Shown: piece after piece, positions 1 to 64,000 of the stretch
Layout of the letters: every line of letters starts with the position of its first letter
Numbering within the stretch: the stretch's first letter is position 1
Origin: an uncultured Methanosarcinales archaeon
Lineage (GTDB): Archaea; Nanobdellota; Nanobdellia; Woesearchaeales; UBA583
Assembly (NCBI GenBank): GCA_964429995.1
Contig: CAYSDY010000002.1
Span: 110,361 to 174,360 of the forward strand
Direction of reading: 5' to 3'
Length of the DNA stretch: 64,000 nt
Made by a program: the position numbers and the translations under genes
Notes under the pieces: generated by a model
Database searches by the model: none
Told to the model about the DNA's origin: nothing
The model's input: the letters and a program-made list of their open reading frames with translations, nothing else

Positions 1-1208
1 TAATAATGTGTATCAAATAATCCATAATCACTGTAATTCATGTTTAGATTTGTCAATAAGCCAAGTTCTACAATGTATTCATCATCTCCAGAAATAATTG
101 GCAGTGCATTAGAAACATTAGCGATAATTGATTTGCTTTCAGTTTTATTGCTACTAGAATTTAAGGTAACGTTAATTGTGTATGACCCTTGCTGATTGTA
201 CATTAGTTTAGTAGATGTAAAAGTGCCTGTGTTTAAGTTACTAGAATTGCTTATGTATCCATCTCCCCAATTAATAGTTAAATTGTATTCAAAAGAACTA
301 TTATAATTAAAACTTATATTTAATGTTAACGATTTACCTTCAAATAAACTTTGATTAGGTCCAATACTCAAATTTAATGTTTCATTGTAAGAATCTGTGT
401 TTACATAATTGTTTGTTAACGGCAAATAATCATATACTTCTGTCCATAAATCAATCTTATGAGCACTTTCTCCAATTCCATCTAAATTAGTGTCATTTCC
501 GTTATAATCTGACCAAAAATTACCACCTATATGTGTACCATTAATTATGTTATTAGTTAGAAACTTTGTAGTATTAAAATGATTATTTAAATTCCCATTG
601 AATATTATATTATAAGAACAATTAAACTTATTATTATATATGATATTGTTAGAAGAAGGATCCCCCATAAAATCAACAAATTCTATTCCAGTTCCAACTG
701 CTGAATCAAAAATAGAATCTTTTACAGTAACATTATCACTCCCTTCAAATAAGATACCCCAATCCATGTCATAAAAAGAATTATTTTCAATGATATGATT
801 ATCTCCATTAACTTTTATTGAAGTTCTAATGTTATTGAAAGTAGAATTTTGAATTTGTACATTCTGATCACTTGGGTTTCTTATATAAATTCCTAAATTT
901 GTAAAATCTTCAAAAATACAATTTTTGATTGTTATATTAGAATGTTCTATCCATAAGCCTTCGTTTGCCATTCCATTTTTTAAAGTAGATCCATTACAAT
1001 CTAAAAAAATATTATCATTAGAAGTTATGAACCCAACAGCAGGAGATCCCATATTTAATGTGTAAATTCCGTTACATAAAACAGTATCTGAATTTAGATA
1101 ATTTGGATTAGTTAGGTCAGGAACTAAACAACTATGTGTTATTCTAATGTTAAAAATAAAAATCAAAAATAAAAGTATCAGGATTTTAAATTTATTTTTA
1201 GTTGCCAT
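1..1208 (-). CDS. Secreted parallel beta-helix repeat protein (NosD/pectate-lyase-like), N-terminal signal peptide; C-terminus truncated by window edge
   Basis: ATG at 1208 (minus). My own translation gives MATKNKFKILILLFLIFIFNIRITHSC..., a signal peptide followed by repeated N/G/I-rich beta-helix-like repeats (NITIKNCIFEDF, NVTVKDSIFDS) with no stop codon to position 1. Absent from the ORF track because it runs off the window. Confidence 0.5.
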   Translation of the reverse strand, partial: MATKNKFKILILLFLIFIFNIRITHSCLVPDLTNPNYLNSDTVLCNGIYTLNMGSPAVGFITSNDNIFLDCNGSTLKNGMANEGLWIEHSNITIKNCIFEDFTNLGIYIRNPSDQNVQIQNSTFNNIRTSIKVNGDNHIIENNSFYDMDWGILFEGSDNVTVKDSIFDSAVGTGIEFVDFMGDPSSNNIIYNNKFNCSYNIIFNGNLNNHFNTTKFLTNNIINGTHIGGNFWSDYNGNDTNLDGIGESAHKIDLWTEVYDYLPLTNNYVNTDSYNETLNLSIGPNQSLFEGKSLTLNISFNYNSSFEYNLTINWGDGYISNSSNLNTGTFTSTKLMYNQQGSYTINVTLNSSSNKTESKSIIANVSNALPIISGDDEYIVELGLLTNLNMNYSDYGLFDTHY

Positions 1209-1222
1209 TTTATTTTGAGAAA

Positions 1223-4200
1223 TTAACATTCTCCTTCATTATATTTTGTGATTCCTGCCTTATTTGCAAGACAACTATTTGGATAAGTTTTCTTATTGGC
1301 ACAAACAGGTTCGTAATCAGAAGAACATAGAACATTCTTTGAATAATCTGTGGAGTCGTTGCTAAAAATGTTTTTTATCCATCGTTCAATTTTTCTAAAA
1401 ACACTAGGTTCTAAATTAGTGATTTTGATTTTTCCTTCTGTAAATTTTAAGTAAAAAGTTTGTCCAGGATTTTTGGATAAGATAATTTCTTCAAGTATTT
1501 CTTGATTTATTTCTATTAGTATTTGTGCATTTTGCGAATGGTCTTCTTGAATGATTCCAGTGCTTATATCAATATTTAATTTTTCTATACTTAAATCTGT
1601 TCTAATTCCGTTAATGTTGATGATGTTTTTTGTTTTTAGAAAATTAACCAGATCATCATAACTTGAGATATAATAATCTGCTATTTGAATGTAGGTTATA
1701 TTTTCTAAAGATTTATTCAATAAGTGTTGACTGATGATTTCTGATAAATCTTCTTTACTTAAATTAGTTTTTTTACTTTGGTTTTTATCTAGTATTATTT
1801 CAAAATCATAATCTTTTTTATCACACATTTTTTTAAGGATGAAATAGCTTGCTTCTAATTCTTGATGATTTAGAACCTTATCGTTCTTTGATTTAATATT
1901 TCTATTTCTGGAAATTGATTTTAATTTTTCTAAGCTGGAATCTTTAGAAATAATAGTGTAATTTTTATTTTTGTAATATGAATCTGATAAATATGTATTT
2001 TTAATTGATTCAAAATAACTGCAATCTAATTTAAGGCTTTTAAAATCAGTTGCCTTTAAACTGATACCTATATTTTTTTTTATATCGTTAAATTTAATAG
2101 AATCGAATAAAATTTCTATTCTTTTATAGGTTGGTTGTGTAATGTTTAATTCTTTTACAGGCTCTGGTGTGATTGCAAACATTCTTACATATCTTTGGTA
2201 AGTAATCATTTTAAGTTCACAGTCATATGAGTTTTTTGAACATTCTAAGGCAAGAATTTGGTTTTTATTAGGATTAATATCAATTGCAACAATATTTTTA
2301 TTGTTTGTTACATTGTATACTAAATCTATTCTTTTTAAAGCAAAATCATAATAATAAATACTGCTATTTAATGTTTTATTATCAATTTCTATTTCTCCTA
2401 AAGAAAAAAACATACCTTTTGGAATATTATTAGAATCTAGTTTGTAATCAAATCTTAAATCATATATTCTTCCTTTTGGTATTGTAAATTCAAAAGTTGA
2501 ATTAATTGGATATTTATTTAAAATATTTTTATCGTTTTTAATTATTTGAACAATAGCCCCAGAACTTGAAGATCCGTGTGTTGTTAATGCTATATATTTT
2601 CCGTCGTTAGAATATGCAACATAAGCAGGATTATAATAAGATCCCTTTGTAGATAAAACATCAAATACAAAGGTTTTATTTGTGCTATTATTTATGCCCA
2701 TGTAGTTATGATAAACTAAAGAATGTGTATTAGATGATATGTATGATGATGGGTCAATTCCTACTTGTTTAGACATTATATAAGATTCTTTTGAATCAGC
2801 AGGATTTCTCATTAAATATTGTTGACAATTTGGAACATTAGTTCCAAAATAACTATGATTTGAGTATAATTCGTAATATTTGTCTAAATATTCCTGTTCA
2901 TTAATTCCGTAATAATATTTTGCTCCCATTAATTCGGATTCTTTAAAATAAATCCATTCTGCTGAGTTAACAGAAGATAGTTGTTTATTAGGGGAAATAG
3001 ATTCTAAATTTACATTTAATGTGGGGAAAAATCTTATTTTAAACAAATCCAATTTAGTTTGTGGGTCTTTTTCTTTACTTACAAAATAAATATTTTTACT
3101 TGCATCTTTTGACCAGCCAGTTAGAAATTGTTTTGTATAATCGGGAATGTAAAAAAGAGCATTTCTTATAAAATTAAAACTATTACTATTTTCGTTAAAA
3201 TTCATTAAGTGATACAATAGGCTTTTATCTATTTGGGAATTACTATTAGATGCTACACCATAGATAAAAGAATTTCCATCAGGTGAAAAATAACCGCAAG
3301 TATCTCTTTGTGAATTTCCACTGTCTAAAACTCTTATAGACTTAACGTTGTAGCTAAAATTATTATTGAAAAATAAACTTATATTTTTAGATTTTTTATC
3401 TTCAAATTCATCTTTTATTGAATCTTTTGATACACATTGTCCATTTTTCCAAATTTTATTATTTAATACAGAACATGCTTTATGTAAATTTGATTCGTAA
3501 CATGTATCAAAAAAAGCGTCCCAAATAAAATTATTTTCTTTACAATCTTCTTCATCTTCTAAGTCAAAACATTCGTCTAAAGAATCAGACCAATACAAAT
3601 CATCATTTAAACATTCTGCTTGTTCTATTGATTCAGCACAAACTCCATAAGAAGAAACAAATAATCCATCTTCATCACAACATTCATCTTCACTTTCAAC
3701 ACACATTCCTAAATTTTCACAAAAGAAAAGATCTTCAGACATACATTCATAAACATCTTCCGATTCAATACAATCTCCATCTAAATAAAATGCTTCCTGT
3801 TCAATACATTCCATTTCAAAATCTGATTCATAACATGAATCAGTTATAATACTCCAAAAATTTCCTTCAATTAAACATTCTGCTTCATTTTCTGTTTCGG
3901 CACAATATTCTTCATCTTCAACCCAAAAGCCATTTTTCCAGTTTGTACATTCAAATTCATTATATTCTACACCTTCAGAAATACAATATCCATCTTCCCA
4001 AATTCCACCTGTTTCTTCACAATATCCCTGTTCAAACGAAACACATTCATCTTCTTGGTTTAAAATTCCTGAACAATAATCATCTGTATCATATTGACAA
4101 AGACCAATTTCAAAACAGGTTGCTTGTTCTAAATCTATGCATTCATCTAATTCATCAATATACATTTGTTCTTCATATTCACAACATTCAGGAGTAGAAC

Positions 4201-4657
4201 CTCTGATTAAGCTGTCATCAATAAACATGTCACAATTTTCAATCATGTAATCTGCAAATACTTCCCAGCAGAAATCATTCATTTCATCTTCATATTCATA
4301 AACGCAGATATCACCGTAATAATCTTCATTTTCTTCAACACATTCTTGTCCATTGCTATATTCTGGAAATTCTGCCAGACAATCATTTTCGTATTCCTCT
4401 TTATGTTCATTTAAACATTCCCAAGAATATATTGAATCACCAAGTGGAAATTCTTCTAGACACATATTTTTTAATTCATCTGCAAAATCATTTTCGCAGA
4501 CTTCCTGACAAGCTAATTGATGGAAAAAAGTTCCATTAACAAAATTAGCAAAAATTAAAATATTAATAAAAAGAATTAAGATTTTATTAATATTAACGTA
4601 TCTTTTAAATTCAATTATATCTTTTTTTGAATTATATTTTTTTAATGAATTACTCAT
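1223..4657 (-). CDS. Large membrane-anchored/secreted protein: Cys-rich acidic tandem repeat region, PD40/TolB-like beta-propeller repeats, C-terminal Kazal-type inhibitor-like domain
   Basis: 1144-aa ORF. N-terminal signal anchor ILILFINILIFANFV. About 60 Cys in D/E-rich repeats (ECxxE...C). FSPDGNSF and YSNDGKYIAL PD40-like motifs. C-terminal CSSDYEPVCANKKTYPNSCLANKAGITKYNEGEC matches the Kazal Cys/Tyr spacing. Confidence 0.6.
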   Translation of the reverse strand: MSNSLKKYNSKKDIIEFKRYVNINKILILFINILIFANFVNGTFFHQLACQEVCENDFADELKNMCLEEFPLGDSIYSWECLNEHKEEYENDCLAEFPEYSNGQECVEENEDYYGDICVYEYEDEMNDFCWEVFADYMIENCDMFIDDSLIRGSTPECCEYEEQMYIDELDECIDLEQATCFEIGLCQYDTDDYCSGILNQEDECVSFEQGYCEETGGIWEDGYCISEGVEYNEFECTNWKNGFWVEDEEYCAETENEAECLIEGNFWSIITDSCYESDFEMECIEQEAFYLDGDCIESEDVYECMSEDLFFCENLGMCVESEDECCDEDGLFVSSYGVCAESIEQAECLNDDLYWSDSLDECFDLEDEEDCKENNFIWDAFFDTCYESNLHKACSVLNNKIWKNGQCVSKDSIKDEFEDKKSKNISLFFNNNFSYNVKSIRVLDSGNSQRDTCGYFSPDGNSFIYGVASNSNSQIDKSLLYHLMNFNENSNSFNFIRNALFYIPDYTKQFLTGWSKDASKNIYFVSKEKDPQTKLDLFKIRFFPTLNVNLESISPNKQLSSVNSAEWIYFKESELMGAKYYYGINEQEYLDKYYELYSNHSYFGTNVPNCQQYLMRNPADSKESYIMSKQVGIDPSSYISSNTHSLVYHNYMGINNSTNKTFVFDVLSTKGSYYNPAYVAYSNDGKYIALTTHGSSSSGAIVQIIKNDKNILNKYPINSTFEFTIPKGRIYDLRFDYKLDSNNIPKGMFFSLGEIEIDNKTLNSSIYYYDFALKRIDLVYNVTNNKNIVAIDINPNKNQILALECSKNSYDCELKMITYQRYVRMFAITPEPVKELNITQPTYKRIEILFDSIKFNDIKKNIGISLKATDFKSLKLDCSYFESIKNTYLSDSYYKNKNYTIISKDSSLEKLKSISRNRNIKSKNDKVLNHQELEASYFILKKMCDKKDYDFEIILDKNQSKKTNLSKEDLSEIISQHLLNKSLENITYIQIADYYISSYDDLVNFLKTKNIININGIRTDLSIEKLNIDISTGIIQEDHSQNAQILIEINQEILEEIILSKNPGQTFYLKFTEGKIKITNLEPSVFRKIERWIKNIFSNDSTDYSKNVLCSSDYEPVCANKKTYPNSCLANKAGITKYNEGEC

Positions 4658-4780
4658 ATAGATGATTTTATGTTAGTAAATTTATAAGCTTTTTTATATG
4701 CAGACTTTAAAGTCTTATTTTGTTTAATGATTTTTTGGTACTGTACTTTTACTGACTATAGTTAAATTAACTTTTTTAAT

Positions 4781-4812
4781 AAAAATCCCCGTCATTCATG
4801 GCGGGGATTTTT
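4781..4812. promoter_or_regulatory. GC-rich perfect hairpin (11-bp stem aaaaatccccg/cggggattttt, 10-nt loop) in divergent intergenic region
   Basis: Seen directly in sequence. It is the only GC-rich palindrome in an otherwise AT-rich spacer between divergent genes 1223..4657(-) and 4916..5548(+). Confidence 0.3.
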
Positions 4813-4915
4813 ACTTAATGAGCAAATAGAAAAAGAGTTTGAAATAAGAATTTATAGATAAAATTAAACAATAAATTTATAAATACCGGTAAATAGGTAT
4901 GATTATACTTAAAAT

Positions 4916-5548
4916 ATGGTAAAGCTACTTACAGAAAAACAATTGAATATCTTCAAGGTTTTTAGAGAAAATATTTTCAAAGAATATACCTATAATGAAT
5001 TAAAAGAAAAACTAGATGAAAAATCCAATAGTTTTTTAATATCTTCTTTAAAAAAAATTAAAGAAATGGATTTAATTATAGATCAAAAAATTAATAATTC
5101 TAAAATTTATTATTTAAATTTAGAAAATGATTTAGTTTTTGATTATATTGAACTTATAAATTACGATTTTTATAAATCAAATACATTAAAAAAAATAATT
5201 AATTTATTAAAAAATCAATTAGATACTCAACTATATTCATACTCAATTGTAATATTTGGATCTTTTGCAATAGATAAAGAGAAAAAAAACTCAGATTTAG
5301 ATATTGCAATTTTTATTGAAGATGAGAGAAATAGAGAATTTATTGAAAATAGTTTTAAATCAATTAAACTAAAATCATTAATTGAATTAGATTTACATGT
5401 AATTTCAAAAAAAGAATTTTTAAAGATGTTAAAAGTTGATTATTCTAATTTGGGTAAACTAATTTATCAAAAACATAAATGTATTTATAATACGAAATTA
5501 TTTTATAAAATATTAAAAGAAGGAGATAAAAATGGATTTAGAATATAA
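4916..5548 (+). CDS. Nucleotidyltransferase (minimal Pol-beta-type NTase, MNT-like) with N-terminal wHTH-like region
   Basis: IFGSFAIDKEKKNSDLDIAIF matches the GS...D.D signature of minimal nucleotidyltransferases. The downstream gene overlaps by 17 nt. Confidence 0.6.
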   Translation: MVKLLTEKQLNIFKVFRENIFKEYTYNELKEKLDEKSNSFLISSLKKIKEMDLIIDQKINNSKIYYLNLENDLVFDYIELINYDFYKSNTLKKIINLLKNQLDTQLYSYSIVIFGSFAIDKEKKNSDLDIAIFIEDERNREFIENSFKSIKLKSLIELDLHVISKKEFLKMLKVDYSNLGKLIYQKHKCIYNTKLFYKILKEGDKNGFRI

Positions 5549-5648
5549 AACCTATATTGAAAGAGCAGAAAATGAAATAGAACTTGCAGAGATTATATTA
5601 GAGATTTCAACAAATTCTAATAAAAAAGAAGAATTTAATTTATTATAG
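5532..5648 (+). pseudogene. Truncated HEPN-like fragment (38 codons) overlapping the NTase gene, a degraded MNT/HEPN toxin-antitoxin partner
   Basis: MDLEYKTYIERAENEIELAEIILEISTNSNKKEEFNLL*. It resembles the first helix of HEPN proteins but lacks the Rx4-6H motif and is far too short. Confidence 0.3.
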
Positions 5649-5661
5649 TAAAAAGAATATT

Positions 5662-5701
5662 GCAAATTTACCAATTATTGTGCATTTAAGTAATTTCTTT
5701 T
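5662..5701. repeat. Copy 1 of ~40-nt imperfect direct repeat (core tttaccaatWattgtgcatt ... aatttctttt)
   Basis: Matches 36990..37030. The 20-nt core is 19/20 identical and is followed by an identical aatttctttt. Both copies sit in convergent 3-prime intergenic regions. Confidence 0.5.
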
Positions 5702-5712
5702 GCTATTAACTA

Positions 5713-6276
5713 TCAATCAGCATAAATAGTTTCTTCATCATATTTATTATATATATGATTCATATTGTTTAAACTTTTTAACTGAATTTTTTCATTATTT
5801 ATTTCAACAATACTTATTGATGTTGGATCTAATACAATATTTTTTGTTTTTTCAGGTTCGATCTCTAATGTTTTTGAAATGAAAAACTTCATAATATTCC
5901 CATGAGAAACAACAAATACTTTTTTAAGATTCATAGATATTAATTTATTCCAAAAAATATTAGCTCTTTCTAAATCTTCTTCAATTCTATTCGATCTTGT
6001 ACCTTCTTTAGGAGCACCTCCGACAATTAATCTATGTATCTCTTGAAGTTCATTTGTTATTTTAAGCTCTGGTTTATTGATATTTTGTAATTGAATTTCT
6101 TTTGCTGTTAGTTGAGCTCTTTCTAAATCAGATGATATAATTAAATCAATTTTTTCATTTTTTAAACTTTCTGCTAATAGATTTATTTGTTTTTTACCAT
6201 TCTCAGTAAGAATTGGAGGTTTATTTGGGTCTAAATTGGCTTCTGTTTCTGCATGTCTAATTAAATATATTTCCAT
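5713..6276 (-). CDS. Histidine phosphatase family protein (phosphoglycerate-mutase-like)
   Basis: N-terminal LIRHAETEAN (RHG-type catalytic His motif) and later SHGN. Last gene of the tightly packed minus-strand operon, 1 nt after the upstream stop. Confidence 0.7.
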   Translation of the reverse strand: MEIYLIRHAETEANLDPNKPPILTENGKKQINLLAESLKNEKIDLIISSDLERAQLTAKEIQLQNINKPELKITNELQEIHRLIVGGAPKEGTRSNRIEEDLERANIFWNKLISMNLKKVFVVSHGNIMKFFISKTLEIEPEKTKNIVLDPTSISIVEINNEKIQLKSLNNMNHIYNKYDEETIYAD

Positions 6277-6277
6277 T

Positions 6278-6850
6278 TTACTTAGTTAAAATATCATAAA
6301 TATTCTTCTCTAGTTCTTCTTTAACATTATCAAAAGAATGATTAGTATTCATATAATTAATATTTATTTCTAAGTTTTTAGCTATTTCTTTTGAATAATT
6401 TTGAAATTTTTCTTTATCATTTGTTCCTTGATAAATAACTATATCTTTGTTTTTCAAATGATTGATGTCAAACACTACATCTTCTAACTTCAACAAACCT
6501 AAATCTGTATTCATTATGTTAGATATAGTTGAATTTCCAATAATTATAGGAGATGCCAAAAATATATATTTATCAAAATTAATATTGGTTAATAAAGAAA
6601 TAACTCCACCAAAGCTTTTACATATTGTAAAAATATGTTTATAGTTTTTTTCTTCTTTTTTTAATTCTAAATTAATTAATGAAACAAGCTTATCAAATGT
6701 TGTATTTTCAAAATCACAAATAACCTCTATAACATCAAACTTATCTTCAAATGTTTCTATTTCAAATAATGAATCAAACTTTTTTTTAGATGCACCTGAA
6801 AAAAACACTATTAAAGATTCATTTCTATTATCAATTATTTTATTTATCAT
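6278..6850 (-). CDS. Small alpha/beta-hydrolase-like protein (putative Ser-Asp-His)
   Basis: LIVFFSGA, CKSFGG (nucleophile-elbow-like), QGTNDK and NHSF motifs. I prefer the internal ATG at 6850 (11-nt overlap with the upstream gene) over the longest ORF start at 6928. Confidence 0.45.
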   Translation of the reverse strand: MINKIIDNRNESLIVFFSGASKKKFDSLFEIETFEDKFDVIEVICDFENTTFDKLVSLINLELKKEEKNYKHIFTICKSFGGVISLLTNINFDKYIFLASPIIIGNSTISNIMNTDLGLLKLEDVVFDINHLKNKDIVIYQGTNDKEKFQNYSKEIAKNLEININYMNTNHSFDNVKEELEKNIYDILTK

Positions 6851-7880
6851 TTTTATTATACATACATAATAAGTTTCCTTTATATAATTCTCCAGTTTCC
6901 CAATATGAATAAGCTCTACAACCTCCACATAATTGAATTAATTCACAATCTTTACAATTACCTTCAAATTTCCTATTCCTCATGATATTATAATCTTTAG
7001 AATTGTTCCAAATATCAATTATAGAAGTAGTATTAGTATCACCAATTATAATATCATTTAACATAGGACAGAATGCTACATTACCATCATTATTAAAATA
7101 CATATAACTAATTCCAACACTACAACCTGCATACAAATTAAAAGTACCATAATTGTCTTTAATATTTTGTAATAATGATTTATTTGCAGCTAATGCCAAT
7201 GGATCTCCAGAGAAATAATGAATATTATATTTTTCAGAATATTTTGGAAGTTGTTCTAATATTTTAAAATATTCTTTTTTATCTACGAATAATTCTTTTT
7301 CATTAAGATTGGCATATCCCATATAAATACATCCTCTCAATCCAACTTCATCTGCACCTAAATCTTTTGCAAATTTAAAGAAATCTTCAATGTCATCTTT
7401 ATTAATATTCATTATTGTAAGTCTTAAAACAAATGGAATATTTAACAACACACAGTTTTGAGATGCTTCTACTACCTTATCATATGATAATTTATTTTGT
7501 CTAATATAATTATGAGTTTCTTTTTTATAGCTATCTAAAGAGAATTGTATTCTATCCAAACCTATTTCTTTTAATTTTTTTAATTTTTCTAAATTACAAA
7601 AATATGCATTTGAAACCAATATTATTTTCATTTTAGTATTTTTCTTAATAAATTCAATAATTTCATATAAATAAGGATATAGTAATGGCTCTCCACCCCC
7701 TAATTCTATCCATTCAACTTCATCTCCCCAGTTTGTATTTATTTGGGTTAAGATATCTATTACTTTTTCTTTTGAGATATGATTATTCTCATCAACTCTT
7801 CCTCTACAATGTAAACATCTAAAATTACATTTTCCTGTTAAATCAATATGTATTATTTTCGGTTTAAATTTTAAGTTCAT
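6840..7880 (-). CDS. Radical SAM enzyme with C-terminal SPASM/twitch-like Cys-rich domain
   Basis: CNFRCLHC (CX3CX2C) near the N-terminus. C-terminal CKDCELIQLCGGCRAYSYWE Cys cluster. The ATG at 7880 forms an ATGA overlap with the upstream stop; an alternative ATG lies at 7943. Confidence 0.8.
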   Translation of the reverse strand: MNLKFKPKIIHIDLTGKCNFRCLHCRGRVDENNHISKEKVIDILTQINTNWGDEVEWIELGGGEPLLYPYLYEIIEFIKKNTKMKIILVSNAYFCNLEKLKKLKEIGLDRIQFSLDSYKKETHNYIRQNKLSYDKVVEASQNCVLLNIPFVLRLTIMNINKDDIEDFFKFAKDLGADEVGLRGCIYMGYANLNEKELFVDKKEYFKILEQLPKYSEKYNIHYFSGDPLALAANKSLLQNIKDNYGTFNLYAGCSVGISYMYFNNDGNVAFCPMLNDIIIGDTNTTSIIDIWNNSKDYNIMRNRKFEGNCKDCELIQLCGGCRAYSYWETGELYKGNLLCMYNKNDK

Positions 7881-8626
7881 TTTTTTAATGTTGTTATTGC
7901 CCTTGGTTGTAATATATATATATTTCCATGATATATTGTCCATTCAATATCCTGTGGATATTTAAATATAGACACTATTTGTTTACCAATTTCAGCTAAT
8001 TCATAAATTTGATTTTTAGATAAAATATTTTTATTTCTACCATACATATGTCTAATATTATCAGAGTTAATTAAATATGTATCTGCAATTGTATTACCTG
8101 AAACTAATGCGTCACATGTTCCTGCTTTTACTTCTAATAACATCTCTTCTTTTTTTGACATTGGACTTTGTGTAAACAATGTTCCTGAAAAATTGCCTTT
8201 CAAAAACTCTTGTATGATTACAGCGAATGACAAATTATCAATATTTATTGATAAAGCTAAAGCATAGTCTTGTAATCTTTCTGATTTAGAAGAATTCCAG
8301 CAAGAAATGATACTTGATGCAATATTTTCCACTTTAACATTTAACAACGATTCAAATTGACCGGGGAAAGCATATTTATTTCCATCTTCTAGATTGGAAG
8401 ATGACCTCACAGCATAATTTTTTTCATGATTTACAAATGAATTAAATGTTTTATCTTGTTTTAATAATTTTTCTAATTCTTCTATATTTGGATTTTGCTG
8501 TCTAATAGTATCTGAGATTACAATTCCTTTTGGGACTAAAATATTATGTTTTATTATTTGTGATAAATTAAATGCTTTATTTCCGTATAAATTTCTATCG
8601 TGAATCCTTGCCAAACCATCTATCAT
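7877..8626 (-). CDS. PEP-utilizing enzyme N-terminal ATP-binding domain protein (PPDK_N / PEP synthase / rifampicin phosphotransferase-like), stand-alone
   Basis: YGNKAFNLSQI and YAVRSSSNLEDG correspond to the GGKAANL and AVRSSA.AED motifs of PPDK_N. ATGA overlap at both ends. Confidence 0.65.
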   Translation of the reverse strand: MIDGLARIHDRNLYGNKAFNLSQIIKHNILVPKGIVISDTIRQQNPNIEELEKLLKQDKTFNSFVNHEKNYAVRSSSNLEDGNKYAFPGQFESLLNVKVENIASSIISCWNSSKSERLQDYALALSINIDNLSFAVIIQEFLKGNFSGTLFTQSPMSKKEEMLLEVKAGTCDALVSGNTIADTYLINSDNIRHMYGRNKNILSKNQIYELAEIGKQIVSIFKYPQDIEWTIYHGNIYILQPRAITTLKK

Positions 8627-9630
8627 TTTCTTTTAATTTTTGCTTCTCCAATATTTTCATCAAAGTTAACTTTTATACTAATAATATCATCATCTTGTAT
8701 TTTTTCAGTTCCTTTATTATTATACAATTCAGTTCCAACTATACAAGGGATGTCTAATTCTCTAGAAACAACTGCTGCATGACAAGTTATTGAACCAGTA
8801 TCAGTAATTATTCCGCCTGCTTTTGTCATTAAACTTGTTAATTGAGGATCTGTTCTTGGTGCAACAAGTATATCACCTTTATTAAAATTCATATTTTTTA
8901 AATCATCTCTAATAGTTATAGGGTCAAACTTTGTTAGTATTTTAGCAATTCCTTCTATTTCCCCTTCTGATGCAGGAATTCCATTTATTATTTGTTCCAA
9001 ATTAGTTTGTTTAGAAAAAATTAAAGCAGCTTGCATATAATCTAATTTAATTTTTTGATTAAATCTGTCTACTAAATTATTTTGATAACTATTAATTGGG
9101 TCAACTAATCTTATATAGCTATTCTTATGTCCTCTAATTACAATATTATGAGTAGGATAGCTAGTTGGGTAATTAATTTCAACTAATATTGGTAATCCTT
9201 TCTCAACAAATGGATGCAAATCGTCATATTCAAAAGGCCCATTTATTATATTAAAATTTTCACTATTTGATAATTCATCTATATATGGCAAAAATTCATT
9301 CATAAAATCATCAAATAAATCATGTGGGAAAAATATAGGATTTGGTTTTCTTGGGCCCTCCATTAACATAGTTACACGATATCCATTATCAATAGCATAT
9401 TTAGCAAGTTTGGGATAACTTCCATATTCTCCAAACCCTCCTTCCCAAAATCTAATGATTCTATGTATTTCCATTTCTTTTTCTTCTGTTAATGGATATT
9501 TCTCAGGTTCAAAATAATTAAACATCATTAATGCACTTGCAGCTATGCAAGTAGTTGGAGTAGTTTGTAAATAACTATTAACAGCTAATTTTATACTTTT
9601 TCTTTGTAAATAATTATATTTATCTTCCAT
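8623..9630 (-). CDS. Fusion: papain-fold C39-like cysteine peptidase domain + PEP-utilizing enzyme mobile (phosphohistidine swivel) domain
   Basis: N-terminus has QTTPTTCIAASALMMF, then HNIVIRGH...RLVDPI (Cys-His-Asp pattern of C39 double-glycine peptidases). C-terminus has TGSITCHAAVVSRELDIPCIVGT, the phosphohistidine swivel signature. Confidence 0.55.
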   Translation of the reverse strand: MEDKYNYLQRKSIKLAVNSYLQTTPTTCIAASALMMFNYFEPEKYPLTEEKEMEIHRIIRFWEGGFGEYGSYPKLAKYAIDNGYRVTMLMEGPRKPNPIFFPHDLFDDFMNEFLPYIDELSNSENFNIINGPFEYDDLHPFVEKGLPILVEINYPTSYPTHNIVIRGHKNSYIRLVDPINSYQNNLVDRFNQKIKLDYMQAALIFSKQTNLEQIINGIPASEGEIEGIAKILTKFDPITIRDDLKNMNFNKGDILVAPRTDPQLTSLMTKAGGIITDTGSITCHAAVVSRELDIPCIVGTELYNNKGTEKIQDDDIISIKVNFDENIGEAKIKRK

Positions 9631-10549
9631 CTTCCTTTGTTAAATCTAGTAGTAAATCTTGTTTTATATCTAAAGCATAATTTGCATTATTAACTAAATG
9701 ATTATTACTTTTTGCTTTTAATTTTAAAAAAATTGATTCTCTAAATAATACATCTAAAACACCGAATTCAACTTTGTATCTTTTTTGAGGTTCTTCATAT
9801 CCTCCCCAATGTGACATTCTATGTAATAATCTAATACTTTCTTCTAATTCGGGATGTTTATTAGCAATATTTTCAATTAATGTTTGATATCTTTCAACTT
9901 TTTTATTTTGGTTAGCTTGCACTCTTTCTAATAATGAGAAATCATAGTCTAATTCAAAAGTATTTAATTCTAAATGAGCTAAGTCAATATTAGAATATGT
10001 AAATTCATTTGCAAATTCAGTAATATTTTTGTTTCCATTTCTTACTTGATAAACATAATTTACTAATTGAATTTCAAAACTACTAATTGGAGGGATAACT
10101 ATTTTCTCAGCTGTATCTAATAATTCTTTTCGAATTTTTTCTATTCTTGGCTCTAATCCTTCAGAAACATAAACCCTTAATCTACAATCATTAAATATAA
10201 ATTGTTTTAAGTAAGTCTCCCAATTGTCTTCACTACTTAGAATAACATCCCAATTTTGTGCTAATTGAAATAAAGAATTATCATGTTGATACCAACTAGA
10301 AATATATTTATTAAAAAAGTCTAAATCTGAACATTCATCTCTTTCTTTTCTAATTTGTTTCATAGAATTTGCAAATAAATTTCCAGAGTGTTCAGATTTT
10401 AGTATTAAATTTCTTAACTCAATTAAATCCATGCCTAAATCTTTCAAACTAGAATTTACAACATTATTTATTATCTCACGATTATAGCTTTGTAACCAAA
10501 ATAAATAATCCCTTTCAAATTGAAAGGGCACAGTTAATTTTTGAATCAT
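9620..10549 (-). CDS. Hypothetical protein, co-operonic with the peptide-modification genes
   Basis: 309-aa ORF with no motif I recognise. Its ATG overlaps the stop of the upstream 37-aa ORF (ATGA). Confidence 0.45.
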   Translation of the reverse strand: MIQKLTVPFQFERDYLFWLQSYNREIINNVVNSSLKDLGMDLIELRNLILKSEHSGNLFANSMKQIRKERDECSDLDFFNKYISSWYQHDNSLFQLAQNWDVILSSEDNWETYLKQFIFNDCRLRVYVSEGLEPRIEKIRKELLDTAEKIVIPPISSFEIQLVNYVYQVRNGNKNITEFANEFTYSNIDLAHLELNTFELDYDFSLLERVQANQNKKVERYQTLIENIANKHPELEESIRLLHRMSHWGGYEEPQKRYKVEFGVLDVLFRESIFLKLKAKSNNHLVNNANYALDIKQDLLLDLTKEDGR

Positions 10550-10659
10550 TTTATTCTTCTTTTACTTCTTGTGATTTTTTGTGATTCTTTTATATCAGCT
10601 TTGATACCACCATAAGCAACGCATGCTAGTTGCCATAAAACTTTTTCTGTATTTTCCAT
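10546..10659 (-). CDS. Candidate precursor peptide (37 aa) with double-glycine motif
   Basis: My translation is MENTEKVLWQLACVAYGGIKADIKESQKITRSKRRIK*. The N-terminal half is hydrophobic/acidic and ends in GG. The C-terminal half is strongly cationic. Stop TGA overlaps the ATG of the next gene. A TATA-like tttataaaaat lies about 45 nt upstream. Confidence 0.35.
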   Translation of the reverse strand: MENTEKVLWQLACVAYGGIKADIKESQKITRSKRRIK

Positions 10660-10820
10660 TTTGAAGTATAACAAGATTTACTTGTTATGTATTTATGATT
10701 TTTATTTTTATAAATGTTACGATATTACTCGAAGTTAATAACATTAAAATTTATAAACTTTTGTTTATGTCACTACTAATTACTAAAACTTAAATAGTTT
10801 GAACTTTTAGAATATTATAG
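10660..10820. promoter_or_regulatory. Divergent promoter region (TATA-like boxes on both strands) between the peptide operon and integrase
   Basis: AT-rich 160-nt spacer with tttataaa-type boxes at about 10702..10713 (reading minus) and 10748..10757. Confidence 0.3.
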
Positions 10821-11948
10821 ATGCAGTTTATAGAATCATACAAATTTAAGCATAAAGATTGGAATCAAACAAAAATTAGAGTTTTGATTCACATGGTAAG
10901 AAATTTTGAACCTGAAAATCATAGACTATTTGCTCAAATGCTTTCAATGTTAGAACCTGAAAGCTCAAAGAAAATATTTGAAGAAATAAAAAATATGGGA
11001 GAGTATTTCAAAAGAATTATTGATATTGCAAATGTCGAAGATGAGAAGAATAATTTAGTTGAACAAATTTTAGCTTCAAAAAATGATTCAACAATTAATT
11101 CCACTGAAAGTTATGATGTATTGAGTATGTATAATAAATATAAAGAATCATTTTCTGAGTGGATGTTTACAAATAGAACTAAAAGGTATGCTACAAGTAC
11201 TGTAAATGAATGTTCTAAATTGTTTGCATGTGATGTTAAGAATATTTTAGATATTAGAAGAGAGATTGTAAATAATAAAAGCTTACCTCCTAGAACTAAT
11301 AATGCTTTTAGAGCTTTTTTGAATTTTGTAGAAGAAAAGACTCCAATTAGTCCGATTTTACTAAATGATTTAAGAGTATATATTAAAGGTGGTGTTGGAG
11401 AACATGTTGACAAGAGAGTTCCAACTAAGGAAGAAATTTTAAGATCAATTCAAACAATTAAAAGAGATTATTCCAATAACGATTTAATGCTTTATTATTT
11501 TTTATTTGAGTCAGGATGTAGATTTGAGGAACTTAAGAAAGTTATCTTAGAATTTGATTTTGATAAGTTTGTTGAAGGAGATGATTTTTCTTACTATAAA
11601 TTGTTTTGGAGAAGAGGAAAGAAGAACTCATTTATATTATTCTTTAGACCTGAAACTATAAAACATATTGTAGATAATTTAAAGATTTATCAAGATAATA
11701 CTTATTTAGAAAGGTTTAAAGATTGGCTTCAAGATAATCAAGATATTGAAAGTTCAAAGTATGTAAGAAAATTTACATTTACAGAAATGATTCATACTAG
11801 TGAGATTGATATAACTATTGCAAATCTGTTTCAGGGAAGAACAACAAAAGGAGACATTGGTGAGAAACATTACTTGGAATATGAAAGATTACTAGTTAAA
11901 TGGTATCCAAAATTTTTACCATTTGCAAAAGAAATTGAAGGTGAGTAA
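10821..11948 (+). CDS. int: Tyrosine recombinase / integrase
   Basis: C-terminal catalytic region has ESGCRFEEL (R) and RKFTFTEMIHTSE ... GRTTKGDIGEKHYLEY (H..R...Y). Paralogous to the integrase at 37283. Confidence 0.75.
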   Translation: MQFIESYKFKHKDWNQTKIRVLIHMVRNFEPENHRLFAQMLSMLEPESSKKIFEEIKNMGEYFKRIIDIANVEDEKNNLVEQILASKNDSTINSTESYDVLSMYNKYKESFSEWMFTNRTKRYATSTVNECSKLFACDVKNILDIRREIVNNKSLPPRTNNAFRAFLNFVEEKTPISPILLNDLRVYIKGGVGEHVDKRVPTKEEILRSIQTIKRDYSNNDLMLYYFLFESGCRFEELKKVILEFDFDKFVEGDDFSYYKLFWRRGKKNSFILFFRPETIKHIVDNLKIYQDNTYLERFKDWLQDNQDIESSKYVRKFTFTEMIHTSEIDITIANLFQGRTTKGDIGEKHYLEYERLLVKWYPKFLPFAKEIEGE

Positions 11949-12005
11949 AAGTCTTTAGAGACAACTTTATAAATAATCTTGTTATGAATATGTTAGGATA
12001 CAAAA

Positions 12006-13031
12006 ATGAAAGATTTAACAATCAAAGATGAAATTACTGAATTTATTATATATAAAGCACCTAATGAAGAAATTAAGGTAGAAGTATTTTTACATAATGA
12101 AACAGTCTGGTTAACGCAAAAAAGAATGTCGGAACTTTTTGATGTTGGAATCCCTGCAATTTCTAAACATTTAGATAATATTTATTCTGAAGGAGAATTA
12201 GATAAAGATTCAACTATTTCCATTTTGGAAACAGTTCAAAAGGAAGGAAATAGAGAAGTTAAAAGAAAACTCGAGTATTATAATTTAGATGTAATTATTG
12301 CAGTTGGTTATAGAGTTAATTCATATAGAGCAACTCAATTTAGAATTTGGGCAACAAAAATACTCAAAGAATACATTATTAAAGGATTTGCAATGGATGA
12401 TAAGAGATTAAAAAATCCTAATAATGTTTTTGGTAAGGATTATTTTGATGAACAATTAGAAAGAATACGAGATATAAGAAGTAGTGAGAGAAGATTCTAC
12501 CAAAAAATAACTGATATCTATTCTCAGTGTAGTGCTGATTATGATTCTAAATCTAAAATTACTGAAGATTTTTTTGCAATAGTTCAAAATAAACTACATT
12601 ATGCAATCTCTGGAAAAACAGCTGCAGAAATTATATATTCTAGAGCAAATAGTAAAGAACAAAATATGGGACTTACTTCTTGGAAAAATTCTCCTAAAGG
12701 AAAGATTAGAAAAACTGATATTAGTATTGCAAAGAATTACCTTAACAATGAAGAATTGGATTCATTAAATAGAATTGTATCAATGTATTTAGATTATGCT
12801 GAAATGCAAGCTAAAAAGCAAAATATAATGTATATGAAAGATTGGGTTAATAAATTAAATGCTTTTTTAAAATTTAATGAAAGGGAAATCTTACAAGATT
12901 TGGGCAAAGTTACTTCTGAGATTGCTAAAGAGTTTGCAGAAACAGAATTTGAAAAATATCGTATCATTCAGGATAGATTATTTAAGAGTGATTTTGATAA
13001 GTTAATTGAAAAAAGTAGAGATATAAAATAA
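12006..13031 (+). CDS. RhuM family virulence/cell-filamentation-like protein
   Basis: ETVWLTQKRMSELFDV, YYNLDVIIAVGYRVNS, ATQFRIWATKILKEYIIKGFAMDD are the characteristic RhuM blocks. RhuM genes are commonly RM-associated. Confidence 0.75.
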   Translation: MKDLTIKDEITEFIIYKAPNEEIKVEVFLHNETVWLTQKRMSELFDVGIPAISKHLDNIYSEGELDKDSTISILETVQKEGNREVKRKLEYYNLDVIIAVGYRVNSYRATQFRIWATKILKEYIIKGFAMDDKRLKNPNNVFGKDYFDEQLERIRDIRSSERRFYQKITDIYSQCSADYDSKSKITEDFFAIVQNKLHYAISGKTAAEIIYSRANSKEQNMGLTSWKNSPKGKIRKTDISIAKNYLNNEELDSLNRIVSMYLDYAEMQAKKQNIMYMKDWVNKLNAFLKFNEREILQDLGKVTSEIAKEFAETEFEKYRIIQDRLFKSDFDKLIEKSRDIK

Positions 13032-13953
13032 ATATTTTCAACATTGAATTTATGTTACCATGCTATATTGTAATAAGTTTTAGATAATTTATTTTTTTAT
13101 AAATTGTAATTTTTTATTTTTTAGTTGTTAATTAATGAATTTTGTTTGTTTGTGAATGTTTTTAGTGATTTTTTTTATTTTGCTAATTTTTTTTATCTCT
13201 ATGGAAGTTAATCGCCCCAAAAAGATTAGTTTTTATGTGGGTGTATTTTTGATGTTTTTTGAGGTGGGTTTGTTAATACATATATATGAAATTTTTGGAT
13301 TTTTGTGACAAAAGGAAAAGTTCATTTTTCTATTGATTTTTTAATTAAAAATTCAATTTGAAAAAATCTAAGTTTTTATTTGTTTTTTCAAGAAGTTATT
13401 AGGCATTAGTAATGTTAATTGCTATTTTTGGTGATTTTTTTTGAATTTATAGTGGCGTCTAGAAATAAGAGATAATTTTAAAATATATAAAATCGCCACT
13501 ATATGCCAAAAATGATATTTACTAGTATTTTTGAGTTTCTTAAAAATACTATTTAAATAGCATTTTTACTATATATGAATTTGAGTTTGGAAGCTTTCAG
13601 TTGTTTTCCCACCAAAATAGTTTTTTTTATGAGTTGGTTTTTTCTGTTTTTTGGATGTTTGCTCTGAGTATACATACTAAATCTGAAAATCGTGTTTTTA
13701 AATTATGGTTTTTTGGGATTGAAATAAAATTTTGTGAATAAAACAAAAGTTTGAAATTAGCTTCAAATTGAAGAGTTTTTGGTATTTTATGATAAGTTGT
13801 AGGTCAATTGAGAGTTTGTATTGAATTTTTAGGTTTGAAGTGGGTTAATTTGGGAATTGAAGTTAATAAAAAACTATTTATTTGCTGTCTTTAGTTATAA
13901 TAAGTAATAAAGTATTTAAATAAACTTAATTAAAAATTATTATATAATAAAAA

Positions 13954-16500
13954 ATGGCTAAAAAAAAAGTAAAACTTATTCCAGTCAAAGAAAAAACTAG
14001 TACTGATGATTTTAAAGATCAAGTTAAACAATATACTCATCAAGAATCTAAAAGGATTAATAACCCTCCTATTGGTTTAGTTACAGCAGAAACTGATAGT
14101 TTGAATGGAGTTAAAAAATATGAATATGATCCACATTTAAATCCTCAATTAGTTTGGGCTGGAAAGAAAGAAGGAATTAGTTTTGAAGTTGATACCGTTT
14201 CTCTTCATGTTCATGAAAGAATAGATCCATTATCTATTATTGAGAATGTGAAGAAAAGTGATGGTGAGATACAATTTTCTCTTTTCCATTATTTTGAAAA
14301 TGATAACAGACCTATAAGAGAAGCGATTGAATTTTATAAACACGAACAAAACTGGTCAAATAGATTAATTGCAGGAGATTCTTTGATTGTAATGAATTCT
14401 CTTCTTGAAAAAGAAGGAATGACTAGAAAAGTTCAGATGATTTACATTGATCCACCTTATGGAATTACTTATGGTTCTAATTTTCAACCATTTGTTAATA
14501 AACGAGATGTGAAAGATAGAAAAGATGAAGATTTAACTCAAGAGCCAGAAATGATTAAAGCATTTAGAGACACTTGGGAATTAGGGATTCATTCGTATTT
14601 AAGTTATTTAAGAGATAGATTAAAACTCTCAAAAGATTTATTGACTGATAGCGGAAGTTGTTTTGTTCAAATTTCTGATGAAAACTTACATCATGTAAGA
14701 GAAATAATGGATGAAGTTTTTGGTCCTGAGAATTTTGTTAGTCTGATTGCTTTTAAAAAAGGATTAGGATATTCTGAGAAATTTATTCCTTCTGTTTATG
14801 ATTATTTAATTGTTTATGCAAAGGATAAGACTCAGCAAAAATATAGAAAACCTCTTGTTTTTGATGACGAAGAGAATTTTATTACTTTTGGTTGGATTGA
14901 ATTACCTAATGGTGAAAGAAGAAGAGTTTCTAAAAAAAACGATTTTGTTAATGATAAATTTGTAACTAAAGGGAGATTATTTCAAACATCAACTTTAGTT
15001 TCTAAAGGTTCTGCTAAAGAATCACAAGAATATGAAATGGAAGGAACAAGATATTTCCCTTCGACAGGAACACATTGGAAAACAAAATGTCCTGAAGGAT
15101 TAAATAATTTGAAAAGTAAAAATCGTTTAATTGGCGTGAATAAAACTCTTGCTTTTGTAAGATTTAAAGAGGATTTCCCATATAAAATACCAACTAATGT
15201 TTGGGATGATACATTACAAAGTACATTTTCCTCTGATAAAGTCTATGTTGTACAAACTAATACTAAAGTTATTCAAAGATGTATTCTTATGACAACCGAC
15301 CCAGGAGATTTAGTATTAGATCCTACTTGTGGAAGTGGAACTACTGCATTTGTTGCAGAACAATGGGGAAGAAGATGGATAACTTGCGATACATCGAGAG
15401 TTGCTACAACACTAGCAAAACAAAGATTAATGACATCTATTTTTGATTATTATGAATTAGCTCATCAAAATGAAGGGATTAAATCTGGTTTCAAATACAA
15501 AACTGTTCCACATATTACTTTAGGTTCGATTGCAAATAACGAGCCAACAAATGAAGAAACTTTATACGACCAACCTTTTATTGACAAAAAGCGTAGAAGA
15601 GTTACTGGTCCTTTTACCTTAGAAGCTGTTCCATCTCAGAGAGTAACAAGTTTTGAAGATGTTGAACAAGCAATACAAGAACCTGATATGACAATTGCTC
15701 GTTCTGGAGAAACAATGAAACAGAACGATTGGATTGATGAAATGCTTGCAACAGGAATAAGAGGAAAAGCAGGACAAAAAATTGAATTTGTAAGAATAGA
15801 AACTCTTGGTGGAACAAGATGGGTTCATGCAGAAGCAGAGACTAAAGACGGACAAAAAGTAGTTATTTCTTTTGGTCCCCAATATGCACCATTAGAACAA
15901 AGGCAAGTAGAATTGGCAATTGAAGAATCTCAATCATTAGTTCCAAAACCAAAAATGATTATTTTTGCGTCATTCCAATTTGATCCTGAAGCAGCCAAAG
16001 ATATAGATGAGTTAAAATGGCCTGGAGTCAATATTCTAAAAGTTCAGATGAATACTGATCTCTTAACAAACGACTTAAAGAAAAAGCGTTCAAGTAGTGA
16101 ATCCTTCTGGTTAATGGGACAACCAGATATAGAAGTTAAAAAACAAAACGATAAATATGTTGTAGAAGTAAATGGATTTGATTATTATAACACAAAAACT
16201 GGTGAAATCGAATCTGGAGATTCTTCAAAAATTGCAATGTGGGAATTGGATACTGATTATGATGGAAGAAGTCTTTATCCAAGACAAGTGTTTTTTCCAA
16301 TGGCTGGAAGTGGAGAAGGTTGGGATAAACTCGCAAAAAACATTAAAGCAGTTATTGATGAAGAACTAATTGAACAATATAAAGGAAATATTTCAATCCC
16401 TTTCAAACTTGGTCCAAATAAAAGAATAGCTGTAAAAATTATTGATGATAGGGGAATCGAATCTTTAAAGATTGTGGAGATTAAAGATGGAAACAACTAA
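13954..16500 (+). CDS. mod: Type III restriction-modification system methyltransferase (Mod), N6-adenine/N4-cytosine class
   Basis: DPPYGITYG (motif IV) precedes LDPTCGSGTTAFVAEQWGRRWITCD (motif I), the beta-class order. 848 aa, with a long C-terminal extension. Confidence 0.85.
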   Translation: MAKKKVKLIPVKEKTSTDDFKDQVKQYTHQESKRINNPPIGLVTAETDSLNGVKKYEYDPHLNPQLVWAGKKEGISFEVDTVSLHVHERIDPLSIIENVKKSDGEIQFSLFHYFENDNRPIREAIEFYKHEQNWSNRLIAGDSLIVMNSLLEKEGMTRKVQMIYIDPPYGITYGSNFQPFVNKRDVKDRKDEDLTQEPEMIKAFRDTWELGIHSYLSYLRDRLKLSKDLLTDSGSCFVQISDENLHHVREIMDEVFGPENFVSLIAFKKGLGYSEKFIPSVYDYLIVYAKDKTQQKYRKPLVFDDEENFITFGWIELPNGERRRVSKKNDFVNDKFVTKGRLFQTSTLVSKGSAKESQEYEMEGTRYFPSTGTHWKTKCPEGLNNLKSKNRLIGVNKTLAFVRFKEDFPYKIPTNVWDDTLQSTFSSDKVYVVQTNTKVIQRCILMTTDPGDLVLDPTCGSGTTAFVAEQWGRRWITCDTSRVATTLAKQRLMTSIFDYYELAHQNEGIKSGFKYKTVPHITLGSIANNEPTNEETLYDQPFIDKKRRRVTGPFTLEAVPSQRVTSFEDVEQAIQEPDMTIARSGETMKQNDWIDEMLATGIRGKAGQKIEFVRIETLGGTRWVHAEAETKDGQKVVISFGPQYAPLEQRQVELAIEESQSLVPKPKMIIFASFQFDPEAAKDIDELKWPGVNILKVQMNTDLLTNDLKKKRSSSESFWLMGQPDIEVKKQNDKYVVEVNGFDYYNTKTGEIESGDSSKIAMWELDTDYDGRSLYPRQVFFPMAGSGEGWDKLAKNIKAVIDEELIEQYKGNISIPFKLGPNKRIAVKIIDDRGIESLKIVEIKDGNN

Positions 16501-19288
16501 TCATTTAATCATAAACAGCCCTTATGAAAAACCACAAAAACATCTAAAGTATTTAAGGGAAATTAGAAAATTTGAATTGGTTGAAGGAAGAAGACCTGCG
16601 GGCTATGTTGTTGCTTCAGAACATTCTAAGAGTTTTGATGATCCCGGTATTTTTGTTGAGTTAGAACTCGCAAATAGAATAAGAGAAAGAGTTCAAAAAT
16701 GGAAAGACAATAATTATCCCGGAATTTCATCAATAACTAAAGATTTACTTGAACATTGGAAAAATCAAGATAGAAATTTAAGGTTCTTTTTTTGTCAGAT
16801 TGAAGCAATTGAAACTTTAATTTGGTTAATCGAAGCTCCTGAAAGTGAGAAACAAGGAATTGAAATTCCGTTTGATGGGGGAGATATTCAAAGAATATGC
16901 TCCAAGATGGCAACTGGAACAGGAAAAACAATAGTTATGGCTATGTTAATTGCATACAACATAATAAATAAAGTTACTTATTCAAAAGATACACGATTCT
17001 CAAAAAATGTTCTTGTTGTTGCTCCAGGATTAACTGTAAAAAGTAGACTTCAAGTTTTACTTCCTGATGCTGATGATAATTATTATGAAGCATTTGATAT
17101 TGTACCGCAAGATTTGTATGATAAACTAAGACAAGGAAGAGTCAAGATAATTAACTGGCATTCTCTTGATTGGGATACTCAGGATAGAATTAACAAAAAA
17201 ATTGAGAATGGAACTCTTAGAACTGTTGATAAAAGAAAGAAAATTGAAATTAGTGATGAAGCATATATAAAAAATGTATTGGAAGAGTTGTCTGATGCAA
17301 AAAAAATTTTGGTTATTAATGACGAAGCACATCATGCTTGGCGAATTAATCCTGAAGCAAAAGGAAAATATCAACGAATTGGTGAAGATAAAGACAGTGC
17401 TGAAGAAGCAACAATTTGGATAAGTGGATTGGATAAAATAAATAAATCTAGAGGAATTATCCAATGTCATGATTTTTCTGCAACTCCTTTTTATCCTTCT
17501 GGTAAAAAAGTAGGGGAAGATCAGCTTTTTACATGGATTGTTAGTGATTTTGGACTAAATGATGCAATAGAGTCGGGACTAGTAAAAACTCCTAGAGTGG
17601 TTATTCGTGATGATGGAAAACTCGACAAAAAAATGAAATCTCGTTTTTACCATATTTATATGGATCCAACTGTTAAAAGTGATTTAAACAGAAGTGTTGA
17701 AGCAGAAGTTCCTCTTCCTGATTTAATTGTACAAGCTTATTATCATTTAGGAAAAGATTGGTTAGAAACACTAAAACTATGGAATAGTTCAAATCCTCCG
17801 TCTGAAGTTCCTCCAGTTATGATTACAGTTTGTAATAGAACCGAAACTGCTGCAAGAGTTGAAAATGCTTTTTTGAAAGGTAAAATAAAGATTGATGAAT
17901 TAAAAGATTCAAGTAAAACCTTGAGAATTGATTCAAAAATTTTATCTGAAGCTGAAACTAAAAAAAACACCACTGAGATTAATTCAGAAAATAAGCTATC
18001 TAAAGAAAAACAAGCAGAATTATTAAGACAGCAAGTTGATACTGTTGGAAAAAAAGGAATGCCTGGAGAACAAATCCAAAATGTAATTTCTGTTGGGATG
18101 TTATCTGAAGGTTGGGATGCAAAAACAGTAACTCATATCATGGGTCTGAGAGCATTTTCAAGTCAGTTATTATGTGAGCAAGTAGTCGGAAGAGGATTAA
18201 GAAGAGTCTCTTATGAAGTTGATGAAGAAACAGGACTATACAAACCCGAATATGTAAATATTTTCGGCGTTCCTTTTACATTCTTACCACACGAGGGCGG
18301 AGAAGATACTCCTCCGGAGCCACCTAAACCAAGAACTAGAATTTTTGTTGATGATATCAAAAAAGAACATGAAATAAAATGGCCCAACATAATTAGAATT
18401 AATCATGTATATTCTTCACAACTTCATTTAGATATGAAAAATGTTAAGAGAATAGAATTAAGACCAGAAGATACTCCTTTCAGAAGTGAACTTGCTCCTT
18501 TTTTGGAAGGAAAACCTGATAGCACCAAACTAAGTGAGATAAATCTGAGCGATGAAAAAATTGAAGAAATGTTAAAAGTCTTAAGGAAACAAAGACTTAT
18601 TTTTGAAATTGCAAGAGATATTTTTGATCAAGTAAAACCCAATTGGTCTGGCAAAAGGGAACATTTACTTATTCAAATAGTAAAAATTGTAGAAGATTTC
18701 ATAAATTCTAACAGGTTGATAATTAAAGGAGAAATCTATAAAGAGGATTTGAAAAAAAGATTATTAATTCTTCTTAATATGAATAAAATAGTACAACATT
18801 TATTTAATGCAATTAGATTTGAAAATACTGAAGAATTAGTTCCTATATATGATAAGGAAAAACCTATAAAATCAACTGCAAATATGATGACTTGGTACAC
18901 GACAAAACCTTGTGAACTTAATAGAAAATCACATATAAGTCACACAATATTTGATAGTACTTGGGAAGCAACAGAAGCATTTGAATTAGACAGAAATGAA
19001 AATATTGAGTCTTGGGCAAAAAATGATCATCTGAATTTTTATGTTAATTATGTATTTAATGGAGTTATTCATAAATATTATCCTGATTTCTTGATAAAAT
19101 TAAGAAATGGTAAAATGTTAGTATTAGAAGTAAAAGGATTAGATAGTCAACAGAATAAAACAAAAAGAGAATATTTCAAAGAATGGATAGATGCAGTAAA
19201 TAATGATGGTCGTTTTGGAGTTTGGGAATTTGATGTTTCTTTTAGACCTGCAGACATAAAAGACATTTTACAAAAACATTCTAAATAA
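16487..19288 (+). CDS. res: Type III restriction enzyme Res subunit (SF2 helicase + PD-(D/E)xK endonuclease)
   Basis: MATGTGKT (motif I), LVINDEAHHAW (DEAH), SEGWDAKTV...QVVGRGLRR (motif VI), C-terminal PDFLIKL...LVLEVKG. ATG at 16487 overlaps Mod by 14 nt. The ORF track's 16472 start is TTG. Confidence 0.85.
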   Translation: METTNHLIINSPYEKPQKHLKYLREIRKFELVEGRRPAGYVVASEHSKSFDDPGIFVELELANRIRERVQKWKDNNYPGISSITKDLLEHWKNQDRNLRFFFCQIEAIETLIWLIEAPESEKQGIEIPFDGGDIQRICSKMATGTGKTIVMAMLIAYNIINKVTYSKDTRFSKNVLVVAPGLTVKSRLQVLLPDADDNYYEAFDIVPQDLYDKLRQGRVKIINWHSLDWDTQDRINKKIENGTLRTVDKRKKIEISDEAYIKNVLEELSDAKKILVINDEAHHAWRINPEAKGKYQRIGEDKDSAEEATIWISGLDKINKSRGIIQCHDFSATPFYPSGKKVGEDQLFTWIVSDFGLNDAIESGLVKTPRVVIRDDGKLDKKMKSRFYHIYMDPTVKSDLNRSVEAEVPLPDLIVQAYYHLGKDWLETLKLWNSSNPPSEVPPVMITVCNRTETAARVENAFLKGKIKIDELKDSSKTLRIDSKILSEAETKKNTTEINSENKLSKEKQAELLRQQVDTVGKKGMPGEQIQNVISVGMLSEGWDAKTVTHIMGLRAFSSQLLCEQVVGRGLRRVSYEVDEETGLYKPEYVNIFGVPFTFLPHEGGEDTPPEPPKPRTRIFVDDIKKEHEIKWPNIIRINHVYSSQLHLDMKNVKRIELRPEDTPFRSELAPFLEGKPDSTKLSEINLSDEKIEEMLKVLRKQRLIFEIARDIFDQVKPNWSGKREHLLIQIVKIVEDFINSNRLIIKGEIYKEDLKKRLLILLNMNKIVQHLFNAIRFENTEELVPIYDKEKPIKSTANMMTWYTTKPCELNRKSHISHTIFDSTWEATEAFELDRNENIESWAKNDHLNFYVNYVFNGVIHKYYPDFLIKLRNGKMLVLEVKGLDSQQNKTKREYFKEWIDAVNNDGRFGVWEFDVSFRPADIKDILQKHSK

Positions 19289-19310
19289 TTCCATTTTGGG
19301 TATAAAATGA

Positions 19311-19394
19311 ATGTAACTACAATGTAACTGAGGGAGTTATAACTTCTCTTTAATTCATTTAAAAGATGCTTTTAGATGTAATTACAATGTAACT
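19311..19394. repeat. Two 19-nt direct repeats (atgtaaYtacaatgtaact) 65 nt apart, each an internal duplication of aatgtaact
   Basis: Units at 19311..19329 and 19376..19394, 18/19 identical. They lie in the convergent intergenic region between res and the gene 19393..20037. Confidence 0.45.
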
Positions 19395-20037
19395 AACAAT
19401 AATCTAAATACAAATTTCCAAAATCAGTAACTCTATTGTTTTCATCTAATATTCCCATTTCCTTACATTTTTTCAAAACTTTATAGACATACTTTTTATC
19501 TTTAGGATATGTTAATACATATTTATTCATGTTAATCTTTTCATTCCAACCAGGTTCAATTCCTTTTCTAAATCCTTCAAGTATTTCTCTTTCTTTGGGA
19601 TGTAAGTCTATTTTTATTATTGGAAATGTTTCTGCAACATTATCGTGACTTAAAAAAGTTAATTTGTATATGTCAGAATTTCTTATATATGATATTAAGG
19701 TTAATATGCTTCCAATTCTTTTATATCCTGCTGAAATTTCAAAATGGAATTTCACATTAGGAAACTGCTTTTTAATGTTATCTAATTCTGTTATTATTTG
19801 TTTTCCAATGTTGTATGTTGATTGCCATGAATCAATTTGAAGCCATCTTTTATATTCATAATTAGTTCCATCATATTTAGAATAAAATGTTTGATCTTGC
19901 TTTGGACCATTCTTTCCTTTATAACAAAATCCGAAATTTTCGGTATTCTCAACTAATGCTAATACACCATCATATTTTTTTTGATGAGGATAATTTAAAC
20001 TTTTCCCAGACCCAATTGCAGTTACATAAAACTTCAT
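19393..20037 (-). CDS. Hypothetical protein
   Basis: 214-aa ORF with ATG start and no recognisable motif. Confidence 0.4.
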   Translation of the reverse strand: MKFYVTAIGSGKSLNYPHQKKYDGVLALVENTENFGFCYKGKNGPKQDQTFYSKYDGTNYEYKRWLQIDSWQSTYNIGKQIITELDNIKKQFPNVKFHFEISAGYKRIGSILTLISYIRNSDIYKLTFLSHDNVAETFPIIKIDLHPKEREILEGFRKGIEPGWNEKINMNKYVLTYPKDKKYVYKVLKKCKEMGILDENNRVTDFGNLYLDYC

Positions 20038-20122
20038 AATTCTATCTAATTTAACACATTTTATATATTTTTCGCTTTATCTAAGAAGAATTACTTATAA
20101 AGTTTTAAAGATATTAGTATTT

Positions 20123-20434
20123 ATGGTAAAAACTAAACCAACAAAAGTTACAAGAACTGTAGATGAAGTTCTAGATGGAGATACTTTTAGAGTTAAAACA
20201 AAAGTTAATGGATCTAATTATATTAGATTAGAAGATATAGATACTCCTGAAAAAGGTGAAAGAGGTTACTCTCAAGCAAAACAAGCTTTGAAAAAACAAA
20301 TTGAAGGCAAAAAAGTTACAATAACAACTTCAACTAAATGTCATTTTGGAAGACCTCTTGCAAAAGTCACACAAAATAGAACAAATGTCAGTAAAAGTAT
20401 GGATAAATTTTCAAAAAAAGGAGGTAAAAAATAA
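20123..20434 (+). CDS. Minimal staphylococcal-nuclease (SNase/thermonuclease)-like protein
   Basis: LDGDTFRV, IRLEDIDTPE and HFGRPLAKV match the SNase Ca-binding and catalytic positions (D21, D40, T41, E43, R87 equivalents). Confidence 0.55.
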   Translation: MVKTKPTKVTRTVDEVLDGDTFRVKTKVNGSNYIRLEDIDTPEKGERGYSQAKQALKKQIEGKKVTITTSTKCHFGRPLAKVTQNRTNVSKSMDKFSKKGGKK

Positions 20435-20534
20435 TAGTTTTTTACACATTAACAATATTTATTTCAATTTTTTAATAATTTGGGATAAAAATTGTTAATG
20501 TTATTTATAAAAAACAATCGATTCATAATTAAAA

Positions 20535-21797
20535 ATGATAGAAATAATATTATTAATTGTACTTATTGTGTTAGTTTTATTTTTAATATTTAAGAAAAAT
20601 AATTCTAATTCAAATACAGCAGATGTTGAAAAGTTCTCAGGAATGATTGAAGGTCAACTAAAGACTCAACCAGATTTAGTATCAAGTAAGATTGGAGAAG
20701 TTTTACAAACTAAATTTGGTGAATTTAAGGATAACTTATATAAGAATAATCAAGAACAGGTTAAAGAGTTTGGAGAGCTTAAAACAAATTTAAGTAAATC
20801 ATTAGGAGAAAATACTGAAAAATTAACTTTAGGTTTAAATACATTTAAAGAAACCTTCAAAAAAGATGTTAACAATGATTTTGAGAAACTAAATAAAACT
20901 GTTGAAGATAAATTGGATAAAATATCTAATAAAGTAATGGAAAATTTAAATGATAATTTCGAGAAAACAAATAAAACATTTTTGGATGTTATGAAAAGAT
21001 TAGAAATAATTGATAGCGCACAACAACAAATGCAAAAATTATCTACTGATGTTGTTTCATTAAACGATGTACTAAATGATAAAAAAACAAGAGGGATTTT
21101 TGGTGAAGTTCAATTAAATCAAATATTATATAGAATATTTGGTGAAGGAAATAAAGGAAAAACTTATGATATTCAACATAAATTTGATACTGGTGCTCAA
21201 TCTGATGCAGTTCTATTATTGCCTGAACCATTTAAGAAATTAGCAATTGATTCAAAATTTCCTTTAGAGAATTATAAAAAAAGTTTAGATAAAAGTTTAT
21301 CCTCACAAGAGATTGAACAATATAAAAAATTATTCAAGCAAGATTTAAAAAAACATATTGATGATATTGCATCTAAATATATAATTCAAAGTGAAACAGC
21401 TGATCAAGCTGTTATGTTTTTACCTGCAGAATCAATTTTTGCAGAAATCCAAGCATTTTATGAAGATGTTGTAACATATAGTCAAAAGAAAAGAGTTTGG
21501 TTAGTATCTCCAACTACTCTTATGGCTGTATTAACTTCAATCCAAATAATGTTAAAAGATGCAGAAAGAAGCAAATACACTCAAATTATTCAAGAACAAT
21601 TAATTAAATTATCTGAAGAATTTTCAAGATATAAAATTAGATGGGATAGATTAAGTAAAGATATTGAGAAAGTTAGTAATGATGTAAGAGACATAAATAC
21701 TACAACTACTAAGATTAGTACAAAATTTGAACAAATCTCAAATGTAGAAGTTGAAGATGAAAAATTATTAGAGGAGGTTTTACCTTTATCTAAATAA
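20535..21797 (+). CDS. rmuC: DNA recombination protein RmuC family
   Basis: N-terminal TM, coiled coil, then RGIFGEVQLNQIL, IDSKFP, VMFLPAESIFAE and LVSPTTLMAVL blocks typical of RmuC. Confidence 0.65.
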   Translation: MIEIILLIVLIVLVLFLIFKKNNSNSNTADVEKFSGMIEGQLKTQPDLVSSKIGEVLQTKFGEFKDNLYKNNQEQVKEFGELKTNLSKSLGENTEKLTLGLNTFKETFKKDVNNDFEKLNKTVEDKLDKISNKVMENLNDNFEKTNKTFLDVMKRLEIIDSAQQQMQKLSTDVVSLNDVLNDKKTRGIFGEVQLNQILYRIFGEGNKGKTYDIQHKFDTGAQSDAVLLLPEPFKKLAIDSKFPLENYKKSLDKSLSSQEIEQYKKLFKQDLKKHIDDIASKYIIQSETADQAVMFLPAESIFAEIQAFYEDVVTYSQKKRVWLVSPTTLMAVLTSIQIMLKDAERSKYTQIIQEQLIKLSEEFSRYKIRWDRLSKDIEKVSNDVRDINTTTTKISTKFEQISNVEVEDEKLLEEVLPLSK

Positions 21798-21867
21798 ATT
21801 GCTTTTTAATAAAGTATTTAAACAAATGATTTGAGGAATTAATAAGATATTAAAAGTTAAAAATAAA

Positions 21868-23283
21868 ATGAAAAAGTTTGATTTAAATATAGAAAAAGTG
21901 CTAGAAGATTGGGAAGTTTATCATGCAACAAGAGAAATTATTGCTAATGCACTAGATGAACAAGCATTAACAAATTCTTCTGAAATAAAAATTTTTAAAG
22001 AAAATGATAAATGGCATATAAGAGATTTTGGTAGAGGAATAAAATATGAACATTTAACTCAAAATGAATCTGATGAAAAACTTAAATTTCCCGAAAAAGT
22101 AATTGGAAAATTTGGAGTTGGATTGAAAGATGCTTTTGCAACTTTTGATAGGAAAAATATTAAAGTTTTAATAAAATCTAAATATAGTGATATTACTTTA
22201 GGAAAATCTTCCAAAAAGGACTTTGAAGATATCATGACATTACATGCTTTAGTTTCAGTACCATCTAACCCATCCATGAATGGAACAGATTTTATACTTG
22301 ATGGAATTAAGGATGAAGATATTGAATTAGCTAAAGAGTTTTTTTTAAAGTTTTCAAATGAAACAGAGTTAGAAAAAACCCAGTATGGTTCAGTACTGAA
22401 AAAACATTCTACTGGAAAAATTTATATCAATGGTCTAAGAGTTGCTGAAGAAGAGAATTTTCTTTTTTCATATAATATTACTTCTATAACTACAAAAATT
22501 AAAAAGTCTTTAAATAGAGAAAGAACTAATGTAGGAAGGAGTGCTTATACTGATAGAGTTAAATCAATTTTATTAGAATGTGAAGAATTTAAAGTTGCAG
22601 AAACATTAGTTAATGATTTGGAGAAATTTGAATTAGGAGAATCACATGATGAACTTAGTTGGATTGATGTATCAGTTCATGCTTGTAAATTATTAAATTC
22701 AAAAGATAAAGTTATATTTTTAACTCCTTATGATTTGTCAGAAAATCAAACAATGGTAGATAGAGCAAAGAGAGACAATATAAGAATTGTAACTATTCCT
22801 GAGAATGTGAAATATAAAATAAGGGGACAAGAGGATACAGAAGGAAATATAATAAGAGATATTGATGAATATGCTTCTGAATGGAATAATAGTTTTGAAT
22901 TTTCTTTTATAGATGAAAAACTATTATCTAATAATGAAAAAGAAATATTTTCAAAGAAGAATGAGATTTTTGAATTAATTGGGGGGAAACCTAAAAAAAT
23001 TAAAAATATTTTAATTTCAGAAACAATGAGATTAGAATCTCAAGGATATCAGGAAGCAGTTGGATTATGGGAAGAACATGAAGGAAGAATTATTATTAGA
23101 AGAGACCAATTAAGTGATTTAAGTTCCTTTGCAGGAGTTCTTTTGCATGAAACTGCTCATGCTATCTGTGGGTATTCAGATATAACTATTGAATTTGAAA
23201 ACCAATTGACTTCTTTACTTGGAATAATTGCTGAAAAAAAAATAAAAAAATCTTTTTGGAGGATATTCAAAAATGATAACTAA
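21868..23283 (+). CDS. GHKL-type ATPase (MORC/HATPase-like Bergerat fold) fused to C-terminal HExxH metallopeptidase-like domain
   Basis: EIIANALDE (N-box), IRDFGRGI (G1 box), and C-terminal LLHETAHAICG (HExxH, ImmA/IrrE-like). Confidence 0.5.
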   Translation: MKKFDLNIEKVLEDWEVYHATREIIANALDEQALTNSSEIKIFKENDKWHIRDFGRGIKYEHLTQNESDEKLKFPEKVIGKFGVGLKDAFATFDRKNIKVLIKSKYSDITLGKSSKKDFEDIMTLHALVSVPSNPSMNGTDFILDGIKDEDIELAKEFFLKFSNETELEKTQYGSVLKKHSTGKIYINGLRVAEEENFLFSYNITSITTKIKKSLNRERTNVGRSAYTDRVKSILLECEEFKVAETLVNDLEKFELGESHDELSWIDVSVHACKLLNSKDKVIFLTPYDLSENQTMVDRAKRDNIRIVTIPENVKYKIRGQEDTEGNIIRDIDEYASEWNNSFEFSFIDEKLLSNNEKEIFSKKNEIFELIGGKPKKIKNILISETMRLESQGYQEAVGLWEEHEGRIIIRRDQLSDLSSFAGVLLHETAHAICGYSDITIEFENQLTSLLGIIAEKKIKKSFWRIFKNDN

Positions 23284-24691
23284 AGCAAAATCAATTGAAG
23301 AATTATATGAAGAAACAAAAAACTATGACCTAGTTATTACTAATGATGCACCTTTGAATACGGCATTAAACAAAACTGTAAATAAACCAATGCTTGGTTC
23401 TTTTGCTTTGACTTCTAAATTAATTGGTTCCAAATATTCCGATTACTTGTTTGAAGAAGAACAACTAGATTTTCCAGAATTAGTTTTAAAAATTCAAAAA
23501 GAATTCAAAATAAATCTAAAAGAAGCTTTGTACTACATAAAAAATATAATGACTGTTTGGCAACATACAGGAAGTTTAGAAGAAAGTAAAAAATATCTAT
23601 CTAACAAAGAAAAAGATATAGTTAAAGTATTAGAAAAATTACCTACATATCAATTATCTATGCAAAGTATGAATTTAACTTTTTTAGATAAAACTAATAT
23701 CGCAACAATTGGAAAAGAAATTTTTAATGAATTAGATAAAAAAGTTTTAACTCTTCCTACAACTCAAATATCTACATTTACAGATAGAGAACATAAACTT
23801 GATACTATTTATCTTTTTAATTCTCAAAATGAAATTATAAATAGAGTTATTTCTATGATTAACAAAGATAATCAAAATGGAATTGCTATAGTTCTAAATA
23901 TTGAAAGTGATTATTTACCTCTAATTAAAGCAAGATTAATTAACAATGGAATTGAATTAAATGAAAAATTATTCTTATTTCAAGAATTTAGAACAAGAGA
24001 ATACTTGTCCATTATAGAAACATTCTACTCAATGCATAATATTTATACAAAAGAATTAACACCAATTGGAAATATATTTAATATTGATATTGACTCTTCT
24101 TTAGAAAATGCTTTATTTTTAGAATTATGTAAAGTAGATAAGAATGCTCAAAAGTTATTCAACTTATTACAAAATTTGAAAAAGAAAAGCTTCGGTGAAT
24201 TAGTTAAAGAACTTGAAAAGTATGATTTAAGATTACCTAAAGAATTTGTTGATGTTTTGTTTAAATTAGAATTATATAACACTCAAATAACTAAAAATAA
24301 ATTTTTAGAGTTGAAATATTTTATTGAAAATTTTGAACAAGAAATTGAGACAAATAAAATAGGAGTATTATTAATTGATGCAAAGAATTCAACTTATGTT
24401 AATAGAGATATTATTTTTTATTTAGGAATGGATTATTCTTGGACTAAAACAATTGAAGATGCTAAGTATATTGACAAAAAACAAGAACTTGAAAAAAATA
24501 TTAAAAAGTTTGAGATATTAATTCAGCAAGGAAAAGAAAGATTTTTCTTTATCCCAAAATATACTTCTGGAACAGATACAATTCCTCCCTTTTATTTTAA
24601 TTTTATATATGAAACTAATGTCGAAAATATTCTTCTAAGGTTTTTGATATTAAAGAAATTATTAACAAGAAGGAAATACAAGAATTTGTAA
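23273..24691 (+). CDS. Hypothetical protein, probably the N-terminal (inactivated helicase-like) part of an AddB-like protein whose nuclease domain is in the next reading frame
   Basis: 472 aa with no Walker motifs. Its frame ends 2 nt before an open frame that carries the nuclease N-terminal Cys motif, across a T5 homopolymer at 24641..24645. Confidence 0.4.
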   Translation: MITKAKSIEELYEETKNYDLVITNDAPLNTALNKTVNKPMLGSFALTSKLIGSKYSDYLFEEEQLDFPELVLKIQKEFKINLKEALYYIKNIMTVWQHTGSLEESKKYLSNKEKDIVKVLEKLPTYQLSMQSMNLTFLDKTNIATIGKEIFNELDKKVLTLPTTQISTFTDREHKLDTIYLFNSQNEIINRVISMINKDNQNGIAIVLNIESDYLPLIKARLINNGIELNEKLFLFQEFRTREYLSIIETFYSMHNIYTKELTPIGNIFNIDIDSSLENALFLELCKVDKNAQKLFNLLQNLKKKSFGELVKELEKYDLRLPKEFVDVLFKLELYNTQITKNKFLELKYFIENFEQEIETNKIGVLLIDAKNSTYVNRDIIFYLGMDYSWTKTIEDAKYIDKKQELEKNIKKFEILIQQGKERFFFIPKYTSGTDTIPPFYFNFIYETNVENILLRFLILKKLLTRRKYKNL

Positions 24692-24693
24692 AT

Positions 24694-25917
24694 AATCCTG
24701 TAACTAAATCTGCTGAAATAAAAATAAAAGAAACTATTTCAAATACAGCCTTAAACAATTTTTTATTATGTCCAAAAAAATATTCATACTCAACTTTAGT
24801 TTCAAATCTAGATAAAGAAGTATTTTTAAGAGGAAATTTAGTTCATGCATTTGCAGAATTCTATGTTAATAATCAAGAATTTGTAAAAAGTAAAGAGATT
24901 GAAGAATTTGTTGATATTATTATGAATAACTTAAAATTAATGTCTAATCCTTTTCAAAATAGTATTTTAAAAACTAAAATAAGATTTGCATGTATTGCAA
25001 TTGTTGATTTTATTGATAATCTTAAAATTGACGAAAGTCTTAGTTTTGAATCGTTTAAAGAAATTTCTAGAAAGAATGAAGAGAATGTATTTGCAAAGCA
25101 TTATTCTAAATCAATGGATAAACCTAATGCGGAATTAGAGTTCAAAGATAATGAATTAAAATTACATGGACTAATAGATTTAGCAGTAAATCAAGAATTA
25201 ATTATAGATTATAAAACCTCTAAAGATAGGAAAAAAGTAATTGATATTGTAAGAAATGCAAGTTTGAGAAACATTTCAGATAAATGTGATTTTCAACCTT
25301 TAGTTTATCTTTCAATATTTAGGAAAATAACTCCCAATAAAAAAATTCAATTTTGGTATAATTTTCCTATGACAGATATTTATGAAAAGATTGTAGGTAT
25401 TGAATTAGAAGAAGATAATAATGTTAAAGTTCATTATATTCCAACTTCATTTATAGATTATATTGTTTCAAAAGACTTTTATGATTATTTTAACGAAACA
25501 GCTCCAAAATATGCTGAACCGATATTGAGTTTAGTAGAAGATTTCTCTTATTTCAAAGATAAAGAAATCCCCGAAGAATTATTAGAAGAGTCAGATCAAG
25601 TCTCAGAATTATTATTTGAAGATTTTAATCAATATTTGATTTCATTAGGACTTAAAGATAATAAAACAAATAGCGGGAATGTATTAAAAGTTTTAAAAAA
25701 TGTATTTGCATTTAAAGTAGGACAACAATACAAACAAAAAGAAGTTTTCTTTTTCAAAGATGATTTAGATAACTTTGAAGAATATGTAAATCAAAGTATT
25801 AACAAAATGAATGAATACATTAAATCTAATTTCCCTTATGAACCAATAGATGGCGAAAACACTTGTAATAATTGTGATTTCAAAAAGCTATGTTTAAAGA
25901 GGTATGAGGTAAAATAA
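24694..25917 (+). CDS. PD-(D/E)xK nuclease with Fe-S Cys ligands (Cas4/AddB nuclease-domain-like); reading frame open upstream of first ATG (24922), likely frameshifted continuation of 23273..24691
   Basis: Upstream in-frame region has LNNFLLCPKKYSY (N-terminal Cys motif). Core has GLIDLAVNQELIIDYKTSK. C-terminus has CNNCDFKKLC (CX2CX5C). There is no ATG/GTG/TTG between the stop at 24616 and 24922. Confidence 0.5.
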   Translation, partial: NPVTKSAEIKIKETISNTALNNFLLCPKKYSYSTLVSNLDKEVFLRGNLVHAFAEFYVNNQEFVKSKEIEEFVDIIMNNLKLMSNPFQNSILKTKIRFACIAIVDFIDNLKIDESLSFESFKEISRKNEENVFAKHYSKSMDKPNAELEFKDNELKLHGLIDLAVNQELIIDYKTSKDRKKVIDIVRNASLRNISDKCDFQPLVYLSIFRKITPNKKIQFWYNFPMTDIYEKIVGIELEEDNNVKVHYIPTSFIDYIVSKDFYDYFNETAPKYAEPILSLVEDFSYFKDKEIPEELLEESDQVSELLFEDFNQYLISLGLKDNKTNSGNVLKVLKNVFAFKVGQQYKQKEVFFFKDDLDNFEEYVNQSINKMNEYIKSNFPYEPIDGENTCNNCDFKKLCLKRYEVK

Positions 25918-25918
25918 A

Positions 25919-26410
25919 ATGACAATTCAAAAAAAACTTAAAACAATGAATAAGGAAGAGTTAATTTTAGTTATTAATGATTTATTAAAATATAATTCTG
26001 AAAATAGAAAGTATTTAAATTTAAGATTATCTGATGAAATTGATTTTAAAAAATTATCAGAAGAATCAAAAATAAAAATTAAAAATTGTTTTTCAGATTT
26101 TAAAGCAGATATTAGAAGAAGTAAAAAGATACTTAGCGATTATAATAAATTAAATCCTCCTATTGATTTGTATTTAGATTTATTCTTATTCTACTTAGAA
26201 TATGGAATTAAATATGGACAACATAGAGATATGTATTCAAGCTTCTATTATAGCTTTGAAATAATGTTTGAAAAGTTTCTTGATTTAATTAAAAATGATT
26301 CAATTTTAGTTTCAAAGTATAAATCAAAGTTAGAAAAGATTGTTGATAATTCTCAACCAGGTTATGGACATTACGATACTCTTTCAGAATTAATGGAGGT
26401 TATAAAATAA
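25919..26410 (+). CDS. Hypothetical small protein
   Basis: 163 aa, with 1-nt gaps to both neighbours. Confidence 0.4.
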   Translation: MTIQKKLKTMNKEELILVINDLLKYNSENRKYLNLRLSDEIDFKKLSEESKIKIKNCFSDFKADIRRSKKILSDYNKLNPPIDLYLDLFLFYLEYGIKYGQHRDMYSSFYYSFEIMFEKFLDLIKNDSILVSKYKSKLEKIVDNSQPGYGHYDTLSELMEVIK

Positions 26411-26411
26411 A

Positions 26412-29243
26412 ATGGGAGCAAATACAAAACAAGATGCAGTAATTAAAAGTACAGATGGAATTTATATTGTAGATGCAGGAGCAGGAACGGGTAAGACATA
26501 TTCAATTACACAGAGATATTTAGAAATATTAAACAAAGGAGTTAATCCTAAAGATATTTTTTTAGTTACATTTACCAGAAATGCATCAACTCATATGAAG
26601 GAAAAAGTAATTTCTAAAGCTGATCCAAAAATAGCAACAGAGATAATAGATGCTCCAATACAAAACTTTGATTCTTTTTGTTTTAAAATTGTTTCAAAAT
26701 ATGGTTTGAATGCACCAAAGATATTAGGAATTGAAGATAATCTTTCAGGATATAAATTAATATCTCAGTCAGTTATACAAAAAAGAATATTTAATAAATT
26801 CTTTAATCAATTCTTAGAAGATAATCAAGATAAATATCAAAAATTATTAGTTTCAATATCAAATCAATTAGAAATACATTCTTTAATTGAGACATTATTA
26901 TCTAAAGGGATTTATCCTACAAAAACAGGATGGTTTTTAGATGCTGAAGATAAACTTAAAGGAGATTATAAATTATTTGCAGAACATTTTAATAAAATAA
27001 ATGAACCTGGAATTGGTGCTAAAGGACCAACTCAATCAGATTTATTAAGTAAGATGAAAACTAGGATTTCATCTAAAAGCTTTTTAGATATACCTGAGAC
27101 TATAGAAACTGAAAAACAAGTAAATCCTAAGTTGATAGATGATATATTTTATGATGATAGGGGAGAAATTATTGAATTTATTCATCATGTATTTATTGAT
27201 TACATTGAATATATGATTAAAGAAAATTCTATGACATTTTCATTAATTGCTATGTTTGCATTTTTAATTTTGTATAATGAAGATGAAGTAAGAAATATTA
27301 ATTCATTCGATTATATTATGGTTGATGAATTTCAAGATACTAATGAAATGCAATTTATGTTAATTCTTCTTTTATTAAAGAAACCTAATCTTTGCGCTGT
27401 TGGTGATTGGAAACAAGGTATTTATGGATTTAGAAATGCTACAATAAGTAATATTAGAGAGTTCAATACTAAGATTGAAAGATATAAAAATCAGTTAAAC
27501 AAAGAAAAGATAAGAATTTCATTTGATGTTTCTCAAATAACACCTCTTGATTTTGATGTAAATTATAGAAGTTCTCAAAAAATTTTAACTTTTTCTGAAA
27601 GGAGTTTAATTACAAAAGCAAGTAAGAATGAAACTATTGATATAGAAGATATTCAAAAAGATATTGTTTCCTTGAAAAGTAATTTTGAATATGATGAATG
27701 TAGTGAGATTAAGTACTATGAAGCAATTGACAAAGAAACTGAAATTAATTATATATTAGAAAAGATTCAAAATTTAGTAGGCAAGAAGACAATAAAATAT
27801 TTTGATTCAGAGATAAAAGAGTACAAAGAAAGATTTATTGATTTTAATGACATTGTAATTCTTTCAAGAACTAGGACTTTTGGCTTAGAAGTTCAAAAAA
27901 AAGCTAACGAATATAATATTCCTGCAGTTTATGAAGGAGGAATTAAACTATTTGAAGAAGAACCTTCAATTTTGCTTCTTGCTTGGTTAAAACTTTTATT
28001 ATATAAAAATAAAAGAGAAGCATGGATACCAATTCTTGAAAAAGAAAGTTATTCATATGCTCAGATTAAATATATTCTAGATAATAAAGAGTATCCTAAA
28101 GAGATTCTTGAATTTAGAGAACATTTGTTGAAAAATAGAAAGATAATAAACTATATTATTGATGAAATATTGAAAAGATATAATTTTACAGGTCCAGTTT
28201 CAAATGCAATGCTCAATATTTTAGATCAAATATTCCATTCAACTTTGATGTCAATAAGTGATTTAATTGTGTTCATTGAAGAAAATATTGAAAATGGGGA
28301 AACATACAATATTGAAATGGAAGGCTCGACTAATTCAATTAAAATTCAAACAATACATGGTTCAAAAGGATTAGAATATCCTATTGTGTTTGTTGTTAAT
28401 TGTAATCTTTCGAATTTCCCAAGTACAATCTCGGATAGTAACTCTTTAACATTTAACGAGATAGTAGGAATAAGAAATAAGAAGTTTTATTCTACTGAAC
28501 ATGAGTTTGTATTTGATAATTGGAAAACTGAACTTGCAAACATGGGATTATTTTCAGATATGGATGAAGAAAGAAGATTATTGTATGTTGCAATAACTAG
28601 AGCAATGTATGATGTTTATTTTACAGCTCACAGACCCTCCGAATTCTTCAATGAACTTTCAGGAGAAGAAAAAGAAGTTATTGAAGAGACTAAGATTGAA
28701 AAATTAAATTTAGTTGAAAAGCAAGAATCATCGACACTAAAAATTAATACTGTTATTGAGGCTAAAAATAAAGTACTAGGTGTTCATGATTTAATGAATT
28801 TTAAAGAGGGACAAAAAGGAAGAGGTATGGAATTTGGAACGATTATACATAAGCTTGCATTTAGATATATTAAAGGATTAAAGATAAGTTCTATTGATAA
28901 TGAATTTAAGCAAGACTTTGAGAATATTAAATCTTTTGTTGATACTGAGTTGAAATATGGGAAGCTTATGCCTGAGATTGATTGTTCTTTACCTATTGAT
29001 GGAACTTTAATTAGAGGAATAATAGATTTAGTTGTAGAGTTTGATAATAGAATTGAGATAATTGATTGGAAAACTGATTTAGTAAAAGATAATATTGAAG
29101 AATATTCTAAGCAATTATCTATTTATTATTATGTATTGAAGGCTATTTATCCTGATAAAGAGATTGTTTGTAAAATCTTTTGGACTTGTAAGGCGCAAGT
29201 TGATGTAGTTAAAGTTGTTGAATTAGGGGTGGTGATAGAGTAA
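26412..29243 (+). CDS. UvrD/PcrA-like SF1 helicase with C-terminal PD-(D/E)xK nuclease domain (AddA/RecB-like)
   Basis: VDAGAGTGKTYS (motif I), VDEFQDTN (motif II), IHGSKGLEYPIVFVV and LLYVAITRA (V/VI). C-terminal GIIDLVVEFDNRIEIIDWKTD is the nuclease motif. Confidence 0.8.
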   Translation: MGANTKQDAVIKSTDGIYIVDAGAGTGKTYSITQRYLEILNKGVNPKDIFLVTFTRNASTHMKEKVISKADPKIATEIIDAPIQNFDSFCFKIVSKYGLNAPKILGIEDNLSGYKLISQSVIQKRIFNKFFNQFLEDNQDKYQKLLVSISNQLEIHSLIETLLSKGIYPTKTGWFLDAEDKLKGDYKLFAEHFNKINEPGIGAKGPTQSDLLSKMKTRISSKSFLDIPETIETEKQVNPKLIDDIFYDDRGEIIEFIHHVFIDYIEYMIKENSMTFSLIAMFAFLILYNEDEVRNINSFDYIMVDEFQDTNEMQFMLILLLLKKPNLCAVGDWKQGIYGFRNATISNIREFNTKIERYKNQLNKEKIRISFDVSQITPLDFDVNYRSSQKILTFSERSLITKASKNETIDIEDIQKDIVSLKSNFEYDECSEIKYYEAIDKETEINYILEKIQNLVGKKTIKYFDSEIKEYKERFIDFNDIVILSRTRTFGLEVQKKANEYNIPAVYEGGIKLFEEEPSILLLAWLKLLLYKNKREAWIPILEKESYSYAQIKYILDNKEYPKEILEFREHLLKNRKIINYIIDEILKRYNFTGPVSNAMLNILDQIFHSTLMSISDLIVFIEENIENGETYNIEMEGSTNSIKIQTIHGSKGLEYPIVFVVNCNLSNFPSTISDSNSLTFNEIVGIRNKKFYSTEHEFVFDNWKTELANMGLFSDMDEERRLLYVAITRAMYDVYFTAHRPSEFFNELSGEEKEVIEETKIEKLNLVEKQESSTLKINTVIEAKNKVLGVHDLMNFKEGQKGRGMEFGTIIHKLAFRYIKGLKISSIDNEFKQDFENIKSFVDTELKYGKLMPEIDCSLPIDGTLIRGIIDLVVEFDNRIEIIDWKTDLVKDNIEEYSKQLSIYYYVLKAIYPDKEIVCKIFWTCKAQVDVVKVVELGVVIE

Positions 29244-29244
29244 G

Positions 29245-30693
29245 ATGATTGACTATAATAAAATAGAAACTATATTACAAACTTCAAAAGCTTTTGAGTT
29301 AATCAGAGTAAAGAATTTGCCTGAAATTCTTTCATTTTTATATAAAGAATTTAAGGAAGATAGTAATAGTACTTTAAAGTATGAAGAAGCCATAACTAAA
29401 CTTTCTAATTATTTAGATATATTGGAAAGTGAAAATGAAAATGATTTTTTAATTAGTAATTTTGAAAAAGCAAGAAAAGTATTAGACAAATGGTGTAAAA
29501 AAGAATTTTTGGTAAGGACTGAAGATTCTAAAGGTAATTGGAATATTTCTTTAACTCCTGAAACTAATAAAGTTATCTTGTGGATTGAAGATTTAGAAGA
29601 AAAAGATTTTATAGGTACTGAATCAAGGTTTCAACTTATATTTAATCAACTAAAAGATATAATTGAAAAAAGTACTTTAGATCCTGTTGAAAGAATAAAA
29701 CAATTAGAAGAAAGAAAAACTGAAATAGAAATAGAAATTCAAAATGTAAAAAATGGAATAATAAATCCTGTTGAGAATTATTTAATTCAAGAGATGTATG
29801 AAAATGTATTAAAAAATGCTAGAAGTTTAGTTTCTGATTTTTCAGAAGTTGAAAAAAATTTTAAAGAAATTATAAGTAAAATATATGAAGACCAAATTAG
29901 TCAAAAATATTCTAAAGGTTCAATTGTTATTAATACTTTTAATTCATTGGAAGCATTAAAAGAAAAAGATCAAGGAAAAAGTTTCTATGGATTTTGGCAA
30001 ATTTTATTTAATCAAAATGGTTCATCTCAATTAGATAAGTTAATTGGAGAAGTTCATTTAATTTTAGATGACAAGAAAATAAAAAATAAAGATTTCTTTT
30101 TAGAAGATCTTAGATTTCAATTACATGAAGCAGGGAAGAAAGTAATTGCTACAAATATTCTTTTAGCCGAAAGATTAAATAGGTTAGTAAACAACGAAAA
30201 TTTAAAAGAAAGTAAAAAAATATTTGAGACAATTAATGAGATTAAAAAATTAATGATTCAAAATGTTAATAATTCAAATAATATAAATAATTTAATGTGT
30301 ATAGAATTAAATCCTGAATTTAATTTTCCATTTGAAAGAAATCTTTTAGAATTAAGTTTTAAATCAAATATTAAAGAAATTATTTTACCTGAAATTAAAA
30401 TTAATCTGGAAGATATAAGTGAATTATTTTCATATGTTCCTGTAAATGAAACTGAGTTAAAAAATAGAATATTGGAACAAATAAAGGATAATAAAGAAAT
30501 TTCATTAGGGGAATTAACAAAGAATATCCCTATAGAGAAAGGAGTTGAAGAAATTTTAAAATATTATAGTTTAGCTTTAAATGATTTACAAAAGTTTTCA
30601 AATATTGATAATATTAATAAGGAGATAATTACTTTTGATTATAATAAACAAATAGGGTTAGAGGTACCTAAAATTATATTTACTAAAAATTAA
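29245..30693 (+). CDS. jetA: Wadjet JetA-like (MksF-like kleisin-type) protein
   Basis: 482 aa. It is the first of four overlapping genes whose sizes and order (482/196/1131/384 aa) match JetA/B/C/D. It has a coiled-coil middle and no catalytic motifs, as expected. Confidence 0.5.
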   Translation: MIDYNKIETILQTSKAFELIRVKNLPEILSFLYKEFKEDSNSTLKYEEAITKLSNYLDILESENENDFLISNFEKARKVLDKWCKKEFLVRTEDSKGNWNISLTPETNKVILWIEDLEEKDFIGTESRFQLIFNQLKDIIEKSTLDPVERIKQLEERKTEIEIEIQNVKNGIINPVENYLIQEMYENVLKNARSLVSDFSEVEKNFKEIISKIYEDQISQKYSKGSIVINTFNSLEALKEKDQGKSFYGFWQILFNQNGSSQLDKLIGEVHLILDDKKIKNKDFFLEDLRFQLHEAGKKVIATNILLAERLNRLVNNENLKESKKIFETINEIKKLMIQNVNNSNNINNLMCIELNPEFNFPFERNLLELSFKSNIKEIILPEIKINLEDISELFSYVPVNETELKNRILEQIKDNKEISLGELTKNIPIEKGVEEILKYYSLALNDLQKFSNIDNINKEIITFDYNKQIGLEVPKIIFTKN

Positions 30694-30694
30694 A

Positions 30695-31285
30695 ATGGAA
30701 AATAATGATACTAATTATGATGAAAAATCTATATATTCTGAAACTCTAATAAAATTACTTAAAGGTATTTTGTATAATGATGATGTTAATGCCTGGGATA
30801 ATTTAAGAATTTTTCAAAAAGATATAAGAAATTATTTTTTAAAAATAAATCTTGAATTAATTATTGATGAAGATAAAGGTTTTGCTTTTTTAAAACAAAT
30901 TGAAAATGATGAAAATAAAAATAATTTGCCAAAATTAATTAATAAAACTTCTTTAGGCTATGATTTAACTTGTTTTTTAGTAATATTGAGAGAATGGTTA
31001 GAAGATTTTAAGAAAAATTCAGCAAATTTATCAACTTTATATATTTCTGAAGAAGATATAAAGGAAAGAATCGAGTATTTTTTTAAACATAATACTGATG
31101 GTTTGCAATTAATTAAAAGAATTAAACATTTAATAAAAGAAACAATAAAATTAGGATTTATAAAAGAAATTAATAATTCAATAGAATTAAAATATGAAGT
31201 AAAAAGAAGTCTAGAAGCTAAAGTCAATGTTGATTTTCTAGAAAATTTTAAGGAGGAATTAGAGAAGAATGGAACTGAAAATTAA
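30695..31285 (+). CDS. jetB: Wadjet JetB-like (MksE-like) protein
   Basis: 196-aa acidic protein. N-terminal LIKLLKGILYNDDVNAWDNL...EDKGFAFLKQ resembles the conserved JetB/DUF4194 block. 1-nt gap to jetA and overlap with jetC. Confidence 0.5.
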   Translation: MENNDTNYDEKSIYSETLIKLLKGILYNDDVNAWDNLRIFQKDIRNYFLKINLELIIDEDKGFAFLKQIENDENKNNLPKLINKTSLGYDLTCFLVILREWLEDFKKNSANLSTLYISEEDIKERIEYFFKHNTDGLQLIKRIKHLIKETIKLGFIKEINNSIELKYEVKRSLEAKVNVDFLENFKEELEKNGTEN

Positions 31286-34200
31286 AGAATATGATGATTC
31301 CATTAGTGGTTTCAGATTAAATTTTATTGAAGTATATAATTGGGGTTTATTTCATGGAAATGTTCAAAGAATTAATCCTAATAGTAAAAGTTCAATTTTA
31401 TTGGGAGAAAATGGAGCAGGTAAGACAACATTAGTAGATGCAATTCAAACTATATTAGTTCCAAACAAATTAAGAGCATATAATCAATCTTCAGGAGCAG
31501 AGAATAAAAAAGATAGAAATGAGATTACATATATTCAAGGAAAATATGGAGAAATTAAAAATAATGAAACTGATAATAGTATAACTGAACAGTTTCTAAG
31601 AACTGAAAAAGGTGAGATATATTCTGTACTTCTGGCTTCTTTCTCAAATTTAGATAAAAAAGAAATATATACTTTAATTCAAATATTATGGTTTGGAAAA
31701 AATGGAATAAAAAAATTATATATTGTTTCAAATAAAGAATTAACTATTGATAATGATATTAGACCTTTTAATAATGATGCTAAATGGAGAAGAGATTTTC
31801 AAAAAGAATATGAGAAAAATCTAGTTTTATTTGAATTAGATAACTCTGGAAAATATTTTCATTTAATTCAAAAAATATTTGGATTAAGATCTGAAAAAGC
31901 TTTGAGTTTATTTTCAAAAACTATAGGAATAAAAGTTTTAGGTAGTCTAGATGAATTTATTAAGAATGAAATGATTGAAGATTATAACACAGAAGAAGAA
32001 TTTAGAGAATTGCATAAACATTATTTATCTTTATTATCTATTCATAAATCTATTCAAAAAGCGAAAAAACAAATTCTATTGTTAAAACCAATATTTGAAG
32101 AAAATAATGAACTTGAAAAAATAAATACTGAATTAAATAAAGTTCTTTTAATTGAAGAAAATATTGAACTATATTTTCAAAAGATTAAACTGGCAAAATT
32201 AATTGAAAATTCTGAATTAATAAATAAAGAAATTGTTAAAATTAAAATAGAGGTTAATAATATTATAGAAAGAATTAATAAATTTAAATTAAAAGAAAAA
32301 GAATTAGAAACAATGATTAATTCAGATGAACAAGGCAAATTAATAATTAATATTGATTCTCGAATTGAGAGTTTAAAAATAGAACAAAAAAAAGTACATT
32401 TTAAACATCAATCTTATATAGAACTTTGTGATCTTGTTGGAATAAATATTAATAATCTAAATGAAGAAAAATTTATTATTAATAATAATAAAATAAAACA
32501 AGAAATTGTTTTAGTAAATTCAGAATATGAGAAGAAAAAAGAAGAATGGGCTGATAAAAGAAATGAAGTTGAAAATTTAAGTACAAATATTAAAGATATT
32601 AGTGAAGAATTAAGTTCATTAGAAAACAGAAAAAACAAAATTGATTATAATTTGATAAAAGTTAGACATAAAATAATAACAGAATTAGGATTAAAAGAAT
32701 TAGAAATACCATTTGTTGGAGAATTAATTAAAGTAAAAGATTCGGAAAAAGATTGGGAGAAAGCAATTGAAATTGCATTAAGAAGTTTTGCTTTAAAACT
32801 AATAGTTCCTGAGAAACATTATTCAAAAGTAAATAAATATATAAAAACAACATTTTTAAACGAAAAAATTTCATATTACAAAGTTAATGATAATTTTATA
32901 ACTAATATTGAAGAACATGATAAAACTAAGTTTTTAATAAATAAAGTTGAAATCAAGGATGATACGCAATATTTTAATTGGATAAAATATAATATTTCTA
33001 GATACTATAATTACATTTGTACTGAAAATTTAGAAGAATTTGAGAAAGAGGATAAGGCAATAACTAAAGAAGGATTATTAAGAGATTATAATAAACATCA
33101 AAAAGATGACCGTAAAAATTTATTTGATAAAAGTAAATTTATATTGGGATGGAATAATGAAGATTTACTTAAAATTAAAAAAAACGAATTAGAATTTATA
33201 CGGAACCAACAAAAATTATTGAAAAGTGAAGAAATTGATTTTAAGAATCAATTATTAGCATTGGAAAATAAAAAAGAAACATTAAACGATTTAATTAAAT
33301 ATGATAATTATGAAATAGTTGATTTTAATTCAATTCTTATTGAGATTAGTAATTTAGAAAAAAATAAATTAAAAGTACAAAAGAATAATTCGAAAATAGA
33401 TGATTTTCAAAATCAATTAGAAAAAACTAAAGAAAAAATTGAAATAAATGATAAAAATAGAATAGATAAATTAAGTAAACAAAAGAACTTTGAAGATAAT
33501 TTAAATTTAATAAATGAAAAAATTGAATCAATTAAAATAATAGTTGAAAATTCTAAGTTAAATTTTGATATAGAAAAACTAATTGAAGAATTTTTAGAGA
33601 TTAATATTCTCAATTGGAATTTAAATAATTTTGAATCAAATCAAAGATTTGAAGAAAAGAAAATACAGCATTTAAAAGAAAAATTAAGAGAAGAAATAGA
33701 TAATAAATCTAAAAAAATTTTAGAATTAATGTCTGAATATAGAAATCCTAAAGATCAAAAAATACATGAGGATTTTCCAGAATGGATTGGTGAAAATAGT
33801 TTTCTTTCGATTAAAGTTGATTATTTATATGAATATATTGATAAATATAAAAAAATTGAATGTGAAGAATTGCCTGATGCAGAAGAACAATTTGAGAGAA
33901 TATTTGAAGAATCTATAATCTTTAAAATGGCTGATTTTCAAGAAGAATTGGAAAAAAGAAGAAAAAAAATAATAGAGAGTATTAGAGAATTAAATTTATC
34001 ATTAGAAAAAATAGATTTTACTTCATTTCCACAAACTTATATTAAAATAAATGAAGAGACAACCAACAATGAGTATATAAAAAAATTTAGAGAAGAACTT
34101 AGAGATTGGAAACCTAATGCAGGAGGTTTAAGTAGAGGTTACAATAAAGATGCATATGAAGAAAGCTTTAATAAAATTAAAATGTTAATAAATAAATTAT

Positions 34201-34664
34201 CAACTAATGATAATTATAGAAAATTTGTTATGAATGTTAAAAATTGGTTTACATTTTCAGTAAATGAATATTGTAGAGATGATAATTATTTAAGAAGGGT
34301 ATATCAAAGTACTAGTGAACTTTCAGGAGGAGAGAAAGCTCAATTAACATATGCAATATTAGGAGCTTCATTATCATATCAATTTAACATTGAGAAAGGT
34401 ATTAAATCTCAAAATTCATTTCGTTTTGTAATAGTAGATGAAGCATTTAGTAAACTTGATAATATTAAATCTAAATATTTGATGGAATTAATTAAAAAAT
34501 TACATTTACAAGTTTTAATAGTTACTCCTAATGAAAAGATGCATGTCGCTCAAGATTATGTTCAAAATGTTCATTATATAAATAAAAATGATAATATTTC
34601 CACTATAATGAATATGCCATATATTGAATTTGATAAATTAATAAATAAAAATGAAAATCTCTGA
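31269..34664 (+). CDS. jetC: Wadjet JetC-like SMC-family ATPase (MksB-like)
   Basis: N-terminal LLGENGAGKTTL (Walker A). About 800 aa of K/E-rich coiled coil. C-terminal LSGGEKAQLTYAILGA (ABC signature) and FRFVIVDEAFSKLD (Walker B). Confidence 0.75.
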   Translation: MELKIKEYDDSISGFRLNFIEVYNWGLFHGNVQRINPNSKSSILLGENGAGKTTLVDAIQTILVPNKLRAYNQSSGAENKKDRNEITYIQGKYGEIKNNETDNSITEQFLRTEKGEIYSVLLASFSNLDKKEIYTLIQILWFGKNGIKKLYIVSNKELTIDNDIRPFNNDAKWRRDFQKEYEKNLVLFELDNSGKYFHLIQKIFGLRSEKALSLFSKTIGIKVLGSLDEFIKNEMIEDYNTEEEFRELHKHYLSLLSIHKSIQKAKKQILLLKPIFEENNELEKINTELNKVLLIEENIELYFQKIKLAKLIENSELINKEIVKIKIEVNNIIERINKFKLKEKELETMINSDEQGKLIINIDSRIESLKIEQKKVHFKHQSYIELCDLVGININNLNEEKFIINNNKIKQEIVLVNSEYEKKKEEWADKRNEVENLSTNIKDISEELSSLENRKNKIDYNLIKVRHKIITELGLKELEIPFVGELIKVKDSEKDWEKAIEIALRSFALKLIVPEKHYSKVNKYIKTTFLNEKISYYKVNDNFITNIEEHDKTKFLINKVEIKDDTQYFNWIKYNISRYYNYICTENLEEFEKEDKAITKEGLLRDYNKHQKDDRKNLFDKSKFILGWNNEDLLKIKKNELEFIRNQQKLLKSEEIDFKNQLLALENKKETLNDLIKYDNYEIVDFNSILIEISNLEKNKLKVQKNNSKIDDFQNQLEKTKEKIEINDKNRIDKLSKQKNFEDNLNLINEKIESIKIIVENSKLNFDIEKLIEEFLEINILNWNLNNFESNQRFEEKKIQHLKEKLREEIDNKSKKILELMSEYRNPKDQKIHEDFPEWIGENSFLSIKVDYLYEYIDKYKKIECEELPDAEEQFERIFEESIIFKMADFQEELEKRRKKIIESIRELNLSLEKIDFTSFPQTYIKINEETTNNEYIKKFREELRDWKPNAGGLSRGYNKDAYEESFNKIKMLINKLSTNDNYRKFVMNVKNWFTFSVNEYCRDDNYLRRVYQSTSELSGGEKAQLTYAILGASLSYQFNIEKGIKSQNSFRFVIVDEAFSKLDNIKSKYLMELIKKLHLQVLIVTPNEKMHVAQDYVQNVHYINKNDNISTIMNMPYIEFDKLINKNENL

Positions 34665-35805
34665 GAAAATAATTAATACTAGTAAGAATAAATATTTGGA
34701 CTTTTTAAAAAGTATTATATTAAAAGATGAGAATTTTTTCCCATTAAGATTAAGAATAAAATTGCCACATCCAAAAAATAATTATTTAGAATTTTATGAG
34801 ACAATGAAGGAAATAAATTCCAAATCAAAAGAATCAATAAAATATGGTTATTTAATTTCTTTTAATCCTGGAATAAAAACTAGAGATGCAGGGACTCAAG
34901 ATATTCCTAATTCAGTTTTTTTTGAATCTGAAAAAGATTATTTATCATTTTTAAATAAAGAACAGGAAGTTAATCAATTTAAAAAAGATTTTAAGTTAAT
35001 TTTAACAAAGTATCCTGAATTGAAATCATGGATTGAAAGATTTCCAATTAAAATAATTAATTCAGCAGGATTATGGCATGATATATTGAAGGTCTGTGAT
35101 TATTTTTATTTGAACCCTAAACCTAATTTATATATTAGGGAATTGCCAATACAAGTTCATACTAAATTTATTGAAAATAATGAAGCAATAATTAGAGAAT
35201 TGTTAGACATATTAATTAGTAATGAAATTAACTCTTTAGAATTTGATTTTAAAAAAAGATTTAACTTAAAGTATGATCAATTTTTAATCAGAGTTAAAGT
35301 TTTGGATAAGAACATACTTTTGAAAAATAATTTGAATAACTCTTTTTTAGATTTTAGTTTACCACTAGATTTATTTGAGAAATTAAATTTAAATGTTGAT
35401 AAAGTATTTATTGTTGAAAATAAGATGAATTTTTTAACTTTCCCAAATATTGAAAATTCAATAATCATATCAGGTTCAGGGAATGGAGTCAATATTTTAA
35501 AGAATTCTTCTTGGCTTAATGAAAAACAAATTTATTATTGGGGTGATATAGATTCTCATGGTTTTGCAATTCTTTCAAGTTTTAAAAAATATTTCTCAAA
35601 TATAAAATCATTATTTATGGATTTTAAAACATATGATACATTTAAAGAGTTTGAAGTAAAAGGAGAAAAAACAGTTCAAGAAACTTTTTCTAATTTAACT
35701 GATGAAGAATTAAAAGTATTTAATTATGTTCATAGTAATAATTTAAGATTAGAGCAAGAAAGAATTTCTCAAGAATATATTATTAATAATTTGAAAAATG
35801 AATAA
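34651..35805 (+). CDS. jetD: Wadjet JetD-like protein with C-terminal Toprim domain (MksG-like)
   Basis: 384 aa. VFIVENKMNF (Toprim Glu) and YYWGDIDSHGFAI (DxD) lie in the C-terminal half. Overlaps jetC by 14 nt. Confidence 0.6.
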   Translation: MKISEKIINTSKNKYLDFLKSIILKDENFFPLRLRIKLPHPKNNYLEFYETMKEINSKSKESIKYGYLISFNPGIKTRDAGTQDIPNSVFFESEKDYLSFLNKEQEVNQFKKDFKLILTKYPELKSWIERFPIKIINSAGLWHDILKVCDYFYLNPKPNLYIRELPIQVHTKFIENNEAIIRELLDILISNEINSLEFDFKKRFNLKYDQFLIRVKVLDKNILLKNNLNNSFLDFSLPLDLFEKLNLNVDKVFIVENKMNFLTFPNIENSIIISGSGNGVNILKNSSWLNEKQIYYWGDIDSHGFAILSSFKKYFSNIKSLFMDFKTYDTFKEFEVKGEKTVQETFSNLTDEELKVFNYVHSNNLRLEQERISQEYIINNLKNE

Positions 35806-36958
35806 ACAACAACTATACCTAAAAAAGATTGAAAATGATGTTAATGAGAAAATATATGATTTGTTAATTCAACATCTAAAAGATGTTCATAAAGTACTTC
35901 CTAGAACTGATGATAATAAAGATTATTTAAGAGAGTTAAATAAACATCTATTCAAAGCATTAGAAGATTTAAAACAAACAAATAGATTTAACTACTTACA
36001 AAACTATAGACACTCAATTCTTATTATAAATACTATTCTTAGCTATAAACCTGATGAGAAACATCTAAAAGAAGTTAAGCTTTCAATATTAAATAGATTT
36101 TCCTCAGATATTATTTACGATAAAAAAGAGAAGATTCCATTAAAGTCTCAAATGACTGAACTTAGAATTACTTATGATACTAGCTATTTAATCTATCTTT
36201 TAGAAAAAGTTTTCATACCAAAAGAGATGTGGGATAAGGCAATGTATTGTTTAATTGCAATAGAATTAGTAGAACCAGATCATAACGATATTGATAAATT
36301 TAAAGAAATAATCACAAAACATCTAAAAAAAGAAGAATTAAAATATAAAGAATTTGAAGAACCTAAAGACTATATTATTCTTTTAGATACAAATATTATT
36401 TTAAATAAAGTATTATATGATGTTGGAGAATATAAAATATCTCATAACAAATTAGAAGAGTATAACTCTTTGATGGAAAAATGGGGAAATAACAATAAGT
36501 TTGTAATAACTAACTCTATAAAAGAAGAGTTAGACAAACAAATTAAATTTTCAATTGATACAGTAAACGATGTTTGTTCTAAGTTTAAACATTTTAATAA
36601 AAATGAAATTATTACAACACTTGAAAAGAGGTTTAATAATTTAATAAAAAAATATGCAATTGCAATAGAAGATAAACAATATGATTTAACAAATATTGAA
36701 AAATTCTACTCAAATTACTTAGGAAACTTATATGAAATAACTTTAGATAAAATCGAAAACAAGAAGTTATCTAAAAAATTAAAAAAACTCTCAGATAGGG
36801 AAGGTTTGCTTCCAGAAATAGGAGATCTGAAACTTTTAGCAGATGCAATTGAACTTAAGAAATCTAATTCAAAGGTAGCAATACTTTCAAATGATAAAGA
36901 CTTGTATTTATTTAATGAACAATTAGAAAAAGAATTTGGAATAAGAATTTACAAATAG
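35798..36958 (+). CDS. PIN-domain nuclease with long N-terminal helical extension, translationally coupled to jetD
   Basis: C-terminal domain has YIILLDTNIIL, KEELD, LLADAIE and LSNDKDL, the four acidic positions of PIN domains. Its ATG overlaps the jetD stop by 8 nt. Confidence 0.55.
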   Translation: MNKQQLYLKKIENDVNEKIYDLLIQHLKDVHKVLPRTDDNKDYLRELNKHLFKALEDLKQTNRFNYLQNYRHSILIINTILSYKPDEKHLKEVKLSILNRFSSDIIYDKKEKIPLKSQMTELRITYDTSYLIYLLEKVFIPKEMWDKAMYCLIAIELVEPDHNDIDKFKEIITKHLKKEELKYKEFEEPKDYIILLDTNIILNKVLYDVGEYKISHNKLEEYNSLMEKWGNNNKFVITNSIKEELDKQIKFSIDTVNDVCSKFKHFNKNEIITTLEKRFNNLIKKYAIAIEDKQYDLTNIEKFYSNYLGNLYEITLDKIENKKLSKKLKKLSDREGLLPEIGDLKLLADAIELKKSNSKVAILSNDKDLYLFNEQLEKEFGIRIYK

Positions 36959-36989
36959 GATTCAAAACTCTAACAAATAACAACCTAAA

Positions 36990-37030
36990 GCACTTTTACC
37001 AATAATTGTGCATTCTAAAAATTTCTTTTT
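36990..37030. repeat. Copy 2 of ~40-nt imperfect direct repeat (see 5662..5701)
   Basis: gcacttttaccaataattgtgcattctaaaaatttctttttt here versus gcaaatttaccaattattgtgcatttaagtaatttcttttg there. Confidence 0.5.
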
Positions 37031-37282
37031 TAGTAAGTCTGGATTTATTCCCTTAGCAGAAACTCTAAAACTTTCAAATTTATCATTTAAGAGAAATTTT
37101 CCTCTCTTCTCAGATTCAAATTCCACATATCTTGTCGTTTTCATAATATTTCTAAAAATTTGGTTATTTTTAACACTTTGCAAAGACCATCAACCTAAAT
37201 TTGAGCCACTTATAGCCAAGATAATGAGAGAAATATTTCAGAACAAGTCTTAGTCTTAAAATGTCAAAAAAGTCTTCAAATA

Positions 37283-38203
37283 TCAATGTTTAATCACCTC
37301 TAACACTTTTTCATATTCTTTTACTGCAATCTCTTTTTTGTTTAAATAATGAGTCATTCCAACATTTTTTGAAGTTGACCTTCCAGATATGAAGTTTGCT
37401 ATTTCAATTGCAACTCCTGCTTTAACCATTAAAGTAAATGAATACTTTCTTAGATATTTTAAATGAACTATTTTCTTATTATCTTGAGTATGATCTACAA
37501 ATCTATTGAAGTATGTTTTATCAAATTTGCCAATATGTTTTTTTAATTCATTATATAATTCTAATGTGAAGAATAAATAATAAGATGATTTCTGACCTCT
37601 TAAATAGAAATTATTGTAAGTAACTATGCCGTTTTCATGTATTTCTATGTTTTTTTCATCAAAATTTTCAAAGAAATGTTTAACTTCTGTTGTCCTAGCT
37701 GTTGTTTCAATATAGAATCTATATAATAAATAATGTAATCGATCATACTTAGAGACTTCTTTTACAGAGTTTTTAATTTCCAAACATGTTGGAATATAAG
37801 TATCAATATGAACTTCATTGTGAATTTTAATTCTTCTTCGGATATTTTCAATTATATCTAAGTCTAATATATCAAACTCTTCTAAGTAATTCAGCCATAC
37901 TCTAATTGCAACTCCTCCTTGTCTTTTGTTAATTTTTTCAAGAGCAATAGCATTTTTAATCTCTTCAATAGTATTAACACCAATCTCTTCAAACAATTTA
38001 GTTAGACAATTAAAAACAGATACTGCGTAAGTTCTTGTGAACTTTTTTAAAGTATATACTTTATATTCATTTTTTGTCTTAAAGTATATACTTTTTAATT
38101 TTATAAAATTTTGATTTTTTGGCGTAAAATTTTCTAGATTTCGAGAAATTTGCTGTTGATTAGAAATTTGAGAGGAGGCGTATTTGCCCCCTAGAGACGC
38201 CAA
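37283..38203 (-). CDS. int: Tyrosine recombinase / integrase (second paralog); reading frame is open through the adjacent tRNA-Ser gene, start undefined
   Basis: C-terminal RKYSFTLMVKAG...GRSTSKNVGMTHYLN (H..R...Y) and IETTARTTEV (R). The ORF track's longest frame (37283..38326) begins at a TTG inside the tRNA duplicate and reads through the tRNA. There is no ATG/GTG/TTG downstream of the tRNA until about residue 98. Relative to int 10821, the protein lacks about 60 N-terminal residues. Confidence 0.65.
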   Translation of the reverse strand: MASLGGKYASSQISNQQQISRNLENFTPKNQNFIKLKSIYFKTKNEYKVYTLKKFTRTYAVSVFNCLTKLFEEIGVNTIEEIKNAIALEKINKRQGGVAIRVWLNYLEEFDILDLDIIENIRRRIKIHNEVHIDTYIPTCLEIKNSVKEVSKYDRLHYLLYRFYIETTARTTEVKHFFENFDEKNIEIHENGIVTYNNFYLRGQKSSYYLFFTLELYNELKKHIGKFDKTYFNRFVDHTQDNKKIVHLKYLRKYSFTLMVKAGVAIEIANFISGRSTSKNVGMTHYLNKKEIAVKEYEKVLEVIKH

Positions 38204-38279
38204 GACAGGGATTTGAACCCTGAATTCCGAAGGAACTACATTAGCAGTGTAGCGCAATACCGAGTTATGCGATCTTGGC
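38198..38279 (-). tRNA. tRNA-Ser (anticodon GCU), no encoded CCA
   Basis: Minus-strand sequence gccaaga..ctaca-ctGCTaa-tgtag, long variable arm ttccttcggaatt, T-arm cagggttcaaatccctg, acceptor tcttggc plus discriminator g. The 7-bp acceptor and 5-bp anticodon stems pair perfectly. Confidence 0.8.
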
Positions 38280-38308
38280 ATTAGGTCTCTTTTTTTAGTC
38301 GCCGCCGG

Positions 38309-38348
38309 ATTAGCAGTGCTGCGCAATACCGAGTTATGCGACCTTGGC
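38309..38348 (-). repeat. Tandem partial duplicate of tRNA-Ser 5-prime half (acceptor/D-arm/anticodon loop, ~40 nt, 3 mismatches)
   Basis: Reads gccaaggtcgcataactcggtattgcgcagcactgctaat on the minus strand, versus gccaagatcgcataactcggtattgcgctacactgctaat in the tRNA. It lies 29 nt upstream of the tRNA 5-prime end. It is a likely att remnant. Confidence 0.55.
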
Positions 38349-38447
38349 TTTATAATATTTGTTTATAGTATTTCATTTATAATATTTTTGTTTTTGTTTT
38401 ATGGATAAATCTAAAGTTTTATAAATGAGATTTATTTTCCTTTTATT

Positions 38448-38615
38448 ATGGCTGATATTAAATATGATGAGTATGGAAATAAACTTGTCAATGATTTTGG
38501 AAGTGTAACATTTAAATGTCCAAAATGTGGAGAAGTTGAAATTTCAAGAAGCAGAAAAGCAAGAGAACTTGTAAAAGAGTATACTTGTCCTAAATGTGGA
38601 TTTATAGGTCCTTAA
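38448..38615 (+). CDS. Small zinc-ribbon protein (two CPKCG pairs), 55 aa
   Basis: My translation is MADIKYDEYGNKLVNDFGSVTFKCPKCGEVEISRSRKARELVKEYTCPKCGFIGP*. Too short for the ORF track. Compact intergenic placement ahead of the PPIase gene. Confidence 0.45.
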   Translation: MADIKYDEYGNKLVNDFGSVTFKCPKCGEVEISRSRKARELVKEYTCPKCGFIGP

Positions 38616-38628
38616 ATATTTTTTTCAA

Positions 38629-39279
38629 ATGGTTGTAAAGAAAGATTCTTTTTTTAGCAAACCTTATGTGTTGTTATCTTTGTTTTTGTTGATTTTATGT
38701 GTTTTATCTCTTTGGTTTGTATTTTCTCAAATTAGCAATTTAAATGTAAAAATGGAAAAAAATGATAATTATGAAAGTAATCCTACTGTTGTTTTTGATA
38801 CAAATTTTGGTATTATAAAGCTTGAGGTTTTTTTGAATGAAAGTCCAGTTACAGCAGGTAATTTTATTAATCTTGTAAAAACTGGTTTTTATGATGGAGT
38901 TAAATTTCATAGGGTTATTAATGGTTTTATGATTCAATCAGGTGATCCTTTGTCTAAGAATGACTCTTTGAAGAGCAGATGGGGAACTGGTGGAAGTGAA
39001 AATATAGAAGATGAATTTATAAGTGGACTTTCAAATGTTAGAGGAACTATTGCTATGGCAAATACTGGTAAAAAAAATAGTGGATCTTCTCAATTTTTTA
39101 TAAATCTTGTAAATAATACAGGTCTTGATTGGGATAAGGAACCTTTAACAAGTAAACATCCAGTTTTTGGAAAAGTTATTGAAGGAATGGATGTTGTTGA
39201 TAAGATTGCACTTGTAAGTACTGGTTCAGGCAATATGCCTTTAAATCCGGTTATTATTCAAAAAGCTTATATTGATTAA
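38629..39279 (+). CDS. Cyclophilin-type peptidyl-prolyl cis-trans isomerase with N-terminal membrane anchor
   Basis: FYDGVKFHRVINGFMIQSGDP and GTIAMANTG...SQFFINL blocks are typical of cyclophilins. N-terminal TM LLSLFLLILCVLSLWFVF. Confidence 0.85.
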   Translation: MVVKKDSFFSKPYVLLSLFLLILCVLSLWFVFSQISNLNVKMEKNDNYESNPTVVFDTNFGIIKLEVFLNESPVTAGNFINLVKTGFYDGVKFHRVINGFMIQSGDPLSKNDSLKSRWGTGGSENIEDEFISGLSNVRGTIAMANTGKKNSGSSQFFINLVNNTGLDWDKEPLTSKHPVFGKVIEGMDVVDKIALVSTGSGNMPLNPVIIQKAYID

Positions 39280-39294
39280 TTTATTTTATTTTTT

Positions 39295-40299
39295 ATGAAT
39301 TCTAGTGAAAAATTAAGTTTACCTGAAAATATTGTTTCTGAATTGAAAAAAAAGCAGTATGGAGTGTATAATCATTCTGCTGTTCAGATATGCACATGGA
39401 ATAAAAAAGCCCTTATTGAAGGGGGAACATGTTATAAAGAGAAGTTTTATGGTGTTGATTGTCATTCATGCATGCAGTTTTCTCCTGTTGCTATGTGGTG
39501 TCAGCAGAATTGTACTTTTTGCTGGAGACCAATGGAGTATATGAAAAATATAACTATAAAGTATGATGATGTTGATGCTCCAAATCAAATTGTTGATAAT
39601 CTTGTTGTTTTAAGACAAAAGCTTGTTTCTGGTTTTAAAGGAAATTCTAAAATAAGTATGGAAAAATGGAATGAATCTTTAGTACCAACACATTATGCAA
39701 TTTCACTTTCAGGAGAACCTACATTATATCCTAGACTTAATGAGATGGTAATGTATCTTAAATCTTTAGAAAGAACTAAAACAATTTTTATAGTTTCAAA
39801 TGGCCAGGAACCTGAATATTTTAAAAACCTTATAAATGATGAAAAATCAATGCCAACACAACTTTATCTTTCAATAGATGCACCTACCAAAGCTCTTTTT
39901 AAGAAGATAAATTGTCCTGTTTATCCTGATGGCTGGGAAAGACTTAACATGACTTTATCTTATTTTAGCAAGATTAAAACAAGAAGGGTTTTTAGGATGA
40001 CACAGATTAAAGGGCTTAATGATGTTGATGAACTTATTGATGATTATAATAAAATGATTGAACTTGGAAAACCTGATATAATAGAGGTTAAGGCATATAT
40101 GCATATTGGTTGTAGTAGGAATAGACATACTAAGGATCAAATGCCTTTTCTGGATGATGTTGAGCGGTTTGCAAGAAAACTTGAAGCTTCTAATCCTAAT
40201 TATACTATAATGGATGTTATGGAAGAATCAAGAATAGTTGTAATGTTAAGAATTGATTCTGCGTATACTCTAAAAATTCAAAAGTATGAAAATCAGTAA
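39295..40299 (+). CDS. taw1: tRNA 4-demethylwyosine synthase Taw1/TYW1-like radical SAM enzyme
   Basis: QICTWNKKALIEGGTCYKEKFYGVDCHSCMQFSPV and CQQNCTFCWRP (radical SAM CX3CX2C) are characteristic of archaeal Taw1. Confidence 0.75.
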   Translation: MNSSEKLSLPENIVSELKKKQYGVYNHSAVQICTWNKKALIEGGTCYKEKFYGVDCHSCMQFSPVAMWCQQNCTFCWRPMEYMKNITIKYDDVDAPNQIVDNLVVLRQKLVSGFKGNSKISMEKWNESLVPTHYAISLSGEPTLYPRLNEMVMYLKSLERTKTIFIVSNGQEPEYFKNLINDEKSMPTQLYLSIDAPTKALFKKINCPVYPDGWERLNMTLSYFSKIKTRRVFRMTQIKGLNDVDELIDDYNKMIELGKPDIIEVKAYMHIGCSRNRHTKDQMPFLDDVERFARKLEASNPNYTIMDVMEESRIVVMLRIDSAYTLKIQKYENQ

Positions 40300-40403
40300 T
40301 TAGAGTATATGTTATTGAGAATTTTGAAAAACCCTAAAATTCTCAGAAGAGTGTTATCAAAAAACTCTTATAAGTCCTAATGGAACAAGTTCAATTCTAA
40401 ATT

Positions 40404-40540
40404 TATTCCTTTGAATACTCCACTGCTCTGTGCTTTAATATTCAAAGGAATGATCAAAAATTGCAATAAAAAAAATTGAGTGATAAATACCCCATCATTT
40501 ATTCATAGGAATAACTCAAATTTTGTAATTTTTGTTTTAT
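40404..40540 (+). repeat. ~135-nt structured intergenic element, copy A (12-bp perfect stem ttcctttgaata/tattcaaaggaa + conserved ~95-nt tail)
   Basis: Matches 45647..45768. Stem sequences are identical, loops differ (20 nt vs 11 nt). The tail tgatYaaaaattgcaRtaaaaaaaaWtgagtgataaatRccccatcatttat...gRataaYtcaaattttgtRatttttgttttat is more than 90% identical. Confidence 0.6.
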
Positions 40541-40645
40541 AGGTTTTTTACAACCCTCTATTAAAAATTAATTTTAAAAATATGTTATATTTTTACTGTT
40601 AAGTTTAAACATTTATTTAAAATATTTTTTTATACTTTCTTATCT

Positions 40646-43537
40646 ATGAGATATTACAAGACAGGTATTTGCGTTTTATTGTTTTTTTTTGTTTTTTGCA
40701 ATGTTGTTTTTGGTGTTGGCGTCTTTGAAAATGGACGATATGTTTATTATACTAATAATTCACAACCACAGATAAGTATTAATATTACTGCTGGCAATGA
40801 AAGGCTTTTTATTGATAAAGGAGTTTTTTCATCTGATAATTTTGAAAAAGTTTATATTATACCTTCAGAGGATAGATATTTACCTTTATTTGCAAGTGGT
40901 AGTTATAATTTTTTACTTGATTTTGGAATTTCAAACATGAATAATCCTAAATTTAAATTGTTTGTTTATGATATGTCTAACAATCAGGTTGTTCCTAAGG
41001 GAGATTCTGTTGATTTTTCTTTAGTTTATGATAATGTGTCTCCTTTTATGACTTATTTTTTGAATGATATCAAAAAGAGTTCTAAACTAATGTTTAAGTT
41101 TAATGAGAGAATTTCTGAGCTTAAGGTTTCTTTTGATGGTCTTGGAACAATAAGATATAACAATATAGAGTACAATAATGTTTTGCTCAATGATATAATT
41201 TCAATTGATGTATCGAGTCTTAATTTTAAGAAGGATTTGTATGATATAACAATAGAATATGTAGATCTTGCTGGGAATGTTGTTGTTGAAACAAAAACAG
41301 TTTATGTTGGTCTTGAAGATCTTAAGGTTGAACTTCTTACAGTTAATGAGGATTCTTCTTTAAAGTATAATTATGATTCAAAATACCCATCTTTTTTTAA
41401 CAAAACAATATATTCTTCTTCTTCTGATTTTTTAATTAAAATAAAGACCAATAAAAATGCAAACTGTTTTTTTAGTTCTTCTTCTTATCAATTTAAAGAA
41501 TTTTATGCTCTTAATGATAAAAAATTAATGGAAAGCGATTCTGAAAATTTGACACATAGTGTAAGTGTTGGAAAGTTGGATGAGAAAATATGGATAGCTT
41601 GTCAGAATACTTATTATGAGAGTGAAATTGTTTATCTTAGTGCGGTTATGGGACTTGGAAATACTTTAATAAATATTGAAAAGTATGATCCATTAACTTT
41701 ATCTATTATTGATTTTGAACCAACAGGATTAGTTACAAATAATCCATTTTCTGTTTTGGCAAATACTGATAATCGTGCTATTTGTAATTATAGAATAGAT
41801 GATGCTGAACTTTTAATGATGGATACTTTAAATTTTACATCTTTTAAAAAAGAGAATGTTCAAACTACTGTTGGTACTCATGAACTGTATTTTGAATGTT
41901 TTGATGTTTTGGGCAGAAAGGCTGTAAAGAATACAAATATTCAGGTTGATCCTAATAGAGGAGTAAGTATTGTTAGTTATTCTCCTAAATATGTTGCAAA
42001 GACTTCTTCAGATATAGAGCTTACATTAAGTGAATCTAATAATGATATAAAATGCCGTTATAGTAAGACACAAAAAAGTAAGAGTAGTTTTTTAACATTG
42101 CCTTTGATATCTAATGGAGTGGGTAATAAGAGAAGTTTTTTACTTAGTGGCCTTGTTTCTGGAAATAATACAGTTTATATATATTGTAGCAAAAATGATG
42201 AGATTAGCGAGGATGTGATATCAATTATATATGATGATAAAGGGATGATGATTGATAATCTTAAATTTATTAATGGAAAGTATAAAAGTGATTATCTTGG
42301 TAGTTCTTTAGAACTTGAATTAGATTTTGATTTATCATCTCTTGTTCCTGTTTCTAAATATACTTTAACTGTTGTTTACAAGGATGATGATAATTATAGT
42401 AAAACTTATTCTGGTAGCAAACCATTATATCTAAAAAGAGATCTTAATGATTCTTTAAAGGTTGTTCTTGTTGCTGATAATGGTTTAACTACTGTTACAA
42501 AAGAGAAGATGATAAAGTTTGATATGGATCCTCCGGTTGTTGAGATAATTAATGTGCTTCAGGGAAAAAAGATTACATGTACAGATCCATTAAGTGGTTG
42601 TGCGTTGATATATTATGGATTTTCAAAAACGGATTTTGATTGTTTGCCAAATAAAATATATGCTAATTCCTCAGATGTGATCAATGTTGCTGGTCAGGTT
42701 TACATGTGTGCTCAGGCTTTTGATTATGTAGGATTATCTTCTAAAGTAACAGTTCTTGTTGGTGATTATAAGCCAAAAGAGGAAGAAAAGAATACTACAG
42801 TTGTTGATAATAAAAAGGATGATAAAAAAACAGATACTGATGATAAAAAGGTTACAGAACCTGAAAATCCATTTAAGAATATAGATGAAGATGATAATAC
42901 ATCTGATGAAAATAATACTGGAATGATAATAGGTGCTGTTATTTTATTGTTTGCAACTGTTGGTGGAGGAGGTTATTATGCATATAAAAAAGGATATCTA
43001 AACAAGGAGCTTGAAAAATTAGGAATAAAAACACATATGCAGAATTCTGGCAATGATTCTTTAATGCAGAATAATTCATCATCAGCAGGAAAAAATAATG
43101 GAATGATTTATGATTCATCTTCTATGCCTTATAGTAACAGGAAAGTTTCATCTTATGATTCTGGTGCTGAATATGATAAGCATATAAACAAAATAAATAG
43201 TTTTATTGATTCAAAGATTAGTGAGACATCTAATGTATTTGCTGAATTTGATGAAAAGAAAAAAAAGAAGGATGATGATAAGGATTCTGATTTTGATCAA
43301 AAAACTCTTATATCAAAAAAGAAATCTAAATCAAATATTATTGAAGAAGAGGATTTTGATGAATTTTACAAAGCAAGCAAGGAAATAGAAAAAAACATAC
43401 AAATGGATGACATAAAAGATCAAGCTACATCATTTGAGGAATATTATAAAAACAAAAAAAAAGACAAATCAGAATTAAAAGATAAGGATATTAAAAATAA
43501 GGATTCTAATAAAAAGGATGATGAAAAGAGTAAGTAA
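40646..43537 (+). CDS. Large cell-surface protein (signal peptide, Ig/beta-sandwich-like repeats, C-terminal TM anchor and K/D/E-rich cytoplasmic tail); S-layer/adhesin candidate
   Basis: N-terminal ICVLLFFFVFCNVVFG signal. C-terminal GMIIGAVILLFATVGGGGYYAYKKG TM followed by a lysine/aspartate-rich tail. Confidence 0.6.
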   Translation: MRYYKTGICVLLFFFVFCNVVFGVGVFENGRYVYYTNNSQPQISINITAGNERLFIDKGVFSSDNFEKVYIIPSEDRYLPLFASGSYNFLLDFGISNMNNPKFKLFVYDMSNNQVVPKGDSVDFSLVYDNVSPFMTYFLNDIKKSSKLMFKFNERISELKVSFDGLGTIRYNNIEYNNVLLNDIISIDVSSLNFKKDLYDITIEYVDLAGNVVVETKTVYVGLEDLKVELLTVNEDSSLKYNYDSKYPSFFNKTIYSSSSDFLIKIKTNKNANCFFSSSSYQFKEFYALNDKKLMESDSENLTHSVSVGKLDEKIWIACQNTYYESEIVYLSAVMGLGNTLINIEKYDPLTLSIIDFEPTGLVTNNPFSVLANTDNRAICNYRIDDAELLMMDTLNFTSFKKENVQTTVGTHELYFECFDVLGRKAVKNTNIQVDPNRGVSIVSYSPKYVAKTSSDIELTLSESNNDIKCRYSKTQKSKSSFLTLPLISNGVGNKRSFLLSGLVSGNNTVYIYCSKNDEISEDVISIIYDDKGMMIDNLKFINGKYKSDYLGSSLELELDFDLSSLVPVSKYTLTVVYKDDDNYSKTYSGSKPLYLKRDLNDSLKVVLVADNGLTTVTKEKMIKFDMDPPVVEIINVLQGKKITCTDPLSGCALIYYGFSKTDFDCLPNKIYANSSDVINVAGQVYMCAQAFDYVGLSSKVTVLVGDYKPKEEEKNTTVVDNKKDDKKTDTDDKKVTEPENPFKNIDEDDNTSDENNTGMIIGAVILLFATVGGGGYYAYKKGYLNKELEKLGIKTHMQNSGNDSLMQNNSSSAGKNNGMIYDSSSMPYSNRKVSSYDSGAEYDKHINKINSFIDSKISETSNVFAEFDEKKKKKDDDKDSDFDQKTLISKKKSKSNIIEEEDFDEFYKASKEIEKNIQMDDIKDQATSFEEYYKNKKKDKSELKDKDIKNKDSNKKDDEKSK

Positions 43538-43582
43538 GGTTTTATTTATCTAAGTTTTCTTTTAAAAGGAAATTCTTTTTAA

Positions 43583-44284
43583 ATGAAACATAGTTTTATA
43601 TTTTTAATGAATAAAAAGAAAGGTTTTTTGGATTACCTTAAAAGGTTCTGGAAATATTTATGGCATGATGATTCTTTGGGTTCTTATGTCTTAAATTTTA
43701 TTTTTGCATTTATTTTTATAAAATATCTGTTCTTTCCTACAATTGGTTTTTTACTTAACAATGATTATCCTATGGTTGCAATTGTTTCAGGTAGTATGGA
43801 ACATAAAATAGTTAATCATAATGTGTGTGATAAAAATGTTGTTGATACGCAAAATAAAAACCTTAATTTTGATGAATGGTGGAGTTTGTGTGGTACATAT
43901 TATGAAAAGATTAACATAACAAAAGCTGACTTTAAAGATTTTGATTATTCAGGTGGGCTTAATATAGGAGATATGATGGTTTTGTATGGAAAAGATCCTA
44001 AAAACATAGAAGTTGGAGAAATACTTGTATTTATTCCACAAGATAGGAATTTTTTTGTGCAAAAAGGTCCAGTTATACACAGAGTGGTTGATAAATGGGA
44101 AAATGAGAATGATGGTAAGTTTTATTTTGCAACTAAAGGGGATCATAATTCTGAAATATTTAAAGATTTTGAAAATAATATATCATCTGATAATGTGATT
44201 GCTGTTGGAGTTGTAAGAATTCCTTATATGGGATATGTAAAGATTATGTTTACAAAATTGGTATCTTATGTGACTGGTGGTTAG
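43583..44284 (+). CDS. Signal peptidase I (S26 family, archaeal Sec11-type)
   Basis: VAIVSGSMEH (box B Ser), GDMMVLYG (box C), IHRVV and TKGDHN (box D/E). Confidence 0.65.
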   Translation: MKHSFIFLMNKKKGFLDYLKRFWKYLWHDDSLGSYVLNFIFAFIFIKYLFFPTIGFLLNNDYPMVAIVSGSMEHKIVNHNVCDKNVVDTQNKNLNFDEWWSLCGTYYEKINITKADFKDFDYSGGLNIGDMMVLYGKDPKNIEVGEILVFIPQDRNFFVQKGPVIHRVVDKWENENDGKFYFATKGDHNSEIFKDFENNISSDNVIAVGVVRIPYMGYVKIMFTKLVSYVTGG

Positions 44285-44288
44285 GCAA

Positions 44289-45623
44289 ATGATTGAATCA
44301 AAACTTAGAAGTGTTGTTTTAGGAAGGATTAAAACGGATGAGTCTGAACATGCTTTTATTACATCTTGTGTTGAATCTGTTATTAAAAATCTTACAACTT
44401 GTGCTGAAAAATTAAATATTGACTGTAATTTTTTTGTTGGTGGTAGTTTTGGAAAGAATACTTATCTTAAGAATAATTCAGATGTTGATGTCTTTGCAAG
44501 GTTTTCTTTATCATATGATGATGATAAACTTAATGTTTATCTTGAAAAAATTTTAGAATTGGCTGGATATGATTATAAAAAACTTAAAGGATCAAGAGAT
44601 TATTTTGCTTTTTCTTTAAAGAATGGTAAAATTAGTCTTGATTTTGAGATAGTTCCTAATAGGTTTATTTTGTCTGCGGATAAGGCATTAAATACTACTG
44701 ATGTTTCTCCTTTTCATGTTGAGTTCATAAAAAAGATAGCTAAAAAAAATCCTTCTGTTTGCGATGAGATAAGACTTGCAAAACAGTTTTTTAAATCAAA
44801 AAAGTTATATGGTGCTGAGAGTTATATTAAAGGGTTTTCAGGTCATGTTATAGATATTATGATAAGTTATTATGGTAGTCTTGAAAACTTGCTAAATGAT
44901 GCTAAAACATGGGGAGAAGAAAAATTGATCGACATTAACAATGAATATGGATGTATTGATAAGGCAAAAGATTTTATGGGTAAATGTGGTAAATCATCAA
45001 GACTTATAGTTGTTGATCCTGTCTTAAAAGAGCGTAATGCAGCAAAATCGTTAAGTGATGATAATTATGCAAGATTCATTTTGATTGCAAATTTTATTTT
45101 GGAATTAAAAGAATCAGATTTTATAATAAATGATGTAGAAATCTTAGACTTATTTAAAAGTGCAAAAAAATTTGCAGAATCAAATGGTATGTTTTTTCTT
45201 TCGTATATTGTATCAGTTGATATGAAAGGAAATAGTTGTGATATTGTTGGGTCAAAACTTTTAAAATTACATGGAAAACTTAAAAAGTATTATGAATCGT
45301 ATGATTTTTTTTCATTAAAGGATACTTTTTCAGTAGAACTTAAAAGATCTAATCAGGCTTTAATGGTATTTTTTTTTGAATATTCTAAATTGTCTGACCT
45401 AAAAAAGGTTATAGGTCCTTATGTTCATATGAAAGATAGTGTTGCAAATTTTATAAAAGATAAAAAATTTTATTTTGTTGAAGATTTTAGAGTTTACTCG
45501 TATCAGAAGAGAGATAAGTGCAAACTTAAGGATATTGCTTTTGTTGATGCTTTAAAAATGGAAAAACTTTTAGGTAAGGATATGAGTTTTGTTTCAAAAG
45601 TTAGATTTTATTCTAATCTTTAA
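44289..45623 (+). CDS. cca: CCA-adding enzyme (archaeal class I tRNA nucleotidyltransferase)
   Basis: FFVGGSFGKNTYLKNNSDVDVFARF (G[GS]x9-13Dx[DE] Pol-beta NTase motif) in a ~445-aa protein. I prefer the ATG at 44289; the ORF track's 44277 start is GTG. Confidence 0.6.
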   Translation: MIESKLRSVVLGRIKTDESEHAFITSCVESVIKNLTTCAEKLNIDCNFFVGGSFGKNTYLKNNSDVDVFARFSLSYDDDKLNVYLEKILELAGYDYKKLKGSRDYFAFSLKNGKISLDFEIVPNRFILSADKALNTTDVSPFHVEFIKKIAKKNPSVCDEIRLAKQFFKSKKLYGAESYIKGFSGHVIDIMISYYGSLENLLNDAKTWGEEKLIDINNEYGCIDKAKDFMGKCGKSSRLIVVDPVLKERNAAKSLSDDNYARFILIANFILELKESDFIINDVEILDLFKSAKKFAESNGMFFLSYIVSVDMKGNSCDIVGSKLLKLHGKLKKYYESYDFFSLKDTFSVELKRSNQALMVFFFEYSKLSDLKKVIGPYVHMKDSVANFIKDKKFYFVEDFRVYSYQKRDKCKLKDIAFVDALKMEKLLGKDMSFVSKVRFYSNL

Positions 45624-45646
45624 AGTTATATTTTAGGTTTATGTTT

Positions 45647-45768
45647 TATTCCTTTGAATAAATGAATACTTCAAAGGAATGATTAAAAATTGCAGTAAAA
45701 AAAAATGAGTGATAAATGCCCCATCATTTATGGCTGGGATAATTCAAATTTTGTGATTTTTGTTTTAT
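45647..45768 (+). repeat. Structured intergenic element, copy B; overlaps the last 13 codons of smc
   Basis: See 40404..40540. It lies between the convergent cca and smc genes. Confidence 0.6.
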
Positions 45769-48700
45769 TATCTTCTTTTTCTATATAATCACTCATGTTT
45801 CTTAAATCAAGACTTACTACATCACTTATCTTGTATTTATCCATTGTAACTCCATATATTATCTCTGCACTTTGTATTAAGTGTTCACTATGGCTTACAA
45901 CTATGTATTGTGCGTATTTGGAATATTGTCGTATTAGTTTTCCTAATTTTTCTGCATTCATTATGTCAAGTGCAGCATCTACTTCATCAAATATGTAAAA
46001 ACTTGCAGGATTGAATTCTTGTACTGCAAATATGAAAGCTATTGCTGTAATTGTTTTTTCTCCACCTGATAATGATTTTATATCAAGATAATTTTTTTGT
46101 GTAAGCCTTACTCTTATATCTACTCCATTGTTAAATATGTCGTTTTCGTTTTCAAGTATTAACTCAACTTCTCCTTTTGTTGATAGTGTTGAAAATACTT
46201 CTATAAAATTCTTTTTTAGTTTATTGAAAGTTTCTAAGAATTTTTCTTTCTTTTTTACATCCATTTCTGCTATAAGTTTTAATATATCTTCTTTTTCTAT
46301 GTTTAATGATTCTCTTTTTTCTAATAAATTATTAAATTCTTCGTATAGCATGTCATAAACTTCAATCGCTTTAAGATTGATTGAACCAAATGAATTTATT
46401 TTTGATTTTATATTGTTTACCTTGTTTTGTAATTCTTTTATATTTAATTCGTTGTTGTTTAGTTCTTTTTCGACATCTGTTATCAATTCTTCTATTTTAT
46501 TATGTCCTATTTGATTTCCATCAGATCCTGTCATTATGAACTCGCTCTTTATTTCTTCATATACAAGATCAAGTTCTTCATTTAATGTTTCGTTTAATGT
46601 ATTAAATTCAGATAATGAATAATTTAGTGTTGCAATATCTGTTTTGATTTTTTCAAATTTGGAATATTCTTTGTCGTATTCTTCTTCCAATTTTTTTCTT
46701 GATGATTTTAAATCATCTCTTTGTTGAATAAATTCTTTATAATTTTTTGATAATTCTTTTTCTTTTTTTTGGTTTGTTTTTAATTCTTCTGATAATTCTT
46801 TATCTTTTTGTGATAATTCTTCTAACTTTTCCTTAAATTCTTTTATTGCAATTTCAGATTCTTTTGCTATTTTATGTAAATTGTTTATATCAGGTGTTAA
46901 AACATTTTTTATCTGTATATTGTGACTGTCTATTGAAAGATTGATTTTTGCTAAATTTTCTTTTAAAGAGTCTCTTTCTTTTTCCATAAGATTAATTGTT
47001 TCTATTATGTCTGCCTGTTGGTTTGAATTGAATTTAAATTTGTTTTTTTCAGTGTTTAATTCTTCTATTTCTTTTGTTAACAAATCTATGTCTTTATCTA
47101 TTTTTTTTATACTATTTTCTATGACTACTTTGTCTGAAAGTATGTTATTTATCAATTCGTGGATTTCCTTATCACTTGAATTTATTGAGAGTATTTTTTC
47201 AATTTTACTTATTTCTCCTTCAAGTTCTGCTTTTTCCTGTCTTAGCGAGTATAGTTTTTCTTCACTATTCTTTTTTTCTTCTTTTAATATATCAATACTT
47301 GAAGATACAGAACTAATTTTATTTTCAAGTGCCTGCATTTTTTCTTCAAGCACATCGTCTTTAAAGATACCCATACTTGTGTTTTTTGATTTAAAACCAC
47401 CAGTCATTGCACCGGATTTTGATACTATATCGCCATCAAGTGTAACCATTTTATATGTACCTATTCCTATTTGTTTTGAATCTTCTATTCTTTCTATTAC
47501 TATTGAATCAGCAAAAATTAAATGAAATATGTTTTCGTATTTTGGATCGTATTTTACAAGGTTTAATGCATAATCTATTACTCCTTTCTTGTTTAATACT
47601 GATTCATCAAGTTTGAATTTTTTGTGTATTTGATTTAAAGGTAAAAATGTTGCATTTCCTATTCTGTTGTCTTTAAGATAATTAATGTATTTTACAGCTG
47701 TTGCATCATTTTCTACTACTATGTTAAATAGATTTTTGCCTGCAATTGTTTCCATTGCCATTGCATATTTTTCTGTAACGCTTGCAAGTTCTGCAACAGT
47801 ACCACATATTGAATTATCTTTATTTTTTAGTTTTATAATTGTGTCTACTGCTTTGTTTGTCATCATTATTTCTTTTGAACTTTCAAGTCTTATCTTTAAT
47901 TTTGAGTGTTTTTCTATTAATTCTGAATATTCATTTAAAAGATTGTTTAATTTTGCACTTGCTTGTGAGTTATTGCTTGCTGTTTGAGATATTTCAATTA
48001 TTGCTTTTTTTAATTTTGTTCTATACTGTTCAAGTATCTTTATTTGTTCTTTATTTTCTATATTGCTTTTTTCTATTTTATTAAGATCGTTTTCAAGATG
48101 TTCTATTTTTGTGTTTAATTTTTCTATTTGGATTTGGTTTTCCTGCTTTATCTGATTTTTGTTGTACTTTTTTGAATTTAAATCTTCTATTTGTTGTTCT
48201 ATCTCATCAATTTTTTTTAAACTTTCAGTTGAAAGGCCTTTTTTTTGTTCTGATAATTTTAATTCTGCTGTTCTTATTTTTTTTTCAATTTCTGATTTTT
48301 CATTAATAAGATCTGTAATCTTTTCATTTATAGCTTTTATTTCTGAATTATTGTTTTTTATATTTTCACTTATTTCAATATTTTTTGTTTTTATTTCCTC
48401 TATTTGTTTTTTTAATTCTGCTTTTTTTTCGTTAACTTTTTGTATTTCACCTTCAAGATAAGTTATTTTATTTGTTACTTCTATAAAATCTTGGTGTGAT
48501 TTTATTTCTATGCTTTTTTCAAGATTTTCAAGCATAAAATCTATTTTTGATTCTTCCTTTTCAAGAGTTTCAAGTTGATGTTTTGATTTTTCAAGTATTT
48601 TTTCGTTTGAACTTAATTCTTCTGTTTTTTTATCTTTTAGTTGTTTGTTTCGTAAAAGTTTTGATTTTATTAAAAGAAGATTGTTAAATCTTAATTCTGC

Positions 48701-49363
48701 TTTTGCCTGATTATATTTTTCAGCAAGTTCTTTTTCTGATTTTAATTCTTTTATGTATTTTGTCTTTTCAGCAAGAAGAAGATCTGCTTCTTTTAGATCT
48801 ATTTCAACTTTTTCAAGTTTTGATAATGAATTTTGCCTTTTTTCTTCGTAATTTGAAATGTTGGAAATTTCTTCTATTAGTTCACGCCTTTCATTTGGGG
48901 TCATGTTAACTATCTTATTAATGTCTCCTTGAAGGATTATGTTGTATCCATCTGGATTAATTGATGCATTTTTTAAGATTTCAAGTATTTCTGTTCTTGT
49001 TGCTTTTTTATCGTTTATATAGTACATAGATGAACCTAATTTGTTTACTATTCTACTTATTTTAATTTCATCACAATCAATGTTTAAAAGTTCCTTGTTC
49101 TCATTTGAAAGAAAGATTGCAACTTCTGCTTCTTTTGATGGTTTTGATGTTTTACCTCCATTAAATACAAGATTTCCAAGTTTGTCAGCCCTTAAACCTT
49201 TAGATGACATTCTTCCTAATACAAAACAAAGTGCATCAAAAACATTAGATTTTCCAGATCCATTGGCTCCAACTATTGTGTTAAAACCTTCTTCAAAATT
49301 AAGTACTGTAGGATTAGCAAAAGATTTGAATCCTTTAAGTTTTAAACGTTTAATTCTACTCAT
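45728..49363 (-). CDS. smc: Chromosome segregation protein SMC
   Basis: N-terminal FKSFANPTVLNFEEGFNTIVGANGSGKSNVFDA. Long coiled coils with a hinge. C-terminal LSGGEKTITAIAFIFAVQ and IFDEVDAALD. Confidence 0.85.
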   Translation of the reverse strand: MSRIKRLKLKGFKSFANPTVLNFEEGFNTIVGANGSGKSNVFDALCFVLGRMSSKGLRADKLGNLVFNGGKTSKPSKEAEVAIFLSNENKELLNIDCDEIKISRIVNKLGSSMYYINDKKATRTEILEILKNASINPDGYNIILQGDINKIVNMTPNERRELIEEISNISNYEEKRQNSLSKLEKVEIDLKEADLLLAEKTKYIKELKSEKELAEKYNQAKAELRFNNLLLIKSKLLRNKQLKDKKTEELSSNEKILEKSKHQLETLEKEESKIDFMLENLEKSIEIKSHQDFIEVTNKITYLEGEIQKVNEKKAELKKQIEEIKTKNIEISENIKNNNSEIKAINEKITDLINEKSEIEKKIRTAELKLSEQKKGLSTESLKKIDEIEQQIEDLNSKKYNKNQIKQENQIQIEKLNTKIEHLENDLNKIEKSNIENKEQIKILEQYRTKLKKAIIEISQTASNNSQASAKLNNLLNEYSELIEKHSKLKIRLESSKEIMMTNKAVDTIIKLKNKDNSICGTVAELASVTEKYAMAMETIAGKNLFNIVVENDATAVKYINYLKDNRIGNATFLPLNQIHKKFKLDESVLNKKGVIDYALNLVKYDPKYENIFHLIFADSIVIERIEDSKQIGIGTYKMVTLDGDIVSKSGAMTGGFKSKNTSMGIFKDDVLEEKMQALENKISSVSSSIDILKEEKKNSEEKLYSLRQEKAELEGEISKIEKILSINSSDKEIHELINNILSDKVVIENSIKKIDKDIDLLTKEIEELNTEKNKFKFNSNQQADIIETINLMEKERDSLKENLAKINLSIDSHNIQIKNVLTPDINNLHKIAKESEIAIKEFKEKLEELSQKDKELSEELKTNQKKEKELSKNYKEFIQQRDDLKSSRKKLEEEYDKEYSKFEKIKTDIATLNYSLSEFNTLNETLNEELDLVYEEIKSEFIMTGSDGNQIGHNKIEELITDVEKELNNNELNIKELQNKVNNIKSKINSFGSINLKAIEVYDMLYEEFNNLLEKRESLNIEKEDILKLIAEMDVKKKEKFLETFNKLKKNFIEVFSTLSTKGEVELILENENDIFNNGVDIRVRLTQKNYLDIKSLSGGEKTITAIAFIFAVQEFNPASFYIFDEVDAALDIMNAEKLGKLIRQYSKYAQYIVVSHSEHLIQSAEIIYGVTMDKYKISDVVSLDLRNMSDYIEKEDNKTKITKFELSQP

Positions 49364-49447
49364 TATTAATAAGAAATATTTAAAAAAAAACTTTTAAATG
49401 TTTGTTGTAAAGTTTAGTAGTAAGAGTTGATAATTTTATAAAAAACA

Positions 49448-49888
49448 TCATTTGTTAAGGAATCCTTCTATTATTTTTTCTAAATCGTTTATAATTTCTT
49501 TTTTTATCTTTGTAATTTCATCTCTTGTTATAAAATTTAATGGTTCCCATAAATCAATGTATCTTTCAAGTTTTGCAACTTCATCATGACTCGCCATTAT
49601 TTTTATTTGTTTTACCATCTTGCTTTCAAAATCCTTAACATTTTTAATTTCGCTTTTTATTTCTTTTACATCGTTTTTTATTTCTTTTATCTGTTGAAAT
49701 ATTTTTTTGAAATTATCTATTGCATTATGATCTAAAAGTTCTATTTTTTCATTGATTGTATCTAATGAATTTTCTATGTCTTTTTGTCTTTCAACTACTG
49801 TTAATATTGCTTTAGAATGAGTATCTACTGTTTCCTGAAACTGTTTCTGCTTTATTTCATCCGAGTTTCCAAAAAGGTTGCTGCTCAT
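49448..49888 (-). CDS. Hypothetical coiled-coil protein
   Basis: 146 aa, ATG start, no motif recognised. Confidence 0.4.
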   Translation of the reverse strand: MSSNLFGNSDEIKQKQFQETVDTHSKAILTVVERQKDIENSLDTINEKIELLDHNAIDNFKKIFQQIKEIKNDVKEIKSEIKNVKDFESKMVKQIKIMASHDEVAKLERYIDLWEPLNFITRDEITKIKKEIINDLEKIIEGFLNK

Positions 49889-49892
49889 TTTT

Positions 49893-51149
49893 TTATTTGA
49901 TCATTTCCTTATATATTTTTATTAGTTTTTCAGCTGGAAAATCCCATGAAAATCTATAAAAATTATTGTGTGCATTTTCTCTTATGTGTTGGTGTAAATC
50001 TTCATATCTTATAAGTGAAATCATTTGATTGGCCATTTCATCAGTATCCCAAAAATCAACTTTAAATGAATGTGTAAGTACTTCTGATATGCCAGATTGT
50101 TTGGATATTATTGTTGGTGTTCCTTTAGCAACAGCCTCAAGAGGTACTATTCCAAAAGGCTCTGATACTGATGGCATTACAAATATGTCTGCTAATGAAA
50201 AAAACATGTCCGCTTCATTCCTACTGTATTTTCTTCCAAGAAGGTATATATTGTTTTTTATGCCATATTCATCACAAAGACTTTTTATTCTTGGTAATAA
50301 GTCACCTTCTCCTGCTACTATAAACTTTGTGTCTTTTTCGTATTCTAATACTTTTTTGGCTGCTCTTATGAAAAATTCTGGACCTTTTTGAGTTGTGATT
50401 CTTCCTGCAAATAGTACTATCTTGTTTTTATTCCCATAATTTTTTCCACTTAATTCTGGTTCAAGATCACTAATACCTCCGTTATGGATTACTCTTATTT
50501 TGTCTGGATTTACATGATAGCAATCAACAAGTTTGTGTTTTACAAAATTACTTACAGCAACAAGAATGTCGCAATTAGCAAAACCTTCCTGTTCTATTTT
50601 AAATATTTCATCATCTCCACCCATATTTCCTGTCTTGTCAAGCTCAGTTATGTGTACATGAAGAATTACAGGTTTGCCAGTTAATTTTTTAAGTATTAAT
50701 GCTGCCGGAATACTTGTCCAATCGTGTGCATGAATTATGTCAAATTTTTCATCCTTGTATATTTCTGCAACTCTTTTGGCATAAAGATATACTTCTTCAA
50801 GCAGGTTATCTCCATAAAGTTTTCCTATATCTTTTTTTGTATTGCCGTTTTCTTTTTTTTGTAACTCCCTTATTCTTGCTGAGTATTTTTCGTATGTATC
50901 ATATGCTTTTATGGTACTGAAAACTCTTCTAAAATTGAGACTAAACTGTACATGTTTTCCAAAAGAATGTGCAGACTGTATTTTTAATTTTTCAAATCTT
51001 GTTTCTTCCTGTGCTGGACCATATGGCATTACATAGGTTATATCAAGTGTCTCGTTTTTGCAAAGGGAACGTGTGAGTTCGTAACATGCTATTCCTAAAC
51101 CCCCTGCAAAGTGAGGTGGAAATTCCCATCCGAGCATTAAAATTTTCAT
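49893..51149 (-). CDS. Glycogen-synthase-like retaining glycosyltransferase (GT4/GT5 clade)
   Basis: MKILMLGWEFPPHFAGGLG N-terminus, as in archaeal/bacterial glycogen synthases. C-terminal EPFGIVPLEAVAKGTPTI (E-x7-E). Confidence 0.65.
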   Translation of the reverse strand: MKILMLGWEFPPHFAGGLGIACYELTRSLCKNETLDITYVMPYGPAQEETRFEKLKIQSAHSFGKHVQFSLNFRRVFSTIKAYDTYEKYSARIRELQKKENGNTKKDIGKLYGDNLLEEVYLYAKRVAEIYKDEKFDIIHAHDWTSIPAALILKKLTGKPVILHVHITELDKTGNMGGDDEIFKIEQEGFANCDILVAVSNFVKHKLVDCYHVNPDKIRVIHNGGISDLEPELSGKNYGNKNKIVLFAGRITTQKGPEFFIRAAKKVLEYEKDTKFIVAGEGDLLPRIKSLCDEYGIKNNIYLLGRKYSRNEADMFFSLADIFVMPSVSEPFGIVPLEAVAKGTPTIISKQSGISEVLTHSFKVDFWDTDEMANQMISLIRYEDLHQHIRENAHNNFYRFSWDFPAEKLIKIYKEMIK

Positions 51150-51247
51150 CTAATAAAAAATAAGTTCCTTGTTTTATACAATTTCGTTTTTACTGCATTA
51201 AGGTAAAAAGTTTTAATTAAATGTTAATGGTAATAAAAAAATAATAT

Positions 51248-52852
51248 ATGAATTCTTTGTCTTATAATATGCAACATGATATACCTTTGTTTGAAGTGTC
51301 TTTTGAGGTGTGCAATAAGGTTGGTGGGATAAATACTGTTGTCAAATCCAAGCTTTCTTATGCGATAAAACATTTTAAAAATTATTTTTGTTTGGGTCCT
51401 TATACTTTTAAAAATGAGGAATTTGTGGAAAAGGATATTCCTAAAAAATTTATTGATGCAAGTGAATCATTAAAACAAAAAGGAATAATTATTCATTATG
51501 GTCTATGGAATTATGCAGATGTTTCTGCAAATGTTATTCTTGTTGAATATATGGGATATTCTTCTCATATTAACGAAATAAAATCAGATATCTGGGACAT
51601 TGGAAAGGTTGATTCTCTTAATTCTGACTGGTATGATTTTGATGAAGTTATGCTTTGGTCTTGGTGTTGTGGTATTGTTATTTCTGAATTGTCTAAGAAT
51701 TTTGATTCAAAAGTTTTAGTTCATGCCCATGAGTGGATGAGTGGTGGTTGTATATTTTATCTTAAAAAAGTTAAATCTTTGCAGTTTCGTACAATTTTTA
51801 CAACTCATGCAACTATGCTTGGAAGATCAATATGTGGACATGGTGAGAATCTTTACGATCTTATAGAAACGATAGATGTTGATGATTTTGCAAAAAAAAT
51901 GGGAGTTAGCATAAAACAGCAGACAGAAAAAGCTCTTGCTAATATTTCGGATTGTTTTACAACAGTTTCTGATCTTACTGGAAATGAAGCTGAACATTTT
52001 TACATGAAAAAACCAGATTTTATACTATATAATGGATTTGATAACAACAATTTTCATGCTTTAAAAAATATTGAGCTATTTTTTAAATATTCACAGAATA
52101 AATTAAAATATGCGTTGTATAATGTTTTTTCTCCTTTTTATGAATTTGATATCAATAAATGTAAAATTTATTATACTTCAGGGCGTAATGAGTTAAGAGA
52201 TAAAGGTTTTGATATATACATAAGAGCTTTGGGGCGTCTTAACGAATTGCTTAAAAAAAATAAATCAGACAAGAAGGTTATAAATTTGTTTCTTGTTAGC
52301 ATGGGTAATTTTCCAGTATTGAAAAATCCTTATGCAGTTCCATTATCTACTCATGATGTTGGAATGTCAAATGAGTATATTGAATTAATGTTTAAATGTG
52401 GTCTTCTTAATGGACCTTATGATAATGTTAAGGTTTTGCTTGTACCTAATATGCTTAATGGATTGGATGGATATTTTAACATGGATTATTATGATGTTGT
52501 TTCTGGAACAGATTTAGGAATTTTTCCATCTTTTTATGAACCTTGGGGGTATACACCACTTGAGAGCATAAATTATGCTGTACCGTGCGTGACTACAAAC
52601 CTTTCCGGTTTTGGTCAGTATATATACGATAATTTTTCGTCTAATGAGTCTGTTCAAATTCTTAACAGAAAAAATGTTGATGATGAATTTGTGATTGATG
52701 AGTTGGTTGATATAATGTTTTTTAATTTGAACAAGGATTCAAAAAAAAATATTGAATTTAAAGAGAATGCAAGAAAATTTTCAAAAAATTTTACATGGGA
52801 CAAATTTTATGAGAATTATCTTAATGCTTATGATTATGTTCTTAAAAAGTAA
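51248..52852 (+). CDS. Eukaryote-type (GT3 family) glycogen-synthase-like glycosyltransferase
   Basis: LFEVSFEVCNKVGGINTVVKSK closely matches the GT3 N-terminal block (FEV.WEV.NKVGGIYTV..TK). C-terminal FPSFYEPWGYTPLES (E-x7-E). Confidence 0.55.
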   Translation: MNSLSYNMQHDIPLFEVSFEVCNKVGGINTVVKSKLSYAIKHFKNYFCLGPYTFKNEEFVEKDIPKKFIDASESLKQKGIIIHYGLWNYADVSANVILVEYMGYSSHINEIKSDIWDIGKVDSLNSDWYDFDEVMLWSWCCGIVISELSKNFDSKVLVHAHEWMSGGCIFYLKKVKSLQFRTIFTTHATMLGRSICGHGENLYDLIETIDVDDFAKKMGVSIKQQTEKALANISDCFTTVSDLTGNEAEHFYMKKPDFILYNGFDNNNFHALKNIELFFKYSQNKLKYALYNVFSPFYEFDINKCKIYYTSGRNELRDKGFDIYIRALGRLNELLKKNKSDKKVINLFLVSMGNFPVLKNPYAVPLSTHDVGMSNEYIELMFKCGLLNGPYDNVKVLLVPNMLNGLDGYFNMDYYDVVSGTDLGIFPSFYEPWGYTPLESINYAVPCVTTNLSGFGQYIYDNFSSNESVQILNRKNVDDEFVIDELVDIMFFNLNKDSKKNIEFKENARKFSKNFTWDKFYENYLNAYDYVLKK

Positions 52853-52906
52853 ATTTTTTTTAAAATCAAAAATTTTATTAATATGACTGTTCATTAATTG
52901 TTAATA

Positions 52907-53452
52907 GTGGTAAAAATTACATTGTTTGGCTTAGCAGGAACCGGAACTTCTACAATAGGAAAGATGATTGCATCTACTTGTGGTTATGATTTTTTTTCAG
53001 GCGGATTGATGTTTAGGGATATGGCAAAGCAAAAGAATATGGATTTGTATGAATTTAGTGAGCTTTGTGCTAAAGATAAAAAGTATGACATAGAACTTGA
53101 TAAAAAAATTAAACAGTATGGAATTGATAATGATAATTTTGTTTTTGAGAGTAGAATATGTTGGTATTTTATTCCTGATTCTATAAAAATAAAACTTTCA
53201 TGTGATGATAACATAAGATTTGAACGAATATCAAAAAGAGATCAAAAGGATTTAGGATATGTAATAACTAAGACAAAAGAGCGTGAGTTATCTGAAAGAG
53301 ATAGATATATGAGATATTATGGGCTTGAAGATTATGATTCAAATTTACATTTTGATATTGTTGTTGATACAAGTTATAAAACAGAAGATGAAATATTAAG
53401 AATACTTGTAAGATTTATTGAATCTTATCAAAAAAAGAGATCAAGGATTTAA
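52907..53452 (+). CDS. cmk: Cytidylate (CMP) kinase, archaeal type
   Basis: VKITLFGLAGTGTSTIGK P-loop at the N-terminus, about 180 aa. I prefer the GTG start at 52907; the ORF track's 52898 is TTG, and there is no in-frame ATG. Confidence 0.55.
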   Translation: MVKITLFGLAGTGTSTIGKMIASTCGYDFFSGGLMFRDMAKQKNMDLYEFSELCAKDKKYDIELDKKIKQYGIDNDNFVFESRICWYFIPDSIKIKLSCDDNIRFERISKRDQKDLGYVITKTKERELSERDRYMRYYGLEDYDSNLHFDIVVDTSYKTEDEILRILVRFIESYQKKRSRI

Positions 53453-54051
53453 AAAAAGATGAAGTTTGATATCAAATGAAGATCAATAAGGCTTAATATA
53501 GTTCCAAACATTACAAGCATCATTATTATTGGAATCATCATCACTATCAGTATTTGAGGAAGAGAGTATTGATATACAGCAGAAATTGATACGAACATTG
53601 TTACAAGAAAGTACATTAAGAATGCTATTACAAAAAAAGATGCAAGTCTTAAACTAAATGTTGATATAAGACCAATCATGTACATTATAATGGCATAAAC
53701 TATTCCTGTATGAAATCCAACAGAAATCAATGGTTTTACTTTTTTGTGTTTATTCAATAACTCTGCAACAATTCCAAAAAATCCATAAAGAGCATATATT
53801 TTTATGTTGAATACAAAAGGGTATATCATCAAAAATCCAAAAAAAACTTGTGGATTTATTTCTCTGCTACCAAAAGAAATATTATCTGTAAATAGTGTTA
53901 TTAGAAAAACTACCAAAACTATTATGTAGTTAAGGAACAATGTGCTTAAAAAAATTTCTTCAAGGCTTTTTTCACGTGAAACCTTTTTCATGGTTTCTTT
54001 ATCAAATGCCATTATTTTTAATCCGTTTATGACTGAATCTGTAAGATACAT
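53449..54051 (-). CDS. Polytopic membrane protein, unknown function
   Basis: 200 aa with about 5 hydrophobic segments. Confidence 0.45.
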   Translation of the reverse strand: MYLTDSVINGLKIMAFDKETMKKVSREKSLEEIFLSTLFLNYIIVLVVFLITLFTDNISFGSREINPQVFFGFLMIYPFVFNIKIYALYGFFGIVAELLNKHKKVKPLISVGFHTGIVYAIIMYMIGLISTFSLRLASFFVIAFLMYFLVTMFVSISAVYQYSLPQILIVMMIPIIMMLVMFGTILSLIDLHLISNFIFF

Positions 54052-54117
54052 AAAACGTATAGGGTATTTTTTTATATAAATTTTATTTGCTATTTATAAA
54101 TTGTAAAAATGTAAAAC

Positions 54118-55413
54118 TTAAAATTTAATGTTCAATATAAAGCTTCCTTTGATCTTTGTTGTTTGTTTTTTAATATCGTCTATTTTGTTTTTTATGATTT
54201 TTAATGTTTTTTGATATTCATTATTTATTTCATCTTTTTTTGACTTTATAATTTCAATAGAATTATTCTTTATTAAATTTAGCCTGTTGTCTATTTTTTT
54301 TAACTTGTCTTCTAATTCAAGTATATTTTTTTGGTTTTTTGGGTTTAGATTTGTCTTGGTTATTTTTATTTCAATATTTGAGATTTCTTTTATAATTTGA
54401 TTTAATTCATATTTTTTTTCTTTTAAAGCTTCATTTATTTTGTTTTTTTGAATTTTAGAATCTTCTTGCTGTGTTTTTGATGTTTTTTCTAGTTCCTCTA
54501 ATTTGTCTTTGTATTCAAAGATGTCTTTTTCTTTTTTTGTTATTTTTTTGTCAATGTTTGCAATTTTTGATTCTAACCTTAGTATGTTATATTTTATATT
54601 GCAGAATCTTGTCCAGTATATTAGTCCTAAAGTTATTATGAATAATGGCCAGGAAAAAATAATCTTTTTTTTACCCATTCTGCTTTTTATTTTTAATTCT
54701 TTTATGTATTCATGCAATTCTTTTTTTCTAAATTCATATTCTTTTTTTTCTTTTTCTAATTTATCTATTATGTCACGTAATTCTTCATTCTCAGGGTTTA
54801 AGAAACTTGTTTGATTTAAAGATTTTTCAAGATTTTCAATAGTAATGGTTAAATTATTCTTTTTTTTGTTTAGTTCTTCTATTGATTTTAGAAAAGGTTT
54901 TGATATTAGCAGGTTTTCATTTTTAAGTTGTTTTAGTTCTTCAGAAACTATGTTTTTTTCATCGTTAAGTTTTGATATTTCACTTTTTTCTATTGCTTGT
55001 GCGCTTTGTTCATATGAGTTTAGCATATTTATCAGTTTTTGTATTGAATCGTTAGAACTTATGGTTTTTAATATGTTTTCCAGTATATCCATTTGGCTTG
55101 TTATTTCTGTAAATTCATAGTCATTGCTTTTAGGTTTTTGAAAATCATTTTTGTTTTTACTAAAATTTTCTTCAATTATTCTTTTAACTGTTTCAATATT
55201 TTCTATAGTTTTAAATGTTTTAACAATTTTAGGTTTTGTTGAATTGTTTAGTGTTGATATTATTTTTTCATTTGACTCTGTTATGTTTGCATAAGATGGT
55301 TTGATATTTTCTATTTGCAATAAAAGATCATTGTCTATGATTATAAGGGATATTTCATCATTCTGCCCTGAAAATATCAAGTTATCTTTTATGAAGAATT
55401 TTTTTTCATTCAT
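54118..55413 (-). CDS. Coiled-coil protein with one internal TM segment
   Basis: 431 aa, K/E/N-rich heptad-like sequence, TM IIFSWPLFIITLGLIYW. Confidence 0.45.
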   Translation of the reverse strand: MNEKKFFIKDNLIFSGQNDEISLIIIDNDLLLQIENIKPSYANITESNEKIISTLNNSTKPKIVKTFKTIENIETVKRIIEENFSKNKNDFQKPKSNDYEFTEITSQMDILENILKTISSNDSIQKLINMLNSYEQSAQAIEKSEISKLNDEKNIVSEELKQLKNENLLISKPFLKSIEELNKKKNNLTITIENLEKSLNQTSFLNPENEELRDIIDKLEKEKKEYEFRKKELHEYIKELKIKSRMGKKKIIFSWPLFIITLGLIYWTRFCNIKYNILRLESKIANIDKKITKKEKDIFEYKDKLEELEKTSKTQQEDSKIQKNKINEALKEKKYELNQIIKEISNIEIKITKTNLNPKNQKNILELEDKLKKIDNRLNLIKNNSIEIIKSKKDEINNEYQKTLKIIKNKIDDIKKQTTKIKGSFILNIKF

Positions 55414-55477
55414 TTTTTATGTTTATTACTATGTATAAATAGATAATCTTTTTAAATTTTTCTTGTTTTTCATTTGT

Positions 55478-56689
55478 ATGGGAAGTCTTGAGATTTTCAA
55501 GATGATTTTAGAATTTGGTGGATTACCTTTGCTGTTTTTACTATTGTTAGTTGAAGGAAATCCTATTACAGGATCATTTATACCTGGTCAGACACTTCTT
55601 ATTTTTACAGGATTTATGGTTAGTACGTTTAGGTTTACAAGTGTTTATTGGCTTATATTCATATCTTTTCTTGCAGGTTTTTTAGGTGATTTGATAGGTT
55701 ATTTTTTAGGTGTCAAACTGGGACATAATGGTCTTAAAAAATTTGGTGTTGATTCTAATGGAAGCATGTACAAATCTTCGTGTTCGTTCTTTAAAAAATA
55801 TGGTTCATTATCAATAGTACTTGGAAGAGAGTTTAATATTACTCGTGCGTTTGTTCCATTTTTTGCAGGTTGTTTTAAAATGTCAAAATATAAATTTGCA
55901 TTCGTTGCTTTTGTTTCAAATGTCATATGGAGTGTTCTATCAGTCTTGCTTGGCTATTATTTTGGTTATATAATAGTTAACAATTTTGATATGCTTTTCT
56001 TTTTTATGTTGTTTTTATCATTGTACATTTTTCTTCTTGTTTTTACATACAAATCATTTATAGCTTTTTCAAATGCAAACAAGGAACTTATTCATAAATT
56101 TTCGTTGCATAATATGATATTTGCATGGATACTTGTTTTATGTTTTATATTGTTGTTATTTATTAAGAGATGGAACATGCATATTCTTTTTAACGATTAT
56201 TTTGCATTTTTTCTTTTTCCTGAACTTTTTTATCTTGGGTTTTTACTTTCAAGAACAATGTTGTTTTTGTTTATATCGTTTTTCTTTTTTGTTTTTATTG
56301 TTACAAGAAAGTATAGGTTAGCATTAGTTTTTTTTTGGAGTCTTGTATTTAGTCTTTTCTATGCTCTTATTTTAAATTTTTTGCTGATAAAATTTTTTGG
56401 ACTCATAATGTATTATTCTGTTCTTGTGTTTTGTATTTTGATATTTTATATATGGATTTTTATGAAATCTTATAATATTACTTTAAAAAAATATTACTTT
56501 ATCAATACAGTGTTTGTTTTATTGCTTTTGTTTTTTATTTTTATCAAATTCTCTATCACTTCTAACATGTATGTTTTATTGTTATCTTTCATATTTTCTG
56601 CTATATTTTGTGAATTTCTTTTGATACTTTCAAATTATCAGGTTTTAGATAAAGTTTTATCATCAACTAGATGGTCTGATGAATTATGA
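55478..56689 (+). CDS. DedA/SNARE-associated (TVP38/TMEM64) family membrane protein with extended C-terminal TM region
   Basis: LLLLVEGNPITGSFIPGQTLLIFTGF matches the DedA core motif. First ATG is at 55478; the ORF track's 55463 is TTG. Confidence 0.55.
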   Translation: MGSLEIFKMILEFGGLPLLFLLLLVEGNPITGSFIPGQTLLIFTGFMVSTFRFTSVYWLIFISFLAGFLGDLIGYFLGVKLGHNGLKKFGVDSNGSMYKSSCSFFKKYGSLSIVLGREFNITRAFVPFFAGCFKMSKYKFAFVAFVSNVIWSVLSVLLGYYFGYIIVNNFDMLFFFMLFLSLYIFLLVFTYKSFIAFSNANKELIHKFSLHNMIFAWILVLCFILLLFIKRWNMHILFNDYFAFFLFPELFYLGFLLSRTMLFLFISFFFFVFIVTRKYRLALVFFWSLVFSLFYALILNFLLIKFFGLIMYYSVLVFCILIFYIWIFMKSYNITLKKYYFINTVFVLLLLFFIFIKFSITSNMYVLLLSFIFSAIFCEFLLILSNYQVLDKVLSSTRWSDEL

Positions 56690-56750
56690 TTTATTACTTT
56701 AAAAAAGTGGCAAATAAATATATACTGTGTTTAGTGTATAATATTTTATA

Positions 56751-57800
56751 ATGGGCTTAAGTTTTATTGAGTTTTTGTTTGGTGGAGGGAAAAAGGTTAA
56801 AAACAATGTTTCTGTGATGAATCAGGCTATGGGAAACAATGGCATGCCTGTTCCTAATCCATCAGTAAATCAGAATGCAGGTTCTCCTGTTAGTTCAGAA
56901 GTTTTGCAATTTCAGGATCAAAGAACTGCAGTACAGTCACAGATGCCTGCTAATATGCAACAGATGCCTGCAGGGCAAGGAAGTTTTTATCCTAATAATT
57001 CGCAATTCCAAAGTGGAATTGATCTTTCAAAAATACATGATGACATTAAAGAAGTAAGTGATAATGTGATAAATCTTACTACTGAGATAAAAGATATGCA
57101 AAATAGCATATCAGGAATTGATAATAGGGTTAAAGAACTTGAAAATTCTAATAAGACTGTTGATGGAAAACTTAAGGATATGGATTCAAGTATGAATAAA
57201 TTTCTTTCTTTGTATGAAATAGTCAATAGCCAATACAATCCTTTTGTTGATTCAGAATCGATTATTAAACCAGCTAAGGAAATAGTTATTTCAAACGATG
57301 GTTCAAGTGTTGTTGTAAATGATTCGCATTCAAAAGGTAATAAGGATGCTGAAAAGGTTTTAGATTTGAAATCTTCTGATGTAAGATTTGGCTCTGATGG
57401 TAAAAGGATTGATTCATTGTTAGAACTTGATACTTTAAACATTGAAGAAGCAGCACATGATGCTGTTCCTTTAACAAAATTGAAAAGCAATACTAATTCG
57501 TTGGTTGTAATACTTAGCTGGCTTGAGTATCTTGTTAAAAGATCTGGGCTTGAAGAAACAAAAAATATATTAAGATATTATACGGAAACATTGAAATGGA
57601 TAACTCCTGAAGTTTATTTTGACCTTGACAAGTTTTTAAGAGGTATGGATGATATATCTGAGTCTAGTAAAAGAGAAAAACTTGGTGTTAAAGACCATAT
57701 AGTATCTCTTTATTTCATAAGTAAGCTTAATGAAAAGAAACTTGATGACAGATTGACTGTTGCAGTGTTAAAAATTATAAAAGATTCTCAAAATGAATAA
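56751..57800 (+). CDS. Archaellum FlaC/D/E (ArlC/D/E)-domain-like protein
   Basis: Q/N/P-rich N-terminus and coiled coil. C-terminal LSWLEYLVKRSGLEETKNILRYYTETLKWITPEVYFDLDKFLRG resembles the conserved FlaD/E block. Confidence 0.4.
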   Translation: MGLSFIEFLFGGGKKVKNNVSVMNQAMGNNGMPVPNPSVNQNAGSPVSSEVLQFQDQRTAVQSQMPANMQQMPAGQGSFYPNNSQFQSGIDLSKIHDDIKEVSDNVINLTTEIKDMQNSISGIDNRVKELENSNKTVDGKLKDMDSSMNKFLSLYEIVNSQYNPFVDSESIIKPAKEIVISNDGSSVVVNDSHSKGNKDAEKVLDLKSSDVRFGSDGKRIDSLLELDTLNIEEAAHDAVPLTKLKSNTNSLVVILSWLEYLVKRSGLEETKNILRYYTETLKWITPEVYFDLDKFLRGMDDISESSKREKLGVKDHIVSLYFISKLNEKKLDDRLTVAVLKIIKDSQNE

Positions 57801-58263
57801 TATCTTTTTTTCTAAGAAGGGATCAGGAGAAGCTGTAAGTACTCTTATAATGTTTATAGCTGTTGTTAGTATCACTACTGGTTTAGTTATTGCTTTTTTC
57901 AATTATACTCAGAATACTCAACATTCTTTTGATATGCAAAACAAACTTACTAATAATAAACTGAAAACATCAATTACTGTAACTAATGTACACTATGATG
58001 AACTATCTTTATCATTAAGGGTTTATGTAAAAAATATAGGTCAGACTAATCTTGATACATCTAAATTTGATGTGTTTTTTAATAATGAATTTATTGGTAA
58101 TTTTTCGGCTTTAAATCCTGTAAACTTGTCTGAAGATTTAAGATTGCTTATTCCTTATCAGACGGTTACTCTTGTATTTAATCAGACTCCTGATTTAGGT
58201 ACAAATCAGATTAAGGTTTTGACAGAGTATGGAGTAGGAGATCAAGTATCGTTTAATCATTAA
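57793..58263 (+). CDS. Archaeal pilin/FlaG-like protein with class III (type IV pilin-like) signal peptide
   Basis: N-terminal KKGSGEAVSTLIMFIAVVSITTGLVIAFF followed by a beta-rich domain. Confidence 0.4.
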   Translation: MNNIFFSKKGSGEAVSTLIMFIAVVSITTGLVIAFFNYTQNTQHSFDMQNKLTNNKLKTSITVTNVHYDELSLSLRVYVKNIGQTNLDTSKFDVFFNNEFIGNFSALNPVNLSEDLRLLIPYQTVTLVFNQTPDLGTNQIKVLTEYGVGDQVSFNH

Positions 58264-58264
58264 A

Positions 58265-59659
58265 ATGAGTGGGTTATCTTCTTTTATTGGGTTTACTTTT
58301 GCTTTTTTTGTCATAGTCATGGTTTTTTTTAGTGTTTTTTATACTTATGAAAATCAATTAAAGCTTGAATATTCAACACTTAAGCGAATGGAGGAGAATA
58401 AGATGAATATAGATGATTTTTCGATTGGAATTGATTCATATTCTTATTCATCTGGCAGGTTAAAATTCGTATTTTCAAATAAGGGAATGAAAAATCTTAA
58501 ATTTGCTGATGATAAATCAGTTTATTGTTTTGAAATGTTTGATAATGATAAAATAAAATCTTTATCTGATTTATCTTTTGTGCCATTTAATTATTCATTA
58601 GCAGGAAATTATAACATGATTACTCCAAAAGAGTTGATGAGTGTATCTGTTTTTTATCCTGATTTTGAACATACAAACAAAACATTAAAATTTATTTCAT
58701 GTTATGGTAATAAATTTAGTTATATGATTGATTCATCAAAACACAATTGGTTATTGCCAGAATTTTTGCAAAGGAGCACTTTTGTTGTTGAAAATTCTAA
58801 AAGTTCATATTCTTTTAACGAAACTTATTATTACAATATAACAGAAGAAGATTTTGATTTTACTAAAAACATAACAGATCTGGTTTTGGTTTATCCGCTT
58901 TTAGATAGTCTTGTTCTTGATTTAACACTTGATGAATACAGACAGGATCTAATTGATTATACAGGAAAATCAAACGTATATCTTGGAAATGGTATAAATA
59001 ATGAGATTTCTGATCCTGTCTCTGAATCAGGGGTTCTATTTGGTGGACTTTTGTTTGATGGGATAAATGATAAAGTTACAGTTATGTCTGAAAATCTTAA
59101 AATTAAGAAAGATTTTTCGTTTTCATTATGGATAAAACCTAAAAGTGATACATTAAGTTCTTGTATATTTAGTGATGATACTGGTAAAAATATGTTATCT
59201 TTACAAAAACAAAATGCTAGTGATTATAATCTAAAAATGGATATGGAATTTTTTTCTTCTTCCTATTCTTTTGAAATATCTAAATTTTTAAAATATGATA
59301 AATGGAGCATGATAACTGTTGTAAGAAATGATGACAAACTAAAGTTTTACATAGATGGAAAATATTTAGAGGAACTTTCTATATCAAATGATGAGATAAA
59401 TACAACACAACTTGTAAAAAATATTGCAGGACTTAATAATTCAGAGTTTTATAAAGGAATTATGGATGAAATTAAACTTTACAATGTTGCACTTAATGAG
59501 GATGAAATAAAAATGCTGTTTTCAAATCAAGAGGTTTTTAGAGAAATGCCTTATAAAATTGAAGGATATTCTTATGAAAATAAAACAGCATTAATAAGTT
59601 TTAATGTTTTGTTTTTAGATCCTTATGGATCAGTGTCTTATAGTATGTATTATGGATAA
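58265..59659 (+). CDS. Membrane-anchored protein with C-terminal concanavalin/LamG-like domain (FlaF-like neighbourhood)
   Basis: N-terminal TM. LFGGLLFDGINDKVTV...FSFSLWIKP...KFYIDGKYLEE follows the LamG pattern. Confidence 0.4.
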   Translation: MSGLSSFIGFTFAFFVIVMVFFSVFYTYENQLKLEYSTLKRMEENKMNIDDFSIGIDSYSYSSGRLKFVFSNKGMKNLKFADDKSVYCFEMFDNDKIKSLSDLSFVPFNYSLAGNYNMITPKELMSVSVFYPDFEHTNKTLKFISCYGNKFSYMIDSSKHNWLLPEFLQRSTFVVENSKSSYSFNETYYYNITEEDFDFTKNITDLVLVYPLLDSLVLDLTLDEYRQDLIDYTGKSNVYLGNGINNEISDPVSESGVLFGGLLFDGINDKVTVMSENLKIKKDFSFSLWIKPKSDTLSSCIFSDDTGKNMLSLQKQNASDYNLKMDMEFFSSSYSFEISKFLKYDKWSMITVVRNDDKLKFYIDGKYLEELSISNDEINTTQLVKNIAGLNNSEFYKGIMDEIKLYNVALNEDEIKMLFSNQEVFREMPYKIEGYSYENKTALISFNVLFLDPYGSVSYSMYYG

Positions 59660-59777
59660 ACATAGTATATATTTAATATTTAAAGTCATTATATTTTGAT
59701 TTATTACTGTTTAAAAAATATTTTCTTCCTGTTAAGTATTTACAATTTATTTTAATTGTTATAAAATAATAATTAGT

Positions 59778-61907
59778 ATGTTTAGGTATCATTTGATAGA
59801 TGATTTTGACTTTAATGGAAAAGTTACAGGTTTAAGAGTTGATATAAATTCTCCTTTAAAAGATGGAAAAGTTATTTTGAACGAAAGAATAAGAGAACAT
59901 GCAAAAACAATTCTTGAACTTTCTGAAAAAGGAGCAAAAGTGGTTATTTTGGCTCATCAGGGAAGAAAGGGGGATGATGATTGTATAAGTTTGAAACAAC
60001 ATGCATTATTGATAGAAAAACAGATAGGTAAGAAAGTTAAATTTGTAGAAGACATATCCTCTAAGAAAGTTGCTCCTGAAATAAAAAAAATGAAAAATTC
60101 TGAAATTTTATTACTTGAAAATCTTCGTTTTTATGATGATGAGGAATCTTTTGATAATAAAAATAACAGTGTTTTAGTATTAGAGGAATTATTTGATATT
60201 TATGTTAATGATGCATTTTCTGTGGCACATAGATCTCAGACATCAATTGTTGGTTTTACGAAAATTCCTTTGGTTGCAGGAAGAGTTATGCAAAAGGAAA
60301 TTGAAGGATTAAATAATATTCTTGAAGTTAGAAGTCCATCAATATATATTCTTGGTGGAGCAAAACCAGATGACCTTATAGATATTATAGATTATGGACT
60401 TTCTAATAATCGTGTTGATTATGTTCTGCTTACAGGTGTTATTTCTGAAATAGCATTTCTTGCACAAGGTGTTGATATAGGAATTAAAAAGAAATTTCTT
60501 GAGGATAAAGGATATCTTTTAAGTTTTGATAAAGTTAAACTACTTATGGAAAAATATCATGATAAGATAGTTTTGCCCAAGGATTATGCTGTTTTTGATG
60601 GTAAAGAAAGGATTGATATTGCTATTGGTTGTGATGATTTTTCATCTTTGTCTAAAAAATACATGATTCAGGATATAGGTAAGAAAACTGTTGATTATTT
60701 TTATCATTTTTTAAAAGATGCTCAGTCGGTTTATCTTAAGGGTCCTGCAGGAAATTTTGAGGATTTAAATTTTGAGTATGGAACAAGGGAAATATTTTCA
60801 ATGTTAAGTAAAATATCAGCTTTTAAATATATGGGTGGAGGTCATAGTGTTACTGCTCTTGAAAGATATGGTTTTTTAAATAGTTTTTCATATATAAGTC
60901 TTGCAGGAGGTGCTCTTGTAAGGTTTCTTAGTGGCAAAAAACTTGTGGGTATTGAGGCTTTAGAGAAAAGTTTTGTAAAAGATGAAAAACATTATGAGGA
61001 TTTTTTGGTTGTAGGATCTAATACTCTTGATATAGGAATAAATGTGCCTGAAAATTTTAGTCAACTTCATCTTGGTGATAAGATAAAGATAGAAGAAGAT
61101 TTTAAGCAGTCTGTTGGTGGTGGTGGAGTAAATGTTGCAATATGCCTTAGTAGGCTTGGAGCAAAAGTTGCATATCTTGGAAAATTATCATATGAAAACA
61201 AAGATAAGATAAAAGAAGTGCTTGATAAGGATAAGGTTGCAATGGTTGATTCAAAGATATCTAAAAAACCTTGTGCTAAATCGGTTCTTATAGATACAAA
61301 AGATAATGATAGGATAATTTTAACATATAGAGGACAAAACTCATATCTAAAATCATCAGATTTTGATTTATCAGTTATTAATGCAAAAAATTATTATTTT
61401 TCATCTCTTAGCGATGATAGTTTTAAGACTCTTATGGATATTGCAAAGGATATAAAAGATAAAAAACCATCATCACTTTTATGTTTCAATCTGTCATCAT
61501 ACATAATAAAAACAGAATTATCATTGAATTTGCTTGTTAAAAAGTGTGATATAGTAATACTTAATTATGAGGAAGCTCAGGAGTTTACAAACAAAATTAC
61601 AATTAGTGATTGTCTAAAAAGTTTAAGGGAAAAATGTCAAAAACTTGTAGTTATAACTGATGCTGCAAACGGTGCTTATGCTTATGATGGTGAAAAAGAA
61701 TATTATGCTAAGGCTGTAAAACCAGATAAAATAGTTGATACAACTGGGGCAGGAGATGGATTTGCTGGAACTTTTTTTTATTTTTATGTTAAAGGATTTG
61801 GAATAAAAAAATCTTTAGAATTTGCTGCAAAAAACGCAGCATCTGTAATTTCATACAAAGGTTCACAGTATGGGCTTTTATATTATGATGATATAAAAAA
61901 AAACTGA
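59778..61907 (+). CDS. Fusion protein: phosphoglycerate kinase (N, ~410 aa) + PfkB/ribokinase-family sugar kinase (C, ~290 aa)
   Basis: PGK part: GLRVDINSPL, ILAHQGRKG, LLLENLRFYDDEE, GGGHSVTALE. PfkB part: GGGGVNVAICLSRLGAKVAYLGKL and DTTGAGDGFAG (anion-hole GAGD). Confidence 0.75.
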   Translation: MFRYHLIDDFDFNGKVTGLRVDINSPLKDGKVILNERIREHAKTILELSEKGAKVVILAHQGRKGDDDCISLKQHALLIEKQIGKKVKFVEDISSKKVAPEIKKMKNSEILLLENLRFYDDEESFDNKNNSVLVLEELFDIYVNDAFSVAHRSQTSIVGFTKIPLVAGRVMQKEIEGLNNILEVRSPSIYILGGAKPDDLIDIIDYGLSNNRVDYVLLTGVISEIAFLAQGVDIGIKKKFLEDKGYLLSFDKVKLLMEKYHDKIVLPKDYAVFDGKERIDIAIGCDDFSSLSKKYMIQDIGKKTVDYFYHFLKDAQSVYLKGPAGNFEDLNFEYGTREIFSMLSKISAFKYMGGGHSVTALERYGFLNSFSYISLAGGALVRFLSGKKLVGIEALEKSFVKDEKHYEDFLVVGSNTLDIGINVPENFSQLHLGDKIKIEEDFKQSVGGGGVNVAICLSRLGAKVAYLGKLSYENKDKIKEVLDKDKVAMVDSKISKKPCAKSVLIDTKDNDRIILTYRGQNSYLKSSDFDLSVINAKNYYFSSLSDDSFKTLMDIAKDIKDKKPSSLLCFNLSSYIIKTELSLNLLVKKCDIVILNYEEAQEFTNKITISDCLKSLREKCQKLVVITDAANGAYAYDGEKEYYAKAVKPDKIVDTTGAGDGFAGTFFYFYVKGFGIKKSLEFAAKNAASVISYKGSQYGLLYYDDIKKN

Positions 61908-62006
61908 TGTTTAATATTTGATGTTTTTAGGATAATTAATTTTTTATTTTTGATACGTATTTTGTTTTTTAGTAATCTTTATATAATATTTATTATTTGA
62001 AATATT

Positions 62007-63224
62007 ATGGATACTGAAAATATACCTGTTCAACCCACCATAAATATGGGTATTGTTGGACATGTTGATCATGGAAAAACATCTATTACAAAAATATTAA
62101 GTGGGAAATGGACTGATACTCATTCTGAGGAAAAAAAAAGAGGTATAACAATAAAGCTTGGATATACCAACTTTGTCATCTATTCTGATGGCAAAGAATA
62201 TTCGTTAAAAGAAAGTGATTCATTTAAGCCTGTAAGGAAAATATCAATAGTTGATGCACCAGGTCATGAATCTTTTATGGCAACAATGATATCAGGTGCT
62301 GCTATTATGGATTATGCACTTCTTGTTATTGCAGCAAATGAAAAATGTCCTCAACCACAGACAATAGAACATCTTAAAACTTTAGAAATTTCAGGTATTG
62401 AAAAGGTTATAGTTATACAAAATAAGGTGGATCTTGTAACAAAAGATTCTGCAATTGAAAATTATAGGCAGATAAAAGCTTTTCTTAAAGGAACAATTGC
62501 AGAAAATTCGCCAATAATTCCGTTTTCTGCACAATATGGGTCAAATGTTAATGTTTTACTTAATAAAATATATAATTATTTTGGTATAATTAAAAGAGAT
62601 GAAAAGGATTTACACCCATTAATGCATATAATCAGGTCTTTTGATATAAATAAACCAGGAGATGATTTTAGAAAACTTAAAGGAGGTGTTATAGGTGGTG
62701 CTATAACAAAAGGAATTCTTAAAATAGGAGATGAAATTGAAATTAAACCTGGTTTACAGATCGTAAGAGATGGACGTGTAACATTTAAACCTGTAATTGC
62801 AAAAGTGTGTGCAATACGGTCTGATTCAGAAAACCTATCTACTGCAGGACCAGGAGGAAGTATTGCAATAATGACAGGTCTTGATCCAACAGTTACTAAA
62901 ACTGATTCTTTGGTTGGTCAAATGGCAAGCATTAAAGGATATCTTCCAGAACCATTGATGACTCTTAAATTTAAAAACTTTTTTTTTGATAAAGTTATTA
63001 CATCTTCAAAAGATTATGATGTTAAATCGTTTGTGCAAAATGAACCATTGATGTTGATAGTTAATTCACTTACAACCGTAGGAAGTGTGTTTAAGGCTAA
63101 TCCTAACAGTACAGAAGTAAAATTAAGAAAACCAGTAATGGCATTTGAGGGTGATAGAGTAGTTGTTTTTAAAAGATTTGATAATAACAAATGGAGAATA
63201 ATAGGGCATGGTCTTATAGAATAA
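62007..63224 (+). CDS. eif2g: Translation initiation factor aIF2 gamma subunit
   Basis: NMGIVGHVDHGKTS (G1), DAPGHE (G3), NKVD (G4), Zn-knuckle region; archaeal-type. Confidence 0.9.
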   Translation: MDTENIPVQPTINMGIVGHVDHGKTSITKILSGKWTDTHSEEKKRGITIKLGYTNFVIYSDGKEYSLKESDSFKPVRKISIVDAPGHESFMATMISGAAIMDYALLVIAANEKCPQPQTIEHLKTLEISGIEKVIVIQNKVDLVTKDSAIENYRQIKAFLKGTIAENSPIIPFSAQYGSNVNVLLNKIYNYFGIIKRDEKDLHPLMHIIRSFDINKPGDDFRKLKGGVIGGAITKGILKIGDEIEIKPGLQIVRDGRVTFKPVIAKVCAIRSDSENLSTAGPGGSIAIMTGLDPTVTKTDSLVGQMASIKGYLPEPLMTLKFKNFFFDKVITSSKDYDVKSFVQNEPLMLIVNSLTTVGSVFKANPNSTEVKLRKPVMAFEGDRVVVFKRFDNNKWRIIGHGLIE

Positions 63225-63230
63225 AAAAAG

Positions 63231-64000
63231 ATGGATGATGAAAAGTTAGACATTGAATTGCTCTTAAAACTTGGAAAATTTACATATGATTTAAGACAAG
63301 GTGTGATGGTTTTACTAAAAGAAGGAGTTTTATATTCGCAGGTTATTGATTATTTGGAAAAGTCTGTTTTTGATAATGGATATTTGCCAGCATTTCCTGC
63401 AACAGTTTGTGTTAATGATGTTACAGCTCATTTTACTGTTTTTGATGAAAATTTTGCTTTTAAAAATCAGGATGTTGTAAAAGTTGATTTTGGAGTTTCA
63501 TACGATGGTTATGTAACAGATAATGCATTTACATGTGAGATTGGCAGTAATAAATATGATAAATTATTAAAAGCTAATAAAGATGCATTATATAGTGTAC
63601 TTAAGTTTGCAAAAACAGATATTGCAGTAAAAGAGATAGGAAAAATTGTTAATGATATTGCAGAACAAAACGGTTTTAAAACTATACATAATTTATCTGG
63701 ACATCAGATAAAAAGATATGATCTTCATGCTGGTTTAAATATACCTAATTACGATAATTCATCTAATCAAAAGATAGAAAATGGTATGGAACTTGCAATT
63801 GAACCTTTTTTTACAACAGGAGAACCACTTGTAAAATCCTATGGAAAATCTAACATACTGATTCTACTTAATCCTTTAAAAAACACAAGAGATATTATTG
63901 CAAAAAAAATACTTTTACACATTAGAAAAAAATATCCTAAATTACCTTTTTCAAAAAGATGGCTTTTAGATGATGTTTGTTTAAATTTTAATATAAATGA
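63231..64000 (+). CDS. map: Methionine aminopeptidase (type 2, archaeal), 3-prime truncated by window edge
   Basis: My translation from ATG 63231 is MDDEKLDIELLLKLGKFTYD...PATVCVNDVTAHFTV...KVDFGVSYDGYVTDNAFT...LSGHQIKRYDLHAG, the MetAP metal-ligand blocks. Confidence 0.8.
   Translation, partial: MDDEKLDIELLLKLGKFTYDLRQGVMVLLKEGVLYSQVIDYLEKSVFDNGYLPAFPATVCVNDVTAHFTVFDENFAFKNQDVVKVDFGVSYDGYVTDNAFTCEIGSNKYDKLLKANKDALYSVLKFAKTDIAVKEIGKIVNDIAEQNGFKTIHNLSGHQIKRYDLHAGLNIPNYDNSSNQKIENGMELAIEPFFTTGEPLVKSYGKSNILILLNPLKNTRDIIAKKILLHIRKKYPKLPFSKRWLLDDVCLNFNIN

What the first reader, a model, noticed from the sequence alone, without database searches (positions are those of the whole stretch)
5662..37030. 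~40-nt imperfect direct repeats at 5662..5701 and 36990..37030 span 31 kb
Both copies sit in convergent 3-prime intergenic regions: after the NTase/HEPN pair, and after the Wadjet-PIN train. They share tttaccaatWattgtgcatt (19/20) plus an identical aatttctttt. Together they delimit a segment that includes both the RiPP-like operon and the defense island.

They could be att/terminal repeats of a larger or older composite element whose integrase lies just outside. They could instead be a shared terminator or protein-binding motif. The core caatWattg is palindromic.
Basis: seen in the sequence. Interest (0 to 1): 0.55.

Follow-up and report, generated by a model that had tools for sequence, protein, structure and literature searches.

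The report
Leftover gene ends, not attachment sites
The two short repeats are real, but one is part of a small conserved gene next to an integrase and the other is a decayed scrap of a second copy, most likely left by past reshuffling of a defence-gene island in a tiny (DPANN) archaeon; they are not the ends of a mobile element and not a terminator signal.

Summary
The repeat exists: 5667-5701 matches 36995-37029 at 30/35 bases, and the 20-mer occurs twice against 0.04 expected. It is half of a larger pattern. A second, colinear repeat (4815-4868 versus 36912-36965, 83%) lies beside it.

On the right, the two blocks are the 3' ends of two tail-to-tail genes whose stop codons are 3 nt apart. 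One is a 386-aa defence-island gene on the + strand. The other is a 60-aa ORF on the - strand, just downstream of an SSV-type integrase that abuts tRNA-Ser. The 60-aa ORF is a real gene (dN/dS 0.08-0.15).

On the left, only fragments remain. They are split by a nucleotidyltransferase cassette and flanked by unrelated DNA.

Relatives carry the 60-aa ORF, mostly with the integrase and tRNA-Ser, next to five different neighbours. Every breakpoint falls at the ORF's stop codon, never inside the repeat. A related complete genome holds one exact copy of the 20-mer. Scans of genomes, metagenomes and viral contigs found otherwise only chance hits.

Verdict: these are vestiges of a second, related gene junction from island turnover. 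They are not att sites and not a generic terminator. The case is ordinary and of low interest. The evolutionary path is inferred, not shown.

The parts
4781..4812 (.). GC-rich hairpin (AAAAATCCCCGTCAT-TC-ATGGCGGGGATTTTT) directly abutting the left edge of relic A. It lies in the divergent region between the start of the 1144-aa gene (4657, - strand) and the NTase gene.
   Evidence: (I21), 76, 78, 79: unique in the window and seen only in same-species loci
4815..4868 (+). Relic A-left: the last 15 codons plus stop (NEQIEKEFEIRIYR*) of a 386-aa-family gene, with no gene body upstream.
   Evidence: 83% to 36907-36965; 94%, 48/51, to the copy in L049/L050; its variant residues occur in other family members
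4916..5548 (+). Nucleotidyltransferase gene (210 aa) lying between relic A and relic B.
   Evidence: PF01909, PF18765; widespread DPANN family
5532..5648 (+). 38-aa ORF downstream of the NTase.
   Evidence: called as a gene in metagenome contigs; no Pfam hit at E<=1
5660..5711 (-). Relic B-left (core 5667-5701): an internal fragment of a 60-aa-ORF paralog (QKKLLKCTIIGK), flanked on both sides by non-homologous DNA.
   Evidence: One search shows the tail 5625-5666 is not significantly similar to the ORF tails (p 0.3-0.6).
5713..6276 (-). Histidine-phosphatase gene abutting relic B-left. In a paralogous or related locus (L043) the same gene is followed by an HD gene and an intact 63-aa copy of the small ORF.
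   Evidence: PF00300; 90% nt identity to L043 8714-9283, ending at window 5707
10821..11948 (+). IntA, a second SSV-type integrase (375 aa). It forms the conserved left end of the island together with the RhuM gene (12006-13031) and the 13.2-13.6 kb region.
35798..36958 (+). 386-aa defence-island-associated gene, last gene of the Wadjet train. Its 3' end, 36907-36965, is repeat A-right.
36962..37144 (-). 60-aa conserved small ORF downstream of IntB. Repeat B-right (36995-37029) is its codons 39-50 (KKKFLECTIIGK). Its stop codon is 3 nt from the stop of the 386-aa gene.
   Evidence: (dN/dS 0.08-0.15)
37283..38281 (-). IntB, SSV-type (PF16795) integrase. Its ORF reads through the tRNA-Ser gene.
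38196..38280 (-). tRNA-Ser(GCT), the gene abutted and overlapped by the IntB ORF and the likely attachment target of the island (the attachment role is inferred).
38309..38352 (-). 44-nt duplicate of the 5' half of tRNA-Ser (91%), 25 nt upstream of the intact gene. This is the only att-like repeat found at the island end.
   Evidence: (D8)

Best explanation
The repeat is not a signal in its own right.

The right copy is ordinary coding sequence. It is codons 39-50 of a conserved 60-aa gene that lies downstream of an SSV-type integrase and tRNA-Ser. That gene meets the 386-aa gene tail to tail, with the two stop codons 3 nt apart.

The left copy, together with the newly found block A-left, is a fragmentary vestige of a second, related copy of the same tail-to-tail junction. 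Its two gene bodies were lost and a nucleotidyltransferase cassette now sits between the scraps.

Such vestiges are expected where related archaeal integrated elements or defence islands pile up and recombine at one tRNA locus.

Shown: the coding nature of the right copy, the colinear A+B structure, and the position of breakpoints in relatives. Inferred: the order of events (tandem accretion or homeologous recombination, then deletions), and that the left copy has no present function.
For: 1. A and B are colinear in both places. They are 29 nt apart on the right and 798 nt apart on the left, where the NTase and the 38-aa ORF sit between them.

2. B-right lies in a real gene. Four homolog clusters are 81-90% identical in protein. 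Differences concentrate at third codon positions, and dN/dS is 0.146 against L049 and 0.084 against L043. The W position of the 20-mer is a synonymous ATT/ATA isoleucine codon (read from the sequence).

3. A is the conserved C-terminus of the 386-aa family. Three of A-left's differences from A-right are synonymous, the stop codon is kept, and its variant residues I, E and R occur in other family members. A-left is 94% identical to the copy in L049/L050 but 83% identical to the window's own A-right. The two copies therefore descend from different gene lineages, not from one duplicated core. The numbers are small.

4. The small ORF is found beside five different neighbours:
- the window (386-aa gene);
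- L049/L050 (a 67-aa fragment of the 386-aa gene);
- L007 (unrelated genes);
- L053/L054 (DNA like window 13215-13623, with 23 kb of cargo absent);
- L043 (a paralogous or related locus, without an integrase).
In all of them homology runs through B and its tail and stops at 36953-36962, the stop codon of the small ORF.

5. The gene next to B-left (His_Phos_1) is followed in L043 by an HD gene and an intact small ORF. B-left therefore fits a deletion of about 850 nt from such an arrangement.

6. The motif is rare. There is one exact copy in the related complete genome CP060218.1, and only chance hits in the other genomes, in metagenomes and in viral contigs.

7. There is no significant RNA fold and no palindrome enrichment.

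8. The literature reports that related archaeal elements integrated at one locus exchange modules by homologous recombination (PMC8371274).
Against: - Each left relic is short (54 nt and 35-52 nt) and bounded by unrelated DNA on both sides. Several closely spaced breakpoints must be assumed.
- The tail of B-left is not significantly similar to the ORF tail.
- Protein-level significance of the relics is marginal (tblastn E=0.047 and 0.019 within the window).
- An isolated identity block flanked by unrelated DNA is also what an att core looks like.
- The source genome as a whole could not be scanned, so its copy number outside the window is unknown.
- No empty-site relative was found for the left end.
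- The A-left 94% versus 83% contrast rests on 3 versus about 9 mismatches.
Confidence: 0.65

Rival explanations
1. Homology-driven (Campbell-type) insertion. A circular element carried its own copy of the 386-aa/small-ORF junction. It recombined with the chromosomal junction, possibly helped by a PF16795 integrase with low-specificity recombination activity. The two A+B copies would then truly bracket the inserted 31 kb, although they are not the integrase's att site.
For: - The A+B blocks are in direct orientation and colinear at both ends.
- A-left resembles the copy of the syntenic relative L049 (94%) more than A-right does, as expected for a host-type versus an element-type copy.
- An integrase (IntA) lies inside the bracketed segment.
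- Some archaeal integrases of this Pfam family catalyse recombination with the outcome of homologous recombination (PMC8371274).
Against: - In relatives with little cargo, L049 links the IntA-end/RhuM-start junction, and L053/L054 link the 13.2-13.6 kb region, directly to the small ORF-IntB end. IntA...small ORF therefore looks like one ancestral island, not an incoming element.
- The model still needs later deletions (small-ORF body, HD gene, 386-aa body) and the NTase insertion.
- No empty site or circular junction was seen.
Confidence: 0.13
2. True attL/attR core of a 31-kb integrative composite element, recombined site-specifically by IntB (just outside) or IntA (inside).
For: - The repeats are direct and flank integrase-bearing island DNA.
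- They form an isolated 35-nt identity block with unrelated flanks.
- IntB ends 250 nt from the right copy.
Against: - Identity is only 86%, and the longest exact run is 10 nt.
- Relatives break at the stop codon of the small ORF, not at the repeat.
- IntB is outside the bracketed segment. IntA is 5.1 kb from the left copy, with an operon in between.
- PF16795 integrases have their att site inside the int ORF and match tRNA genes. Here that role is filled by tRNA-Ser and its 44-nt duplicate.
- The second colinear block A is unexplained by an att core.
Confidence: 0.07
3. A functional cis motif kept in both places: an oligo-T archaeal terminator for the converging transcripts, or a protein-binding site.
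For: - Both copies lie where transcripts converge.
- Both contain a T-rich run, TTTCTTTT(TT), on the + strand. Block A has TTCTTTTTCT on the - strand.
- Fragments of the 386-aa 3' end persist next to the small ORF in two independent cases, window-left and L049.
Against: - There are only two copies in 64 kb and one exact copy in a related 1.54-Mb genome.
- There is no significant structure (z between -1.5 and +1.1).
- The palindrome is at chance frequency.
- The conserved part is explained by codons of a selected protein.
- T-runs are common in a genome of about 25% GC.
Confidence: 0.08
4. Chance similarity in an AT-rich genome.
For: The genome is about 25% GC and low in complexity, so many weak repeats appear.
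Against: The 20-mer is expected 0.04 times and 0 of 100 shuffles reach the observed count. blastn gives E=3e-6 for B and E=1e-12 for the colinear block A.
Confidence: 0.01

Closest known systems
attL/attR direct repeats of tRNA-integrating archaeal elements with SSV-type ('suicidal', Pfam PF16795) integrases (review PMC8371274)
   Same: There are direct repeats in island DNA. A PF16795 integrase abuts and reads through a tRNA gene (tRNA-Ser) at the island end. A 44-nt tRNA-derived repeat is present at 38240-38283 and 38309-38352.
   Different: The repeat under study is neither tRNA-derived nor inside the integrase gene. It is 86% identical, is coding sequence of another gene, and is not where relatives break. 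No distal tRNA-Ser fragment or int(N) piece was found in the window.
Gene remnants left by module exchange between related integrated elements (homologous recombination between elements integrated at one locus; cited in PMC8371274 after Redder et al. 2009 and Gehring et al. 2017)
   Same: Two paralogous PF16795 integrases (32% identical) sit in inverted orientation in one island. The ends are conserved and the middle is variable. Short homeologous fragments of element genes are left behind.
   Different: Those cases are in Sulfolobales and Thermococcales, with recognisable whole elements. Here the host is a DPANN (Woesearchaeota-like) archaeon, the cargo is defence systems, and the second element survives only as roughly 50-nt scraps.
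Defence-island hotspots with conserved flanks and exchangeable cargo (e.g. E. coli pan-genome study, PMC10121019)
   Same: The anchor is constant (small ORF-IntB-tRNA-Ser), and the adjacent defence cargo differs in each relative: Wadjet, a UvrD-family helicase with PD-(D/E)XK nuclease genes, type III-like restriction-modification genes, toxin-antitoxin-like genes, or nothing.
   Different: This is an archaeal host with an SSV-type integrase. The cargo boundary sits exactly at the stop codon of a 60-aa ORF of unknown function.

Membership tests
att sites of a tyrosine-recombinase integrative element | Both ends share an identical (or nearly identical) crossover core | tested here: not met
   30/35 identical, longest exact run 10 nt
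att sites of a tyrosine-recombinase integrative element | Presence/absence or cargo polymorphism in relatives breaks at the repeat | tested here: not met
   Among five neighbour arrangements, homology runs through B and ends at 36953-36962, the stop codon of the small ORF
att sites of a tyrosine-recombinase integrative element | The integrase gene lies inside the element, next to one att site | tested here: not met
   IntB is outside the bracketed segment. IntA is inside but 5.1 kb from the left copy
att sites of a tyrosine-recombinase integrative element | An excised circle or empty site is detectable in the population | not testable with these tools
   Raw reads are not available. Same-species contigs from several samples all show the window arrangement
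SSV-type (suicidal, PF16795) integrase att site | The att site lies within the integrase ORF and matches a tRNA gene | tested here: not met
   B lies in a different ORF and is not tRNA-like. The tRNA-Ser overlap with the IntB ORF and the 44-nt duplicate fill that role
Generic terminator or repeated regulatory motif | It recurs at many gene 3' ends in the genome | tested here: not met
   2 copies in 64 kb. 1 exact copy in the related complete genome CP060218.1, and chance-level single hits elsewhere. The source genome itself could not be scanned
Generic terminator or repeated regulatory motif | Stable hairpin, or an oligo-T tract used as an archaeal terminator | tested here: inconclusive
   No significant fold (z -1.5 to +1.1). 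T-runs are present, but their use cannot be tested without transcript-end data
Gene remnant (pseudogene fragment) | The intact copy is part of a protein-coding gene under purifying selection | tested here: met
   dN/dS 0.08-0.15, with third-position excess. Homologs.
Gene remnant (pseudogene fragment) | The fragment lacks the rest of the gene, and its homology is confined to and colinear with the coding parts | tested here: met
   A-left and B-left are colinear with the right-hand junction. No other part of either gene occurs elsewhere in the window
Gene remnant (pseudogene fragment) | The fragment is recognisable at protein level | tested here: inconclusive
   tblastn E=0.047 (B-left) and 0.019 (A-left) within the window. 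The tail of B-left is not similar
tRNA-linked genomic island with variable cargo | An integrase next to a tRNA gene, conserved ends and a variable middle in relatives | tested here: met
tRNA-linked genomic island with variable cargo | A distal direct repeat of the tRNA fragment marks the far end | tested here: not met
   No second tRNA-Ser fragment in 1-38150. No tRNA-like GC-rich patch in or near IntA

The most novel reading that the evidence does not exclude
The 3-nt spacer between the stop codons of the small ORF and its converging neighbour may be a defined docking point. There, defence cassettes would be swapped in a family of DPANN islands anchored by small ORF-IntB-tRNA-Ser. PF16795 integrases able to recombine homologous DNA might catalyse the swaps. 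The A/B scraps at 4.8-5.7 kb would then be scars of such swaps, and the NTase cassette sitting between them would be an example of an insertion at that point.
Probability: 0.12. Interest if true: 0.5.

Novelty: new member of a known kind. Interest (0 to 1): 0.2.

Why it matters
The practical gain is that a 31-kb 'element' is not mis-annotated from a pair of repeats that are really gene fragments.

The useful by-product is a clearer map of the locus. The island runs from IntA (about 10.8 kb) to tRNA-Ser (about 38.35 kb). Its ends are conserved and its defence cargo (including Wadjet) is exchangeable in Woesearchaeota-like DPANN archaea.

If the junction at the small ORF's stop codon proved to be a specific cassette-exchange point, it would be a handle on how defence genes move in archaea with very small genomes. 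The present evidence does not require that reading.

Tried and rejected
- **Stop codon in register.** I first thought B-left kept the ORF's C-terminal tail and stop codon in register. An alignment-versus-shuffle test gave p=0.3-0.6, so only about 35-52 nt is homologous.
- **Hairpin as terminator.** I first took the hairpin at 4781-4812 for the terminator of the 1144-aa gene. That gene's start, not its end, faces the hairpin.
- **Viral contigs.** Scans with the 386-aa protein, IntB and the 20-mer found no relatives.
- **Metagenome scan.** The 20-mer gave 14 hits, none related. L032 is a chance match in a TatD-like gene.
- **Small ORF function.** No Pfam family at E<=0.1. The AlphaFold model has pLDDT 56, so no fold search was run.
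- **HEPN label.** The 38-aa ORF has no Pfam hit. The closest NTase homolog contigs end 23 nt after the gene, so no full-length partner was seen.
- **PIN label.** The window's 386-aa protein has no Pfam or PADLOC hit. PF16289 is precomputed for 4 homologs, and PIN_4 matches 1 of 18 at E=0.0075.
- **Distal att site.** No distal tRNA-Ser fragment and no tRNA-like patch in IntA.
- **Split-tRNA idea.** For the duplicated 5' half, no complementary partner of GTCGCCGCCGG exists in the window.
- **Palindrome and structure.** Both negative.
Full report
**Observation.**
TTTACCAAT[T/A]ATTGTGCATT lies at 5667-5686 and 36995-37014, each followed a few bases later by an identical AATTTCTTTT. blastn aligns 5667-5701 with 36995-37029 at 30/35, E=3e-6. 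The 20-mer with up to 3 mismatches is found 3 times against 0.04 expected, and 0 of 100 shuffles reach that count. The repeat is therefore real. The palindromic core CAATWATTG is at chance frequency (3 found, 2.3 expected). Neither strand of either copy folds better than shuffles (z from -1.5 to +1.1).

A second repeat, A, lies colinear with the first, B. It spans 4810-4868 and 36907-36965 at 49/59, E=1e-12. On the right, A and B are 29 nt apart. On the left they are 798 nt apart, and the gap holds a nucleotidyltransferase gene (4916-5548; PF01909 and PF18765) and a 38-aa ORF (5532-5648).

A-right is the last 16 codons, the stop and 7 nt beyond of the 386-aa gene that ends the Wadjet JetABCD train (35798-36958). 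B-right lies inside a - strand ORF (36962-37144) that metagenome gene callers report as 60 aa. The two stop codons, 36956-58 and 36962-64, are 3 nt apart. The right-hand 'repeat' is thus simply the two 3' ends of a tail-to-tail gene pair.

**Context.**
The window comes from a DPANN archaeon of about 25% GC. Homologs are named Woesearchaeota or Nanoarchaeia, and the flanking genes include aS21 and a wyosine-formation radical-SAM enzyme.

Immediately beyond the small ORF lies IntB (37283-38281), an SSV-type integrase (PF16795, E=3e-26). Its ORF reads through tRNA-Ser(GCT) at 38196-38280. A 44-nt duplicate of the tRNA's 5' half lies 25 nt upstream.

A paralogous integrase, IntA (10821-11948; 32% identical over 272 aa), points the other way. 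Between the two integrases lie:
- a RhuM gene;
- a type III-like restriction-modification pair;
- RmuC;
- a GHKL-type ATPase;
- a gene set with a UvrD-family helicase and PD-(D/E)XK nucleases;
- Wadjet.

**The small ORF is a gene.**
Four homolog clusters are 81-90% identical in protein. DNA comparisons show a third-position excess, for example 6/7/19 differences by codon position against L049. dN/dS is 0.146 against L049 and 0.084 against L043. Function is unknown: there is no Pfam hit and the structure model is of low confidence (pLDDT 56).

**Relatives.**
The genome scan for the 20-mer returned 10 single hits. Nine are unrelated.

- **L007.** This is the complete Woesearchaeota genome CP060218.1 (1.54 Mb). 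It has one exact copy of the 20-mer. L007 4346-5735 is 96% identical to window 36953-38344, covering the small ORF, IntB, tRNA-Ser and the 5'-half duplicate. Both flanks are unrelated.
- **L053.** It shares 96% identity with 36962-38115 and then continues into DNA like window 13215-13623. The 23 kb of cargo is absent.
- **L054.** It shows the same arrangement at 85%.
- **L049/L050.** These are syntenic at 78-82% from cyclophilin and aS21 (L049; Taw1 lies just beyond the aligned stretch) through tRNA-Ser, Int and the small ORF. They then hold only a 67-aa C-terminal fragment of the 386-aa gene, two small genes and a RhuM start fragment that matches window 11970-12072 at 90%.
- **L043.** It comes from the same samples as the window. 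It carries a 63-aa paralog after His_Phos_1 and an HD gene, with no integrase.

That makes five different neighbours. In every case homology passes through B and the ORF's tail and ends at 36953-36962. The variable-cargo boundary is the stop codon of the small ORF, not the repeat. The island with conserved ends runs from IntA/RhuM/13.4 kb to the small ORF/IntB/tRNA-Ser. The left copy of the repeat lies about 5 kb outside it.

**The left copy.**
True homology of A-left starts at 4815, directly after a unique GC-rich hairpin at 4781-4812. A-left encodes NEQIEKEFEIRIYR*. Compared with A-right it has three synonymous changes and keeps the stop codon, and its substitutions I, E and R are seen in other family members. 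It is 94% (48/51) identical to the copy in L049/L050, but 83% identical to A-right. The numbers are small, but they suggest a separate gene lineage.

B-left is homologous over only about 35-52 nt (5660-5711). The sequence where the ORF tail should be is not significantly similar (p=0.3-0.6).

B-left abuts the stop codon of His_Phos_1 (5713-6276). That gene is 90% identical in DNA to the L043 gene, and the homology ends at 5707. Relative to the L043 arrangement (His_Phos_1-HD-small ORF), about 850 nt is missing. No other fragment of either gene exists in the window. Same-species contigs from several samples are identical here.

**Interpretation.**
The best reading is that the left blocks are scraps of a second, homeologous copy of the 386-aa/small-ORF junction. 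They would have been left by accretion and recombination of related islands or elements, followed by deletions and insertion of the NTase cassette. The right block is ordinary coding sequence.

This is the known behaviour of related archaeal integrated elements. PF16795 integrases are the 'suicidal' class with the att site inside the int gene, and related elements integrated at one locus exchange modules by homologous recombination (PMC8371274). The sequence of events is inferred, not shown.

A Campbell-type, homology-driven insertion that really is bracketed by the repeats cannot be excluded (about 0.13). A true att core is unlikely (about 0.07). A functional terminator or binding motif is unlikely (about 0.08).

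**Limits.**
- The source genome could not be scanned as a whole.
- Exact-pattern scans miss diverged copies. The L049 version has one mismatch and was not retrieved.
- No empty-site relative for the left end was found.
- Raw reads could not be examined.

**Verdict.**
These are gene-end remnants in a recombining, tRNA-linked defence island of a DPANN archaeon. Interest is 0.2.

Noticed in passing
window 38284-38352 (also L007 5675-5744; absent in L049): A 44-nt duplicate of the 5' half of tRNA-Ser(GCT), ending in the anticodon loop. It is followed by a GC-rich 25-nt spacer (CCGGCGGCGAC...) and then the intact tRNA. The outermost acceptor bases differ between the window (GCCAAGG) and L007 (GCTGAGG). 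It could be an att scar, or, given the DPANN host, a split-tRNA-like half gene. No complementary partner exists in the window.
   Followed up: partly
window 37283-38326 (- strand): The IntB ORF reads straight through the tRNA-Ser gene, and the called start ATG overlaps the tRNA's 5' end. IntB lacks the roughly 100-aa N-terminal part present in IntA. It looks like the int(C) half of a 'suicidal' SSV-type integrase, but no int(N) piece or distal att site was found in the window.
   Followed up: partly
window 40414-40549 and 45644-45778: A direct repeat of about 130 nt (about 80-85% identical) flanks the 963-aa, 233-aa and CCA-adding enzyme genes. It contains an inverted repeat, ATTCCTTTGAA...TTCAAAGGAAT. 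It may be a small mobile or regulatory element.
   Followed up: no
window 4781-4812: A GC-rich hairpin flanked by A5 and T5 (AAAAATCCCCGTCAT TC ATGGCGGGGATTTTT) in a 25%-GC genome. It is unique in the window and in all fetched loci except same-species ones. It sits in a divergent promoter region, directly against the relic of the 386-aa gene end.
   Followed up: partly
window 13031-13954: A 920-nt G/T-rich stretch with essentially no ORF (only a 50-aa reading frame at 13156-13308), between the RhuM gene and the methylase gene. Parts of it (13215-13448, 13577-13623) are conserved next to the small ORF in relatives that lack the 23-kb cargo (L053, L054). No Rfam match.
   Followed up: partly
window 13954-19288: A type III-like restriction-modification pair (N6_N4 methylase and ResIII helicase-nuclease) has 31-33% GC, against 21-26% for the rest of the island. 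This suggests a separate foreign origin.
   Followed up: no
window 5713-10549 (- strand); L043 1594-9945: The RiPP-like operon (a protein with C39-like peptidase and PEP-utilizer domains, a PPDK_N-like protein, a radical-SAM/SPASM enzyme, a 216-aa protein and His_Phos_1) ends with a histidine phosphatase. Its 3' end is about 98% identical to a second copy (L043) that closes a different operon of nucleotide-metabolism genes (NDK/HD, a phosphodiesterase-family protein, NUDIX and two dCTP-deaminase-family (DCD) proteins). Logan unitigs break inside this shared 3' end.
   Followed up: partly
L023 1273-6980: A 90%-identical homolog of the 386-aa gene sits in another DPANN contig downstream of a Cas12a (Cpf1)-Cas4-Cas1-Cas2 locus, a zeta-toxin gene and an NTase pair. 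This shows that the 386-aa gene travels among varied defence islands.
   Followed up: no

Follow-up and report, generated by a model that had tools for sequence, protein, structure and literature searches.

Which process is encoded by seven tightly packed genes that abut an integrase gene in an archaeon with a small genome? An earlier note on the window (the whole stretch of DNA analysed, 64,000 nt) had read them as an undescribed RiPP-like peptide maturation system. The operon consists of seven minus-strand genes at 5713-10659 (ORF coordinates; Table 1), with g3 in full at 8623-9630. The tight co-directional packing described before was confirmed: neighbouring genes are joined only by 4-nt ATGA overlaps (g1/g2, g3/g4 and g4/g5; ORF coordinates), 11-nt overlaps (g2/g3 and g5/g6) or a 1-nt gap (g6/g7). 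The start of g5 was set at an internal ATG, chosen to match the N-termini of its orthologues. Protein lengths of g2 to g7 (309, 335, 249, 346, 190 and 187 aa, respectively) agree with publicly available gene predictions for these sequences. The intergenic region 5' of g1 presumably holds the operon promoter. The g1 ATG is preceded, at a distance of ~40-55 nt, by a TTTATAAAAA stretch, which is not significant in DNA of 25% G+C.

Table 1. Position and assignment of the operon genes, the g3 domains and the upstream region within the window.
Feature	Position	Strand	Extent	Assignment
g1	10546..10659	minus	37 aa counted from ATG	Candidate precursor peptide, MENTEKVLWQLACVAYGGIKADIKESQKITRSKRRIK
g2	9620..10549	minus	309 aa	All-helical protein, new family
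g3 N-terminal domain	9007..9597	minus	~residues 12-208	Double-glycine cysteine peptidase fold of C39 type
g3 C-terminal domain	8623..9006	minus	~residues 209-335	PEP-utilizer phosphohistidine swivel domain
g4	7877..8626	minus	249 aa	Separate ATP-grasp (nucleotide-binding) subunit, PPDK_N type, of a split dikinase
g5	6840..7880	minus	346 aa	Radical SAM enzyme with full SPASM domain
g6	6278..6850	minus	190 aa	No family match; possible minimal alpha/beta hydrolase
g7	5713..6276	minus	187 aa	Histidine phosphatase, branch 1
AT-rich intergenic region	10660..10820	.	161 bp	Between g1 and divergent archaeal integrase gene

Judged by its conservation, g1 is predicted to be a translated, conserved precursor. 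Its conserved block (L8-I19) maps to 10603-10638 and follows the consensus L-x-[QE]-Φ-s-C-Φ-s-C-G-[GD]-Φ (Φ, hydrophobic; s, small), a CxxCGG-type motif. A small ORF bearing this block was found in 12 of 12 distinct related loci, counted as those whose contig includes the precursor part of the cluster. The strict motif occurred exactly once in each locus matched and was absent from 20 shuffles of ~475,000 translated residues. Differences within the block were distributed over the three codon positions as 270/147/511, with third positions dominating, and included 285 synonymous codon-pair differences. With this coding-type pattern, the 37-aa ORF held up as a conserved cluster member, and the generic hallmark of RiPPs, a short encoded precursor co-located and co-conserved with modifying enzymes, is present.

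These results bear directly on the reading that the small ORF is incidental and that the radical SAM enzyme, dikinase and phosphatase act on a nucleotide, lipid or cofactor precursor, which the C39-like domain would only bind. Kinase-radical SAM pairs without an obvious peptide do exist elsewhere on the related contigs, in L001 (14787-16932: radical SAM, APH and His_Phos_1) and L018 (11642-14424: PPDK_N/PEP-utilizers and radical SAM), and in NCBIfam g5 is matched best by NirJ2 and AhbD, both enzymes of the heme pathway. However, the small ORF is found in every locus covering that part of the cluster, the C39 catalytic tetrad is conserved, and systems devoid of the kinase retain peptide, radical SAM, g2 and C39 genes. 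Motif uniqueness and codon-position pattern largely refute the incidental reading, which we regard as very improbable.

Within the block, Gly-Gly is found in 10 of the 12 precursors and Gly-Asp in the other two. Since it is the CxxCGG block that is conserved in the peptide, this block may be the modified core rather than a leader alone. In the window g1, the second Cys of the block is replaced by Tyr16 (TAT vs TGT/TGC), and the sequence with Tyr recurs in the independent assemblies L006 and L007. Having lost this Cys, the window copy may give rise to another product or to no product at all. No Ser, Thr or Tyr is invariant across the related precursors, and position GG+4 is occupied by S, T, N or D. 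A "small cationic peptide" as product, as proposed earlier, does not apply generally: basic tails are limited to the window and L018, and the remaining tails are acidic except that of L017 (~neutral).

The best-conserved component is g5 (50-56% identity in loci with the kinase, 35-39% in kinase-less loci). Profile searches matched Radical_SAM (E 3.5e-27) and SPASM (E 3e-9), as the earlier call for this protein would have it; the CxxxCxxC motif is located at C18, C22 and C25, and the seven SPASM cysteines were read directly in the sequence. The best curated family was NirJ2 (153 bits vs cutoff 500); other scores and cutoffs were 110/400 (ScmE), 106/400 (GeoRSP), 99/381 (PqqE), 90/400 (ACGX) and 68/265 (MftC). 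The maturase families of ranthipeptides, sactipeptides, SCIFF, PQQ and mycofactocin were rejected for g5, all scores being far under the curated cutoffs. Assignment as a prokaryotic viperin was rejected as well (no full-length pVip match; NCBIfam viperin 60 vs cutoff 180). The sequence-nearest solved structures include the peptide-modifying SPASM/twitch enzymes PqqE (best) and SkfB. Like known radical SAM/SPASM maturases (ranthipeptide/sactipeptide enzymes, PqqE, MftC, SkfB), g5 combines CxxxCxxC with a 7-Cys SPASM domain, and a short Cys-containing precursor adjacent to it and a protease are encoded in the cluster. Unlike these maturases, it falls below every curated equivalog cutoff, and it has no RRE/PqqD in cis or as a separate gene, with the all-helical g2 as partner instead.

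The g2 gene always directly precedes the C39-like gene, with an overlap or a spacing of a few nucleotides at most. No solved structural relative of g2 was found, and its model is devoid of beta strands and hence of an RRE fold. PqqD-type (RRE) matches were absent from all operon proteins in Pfam and NCBIfam. An N-terminal extension able to hold an RRE is missing from g5, whose radical SAM motif begins at residue 18. The RRE (PqqD-like) is a common, not an obligatory, RiPP feature.

PqqE being the best solved sequence relative of g5, the operon might alternatively encode a pathway like that of mycofactocin or PQQ, leading to an intracellular cofactor or small molecule derived from the short peptide, which would serve as scaffold only. 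The radical SAM enzyme would then cross-link or decarboxylate a few residues, the protease would excise them, and phosphorylation and dephosphorylation would tailor the fragment. The short precursor, radical SAM/SPASM enzyme, dedicated peptidase, additional tailoring enzymes and lack of an exporter are shared with these pathways, and the absence of exporter and immunity genes from the loci, the very short tails of L003 and L004 (6 aa, INATLE) and the kinase, phosphatase and HD accessories, typical of small-molecule tailoring, point in the same direction. Unlike in mycofactocin and PQQ pathways, however, no component has family-level orthology, the peptidase is of another class, and a dikinase is present. 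The PqqE and MftC scores of g5 are far under their cutoffs, an MftB/PqqD-like RRE and downstream redox enzymes are absent, and tiny hosts and a patchy mobile cluster, present in only two species representatives among 185,579 GTDB species and with integrases, transposases or toxin-antitoxin genes near several loci, do not resemble a housekeeping cofactor. We consider a cofactor pathway unlikely.

The RiPP-like reading further relies on the peptidase. In a fold search, the N-terminal half of g3 was recognised as a papain-like fold closest to solved C39 domains. The window copy itself remained sub-threshold in Pfam (DUF3335, 22.5 bits vs cutoff 25; Peptidase_C39_2, 18.4 bits vs cutoff 24); within its family, DUF3335 was matched by 10/12 members and Peptidase_C39 by 5/12, with best scores of E 6.8e-8 and E 6.5e-8, respectively, in relatives. 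In the alignment of C39 domains, Gln22, Cys28 and His161 are invariant (12/12 sequences) and Asp177 is conserved in 11/12, with Asn in L010. By fold, family matches and the Gln/Cys/His/Asp set, the proposed papain-fold C39-like domain was substantiated. Kinase-type C39 domains additionally share an invariant Gly-rich loop (FWxGGxGEYGSYPKLA), which is degenerate in the kinase-less ones. The catalytic set and a cognate small peptide with Gly-Gly after a short hydrophobic/acidic segment resemble the C39 domains of PCAT/AMS transporters (LahT150 6mpz, PCAT1, ComA), to which sequence similarity is low. In contrast to these, g3 is not fused to an ABC exporter, nor is an exporter encoded in the cluster; its peptidase is fused to a phosphohistidine swivel domain (stand-alone in kinase-less relatives), and two conserved cysteines precede Gly-Gly in what is the most conserved segment of the peptide.

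The swivel domain of g3 matched PEP-utilizers (PF00391, E 1e-20), and its predicted carrier, His284, is located in TGSITCHAAVVSRE; C283-H284 is invariant across all fused homologues. When a g3-family profile was run against the PDB, its swivel region alone gave matches, among them the corresponding domains of PEP synthase (9dae, E 6.7e-28) and of rifampin phosphotransferase (5fbs, E 6.6e-24). For g4, PPDK_N (PF01326, E 2.8e-34) was the only domain, and its top NCBIfam matches were to PRK06241, Rph and PigC-type enzymes, in their N-terminal ATP-grasp regions and far under equivalog cutoffs. The separate ATP-binding protein and the swivel domain on g3 thus proved to be as described before. In seven loci, the C39-swivel gene is followed by an orthologue of g4; in L018, a transposase has displaced it. 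That g3 and g4 are halves of a housekeeping PEP synthase/PPDK was rejected: PEP-utilizers_C is absent, the N-terminal half of g3 has the C39 fold, and equivalog scores are low (g3, 85.5 vs cutoff 598; g4, 130.5 vs 883), so that the domains did not have to be reassigned.

HpeHI has been shown to be a two-component dikinase whose swivel domain is joined to a substrate-binding domain (PMC12167813). The operon is similar to HpeHI and rifampin phosphotransferase in that the ATP-grasp subunit (g4) is separate from the subunit with swivel His and acceptor domain (g3), whose conserved His is part of a T-C-H-A-A motif (PMC12167813). It differs in that g3 carries a C39 cysteine-peptidase fold in place of the Rph/HpeH substrate-binding domain, in that phosphate is presumed to go to a ribosomal peptide or to the protease rather than to an aromatic small molecule, and in that the kinase is embedded in a radical SAM/precursor operon.

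Assignment of g7 as histidine phosphatase was corroborated (His_Phos_1, PF00300, E 1.1e-29; motifs RHAETE ... SHGN), so that the domain identities given earlier for most genes (g3, g4, g5 and g7) agree with profile and fold searches. It scored under all curated equivalog cutoffs (CobC, 63.7 vs 162.9; SixA, 48.3 vs 74.5). g7 is not found in the related loci, most of which have an HD-domain protein instead. Because HD proteins are also found in kinase-less loci, they are not simply the counter-enzyme of the kinase. For g6, no significant match was obtained in Pfam, NCBIfam, PHROG, PADLOC or PDB, and a homologue was absent from all related loci compared. Its motifs LIVFFSGAS, CKSFGG, GTNDKE and NHSF follow the canonical alpha/beta hydrolase order. 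In L018, its position is taken by a protein recognised as an alpha/beta hydrolase (Abhydrolase_1, E 3.8e-16) but without BLASTP similarity to g6. From motif order and this positional match, g6 is possibly a minimal alpha/beta hydrolase; the earlier Ser-Asp-His hydrolase call was not confirmed.

Orthologous radical SAM, g2 and C39 genes were found in every related locus extending far enough, with gene adjacency and start/stop overlaps kept and enzymes 21-56% identical. More distant loci encode the peptide, the radical SAM enzyme, g2 and a stand-alone C39 protein without a kinase. From this comparison, we infer that the ancestral core is the precursor, the radical SAM/SPASM enzyme, g2 and the C39-type double-glycine peptidase, that the split dikinase is an add-on of a small subgroup (two members with a taxon label, both Woesearchaeota), and that HD protein, α/β-hydrolase and His phosphatase are interchangeable accessories. 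Of the enzyme set formerly viewed as one system, the radical SAM-C39 core stood; dikinase and phosphatase did not stand as core, given kinase-less loci and HD proteins filling the phosphatase slot.

The C39-swivel fusion is rare, with ~10 distinct proteins in all: that of the window, six further full-length ones from a search of 5.8 billion clusters, and L009, L010 and L018, found by other routes. The C39-swivel/kinase combination was not encountered in the literature searched, nor was any link between RiPPs and PEP-utilizing enzymes, in keeping with the view that no family of this architecture has been described. The accompanying remark that RiPP clusters are rare in archaea was not upheld; they are widely predicted, including in DPANN, and few are characterised (PMC12144867).

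A conserved precursor, a radical SAM/SPASM enzyme, the C39 set and domains that withstood reassignment support a RiPP-like maturation system in this archaeon, and we consider it probable that the operon encodes an undescribed pathway of this kind. Formation of a thioether between Cys and a carbon atom is one of the commonest reactions of SPASM enzymes that modify peptides. In the proposed sequence of events, g5 would modify the conserved block, most likely by introducing a radical cross-link such as a Cys-derived thioether. In g3, the C39 domain would bind the block and cut after Gly-Gly, with g2, translationally coupled to the peptidase, as peptide-handling partner or second enzyme. Onto this core, the kinase-type subgroup would have grafted a split dikinase of the PEP-synthase type, g4 loading phosphate on His284 of the swivel domain. 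By analogy with Rph and HpeH, where the fusion partner of the swivel domain provides the acceptor site, phosphate would be passed either to the C39 domain itself or to the peptide bound there. Accessory hydrolases (g7 and g6 here, HD proteins elsewhere) would then strip the phosphate or trim the released tail.

Because integrases are found near the cluster in three loci, it may be carried by mobile elements. Beside the integrase, the window holds a ~27-kb defence island next to the operon (RhuM, type III R-M, RmuC, a UvrD/PD-(D/E)XK protein and a complete Wadjet system). Mobile or toxin-antitoxin genes were also found elsewhere: integrase, KilA-N and PIN genes just upstream in L001, an integrase and small phage-like genes near L015/L016, HicAB and PIN genes in L017, and many transposases in L018. 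Such a setting would suit a conflict or defence module travelling with integrative elements, in which the modified peptide or the protease-kinase is antiviral or inter-cellular, e.g. a toxin activated by proteolysis or phosphorylation. Partial pVip matches of g5 in PADLOC (E 1e-18) would fit as well, but they are confined to the generic radical SAM core (residues 10-173), and no PADLOC model matches the other operon components; L019 and L010, moreover, are set among housekeeping genes (tRNA synthetases, gyrase A). We judge such a module quite unlikely as a separate explanation; it is compatible with the RiPP mechanism and not opposed to it.

No exporter, transporter or immunity gene was present in any locus examined, and for this reason the product of the RiPP-like pathway may act inside the cell. 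With an integrase and a large defence island as its neighbours, the cluster might serve in conflict and not in "natural product" biosynthesis.

The seven operon genes g1 to g7 lie co-directionally on the minus strand and are as tightly packed as the earlier note had claimed, which ORF coordinates and junctions confirm. The g1/g2, g3/g4 and g4/g5 junctions are 4-nt ATGA overlaps, g2/g3 and g5/g6 overlap by 11 nt, and a 1-nt gap separates g6 and g7. Internal ATGs were taken as the starts of g5 and g6, in agreement with orthologue N-termini and public gene calls (346 and 190 aa). The G+C content of the window is ~25%, and the presence of aIF2-gamma, a CCA-adding enzyme of archaeal type, a Taw1-like wyosine rSAM enzyme and archaeal-type integrases marks it as archaeal.

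Features of the window and of the related loci L001 and L018 (positions within each stretch)
Feature	Stretch	Position	Strand	Remark
1144-aa protein	window	1223-4657	-	
Nucleotidyltransferase, then 38-aa ORF	window	4916-5648	+	overlapping
g7, His phosphatase	window	5713-6276	-	
g6, putative hydrolase	window	6278-6850	-	190 aa
g5, rSAM/SPASM	window	6840-7880	-	346 aa
g4, PPDK_N ATP-grasp	window	7877-8626	-	
g3, C39-swivel fusion	window	8623-9630	-	
g2, helical protein	window	9620-10549	-	
g1, putative precursor	window	10546-10659	-	37 aa counted from ATG; mechanical ORF begins at upstream TTG
Mobile/defence island	window	10821-38326		between two archaeal-type integrases
Integrase 1	window	10821-11948	+	
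RhuM/PDC-S05	window	12006-13031		
Type III R-M Mod	window	13954-16500		
Type III R-M Res	window	16472-19288		
RmuC	window	20535-21797		
HATPase_c_3 protein	window	21868-23283		
PD-(D/E)XK nuclease	window	24922-25917		
UvrD-PD-(D/E)XK helicase-nuclease	window	26412-29243		
Complete Wadjet, JetA-D	window	29245-35805		
Integrase 2	window	37283-38326	-	overlaps tRNA-Ser
tRNA-Ser	window	38196-38280		
PGK-PfkB fusion	window	59778-61907	+	709 aa
Second cluster	L001	14787-16932		Radical_SAM, APH kinase, His_Phos_1
Cluster nearest to the window's in gene order	L018	1006-3012 and 7452-7931		split by DDE transposase
PPDK_N + PEP-utilizers protein, then another radical SAM gene	L018	11642-14424		639 aa; directly adjacent

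Profile searches (Pfam/NCBIfam) returned a PEP-utilizers swivel domain in g3 (E 1e-20), PPDK_N in g4 (E 2.8e-34), Radical_SAM and SPASM in g5 and His_Phos_1 in g7 (E 1.1e-29), the domains proposed for these genes in the earlier note; g1, g2 and g6 had zero matches. In g5, residue 18 is the first Cys of the CxxxCxxC motif, and the sequence shows all seven cysteines of SPASM. C39-like matches of the window g3 were weak (DUF3335, 22.5 bits vs a cutoff of 25). Among 12 fused and stand-alone C39 homologues, DUF3335 matched ten and Peptidase_C39 five (best E ~7e-8); all 12 keep Gln22, Cys28 and His161, and 11 keep Asp177. The family-wide matches and these conserved residues bear out the C39-like papain fold that had been proposed for g3. 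Its Gly-rich loop FWxGGxGEYGSYPKLA is invariant in kinase-type loci (those with fused g3 and g4) and degenerate in kinase-less homologues. The g3 swivel domain keeps Cys283-His284, invariant in PEP synthases. In the predicted g3 structure, built from 7 sequences, the swivel domain was poorly modelled and inter-domain geometry was disregarded. That g3 and g4 are simply halves of a housekeeping PEP synthase, a possibility raised in the same note, was rejected: the split kinase has no PEP-utilizers_C barrel (Pfam/NCBIfam), it scores 85-130 bits vs equivalog cutoffs of 598-883, and g3 has a C39 fold in its N-terminal half.

Fused g3 is very rare: a search of 5.8 billion clusters found seven full-length proteins, one of them the window's own, two Woesearchaeota carry it among 185,579 GTDB species representatives, and three contigs do in JGI metagenomes. 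Word-indexed searches with g2 or its family profile gave almost no matches; exhaustive HMMER was needed to uncover the family, with only 17 representatives among 1.84 billion proteins. The more distant of these belong to kinase-less clusters.

A small ORF with the same 12-codon block, of CxxCGG type, is present in every related locus (L001-L019, from public sequence collections) that covers this part of the cluster, so that the 37-aa ORF of the window is conserved, with coding-type substitutions, as the earlier note had asked to be checked. A stricter block pattern matched a single time in each locus where it matched, always in the small ORF, and occurred 0 times in 20 shuffles of ~475,000 translated residues. 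Nucleotide differences within the block are distributed 270/147/511 over the three codon positions, and 285 codon-pair differences are synonymous, the signature of a translated, constrained peptide. On this pattern, the small ORF is taken to be a real, conserved and translated precursor.

Putative precursor peptides and gene orders of kinase-less clusters
Locus	Precursor	Remark	Gene order
window	MENTEKVLWQLACVAYGGIKADIKESQKITRSKRRIK		
L018	...IVLYELACISCGGIKANVKKFIEF		
L001	MEKVLWQFSCLACGGISGSLDEEEN		
L009	MEKVLWQFSCVACGGISGNLEEECD		
L003	...VILWQFACVACGGINATLE		
L004	...VVLWQMACVTCGGINATIE		
L005	MEKKIVLWQLGCLACGGINGTIDENYTAD		
L010	...VVLWQLACVACGGIDGSVEENYVAK		
L015	...VLQEFGCVACGGLSSEE...	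kinase-less, block kept	rSAM - g2 - C39 - peptide, HD gene adjoining (also L016)
L017	...VVLLEYACLTCGGIAPS...	kinase-less, block kept	divergently transcribed peptide, then rSAM - g2 - C39
L013	...LEMSCVACGDVGEIP...	kinase-less, block kept	peptide - rSAM - g2 - stand-alone C39 (also L014)
L019	...LELSCLACGDAGEIP...	kinase-less, block kept	peptide - rSAM - g2 - C39 - HD

Across about a dozen loci the precursors are 25-42 aa long. Gly-Gly is present in 10 of 12; 15-35 residues, containing the block, precede it, and variable tails of 5-19 residues follow. In the window, the second Cys is changed to Tyr by a single G-to-A (TAT vs TGT), also in the independent assemblies L006 and L007. Position -10 is Trp/Tyr in all eight kinase-type precursors and Gln/Leu in all four kinase-less ones, a basic tail occurs only with the alpha/beta-hydrolase arrangement (window and L018), and tails are acidic wherever an HD gene was seen; these correlations with cluster type are weak, and the sample is small and confounded by ancestry. 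A small cationic product, as first proposed, is therefore not general to the family, basic tails being confined to the window and L018. A lanthionine-type model, with Ser/Thr at GG+4 phosphorylated by the kinase and then attacked by the second Cys, was rejected for the family in general, because L009 has Asn at GG+4 and the window has Asp.

By BLASTP, g2, the C39 domain and the rSAM enzyme are orthologous in every locus extending far enough, g4 is limited to kinase-type loci, and none of the related clusters has a counterpart of g6 or g7; g7 weakly matches a His_Phos_1 gene elsewhere on L001, outside the cluster. From this orthology and the kinase-less clusters we infer that the ancestral unit is precursor, rSAM/SPASM enzyme, g2 and C39 peptidase, often with an HD protein added (28-31 bits vs a Pfam threshold of 22). 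On the same comparison the kinase is an add-on: one subgroup, whose two taxon-labelled members are both Woesearchaeota, acquired a swivel domain as fusion partner of the peptidase and took on the ATP-grasp subunit. The earlier note had counted an ATP-dependent phosphotransfer module and the phosphatase as parts of the system, which does not agree with the kinase-less loci and with a g7 lacking counterparts in related clusters. That HD or His phosphatase is the kinase's dedicated counter-enzyme is likewise weakened, because HD is also found in the kinase-less L015/L016 and L019.

The window and L018 have a common rearranged order (peptide - g2 - g3 - (g4) - rSAM - hydrolase) without HD, to which the window adds the His phosphatase. 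The slot of g6 is held in L018 by a recognised alpha/beta hydrolase, to which g6 has zero BLASTP similarity; homology of the two was rejected. In L018, the PPDK_N gene is cut off from the others by a DDE transposase and has come to lie on the other strand, and a Y1 transposase flanks the cluster, which suggests that this cluster has recently moved or decayed. Kinase and rSAM genes also lie side by side at other sites of the DPANN contigs L001 and L018.

No RRE-type winged helix was found in the predicted model of g2, which is all-helical. Its invariant polar residues (H89-D90, N120-D121, E253, R257, D266, R270) suggest a binding or catalytic site. In every locus the g2 gene end overlaps the C39 gene start or lies within few nucleotides of it, which we read as evidence that the two proteins form a complex.

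The operon is divergent from integrase 1 and adjoins a defence island, at the far end of which integrase 2 overlaps tRNA-Ser; it is notable in itself that a DPANN-like archaeon has a full Wadjet system. Elsewhere, loci are flanked by integrases (L001, L015/L016), transposases (L018) or toxin-antitoxin genes (L017); L010 and L019 sit among housekeeping genes. No exporter or obvious immunity gene was found in any locus. Converging on the operon 3' end, a nucleotidyltransferase (NTP_transf_2/Polbeta; PADLOC PDC-M05A/PDC-S09) and its overlapping 38-aa ORF may be an MNT-type toxin-antitoxin pair. The neighbouring 1144-aa protein has an N-terminal hydrophobic segment, a long Cys- and acid-rich region and no Pfam match as a whole; its last ~35 residues (CSSDYEPVCANKKTYPNSCLANKAG...EGEC; Kazal_1, 20.8 bits vs a cutoff of 21) possibly form a protease-inhibitor module of Kazal type, carried by a surface protein of the archaeon. 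An unusual fusion of phosphoglycerate kinase (PGK, E 2.6e-101) and PfkB-family carbohydrate kinase (E 2.5e-47) was also observed in the window.

The operon as a known defence system was rejected: PADLOC gave nothing beyond partial pVip matches to the rSAM core, and PHROGs only generic kinase, rSAM and integrase families. We consider it probable that the system matures a peptide. The candidate pathway resembles rSAM/SPASM RiPP systems with a double-glycine protease and is possibly a new RiPP class. It differs from PCAT in having no transporter, g5 missed every cutoff of the curated rSAM maturase families, and the system is not a strict member of the HpeHI-type dikinases, its acceptor domain being a protease fold. 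In the literature searched, no link between RiPPs and PEP-utilizer/swivel enzymes was found, in keeping with the first impression that no described family has the C39-swivel architecture. The view that RiPP clusters are rare in archaea did not stand: archaeal rSAM RiPP clusters are widely predicted, DPANN included, and still uncharacterised (PMC12144867).

The co-occurrence of the four core genes is conserved; in kinase-type loci the swivel His domain is joined to the peptidase and the ATP-grasp subunit is separate. In Rph, the ATP-grasp domain reportedly loads the swivel His, which brings phosphate to an acceptor-binding domain of the same polypeptide. The two-component dikinase HpeHI is similar, its ATP-grasp unit loading a swivel His that passes phosphate to an acceptor domain on the same polypeptide (PMC12167813). 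More than 100 other proteins of ~470-510 aa (P0009-P0120, from the 5.8-billion-cluster search) end in a PEP-utilizers swivel domain, their N-terminal part being unannotated; those few with a source name come mostly from CPR bacteria and DPANN archaea, and the set may represent HpeH-like split-dikinase subunits widespread in small-genome lineages.

For peptide maturation, the rSAM/SPASM enzyme would cross-link or otherwise alter the Cys-containing block, and the C39 domain would hold the block and cut after Gly-Gly. In kinase-type systems, phosphate would pass to whatever occupies the C39 domain, be it the peptide or the Gly-rich loop of the protease itself, and His phosphatase, HD protein or alpha/beta hydrolase would dephosphorylate or trim afterwards. 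Confidence in any specific chemistry is low. Very improbably, the fusion couples cleavage to ATP-driven activation: His284~P would phosphorylate the ...C-x-x-C-G-G carboxyl end, once exposed by the C39 domain, within the active site of the protease (an acyl phosphate on the Gly left at the C terminus being one possible form), a radical-modified tag of ~15 residues would be ligated, cyclised or ubiquitin-like conjugated to another molecule, and His phosphatase or HD protein would be a reset or editing enzyme. If true, a ribosomal peptide would be activated by a new route, and the swivel mechanism of PEP synthase would take on a new role.

Should the reading as a peptide maturation system prove right, the loci represent a new RiPP-like family in DPANN archaea, a group for which no characterised peptide natural product was found. 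As far as found, three features would be unprecedented: a conserved CxxCGG block of the precursor that lies at the protease site, an all-helical partner that is obligatory, takes the place of the RRE and lacks a solved structural relative, and the fusion of a double-glycine protease with a phosphohistidine swivel domain whose ATP-grasp subunit is separate. The fusion would extend the 'swivelling His' mechanism of PEP synthase and Rph to a peptide or protein acceptor and provide a new ATP-dependent tailoring module for RiPP engineering. The family is small (about a dozen loci, short genes, a 25-42-aa substrate) and thus directly testable. The integrases, transposases or toxin-antitoxin genes beside several loci, and the defence island beside that of the window, raise the question of what use such peptides are to episymbiotic, minimal-genome archaea.

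Follow-up and report, generated by a model that had tools for sequence, protein, structure and literature searches.

On balance, we consider that the two adjacent genes at positions 7877 to 9630 of the window (the whole 64-kb stretch of DNA that was analyzed) encode a two-component dikinase of the PEP synthase/RPH type that was recruited as a tailoring module for the maturation of a ribosomal peptide. What we observed are the domain identities, the intact catalytic residues, a conserved cassette with its own peptide gene, and the status of the dikinase as an add-on to that cassette. The genes form an operon in which successive overlaps of 4, 11, 4, and 4 nucleotides indicate translational coupling. 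The features, in the order of transcription and with the flanking gene last, are as follows.

10546 to 10659, minus strand: precursor-like peptide gene, previously uncalled, 37 aa, MENTEKVLWQLACVAYGG-IKADIKESQKITRSKRRIK (ORF list, homologous peptides)
9620 to 10549, minus strand: all-helical protein, 309 aa, core cassette member (AF2, conservation)
9010 to 9630, minus strand: C39-like (double-glycine type) papain-fold peptidase domain, residues 1 to 207 of the fusion protein (subthreshold Pfam matches, AF2/Foldseek, invariant residues)
8623 to 9009, minus strand: linker and phospho-His swivel (PEP-utilizers) domain, residues 208 to 335 of the fusion protein (Pfam, alignment, motif)
7877 to 8626, minus strand: stand-alone ATP-grasp (PPDK_N) subunit, 249 aa (Pfam, profile, invariant residues)
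6840 to 7880, minus strand: radical SAM/SPASM enzyme, 346 aa when read from start codon 7880 (ATG) (Pfam, profile)
6278 to 6850, minus strand: divergent alpha/beta-hydrolase-like protein, 190 aa (190 to 216; position and motifs)
5713 to 6276, minus strand: histidine phosphatase superfamily protein (His_Phos_1), 187 aa, carrying the motifs RHAE and SHG (Pfam, 1e-29)
10821 to 11948, plus strand: archaeal-type integrase, flanking context outside the cassette (Pfam)

The fusion protein (8623-9630, minus strand, 335 aa) and the ATP-grasp subunit (7877-8626, minus strand, 249 aa) lie where the sequence-only reading had placed them. Pfam and AF2/Foldseek agreed with its description of a swivel domain at the C terminus of the upstream gene, behind a papain-like domain, with the ATP-binding domain in a separate downstream gene. 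The PEP-utilizers mobile domain matched residues 249 to 319 of the fusion protein (Pfam, E = 1e-20, 73.5 bits against a cutoff of 23.1). Its candidate phospho-carrier, His284 in the TCHAA motif (codon 8779-8781), lined up with the His that is catalytic in PEP synthases and RPH of solved structure and was invariant in the family. The segment T276-D-T-G-S-I-T-C-H284 matches T/SxxGGxxxH, the definition of the swivel phospho-carrier motif (PMC12167813), except that the second G is replaced by S. The swivel domain was poorly modeled by AF2 (pLDDT 30 to 65).

The C39-like matches of residues 15 to 206 all fell below the Pfam gathering thresholds (DUF3335, 9e-05, 22.5 bits against 25; Peptidase_C39_2, 18.4 bits against 24; Peptidase_C70, 17.1 bits against 19). 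The AF2 model of this N-terminal domain (pLDDT about 85 to 93) matched the C39-like structure 3erv, LahT150 (6mpz), PCAT1, and ComA-PEP in the PDB (Foldseek, E = 2e-5 to 1e-3), and these structural matches uphold the weak peptidase call. The structure 6mpz, that of a double-glycine protease, was solved with the enzyme's own leader peptide. Residues Q22, C28 (codon 9547-9549), H161, and D177 form a candidate catalytic set that was invariant in 7 homologs and was also retained at the loci L040, L042, and L043.

The 249-aa protein matched PPDK_N (Pfam, E = 2.8e-34), and the profile of its family matched PEP synthase (8a8e, 1e-54) and RPH's ATP-grasp domain (5hv6, 3e-52) in the PDB. Its nucleotide-site residues (K17, R74, E80, D81, Q90, E140, D226, E228, Q240, and R242) were invariant in the family. 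The gene overlaps that of the fusion protein by 4 nucleotides (ATGA) and its other neighbor also by 4. No match to the PEP/pyruvate TIM barrel (PF02896) was obtained for any cassette protein with Pfam/NCBIfam, as the sequence-only reading had stated; the NCBIfam PEP synthase/PPDK scores were far below their cutoffs (85 against 598 bits). Furthermore, within the 64 kb an HMM scan of all ORFs of at least 50 aa detected neither another swivel gene nor another PPDK_N gene. An intact relay of ATP-grasp domain and swivel His with no pyruvate domain implies a nonpyruvate acceptor. The earlier proposal of phosphotransfer from ATP through His to such an acceptor, for which degenerate catalytic residues would have been damaging, gains support from the intact His284 and nucleotide-site residues.

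Next, we looked into the distribution of the cassette, which comprises the dikinase pair, the radical SAM/SPASM enzyme, the helical protein, a hydrolase, and a peptide gene of 25 to 42 aa. It is very rare: three gene orders are represented among its 10 distinct loci, of which the named ones belong to the Woesearchaeota. The dikinase parts were conserved at 29 to 44% identity over nine loci, and the swivel was covalently joined to the peptidase domain in eight of these nine, the separation at L042 being a frameshift. The tenth locus, L040, has no dikinase and retains the radical SAM enzyme, the helical protein, a stand-alone C39 domain, the peptide, and an HD gene. This marks the dikinase as an add-on for tailoring and indicates that phosphorylation is dispensable for the core chemistry and that the HD protein is not tied to the dikinase. 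No conserved exporter was found in the cassette.

These data bear on whether the two genes are decayed fragments of a PEP synthase or PPDK, or a housekeeping split typical of the lineage, with the peptidase as a chance neighbor. Stand-alone PPDK_N proteins of about 240 aa and acceptor-plus-swivel proteins of about 500 aa are indeed abundant in the CPR/DPANN data, and the latter align to the central (acceptor) region of RPH-like enzymes (5e-39). Among 5.8 billion proteins, however, the C39-swivel fusion turned up in only about 9. Moreover, each dikinase part is a full-length domain in which the catalytic residues are invariant, conservation extends to the peptidase-swivel junction, and the cassette travels as a unit beside integrases. 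Locus L043 also holds a separate full-length PEP synthase-like gene that is more distant: the cassette PPDK_N genes are nearer to one another (E = 3e-51) than to this resident gene (E = 2e-37). At the level of sequence conservation, the decay or housekeeping explanation appears effectively refuted, and we regard it as extremely improbable.

The integrase of the window is divergently transcribed, 272 nucleotides from the helical-protein gene (9620-10549), and integrases also flank the cassette at L001 and L040. In the window, the cassette lies beside a defense island. No PADLOC-DB 2.0 model of a known defense system was matched; the sole hit was a generic one between the radical SAM core and pVip (1e-18), with none for the other five proteins. 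A viral origin was likewise dropped: no relatives of the cassette were found in IMG/VR viral contigs, and 24 DNA-pattern matches there look like chance. One of the 24 is a small ORF on a phage contig (L034, MWQFICGFCGGIYVG...).

The peptide gene adjoins the helical-protein gene at all 10 distinct loci, and in the window its stop codon TGA shares nucleotides with the next gene's ATG (ATGA), which couples it translationally to the operon. All 10 peptides carry the motif ΦL[W/Y/Q][Q/E]ΦxCΦx[C/Y]GG followed by [I/L], with L(-11), C(-6), G(-2), G(-1), and I/L(+1) invariant. In canonical double-glycine leaders, the hydrophobic positions are -4, -7, and -12; here they are -5, -8, and -11/-12, one off that pattern. 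The sequence-only reading had named the peptide as a possible acceptor, and this proposal is now much better founded: none of the loci lacks a conserved precursor-like peptide gene with the invariant GG, and a domain predicted to be a double-glycine-type peptidase is attached to the swivel. No position was consistently Ser or Thr among the aligned peptides, making classic single-site O-phosphorylation unlikely, and a lanthipeptide-like phosphorylation site after GG was dropped on the same ground. The Trp-Gln pair was also rejected as a dikinase target (as a Gln amide kinase like Cj1418 would use), since L042 and L043 carry Tyr-Glu and yet retain the dikinase. The pair is missing from the peptide of the dikinase-less L040.

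The radical SAM gene is the best conserved of the cassette (50 to 56% identity between loci). Its product matched Radical_SAM (Pfam, 4e-27) and SPASM (1e-9), has the CxxxCxxC motif at residues 18 to 25 with no extra N-terminal domain, and carries a full set of SPASM cysteines; the radical SAM/SPASM cysteines were invariant in 12 homologs. Among solved structures, its profile was closest to the peptide-modifying SPASM enzymes SkfB, PqqE, anSME, and CteB. We found no match to PqqD, as an RRE (Pfam); the enzyme starts right at its cluster motif, and the 309-aa protein is all-helical, whereas RREs contain beta-sheet.

This 309-aa protein had only five homologs among 5.8 billion proteins and is present at all loci, the dikinase-less one included. 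Its AF2 model was confident (pLDDT 84, pTM 0.83, 16 helices) and had no fold match in the PDB or BFVD (Foldseek); the sequence gave no Pfam, NCBIfam, or PADLOC match and none by PDB sequence profile. Its invariant polar residues include H89, D90, R125, E159, H247, E252, E253, K256, R257, R270, and E271. At the end of the operon, the 190-aa protein had no Pfam match in its window copy; it contains a nucleophile-elbow-like KSFGG and a C-terminal NHSFD, and from its position and motifs we infer that it is the counterpart of the Hydrolase_4/Abhydrolase genes at the same position in L042 and L043. The last gene encodes the His_Phos_1 protein, and it agrees, like the radical SAM/SPASM gene and the unannotated gene before it, with the earlier description of the downstream genes. 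The further suggestion that this phosphatase reverses the dikinase reaction fared worse. His_Phos_1 occurs in the window version only, with no homolog at the other cassette loci; six other dikinase loci have an HD protein and two an alpha/beta hydrolase alone, while the window has an alpha/beta hydrolase and the phosphatase. The presence of HD at L040 and the type-B loci lacking a phosphatase weaken either enzyme as a dedicated reverse enzyme.

The helical protein is central to an alternative that we consider unlikely, in which the dikinase acts on a small molecule, either a metabolite or a piece cut out of the peptide, in the manner of the peptide-derived cofactors of PQQ or mycofactocin type. 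The 309-aa protein would then be a separate acceptor-binding component, and the role of the peptidase domain would be confined to anchoring the swivel in the complex or freeing the piece. The characterized RPH-like and two-component dikinases all use small molecules, the radical SAM enzyme has PqqE among its nearest solved relatives, an exporter is absent, and phosphohydrolase genes are attached; the helical protein itself is conserved, rich in invariant charged residues, and without an assigned role. However, it showed no similarity to the acceptor/central domains of RPH-like enzymes (hhalign probability 0.15%), an HMM search against the swivel proteins of about 500 aa was negative, and its presence at L040 argues against a dedicated dikinase subunit. 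In addition, the swivel is fused to a domain of peptide-binding type in all dikinase loci but the frameshifted one.

In the peptide-tailoring reading, we infer the following chemical steps. The 249-aa subunit would phosphorylate His284 from ATP, with ATP expected to yield AMP, Pi, and P~His as in the rest of the family. The C39-like domain, flexibly linked to the swivel, would sit where RPH and HpeH have their acceptor-binding domain, bind the 37-aa peptide through the ΦLWQΦxCΦxYGG segment, and probably cut after GG, and P~His would pass its phosphate to the peptide held there. Candidate acceptors are the new alpha-amine of Ile/Leu(+1), giving an N-P bond as with TalE, or an oxygen made near the invariant Cys by the radical SAM/SPASM enzyme, which would modify this region with the helical protein as an essential partner. 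The hydrolase (HD elsewhere, alpha/beta hydrolase with His phosphatase here) would complete or recycle the product. The specific scheme in which the C39 domain cleaves after GG and the swivel phosphorylates the new alpha-amine to give an N-phosphoryl (phosphoramidate) peptide is, in our judgment, quite unlikely when taken by itself. A variant stands on an equal footing: the radical SAM enzyme may turn the invariant Cys into a formylglycine-like enol, which the dikinase may phosphorylate as it would pyruvate (enol-phosphate activation, PigC-style).

Alternatively, the swivel and ATP-grasp pair might gate or energize the peptidase: ATP-dependent phosphorylation would control or drive cleavage of the peptide or its ligation, such as transpeptidation or cyclization via a Cys28 acyl-enzyme, loosely analogous to ATP control in PCATs, with no phosphate in the product. 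In their usual setting, the PCATs, C39 domains are linked to an ATPase (PCAT1 was among our structural matches), the stand-alone C39 domain of L040 may be a peptidase working without dikinase, and the peptide offers no obvious conserved phospho-acceptor side chain. Nevertheless, known members of the dikinase family all hand phosphate to a substrate, the phosphohydrolase genes of the operons suggest a phosphorylated intermediate or product, and we know of no precedent for a swivel His domain that regulates a fused enzyme in cis. We therefore hold this explanation to be very unlikely.

Known systems place the arrangement more precisely. PpsAB, CreHI, and HpeHI are two-component dikinases that pair a swivel-bearing component with a separate ATP-grasp component (PMC12167813), so the split and permuted order that the sequence-only reading pointed out are not unprecedented; with stand-alone parts also common in CPR/DPANN, the split itself is not new. 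These enzymes act through transient complexes, and in RPH and HpeH the acceptor-binding domain lies directly N-terminal to the swivel (PMC12167813; PMC4844700). The window pair resembles phenylphosphate synthase (PpsAB), CreHI, HpeHI, and single-chain RPH in its separate ATP-grasp subunit, its C-terminal swivel His on the partner protein, its swivel motif (second G aside), and its lack of the TIM barrel, which housekeeping PEP synthase and PPDK carry at the C terminus (PF02896). It differs in that the RIF-binding-like helical acceptor domain is swapped for a C39-like peptidase domain, in its much shorter ATP-grasp protein (249 aa, compared with a length of about 370 aa estimated from 40.6 kDa), and in its context, a peptide/radical SAM cassette in place of aromatic catabolism or antibiotic resistance.

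Two members of the same superfamily, which we liken to the window pair by their described chemistry, form N-P bonds: TalE, a PPDK-like kinase of the phosphoramidon/talopeptin pathway, phosphorylates the alpha-amine of the peptide Leu-Trp, and the L-glutamine kinase Cj1418 phosphorylates an amide nitrogen (PMC6482885). The invariant Ile/Leu after GG would be an N-terminal hydrophobic acceptor similar to that of TalE. In contrast to the window pair, TalE is described as a PEP synthase/PPDK homolog, was cloned from one gene, has no peptidase or radical SAM partner, and uses a nonribosomal dipeptide that comes from an amide ligase of the ATP-grasp type. The peptidase domain shares with LahT150, PCAT1, and ComA the papain-like fold, the Gln/Cys/His/Asp set, and a candidate substrate with invariant Gly-Gly after a short segment of spaced hydrophobics. 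Unlike them, it scores under the Pfam C39 thresholds and is fused to a phospho-His swivel rather than to an ABC transporter, and the invariant Cys upstream of GG is unusual for a leader. The combination of a SPASM enzyme with a protease and an adjacent short, conserved gene for a peptide that contains Cys recalls the SkfA/SkfB sactipeptides, ranthipeptides (SCIFF-CteB), PQQ, mycofactocin, and anSME; the differences are the lack of a recognizable RRE, the very short N terminus (down to Met-Glu-Lys before the motif), the added dikinase, helical protein without fold match, and phosphohydrolase, and the DPANN-type archaeal host. In the literature searched, no paper linked RiPPs to PEP-utilizing enzymes or dikinases. 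What is new is the double-glycine-type peptidase as the partner of the swivel, and the location of the pair inside a conserved, very rare peptide cassette.

Several findings were counted for a peptide-tailoring dikinase: intact conserved residues in both dikinase parts and the peptidase, recurrence over 10 loci, translational coupling, the fold match to leader proteases, the peptide invariants, SPASM relatives that modify peptides, the TalE precedent, the domain position in RPH/HpeH, and PPDK_N genes closer to one another than to PEP synthase. Counted against it were the lack of a fixed Ser/Thr, the dikinase-less L040, the low swivel pLDDT, the shifted hydrophobic register, and the absence of an exporter; the helical protein could also be an acceptor-binding component, possibly for a nonpeptide substrate.

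If the dikinase does act on the peptide, His-swivel dikinases of the PEP synthase/RPH type would join RiPP maturation as a new class of tailoring enzyme, and the kind of phosphorylation that they bring to the peptide (N-P, enol-P, or acyl-P) might be new as well. Cleavage coupled to amine phosphorylation, if true, would be the first case of a dikinase-type enzyme tailoring a RiPP, and its product would be a ribosomal, archaeal counterpart of metalloprotease inhibitors of the phosphoramidon type. The integrase neighbors, together with the window's defense island, hint at a role in conflict between organisms. The fusion would show that a swivel can be retargeted just by exchanging the substrate-binding domain that it is joined to, in this case for a protease, an instance of compact modular evolution and a possible template for engineering. 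DPANN archaea have minimal genomes and almost no characterized secondary metabolism, and the cassette would give them a candidate pathway to a peptide natural product or a cofactor.

The fusion protein (a C39-like peptidase domain plus a phospho-His swivel) and its ATP-grasp partner are encoded in a tight operon of seven ORFs, running on the minus strand from 10659 down to 5713 in a very AT-rich window (GC, ~25%):

10659..10546, minus strand, 37-aa ORF (the precursor-like peptide)
10549..9620, minus strand, 309-aa helical protein
9630..8623, minus strand, 335-aa fusion protein
8626..7877, minus strand, 249-aa ATP-grasp protein
7880..6840, minus strand, radical SAM/SPASM protein
6850/6928..6278, minus strand, 190-216-aa protein
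6276..5713, minus strand, 187-aa His_Phos_1 protein

Overlaps of 4, 11, 4, and 4 nt join the first five genes to one another and imply that they are cotranslated.

Pfam placed a solid PEP-utilizers swivel domain at residues 249 to 319 of the fusion protein (E = 1e-20) and gave C39-like matches to its N terminus below threshold only. The N-terminal domain was modeled confidently (AF2 with seven homologues, pLDDT of about 85 to 93), and Foldseek showed that the model resembles C39-like peptidases (E = 2e-5 to 1e-3), including PCAT1, ComA, and LahT150, the last a double-glycine protease whose structure was solved with a leader peptide. In the fusion-protein alignment, peptidase residues Q22, C28, H161, and D177 were invariant, as were swivel residues T276, D277, G279, C283, and H284; H284 was in register with the catalytic His of solved PEP synthases (PEPS) and rifampin phosphotransferase (RPH). 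A single ATP-grasp domain, compact but complete, makes up the 249-aa protein (PPDK_N, 2.8e-34), whose family profile matched PEPS structure 8a8e (1e-54) and the RPH ATP-grasp domain (3e-52). All of the expected nucleotide-site residues, which we take to correspond to PPDK K22/R92/D321/E323/Q335/R337, were invariant. A domain search for a PEP/pyruvate TIM barrel found none. Pfam, AF2/Foldseek, and the profiles thus bore out in every particular the sequence-only reading of a peptidase-swivel gene beside a separate ATP-grasp gene, without the TIM barrel. Neither the catalytic His nor the ATP-grasp residues are degenerate, and the conservation data rule out a decayed housekeeping gene.

That reading had also treated the split layout itself as unusual, and here its interpretation was only partly supported: the relay from ATP-grasp domain to swivel His is intact and the TIM barrel is absent, but the split as such is not unusual. 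HpeHI, CreHI, and PpsAB are characterized two-component dikinases with acceptor-binding and swivel domains on one protein and the ATP-grasp domain on a second (PMC12167813). The best 150 matches to the window's ATP-grasp protein were mostly stand-alone proteins of 230 to 330 aa, one example being from Aenigmarchaeota. A protein search also returned many ~500-aa CPR/DPANN proteins with the same swivel domain and no ATP-grasp domain, which align to the distal acceptor-domain and swivel region of RPH-like proteins (hhalign, 5e-39). Because both kinds of protein abound, split dikinases seem to be common in CPR/DPANN. In contrast to HpeHI, CreHI, and PpsAB, the window's fusion protein has a C39-like peptidase domain in place of the acceptor domain; this substitution and the peptide-maturation context are the unusual features. 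In the literature searched, we found no papers linking RiPPs to PEP-utilizing or dikinase enzymes. At another locus, L013 (Woesearchaeota GCA_016187565.1, 1-6800), five tandem paralogues of 284 to 470 aa, each with a C-terminal PEP-utilizers swivel and with no PPDK_N gene within 9 kb, appear to be acceptor-plus-swivel ("H-type") components of split dikinases. Elsewhere in the window, a single 709-aa ORF (59778-61907, plus strand) unusually fuses two kinases, a full phosphoglycerate kinase domain (1e-101) and a PfkB-family carbohydrate kinase domain (2.5e-47).

The C39-plus-swivel architecture is extremely rare, with six full-length relatives and one fragment among 5.8 billion proteins. Combining their neighborhoods with loci reached via the more conserved radical SAM gene, we obtained 10 distinct cassette loci; both of those with organism names belong to Candidatus Woesearchaeota MAGs. 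Each of the 10 has a radical SAM/SPASM gene, a small gene for a peptide, a C39-like domain, and a protein homologous to the 309-aa one; together they fell into three architectures:

Type A: radical SAM, peptide, helical protein, fusion, ATP-grasp, HD phosphohydrolase; peptide tails acidic
Type B (window, L042, L043): peptide, helical protein, fusion, (ATP-grasp), radical SAM, alpha/beta hydrolase; peptide tails basic
Type C (L040, 3982-7168): radical SAM/SPASM, 295-aa helical homologue, stand-alone 196-aa C39-like protein, peptide MEQENKKVLQEFGCVACGGLSSEETCEQAEEA, HD protein

The HD protein exceeded the Pfam threshold in five of the five type A loci scanned. Among type B loci, the ATP-grasp gene follows the fusion gene within the operon in the window and is otherwise upstream and divergent, the His phosphatase is present only in the window, the hydrolase position in the window is taken by the 190-216-aa protein as a divergent, putative alpha/beta hydrolase, and a frameshift within the peptidase domain of L042 puts C39 and swivel on separate ORFs. 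Neither a swivel nor an ATP-grasp gene was found in L040, where the HD gene is on the opposite strand and an integrase lies nearby. Since L040 has the system without the dikinase, the latter is an accessory module grafted onto a preexisting peptide, radical SAM, and peptidase system. In L001 (a Woesearchaeota MAG), ~8 kb from the cassette, a radical SAM gene lacking SPASM is grouped with genes for an APH-type kinase and a His_Phos_1 phosphatase (14787-16932), as a second, separate trio.

The peptide gene is not annotated in several of the 10 loci. An invariant Gly-Gly anchors the peptide alignment, as these examples show (a slash divides the two parts):

MEKVLWQFSCLACGG / ISGSLDEEEN
MEKKIVLWQLGCLACGG / INGTIDENYTAD
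..IILYELACMSCGG / ISANAKKFIKF
MENTEKVLWQLACVAYGG / IKADIKESQKITRSKRRIK (window)

Numbered from the second Gly (-1), the alignment is invariant at Leu(-11), Cys(-6), Gly(-2), Gly(-1), and Ile/Leu(+1).

The radical SAM gene is the best conserved of the cassette (50-56% identity). Its product shows no recognizable N-terminal recognition domain, and the nearest solved structures are SkfB, PqqE, MoaA, anSME, CteB, and SuiB; chemistry on the peptide Cys would be consistent with these relatives, which do not specify the reaction. Among radical SAM sequences from outside the cassette, the closest to it (46% identity, without a SPASM match) is in L039 (7001-13004), where its neighbors are a methyltransferase, a B12-binding radical SAM enzyme, and an Rce1-like protease; an upstream tandem-repeat region encodes repeated "MNPFHAFVTSRKGK" units, and the locus may represent another kind of peptide system. 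The 309-aa protein was confidently predicted to be a 16-helix bundle (pLDDT 84, pTM 0.83). Searches of PDB and BFVD found no similar fold for the model, and no profile similarity to an RPH-like acceptor domain was detected; we give lower weight to the idea that this protein binds a small-molecule phosphate acceptor.

Beside the observed domain identities, catalytic-residue conservation, peptide gene, and cassette architectures, we infer all of the cassette's chemistry. In RPH and HpeH, the swivel is immediately preceded by the domain to which phospho-His delivers its phosphate, and by analogy the same would hold for the fusion protein. Because the peptidase takes that acceptor position and the gene for its likely substrate, the peptide with the GG motif, lies two genes upstream, we favor transfer from ATP to His284 to the peptide, which would be bound in the C39 cleft or just released; ATP-dependent control of the peptidase is given lower weight. 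The acceptor atom cannot be read from sequence, since Ser/Thr occurs at no fixed position, type B peptides do not keep the Trp-Gln pair, and the second Cys is replaced by Tyr in the window copy. Candidates for peptide phosphorylation are the alpha-amine of Ile/Leu(+1) that cleavage would expose, the Gly carboxylate that would arise from it, and the invariant Cys or a derivative made from it by the radical SAM enzyme. The amine has a precedent in TalE, a PPDK/PEPS-like kinase that phosphorylates the amine of Leu-Trp (PMC6482885).

An archaeal-type integrase gene is divergent from the helical-protein gene (9620-10549), 272 nt apart, and is followed by a RhuM gene. L001 and L040 likewise have integrases on the flanks of the cassette, which is thus mobile accessory cargo. 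Cassette relatives were absent from IMG/VR contigs, and no PADLOC system matched the cassette. Beyond the integrase and RhuM, 13954-38352 looks like a defense island:

13954-19288, type III restriction-modification pair
20535-21797, RmuC
21868-23283, HATPase_c_3 protein
24922-29243, PD-(D/E)XK protein and UvrD/PD-(D/E)XK helicase-nuclease
29245-30693, DUF3375/JetA; 31269-34664, SMC-like JetC; 34651-35805, JetD (Wadjet-like JetABCD operon)
37283-38326, second archaeal integrase at the island end, overlapping tRNA-Ser(GCT) (38196-38280)
38240-38283 and 38309-38352, att-like 44-nt duplicate at tRNA-Ser

On the other side of the cassette, a 210-aa NTP_transf_2/Polbeta-type nucleotidyltransferase and an overlapping 38-aa ORF (4916-5648, plus strand) may be a degraded MNT/HEPN-type pair. 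Beyond them lies the gene for an 1,144-aa protein (1223-4657, minus strand) that starts with a hydrophobic segment, has a long stretch that is very acidic and rich in Cys, and matches nothing in Pfam or PADLOC; it is possibly a DPANN surface protein.

In summary, the window pair adds to the two-component RPH/PEPS-type dikinases a new version that carries a fused double-glycine-type peptidase. The radical SAM peptide-maturation cassette that houses it is rare, had not been described before, and belongs to DPANN-type archaea.
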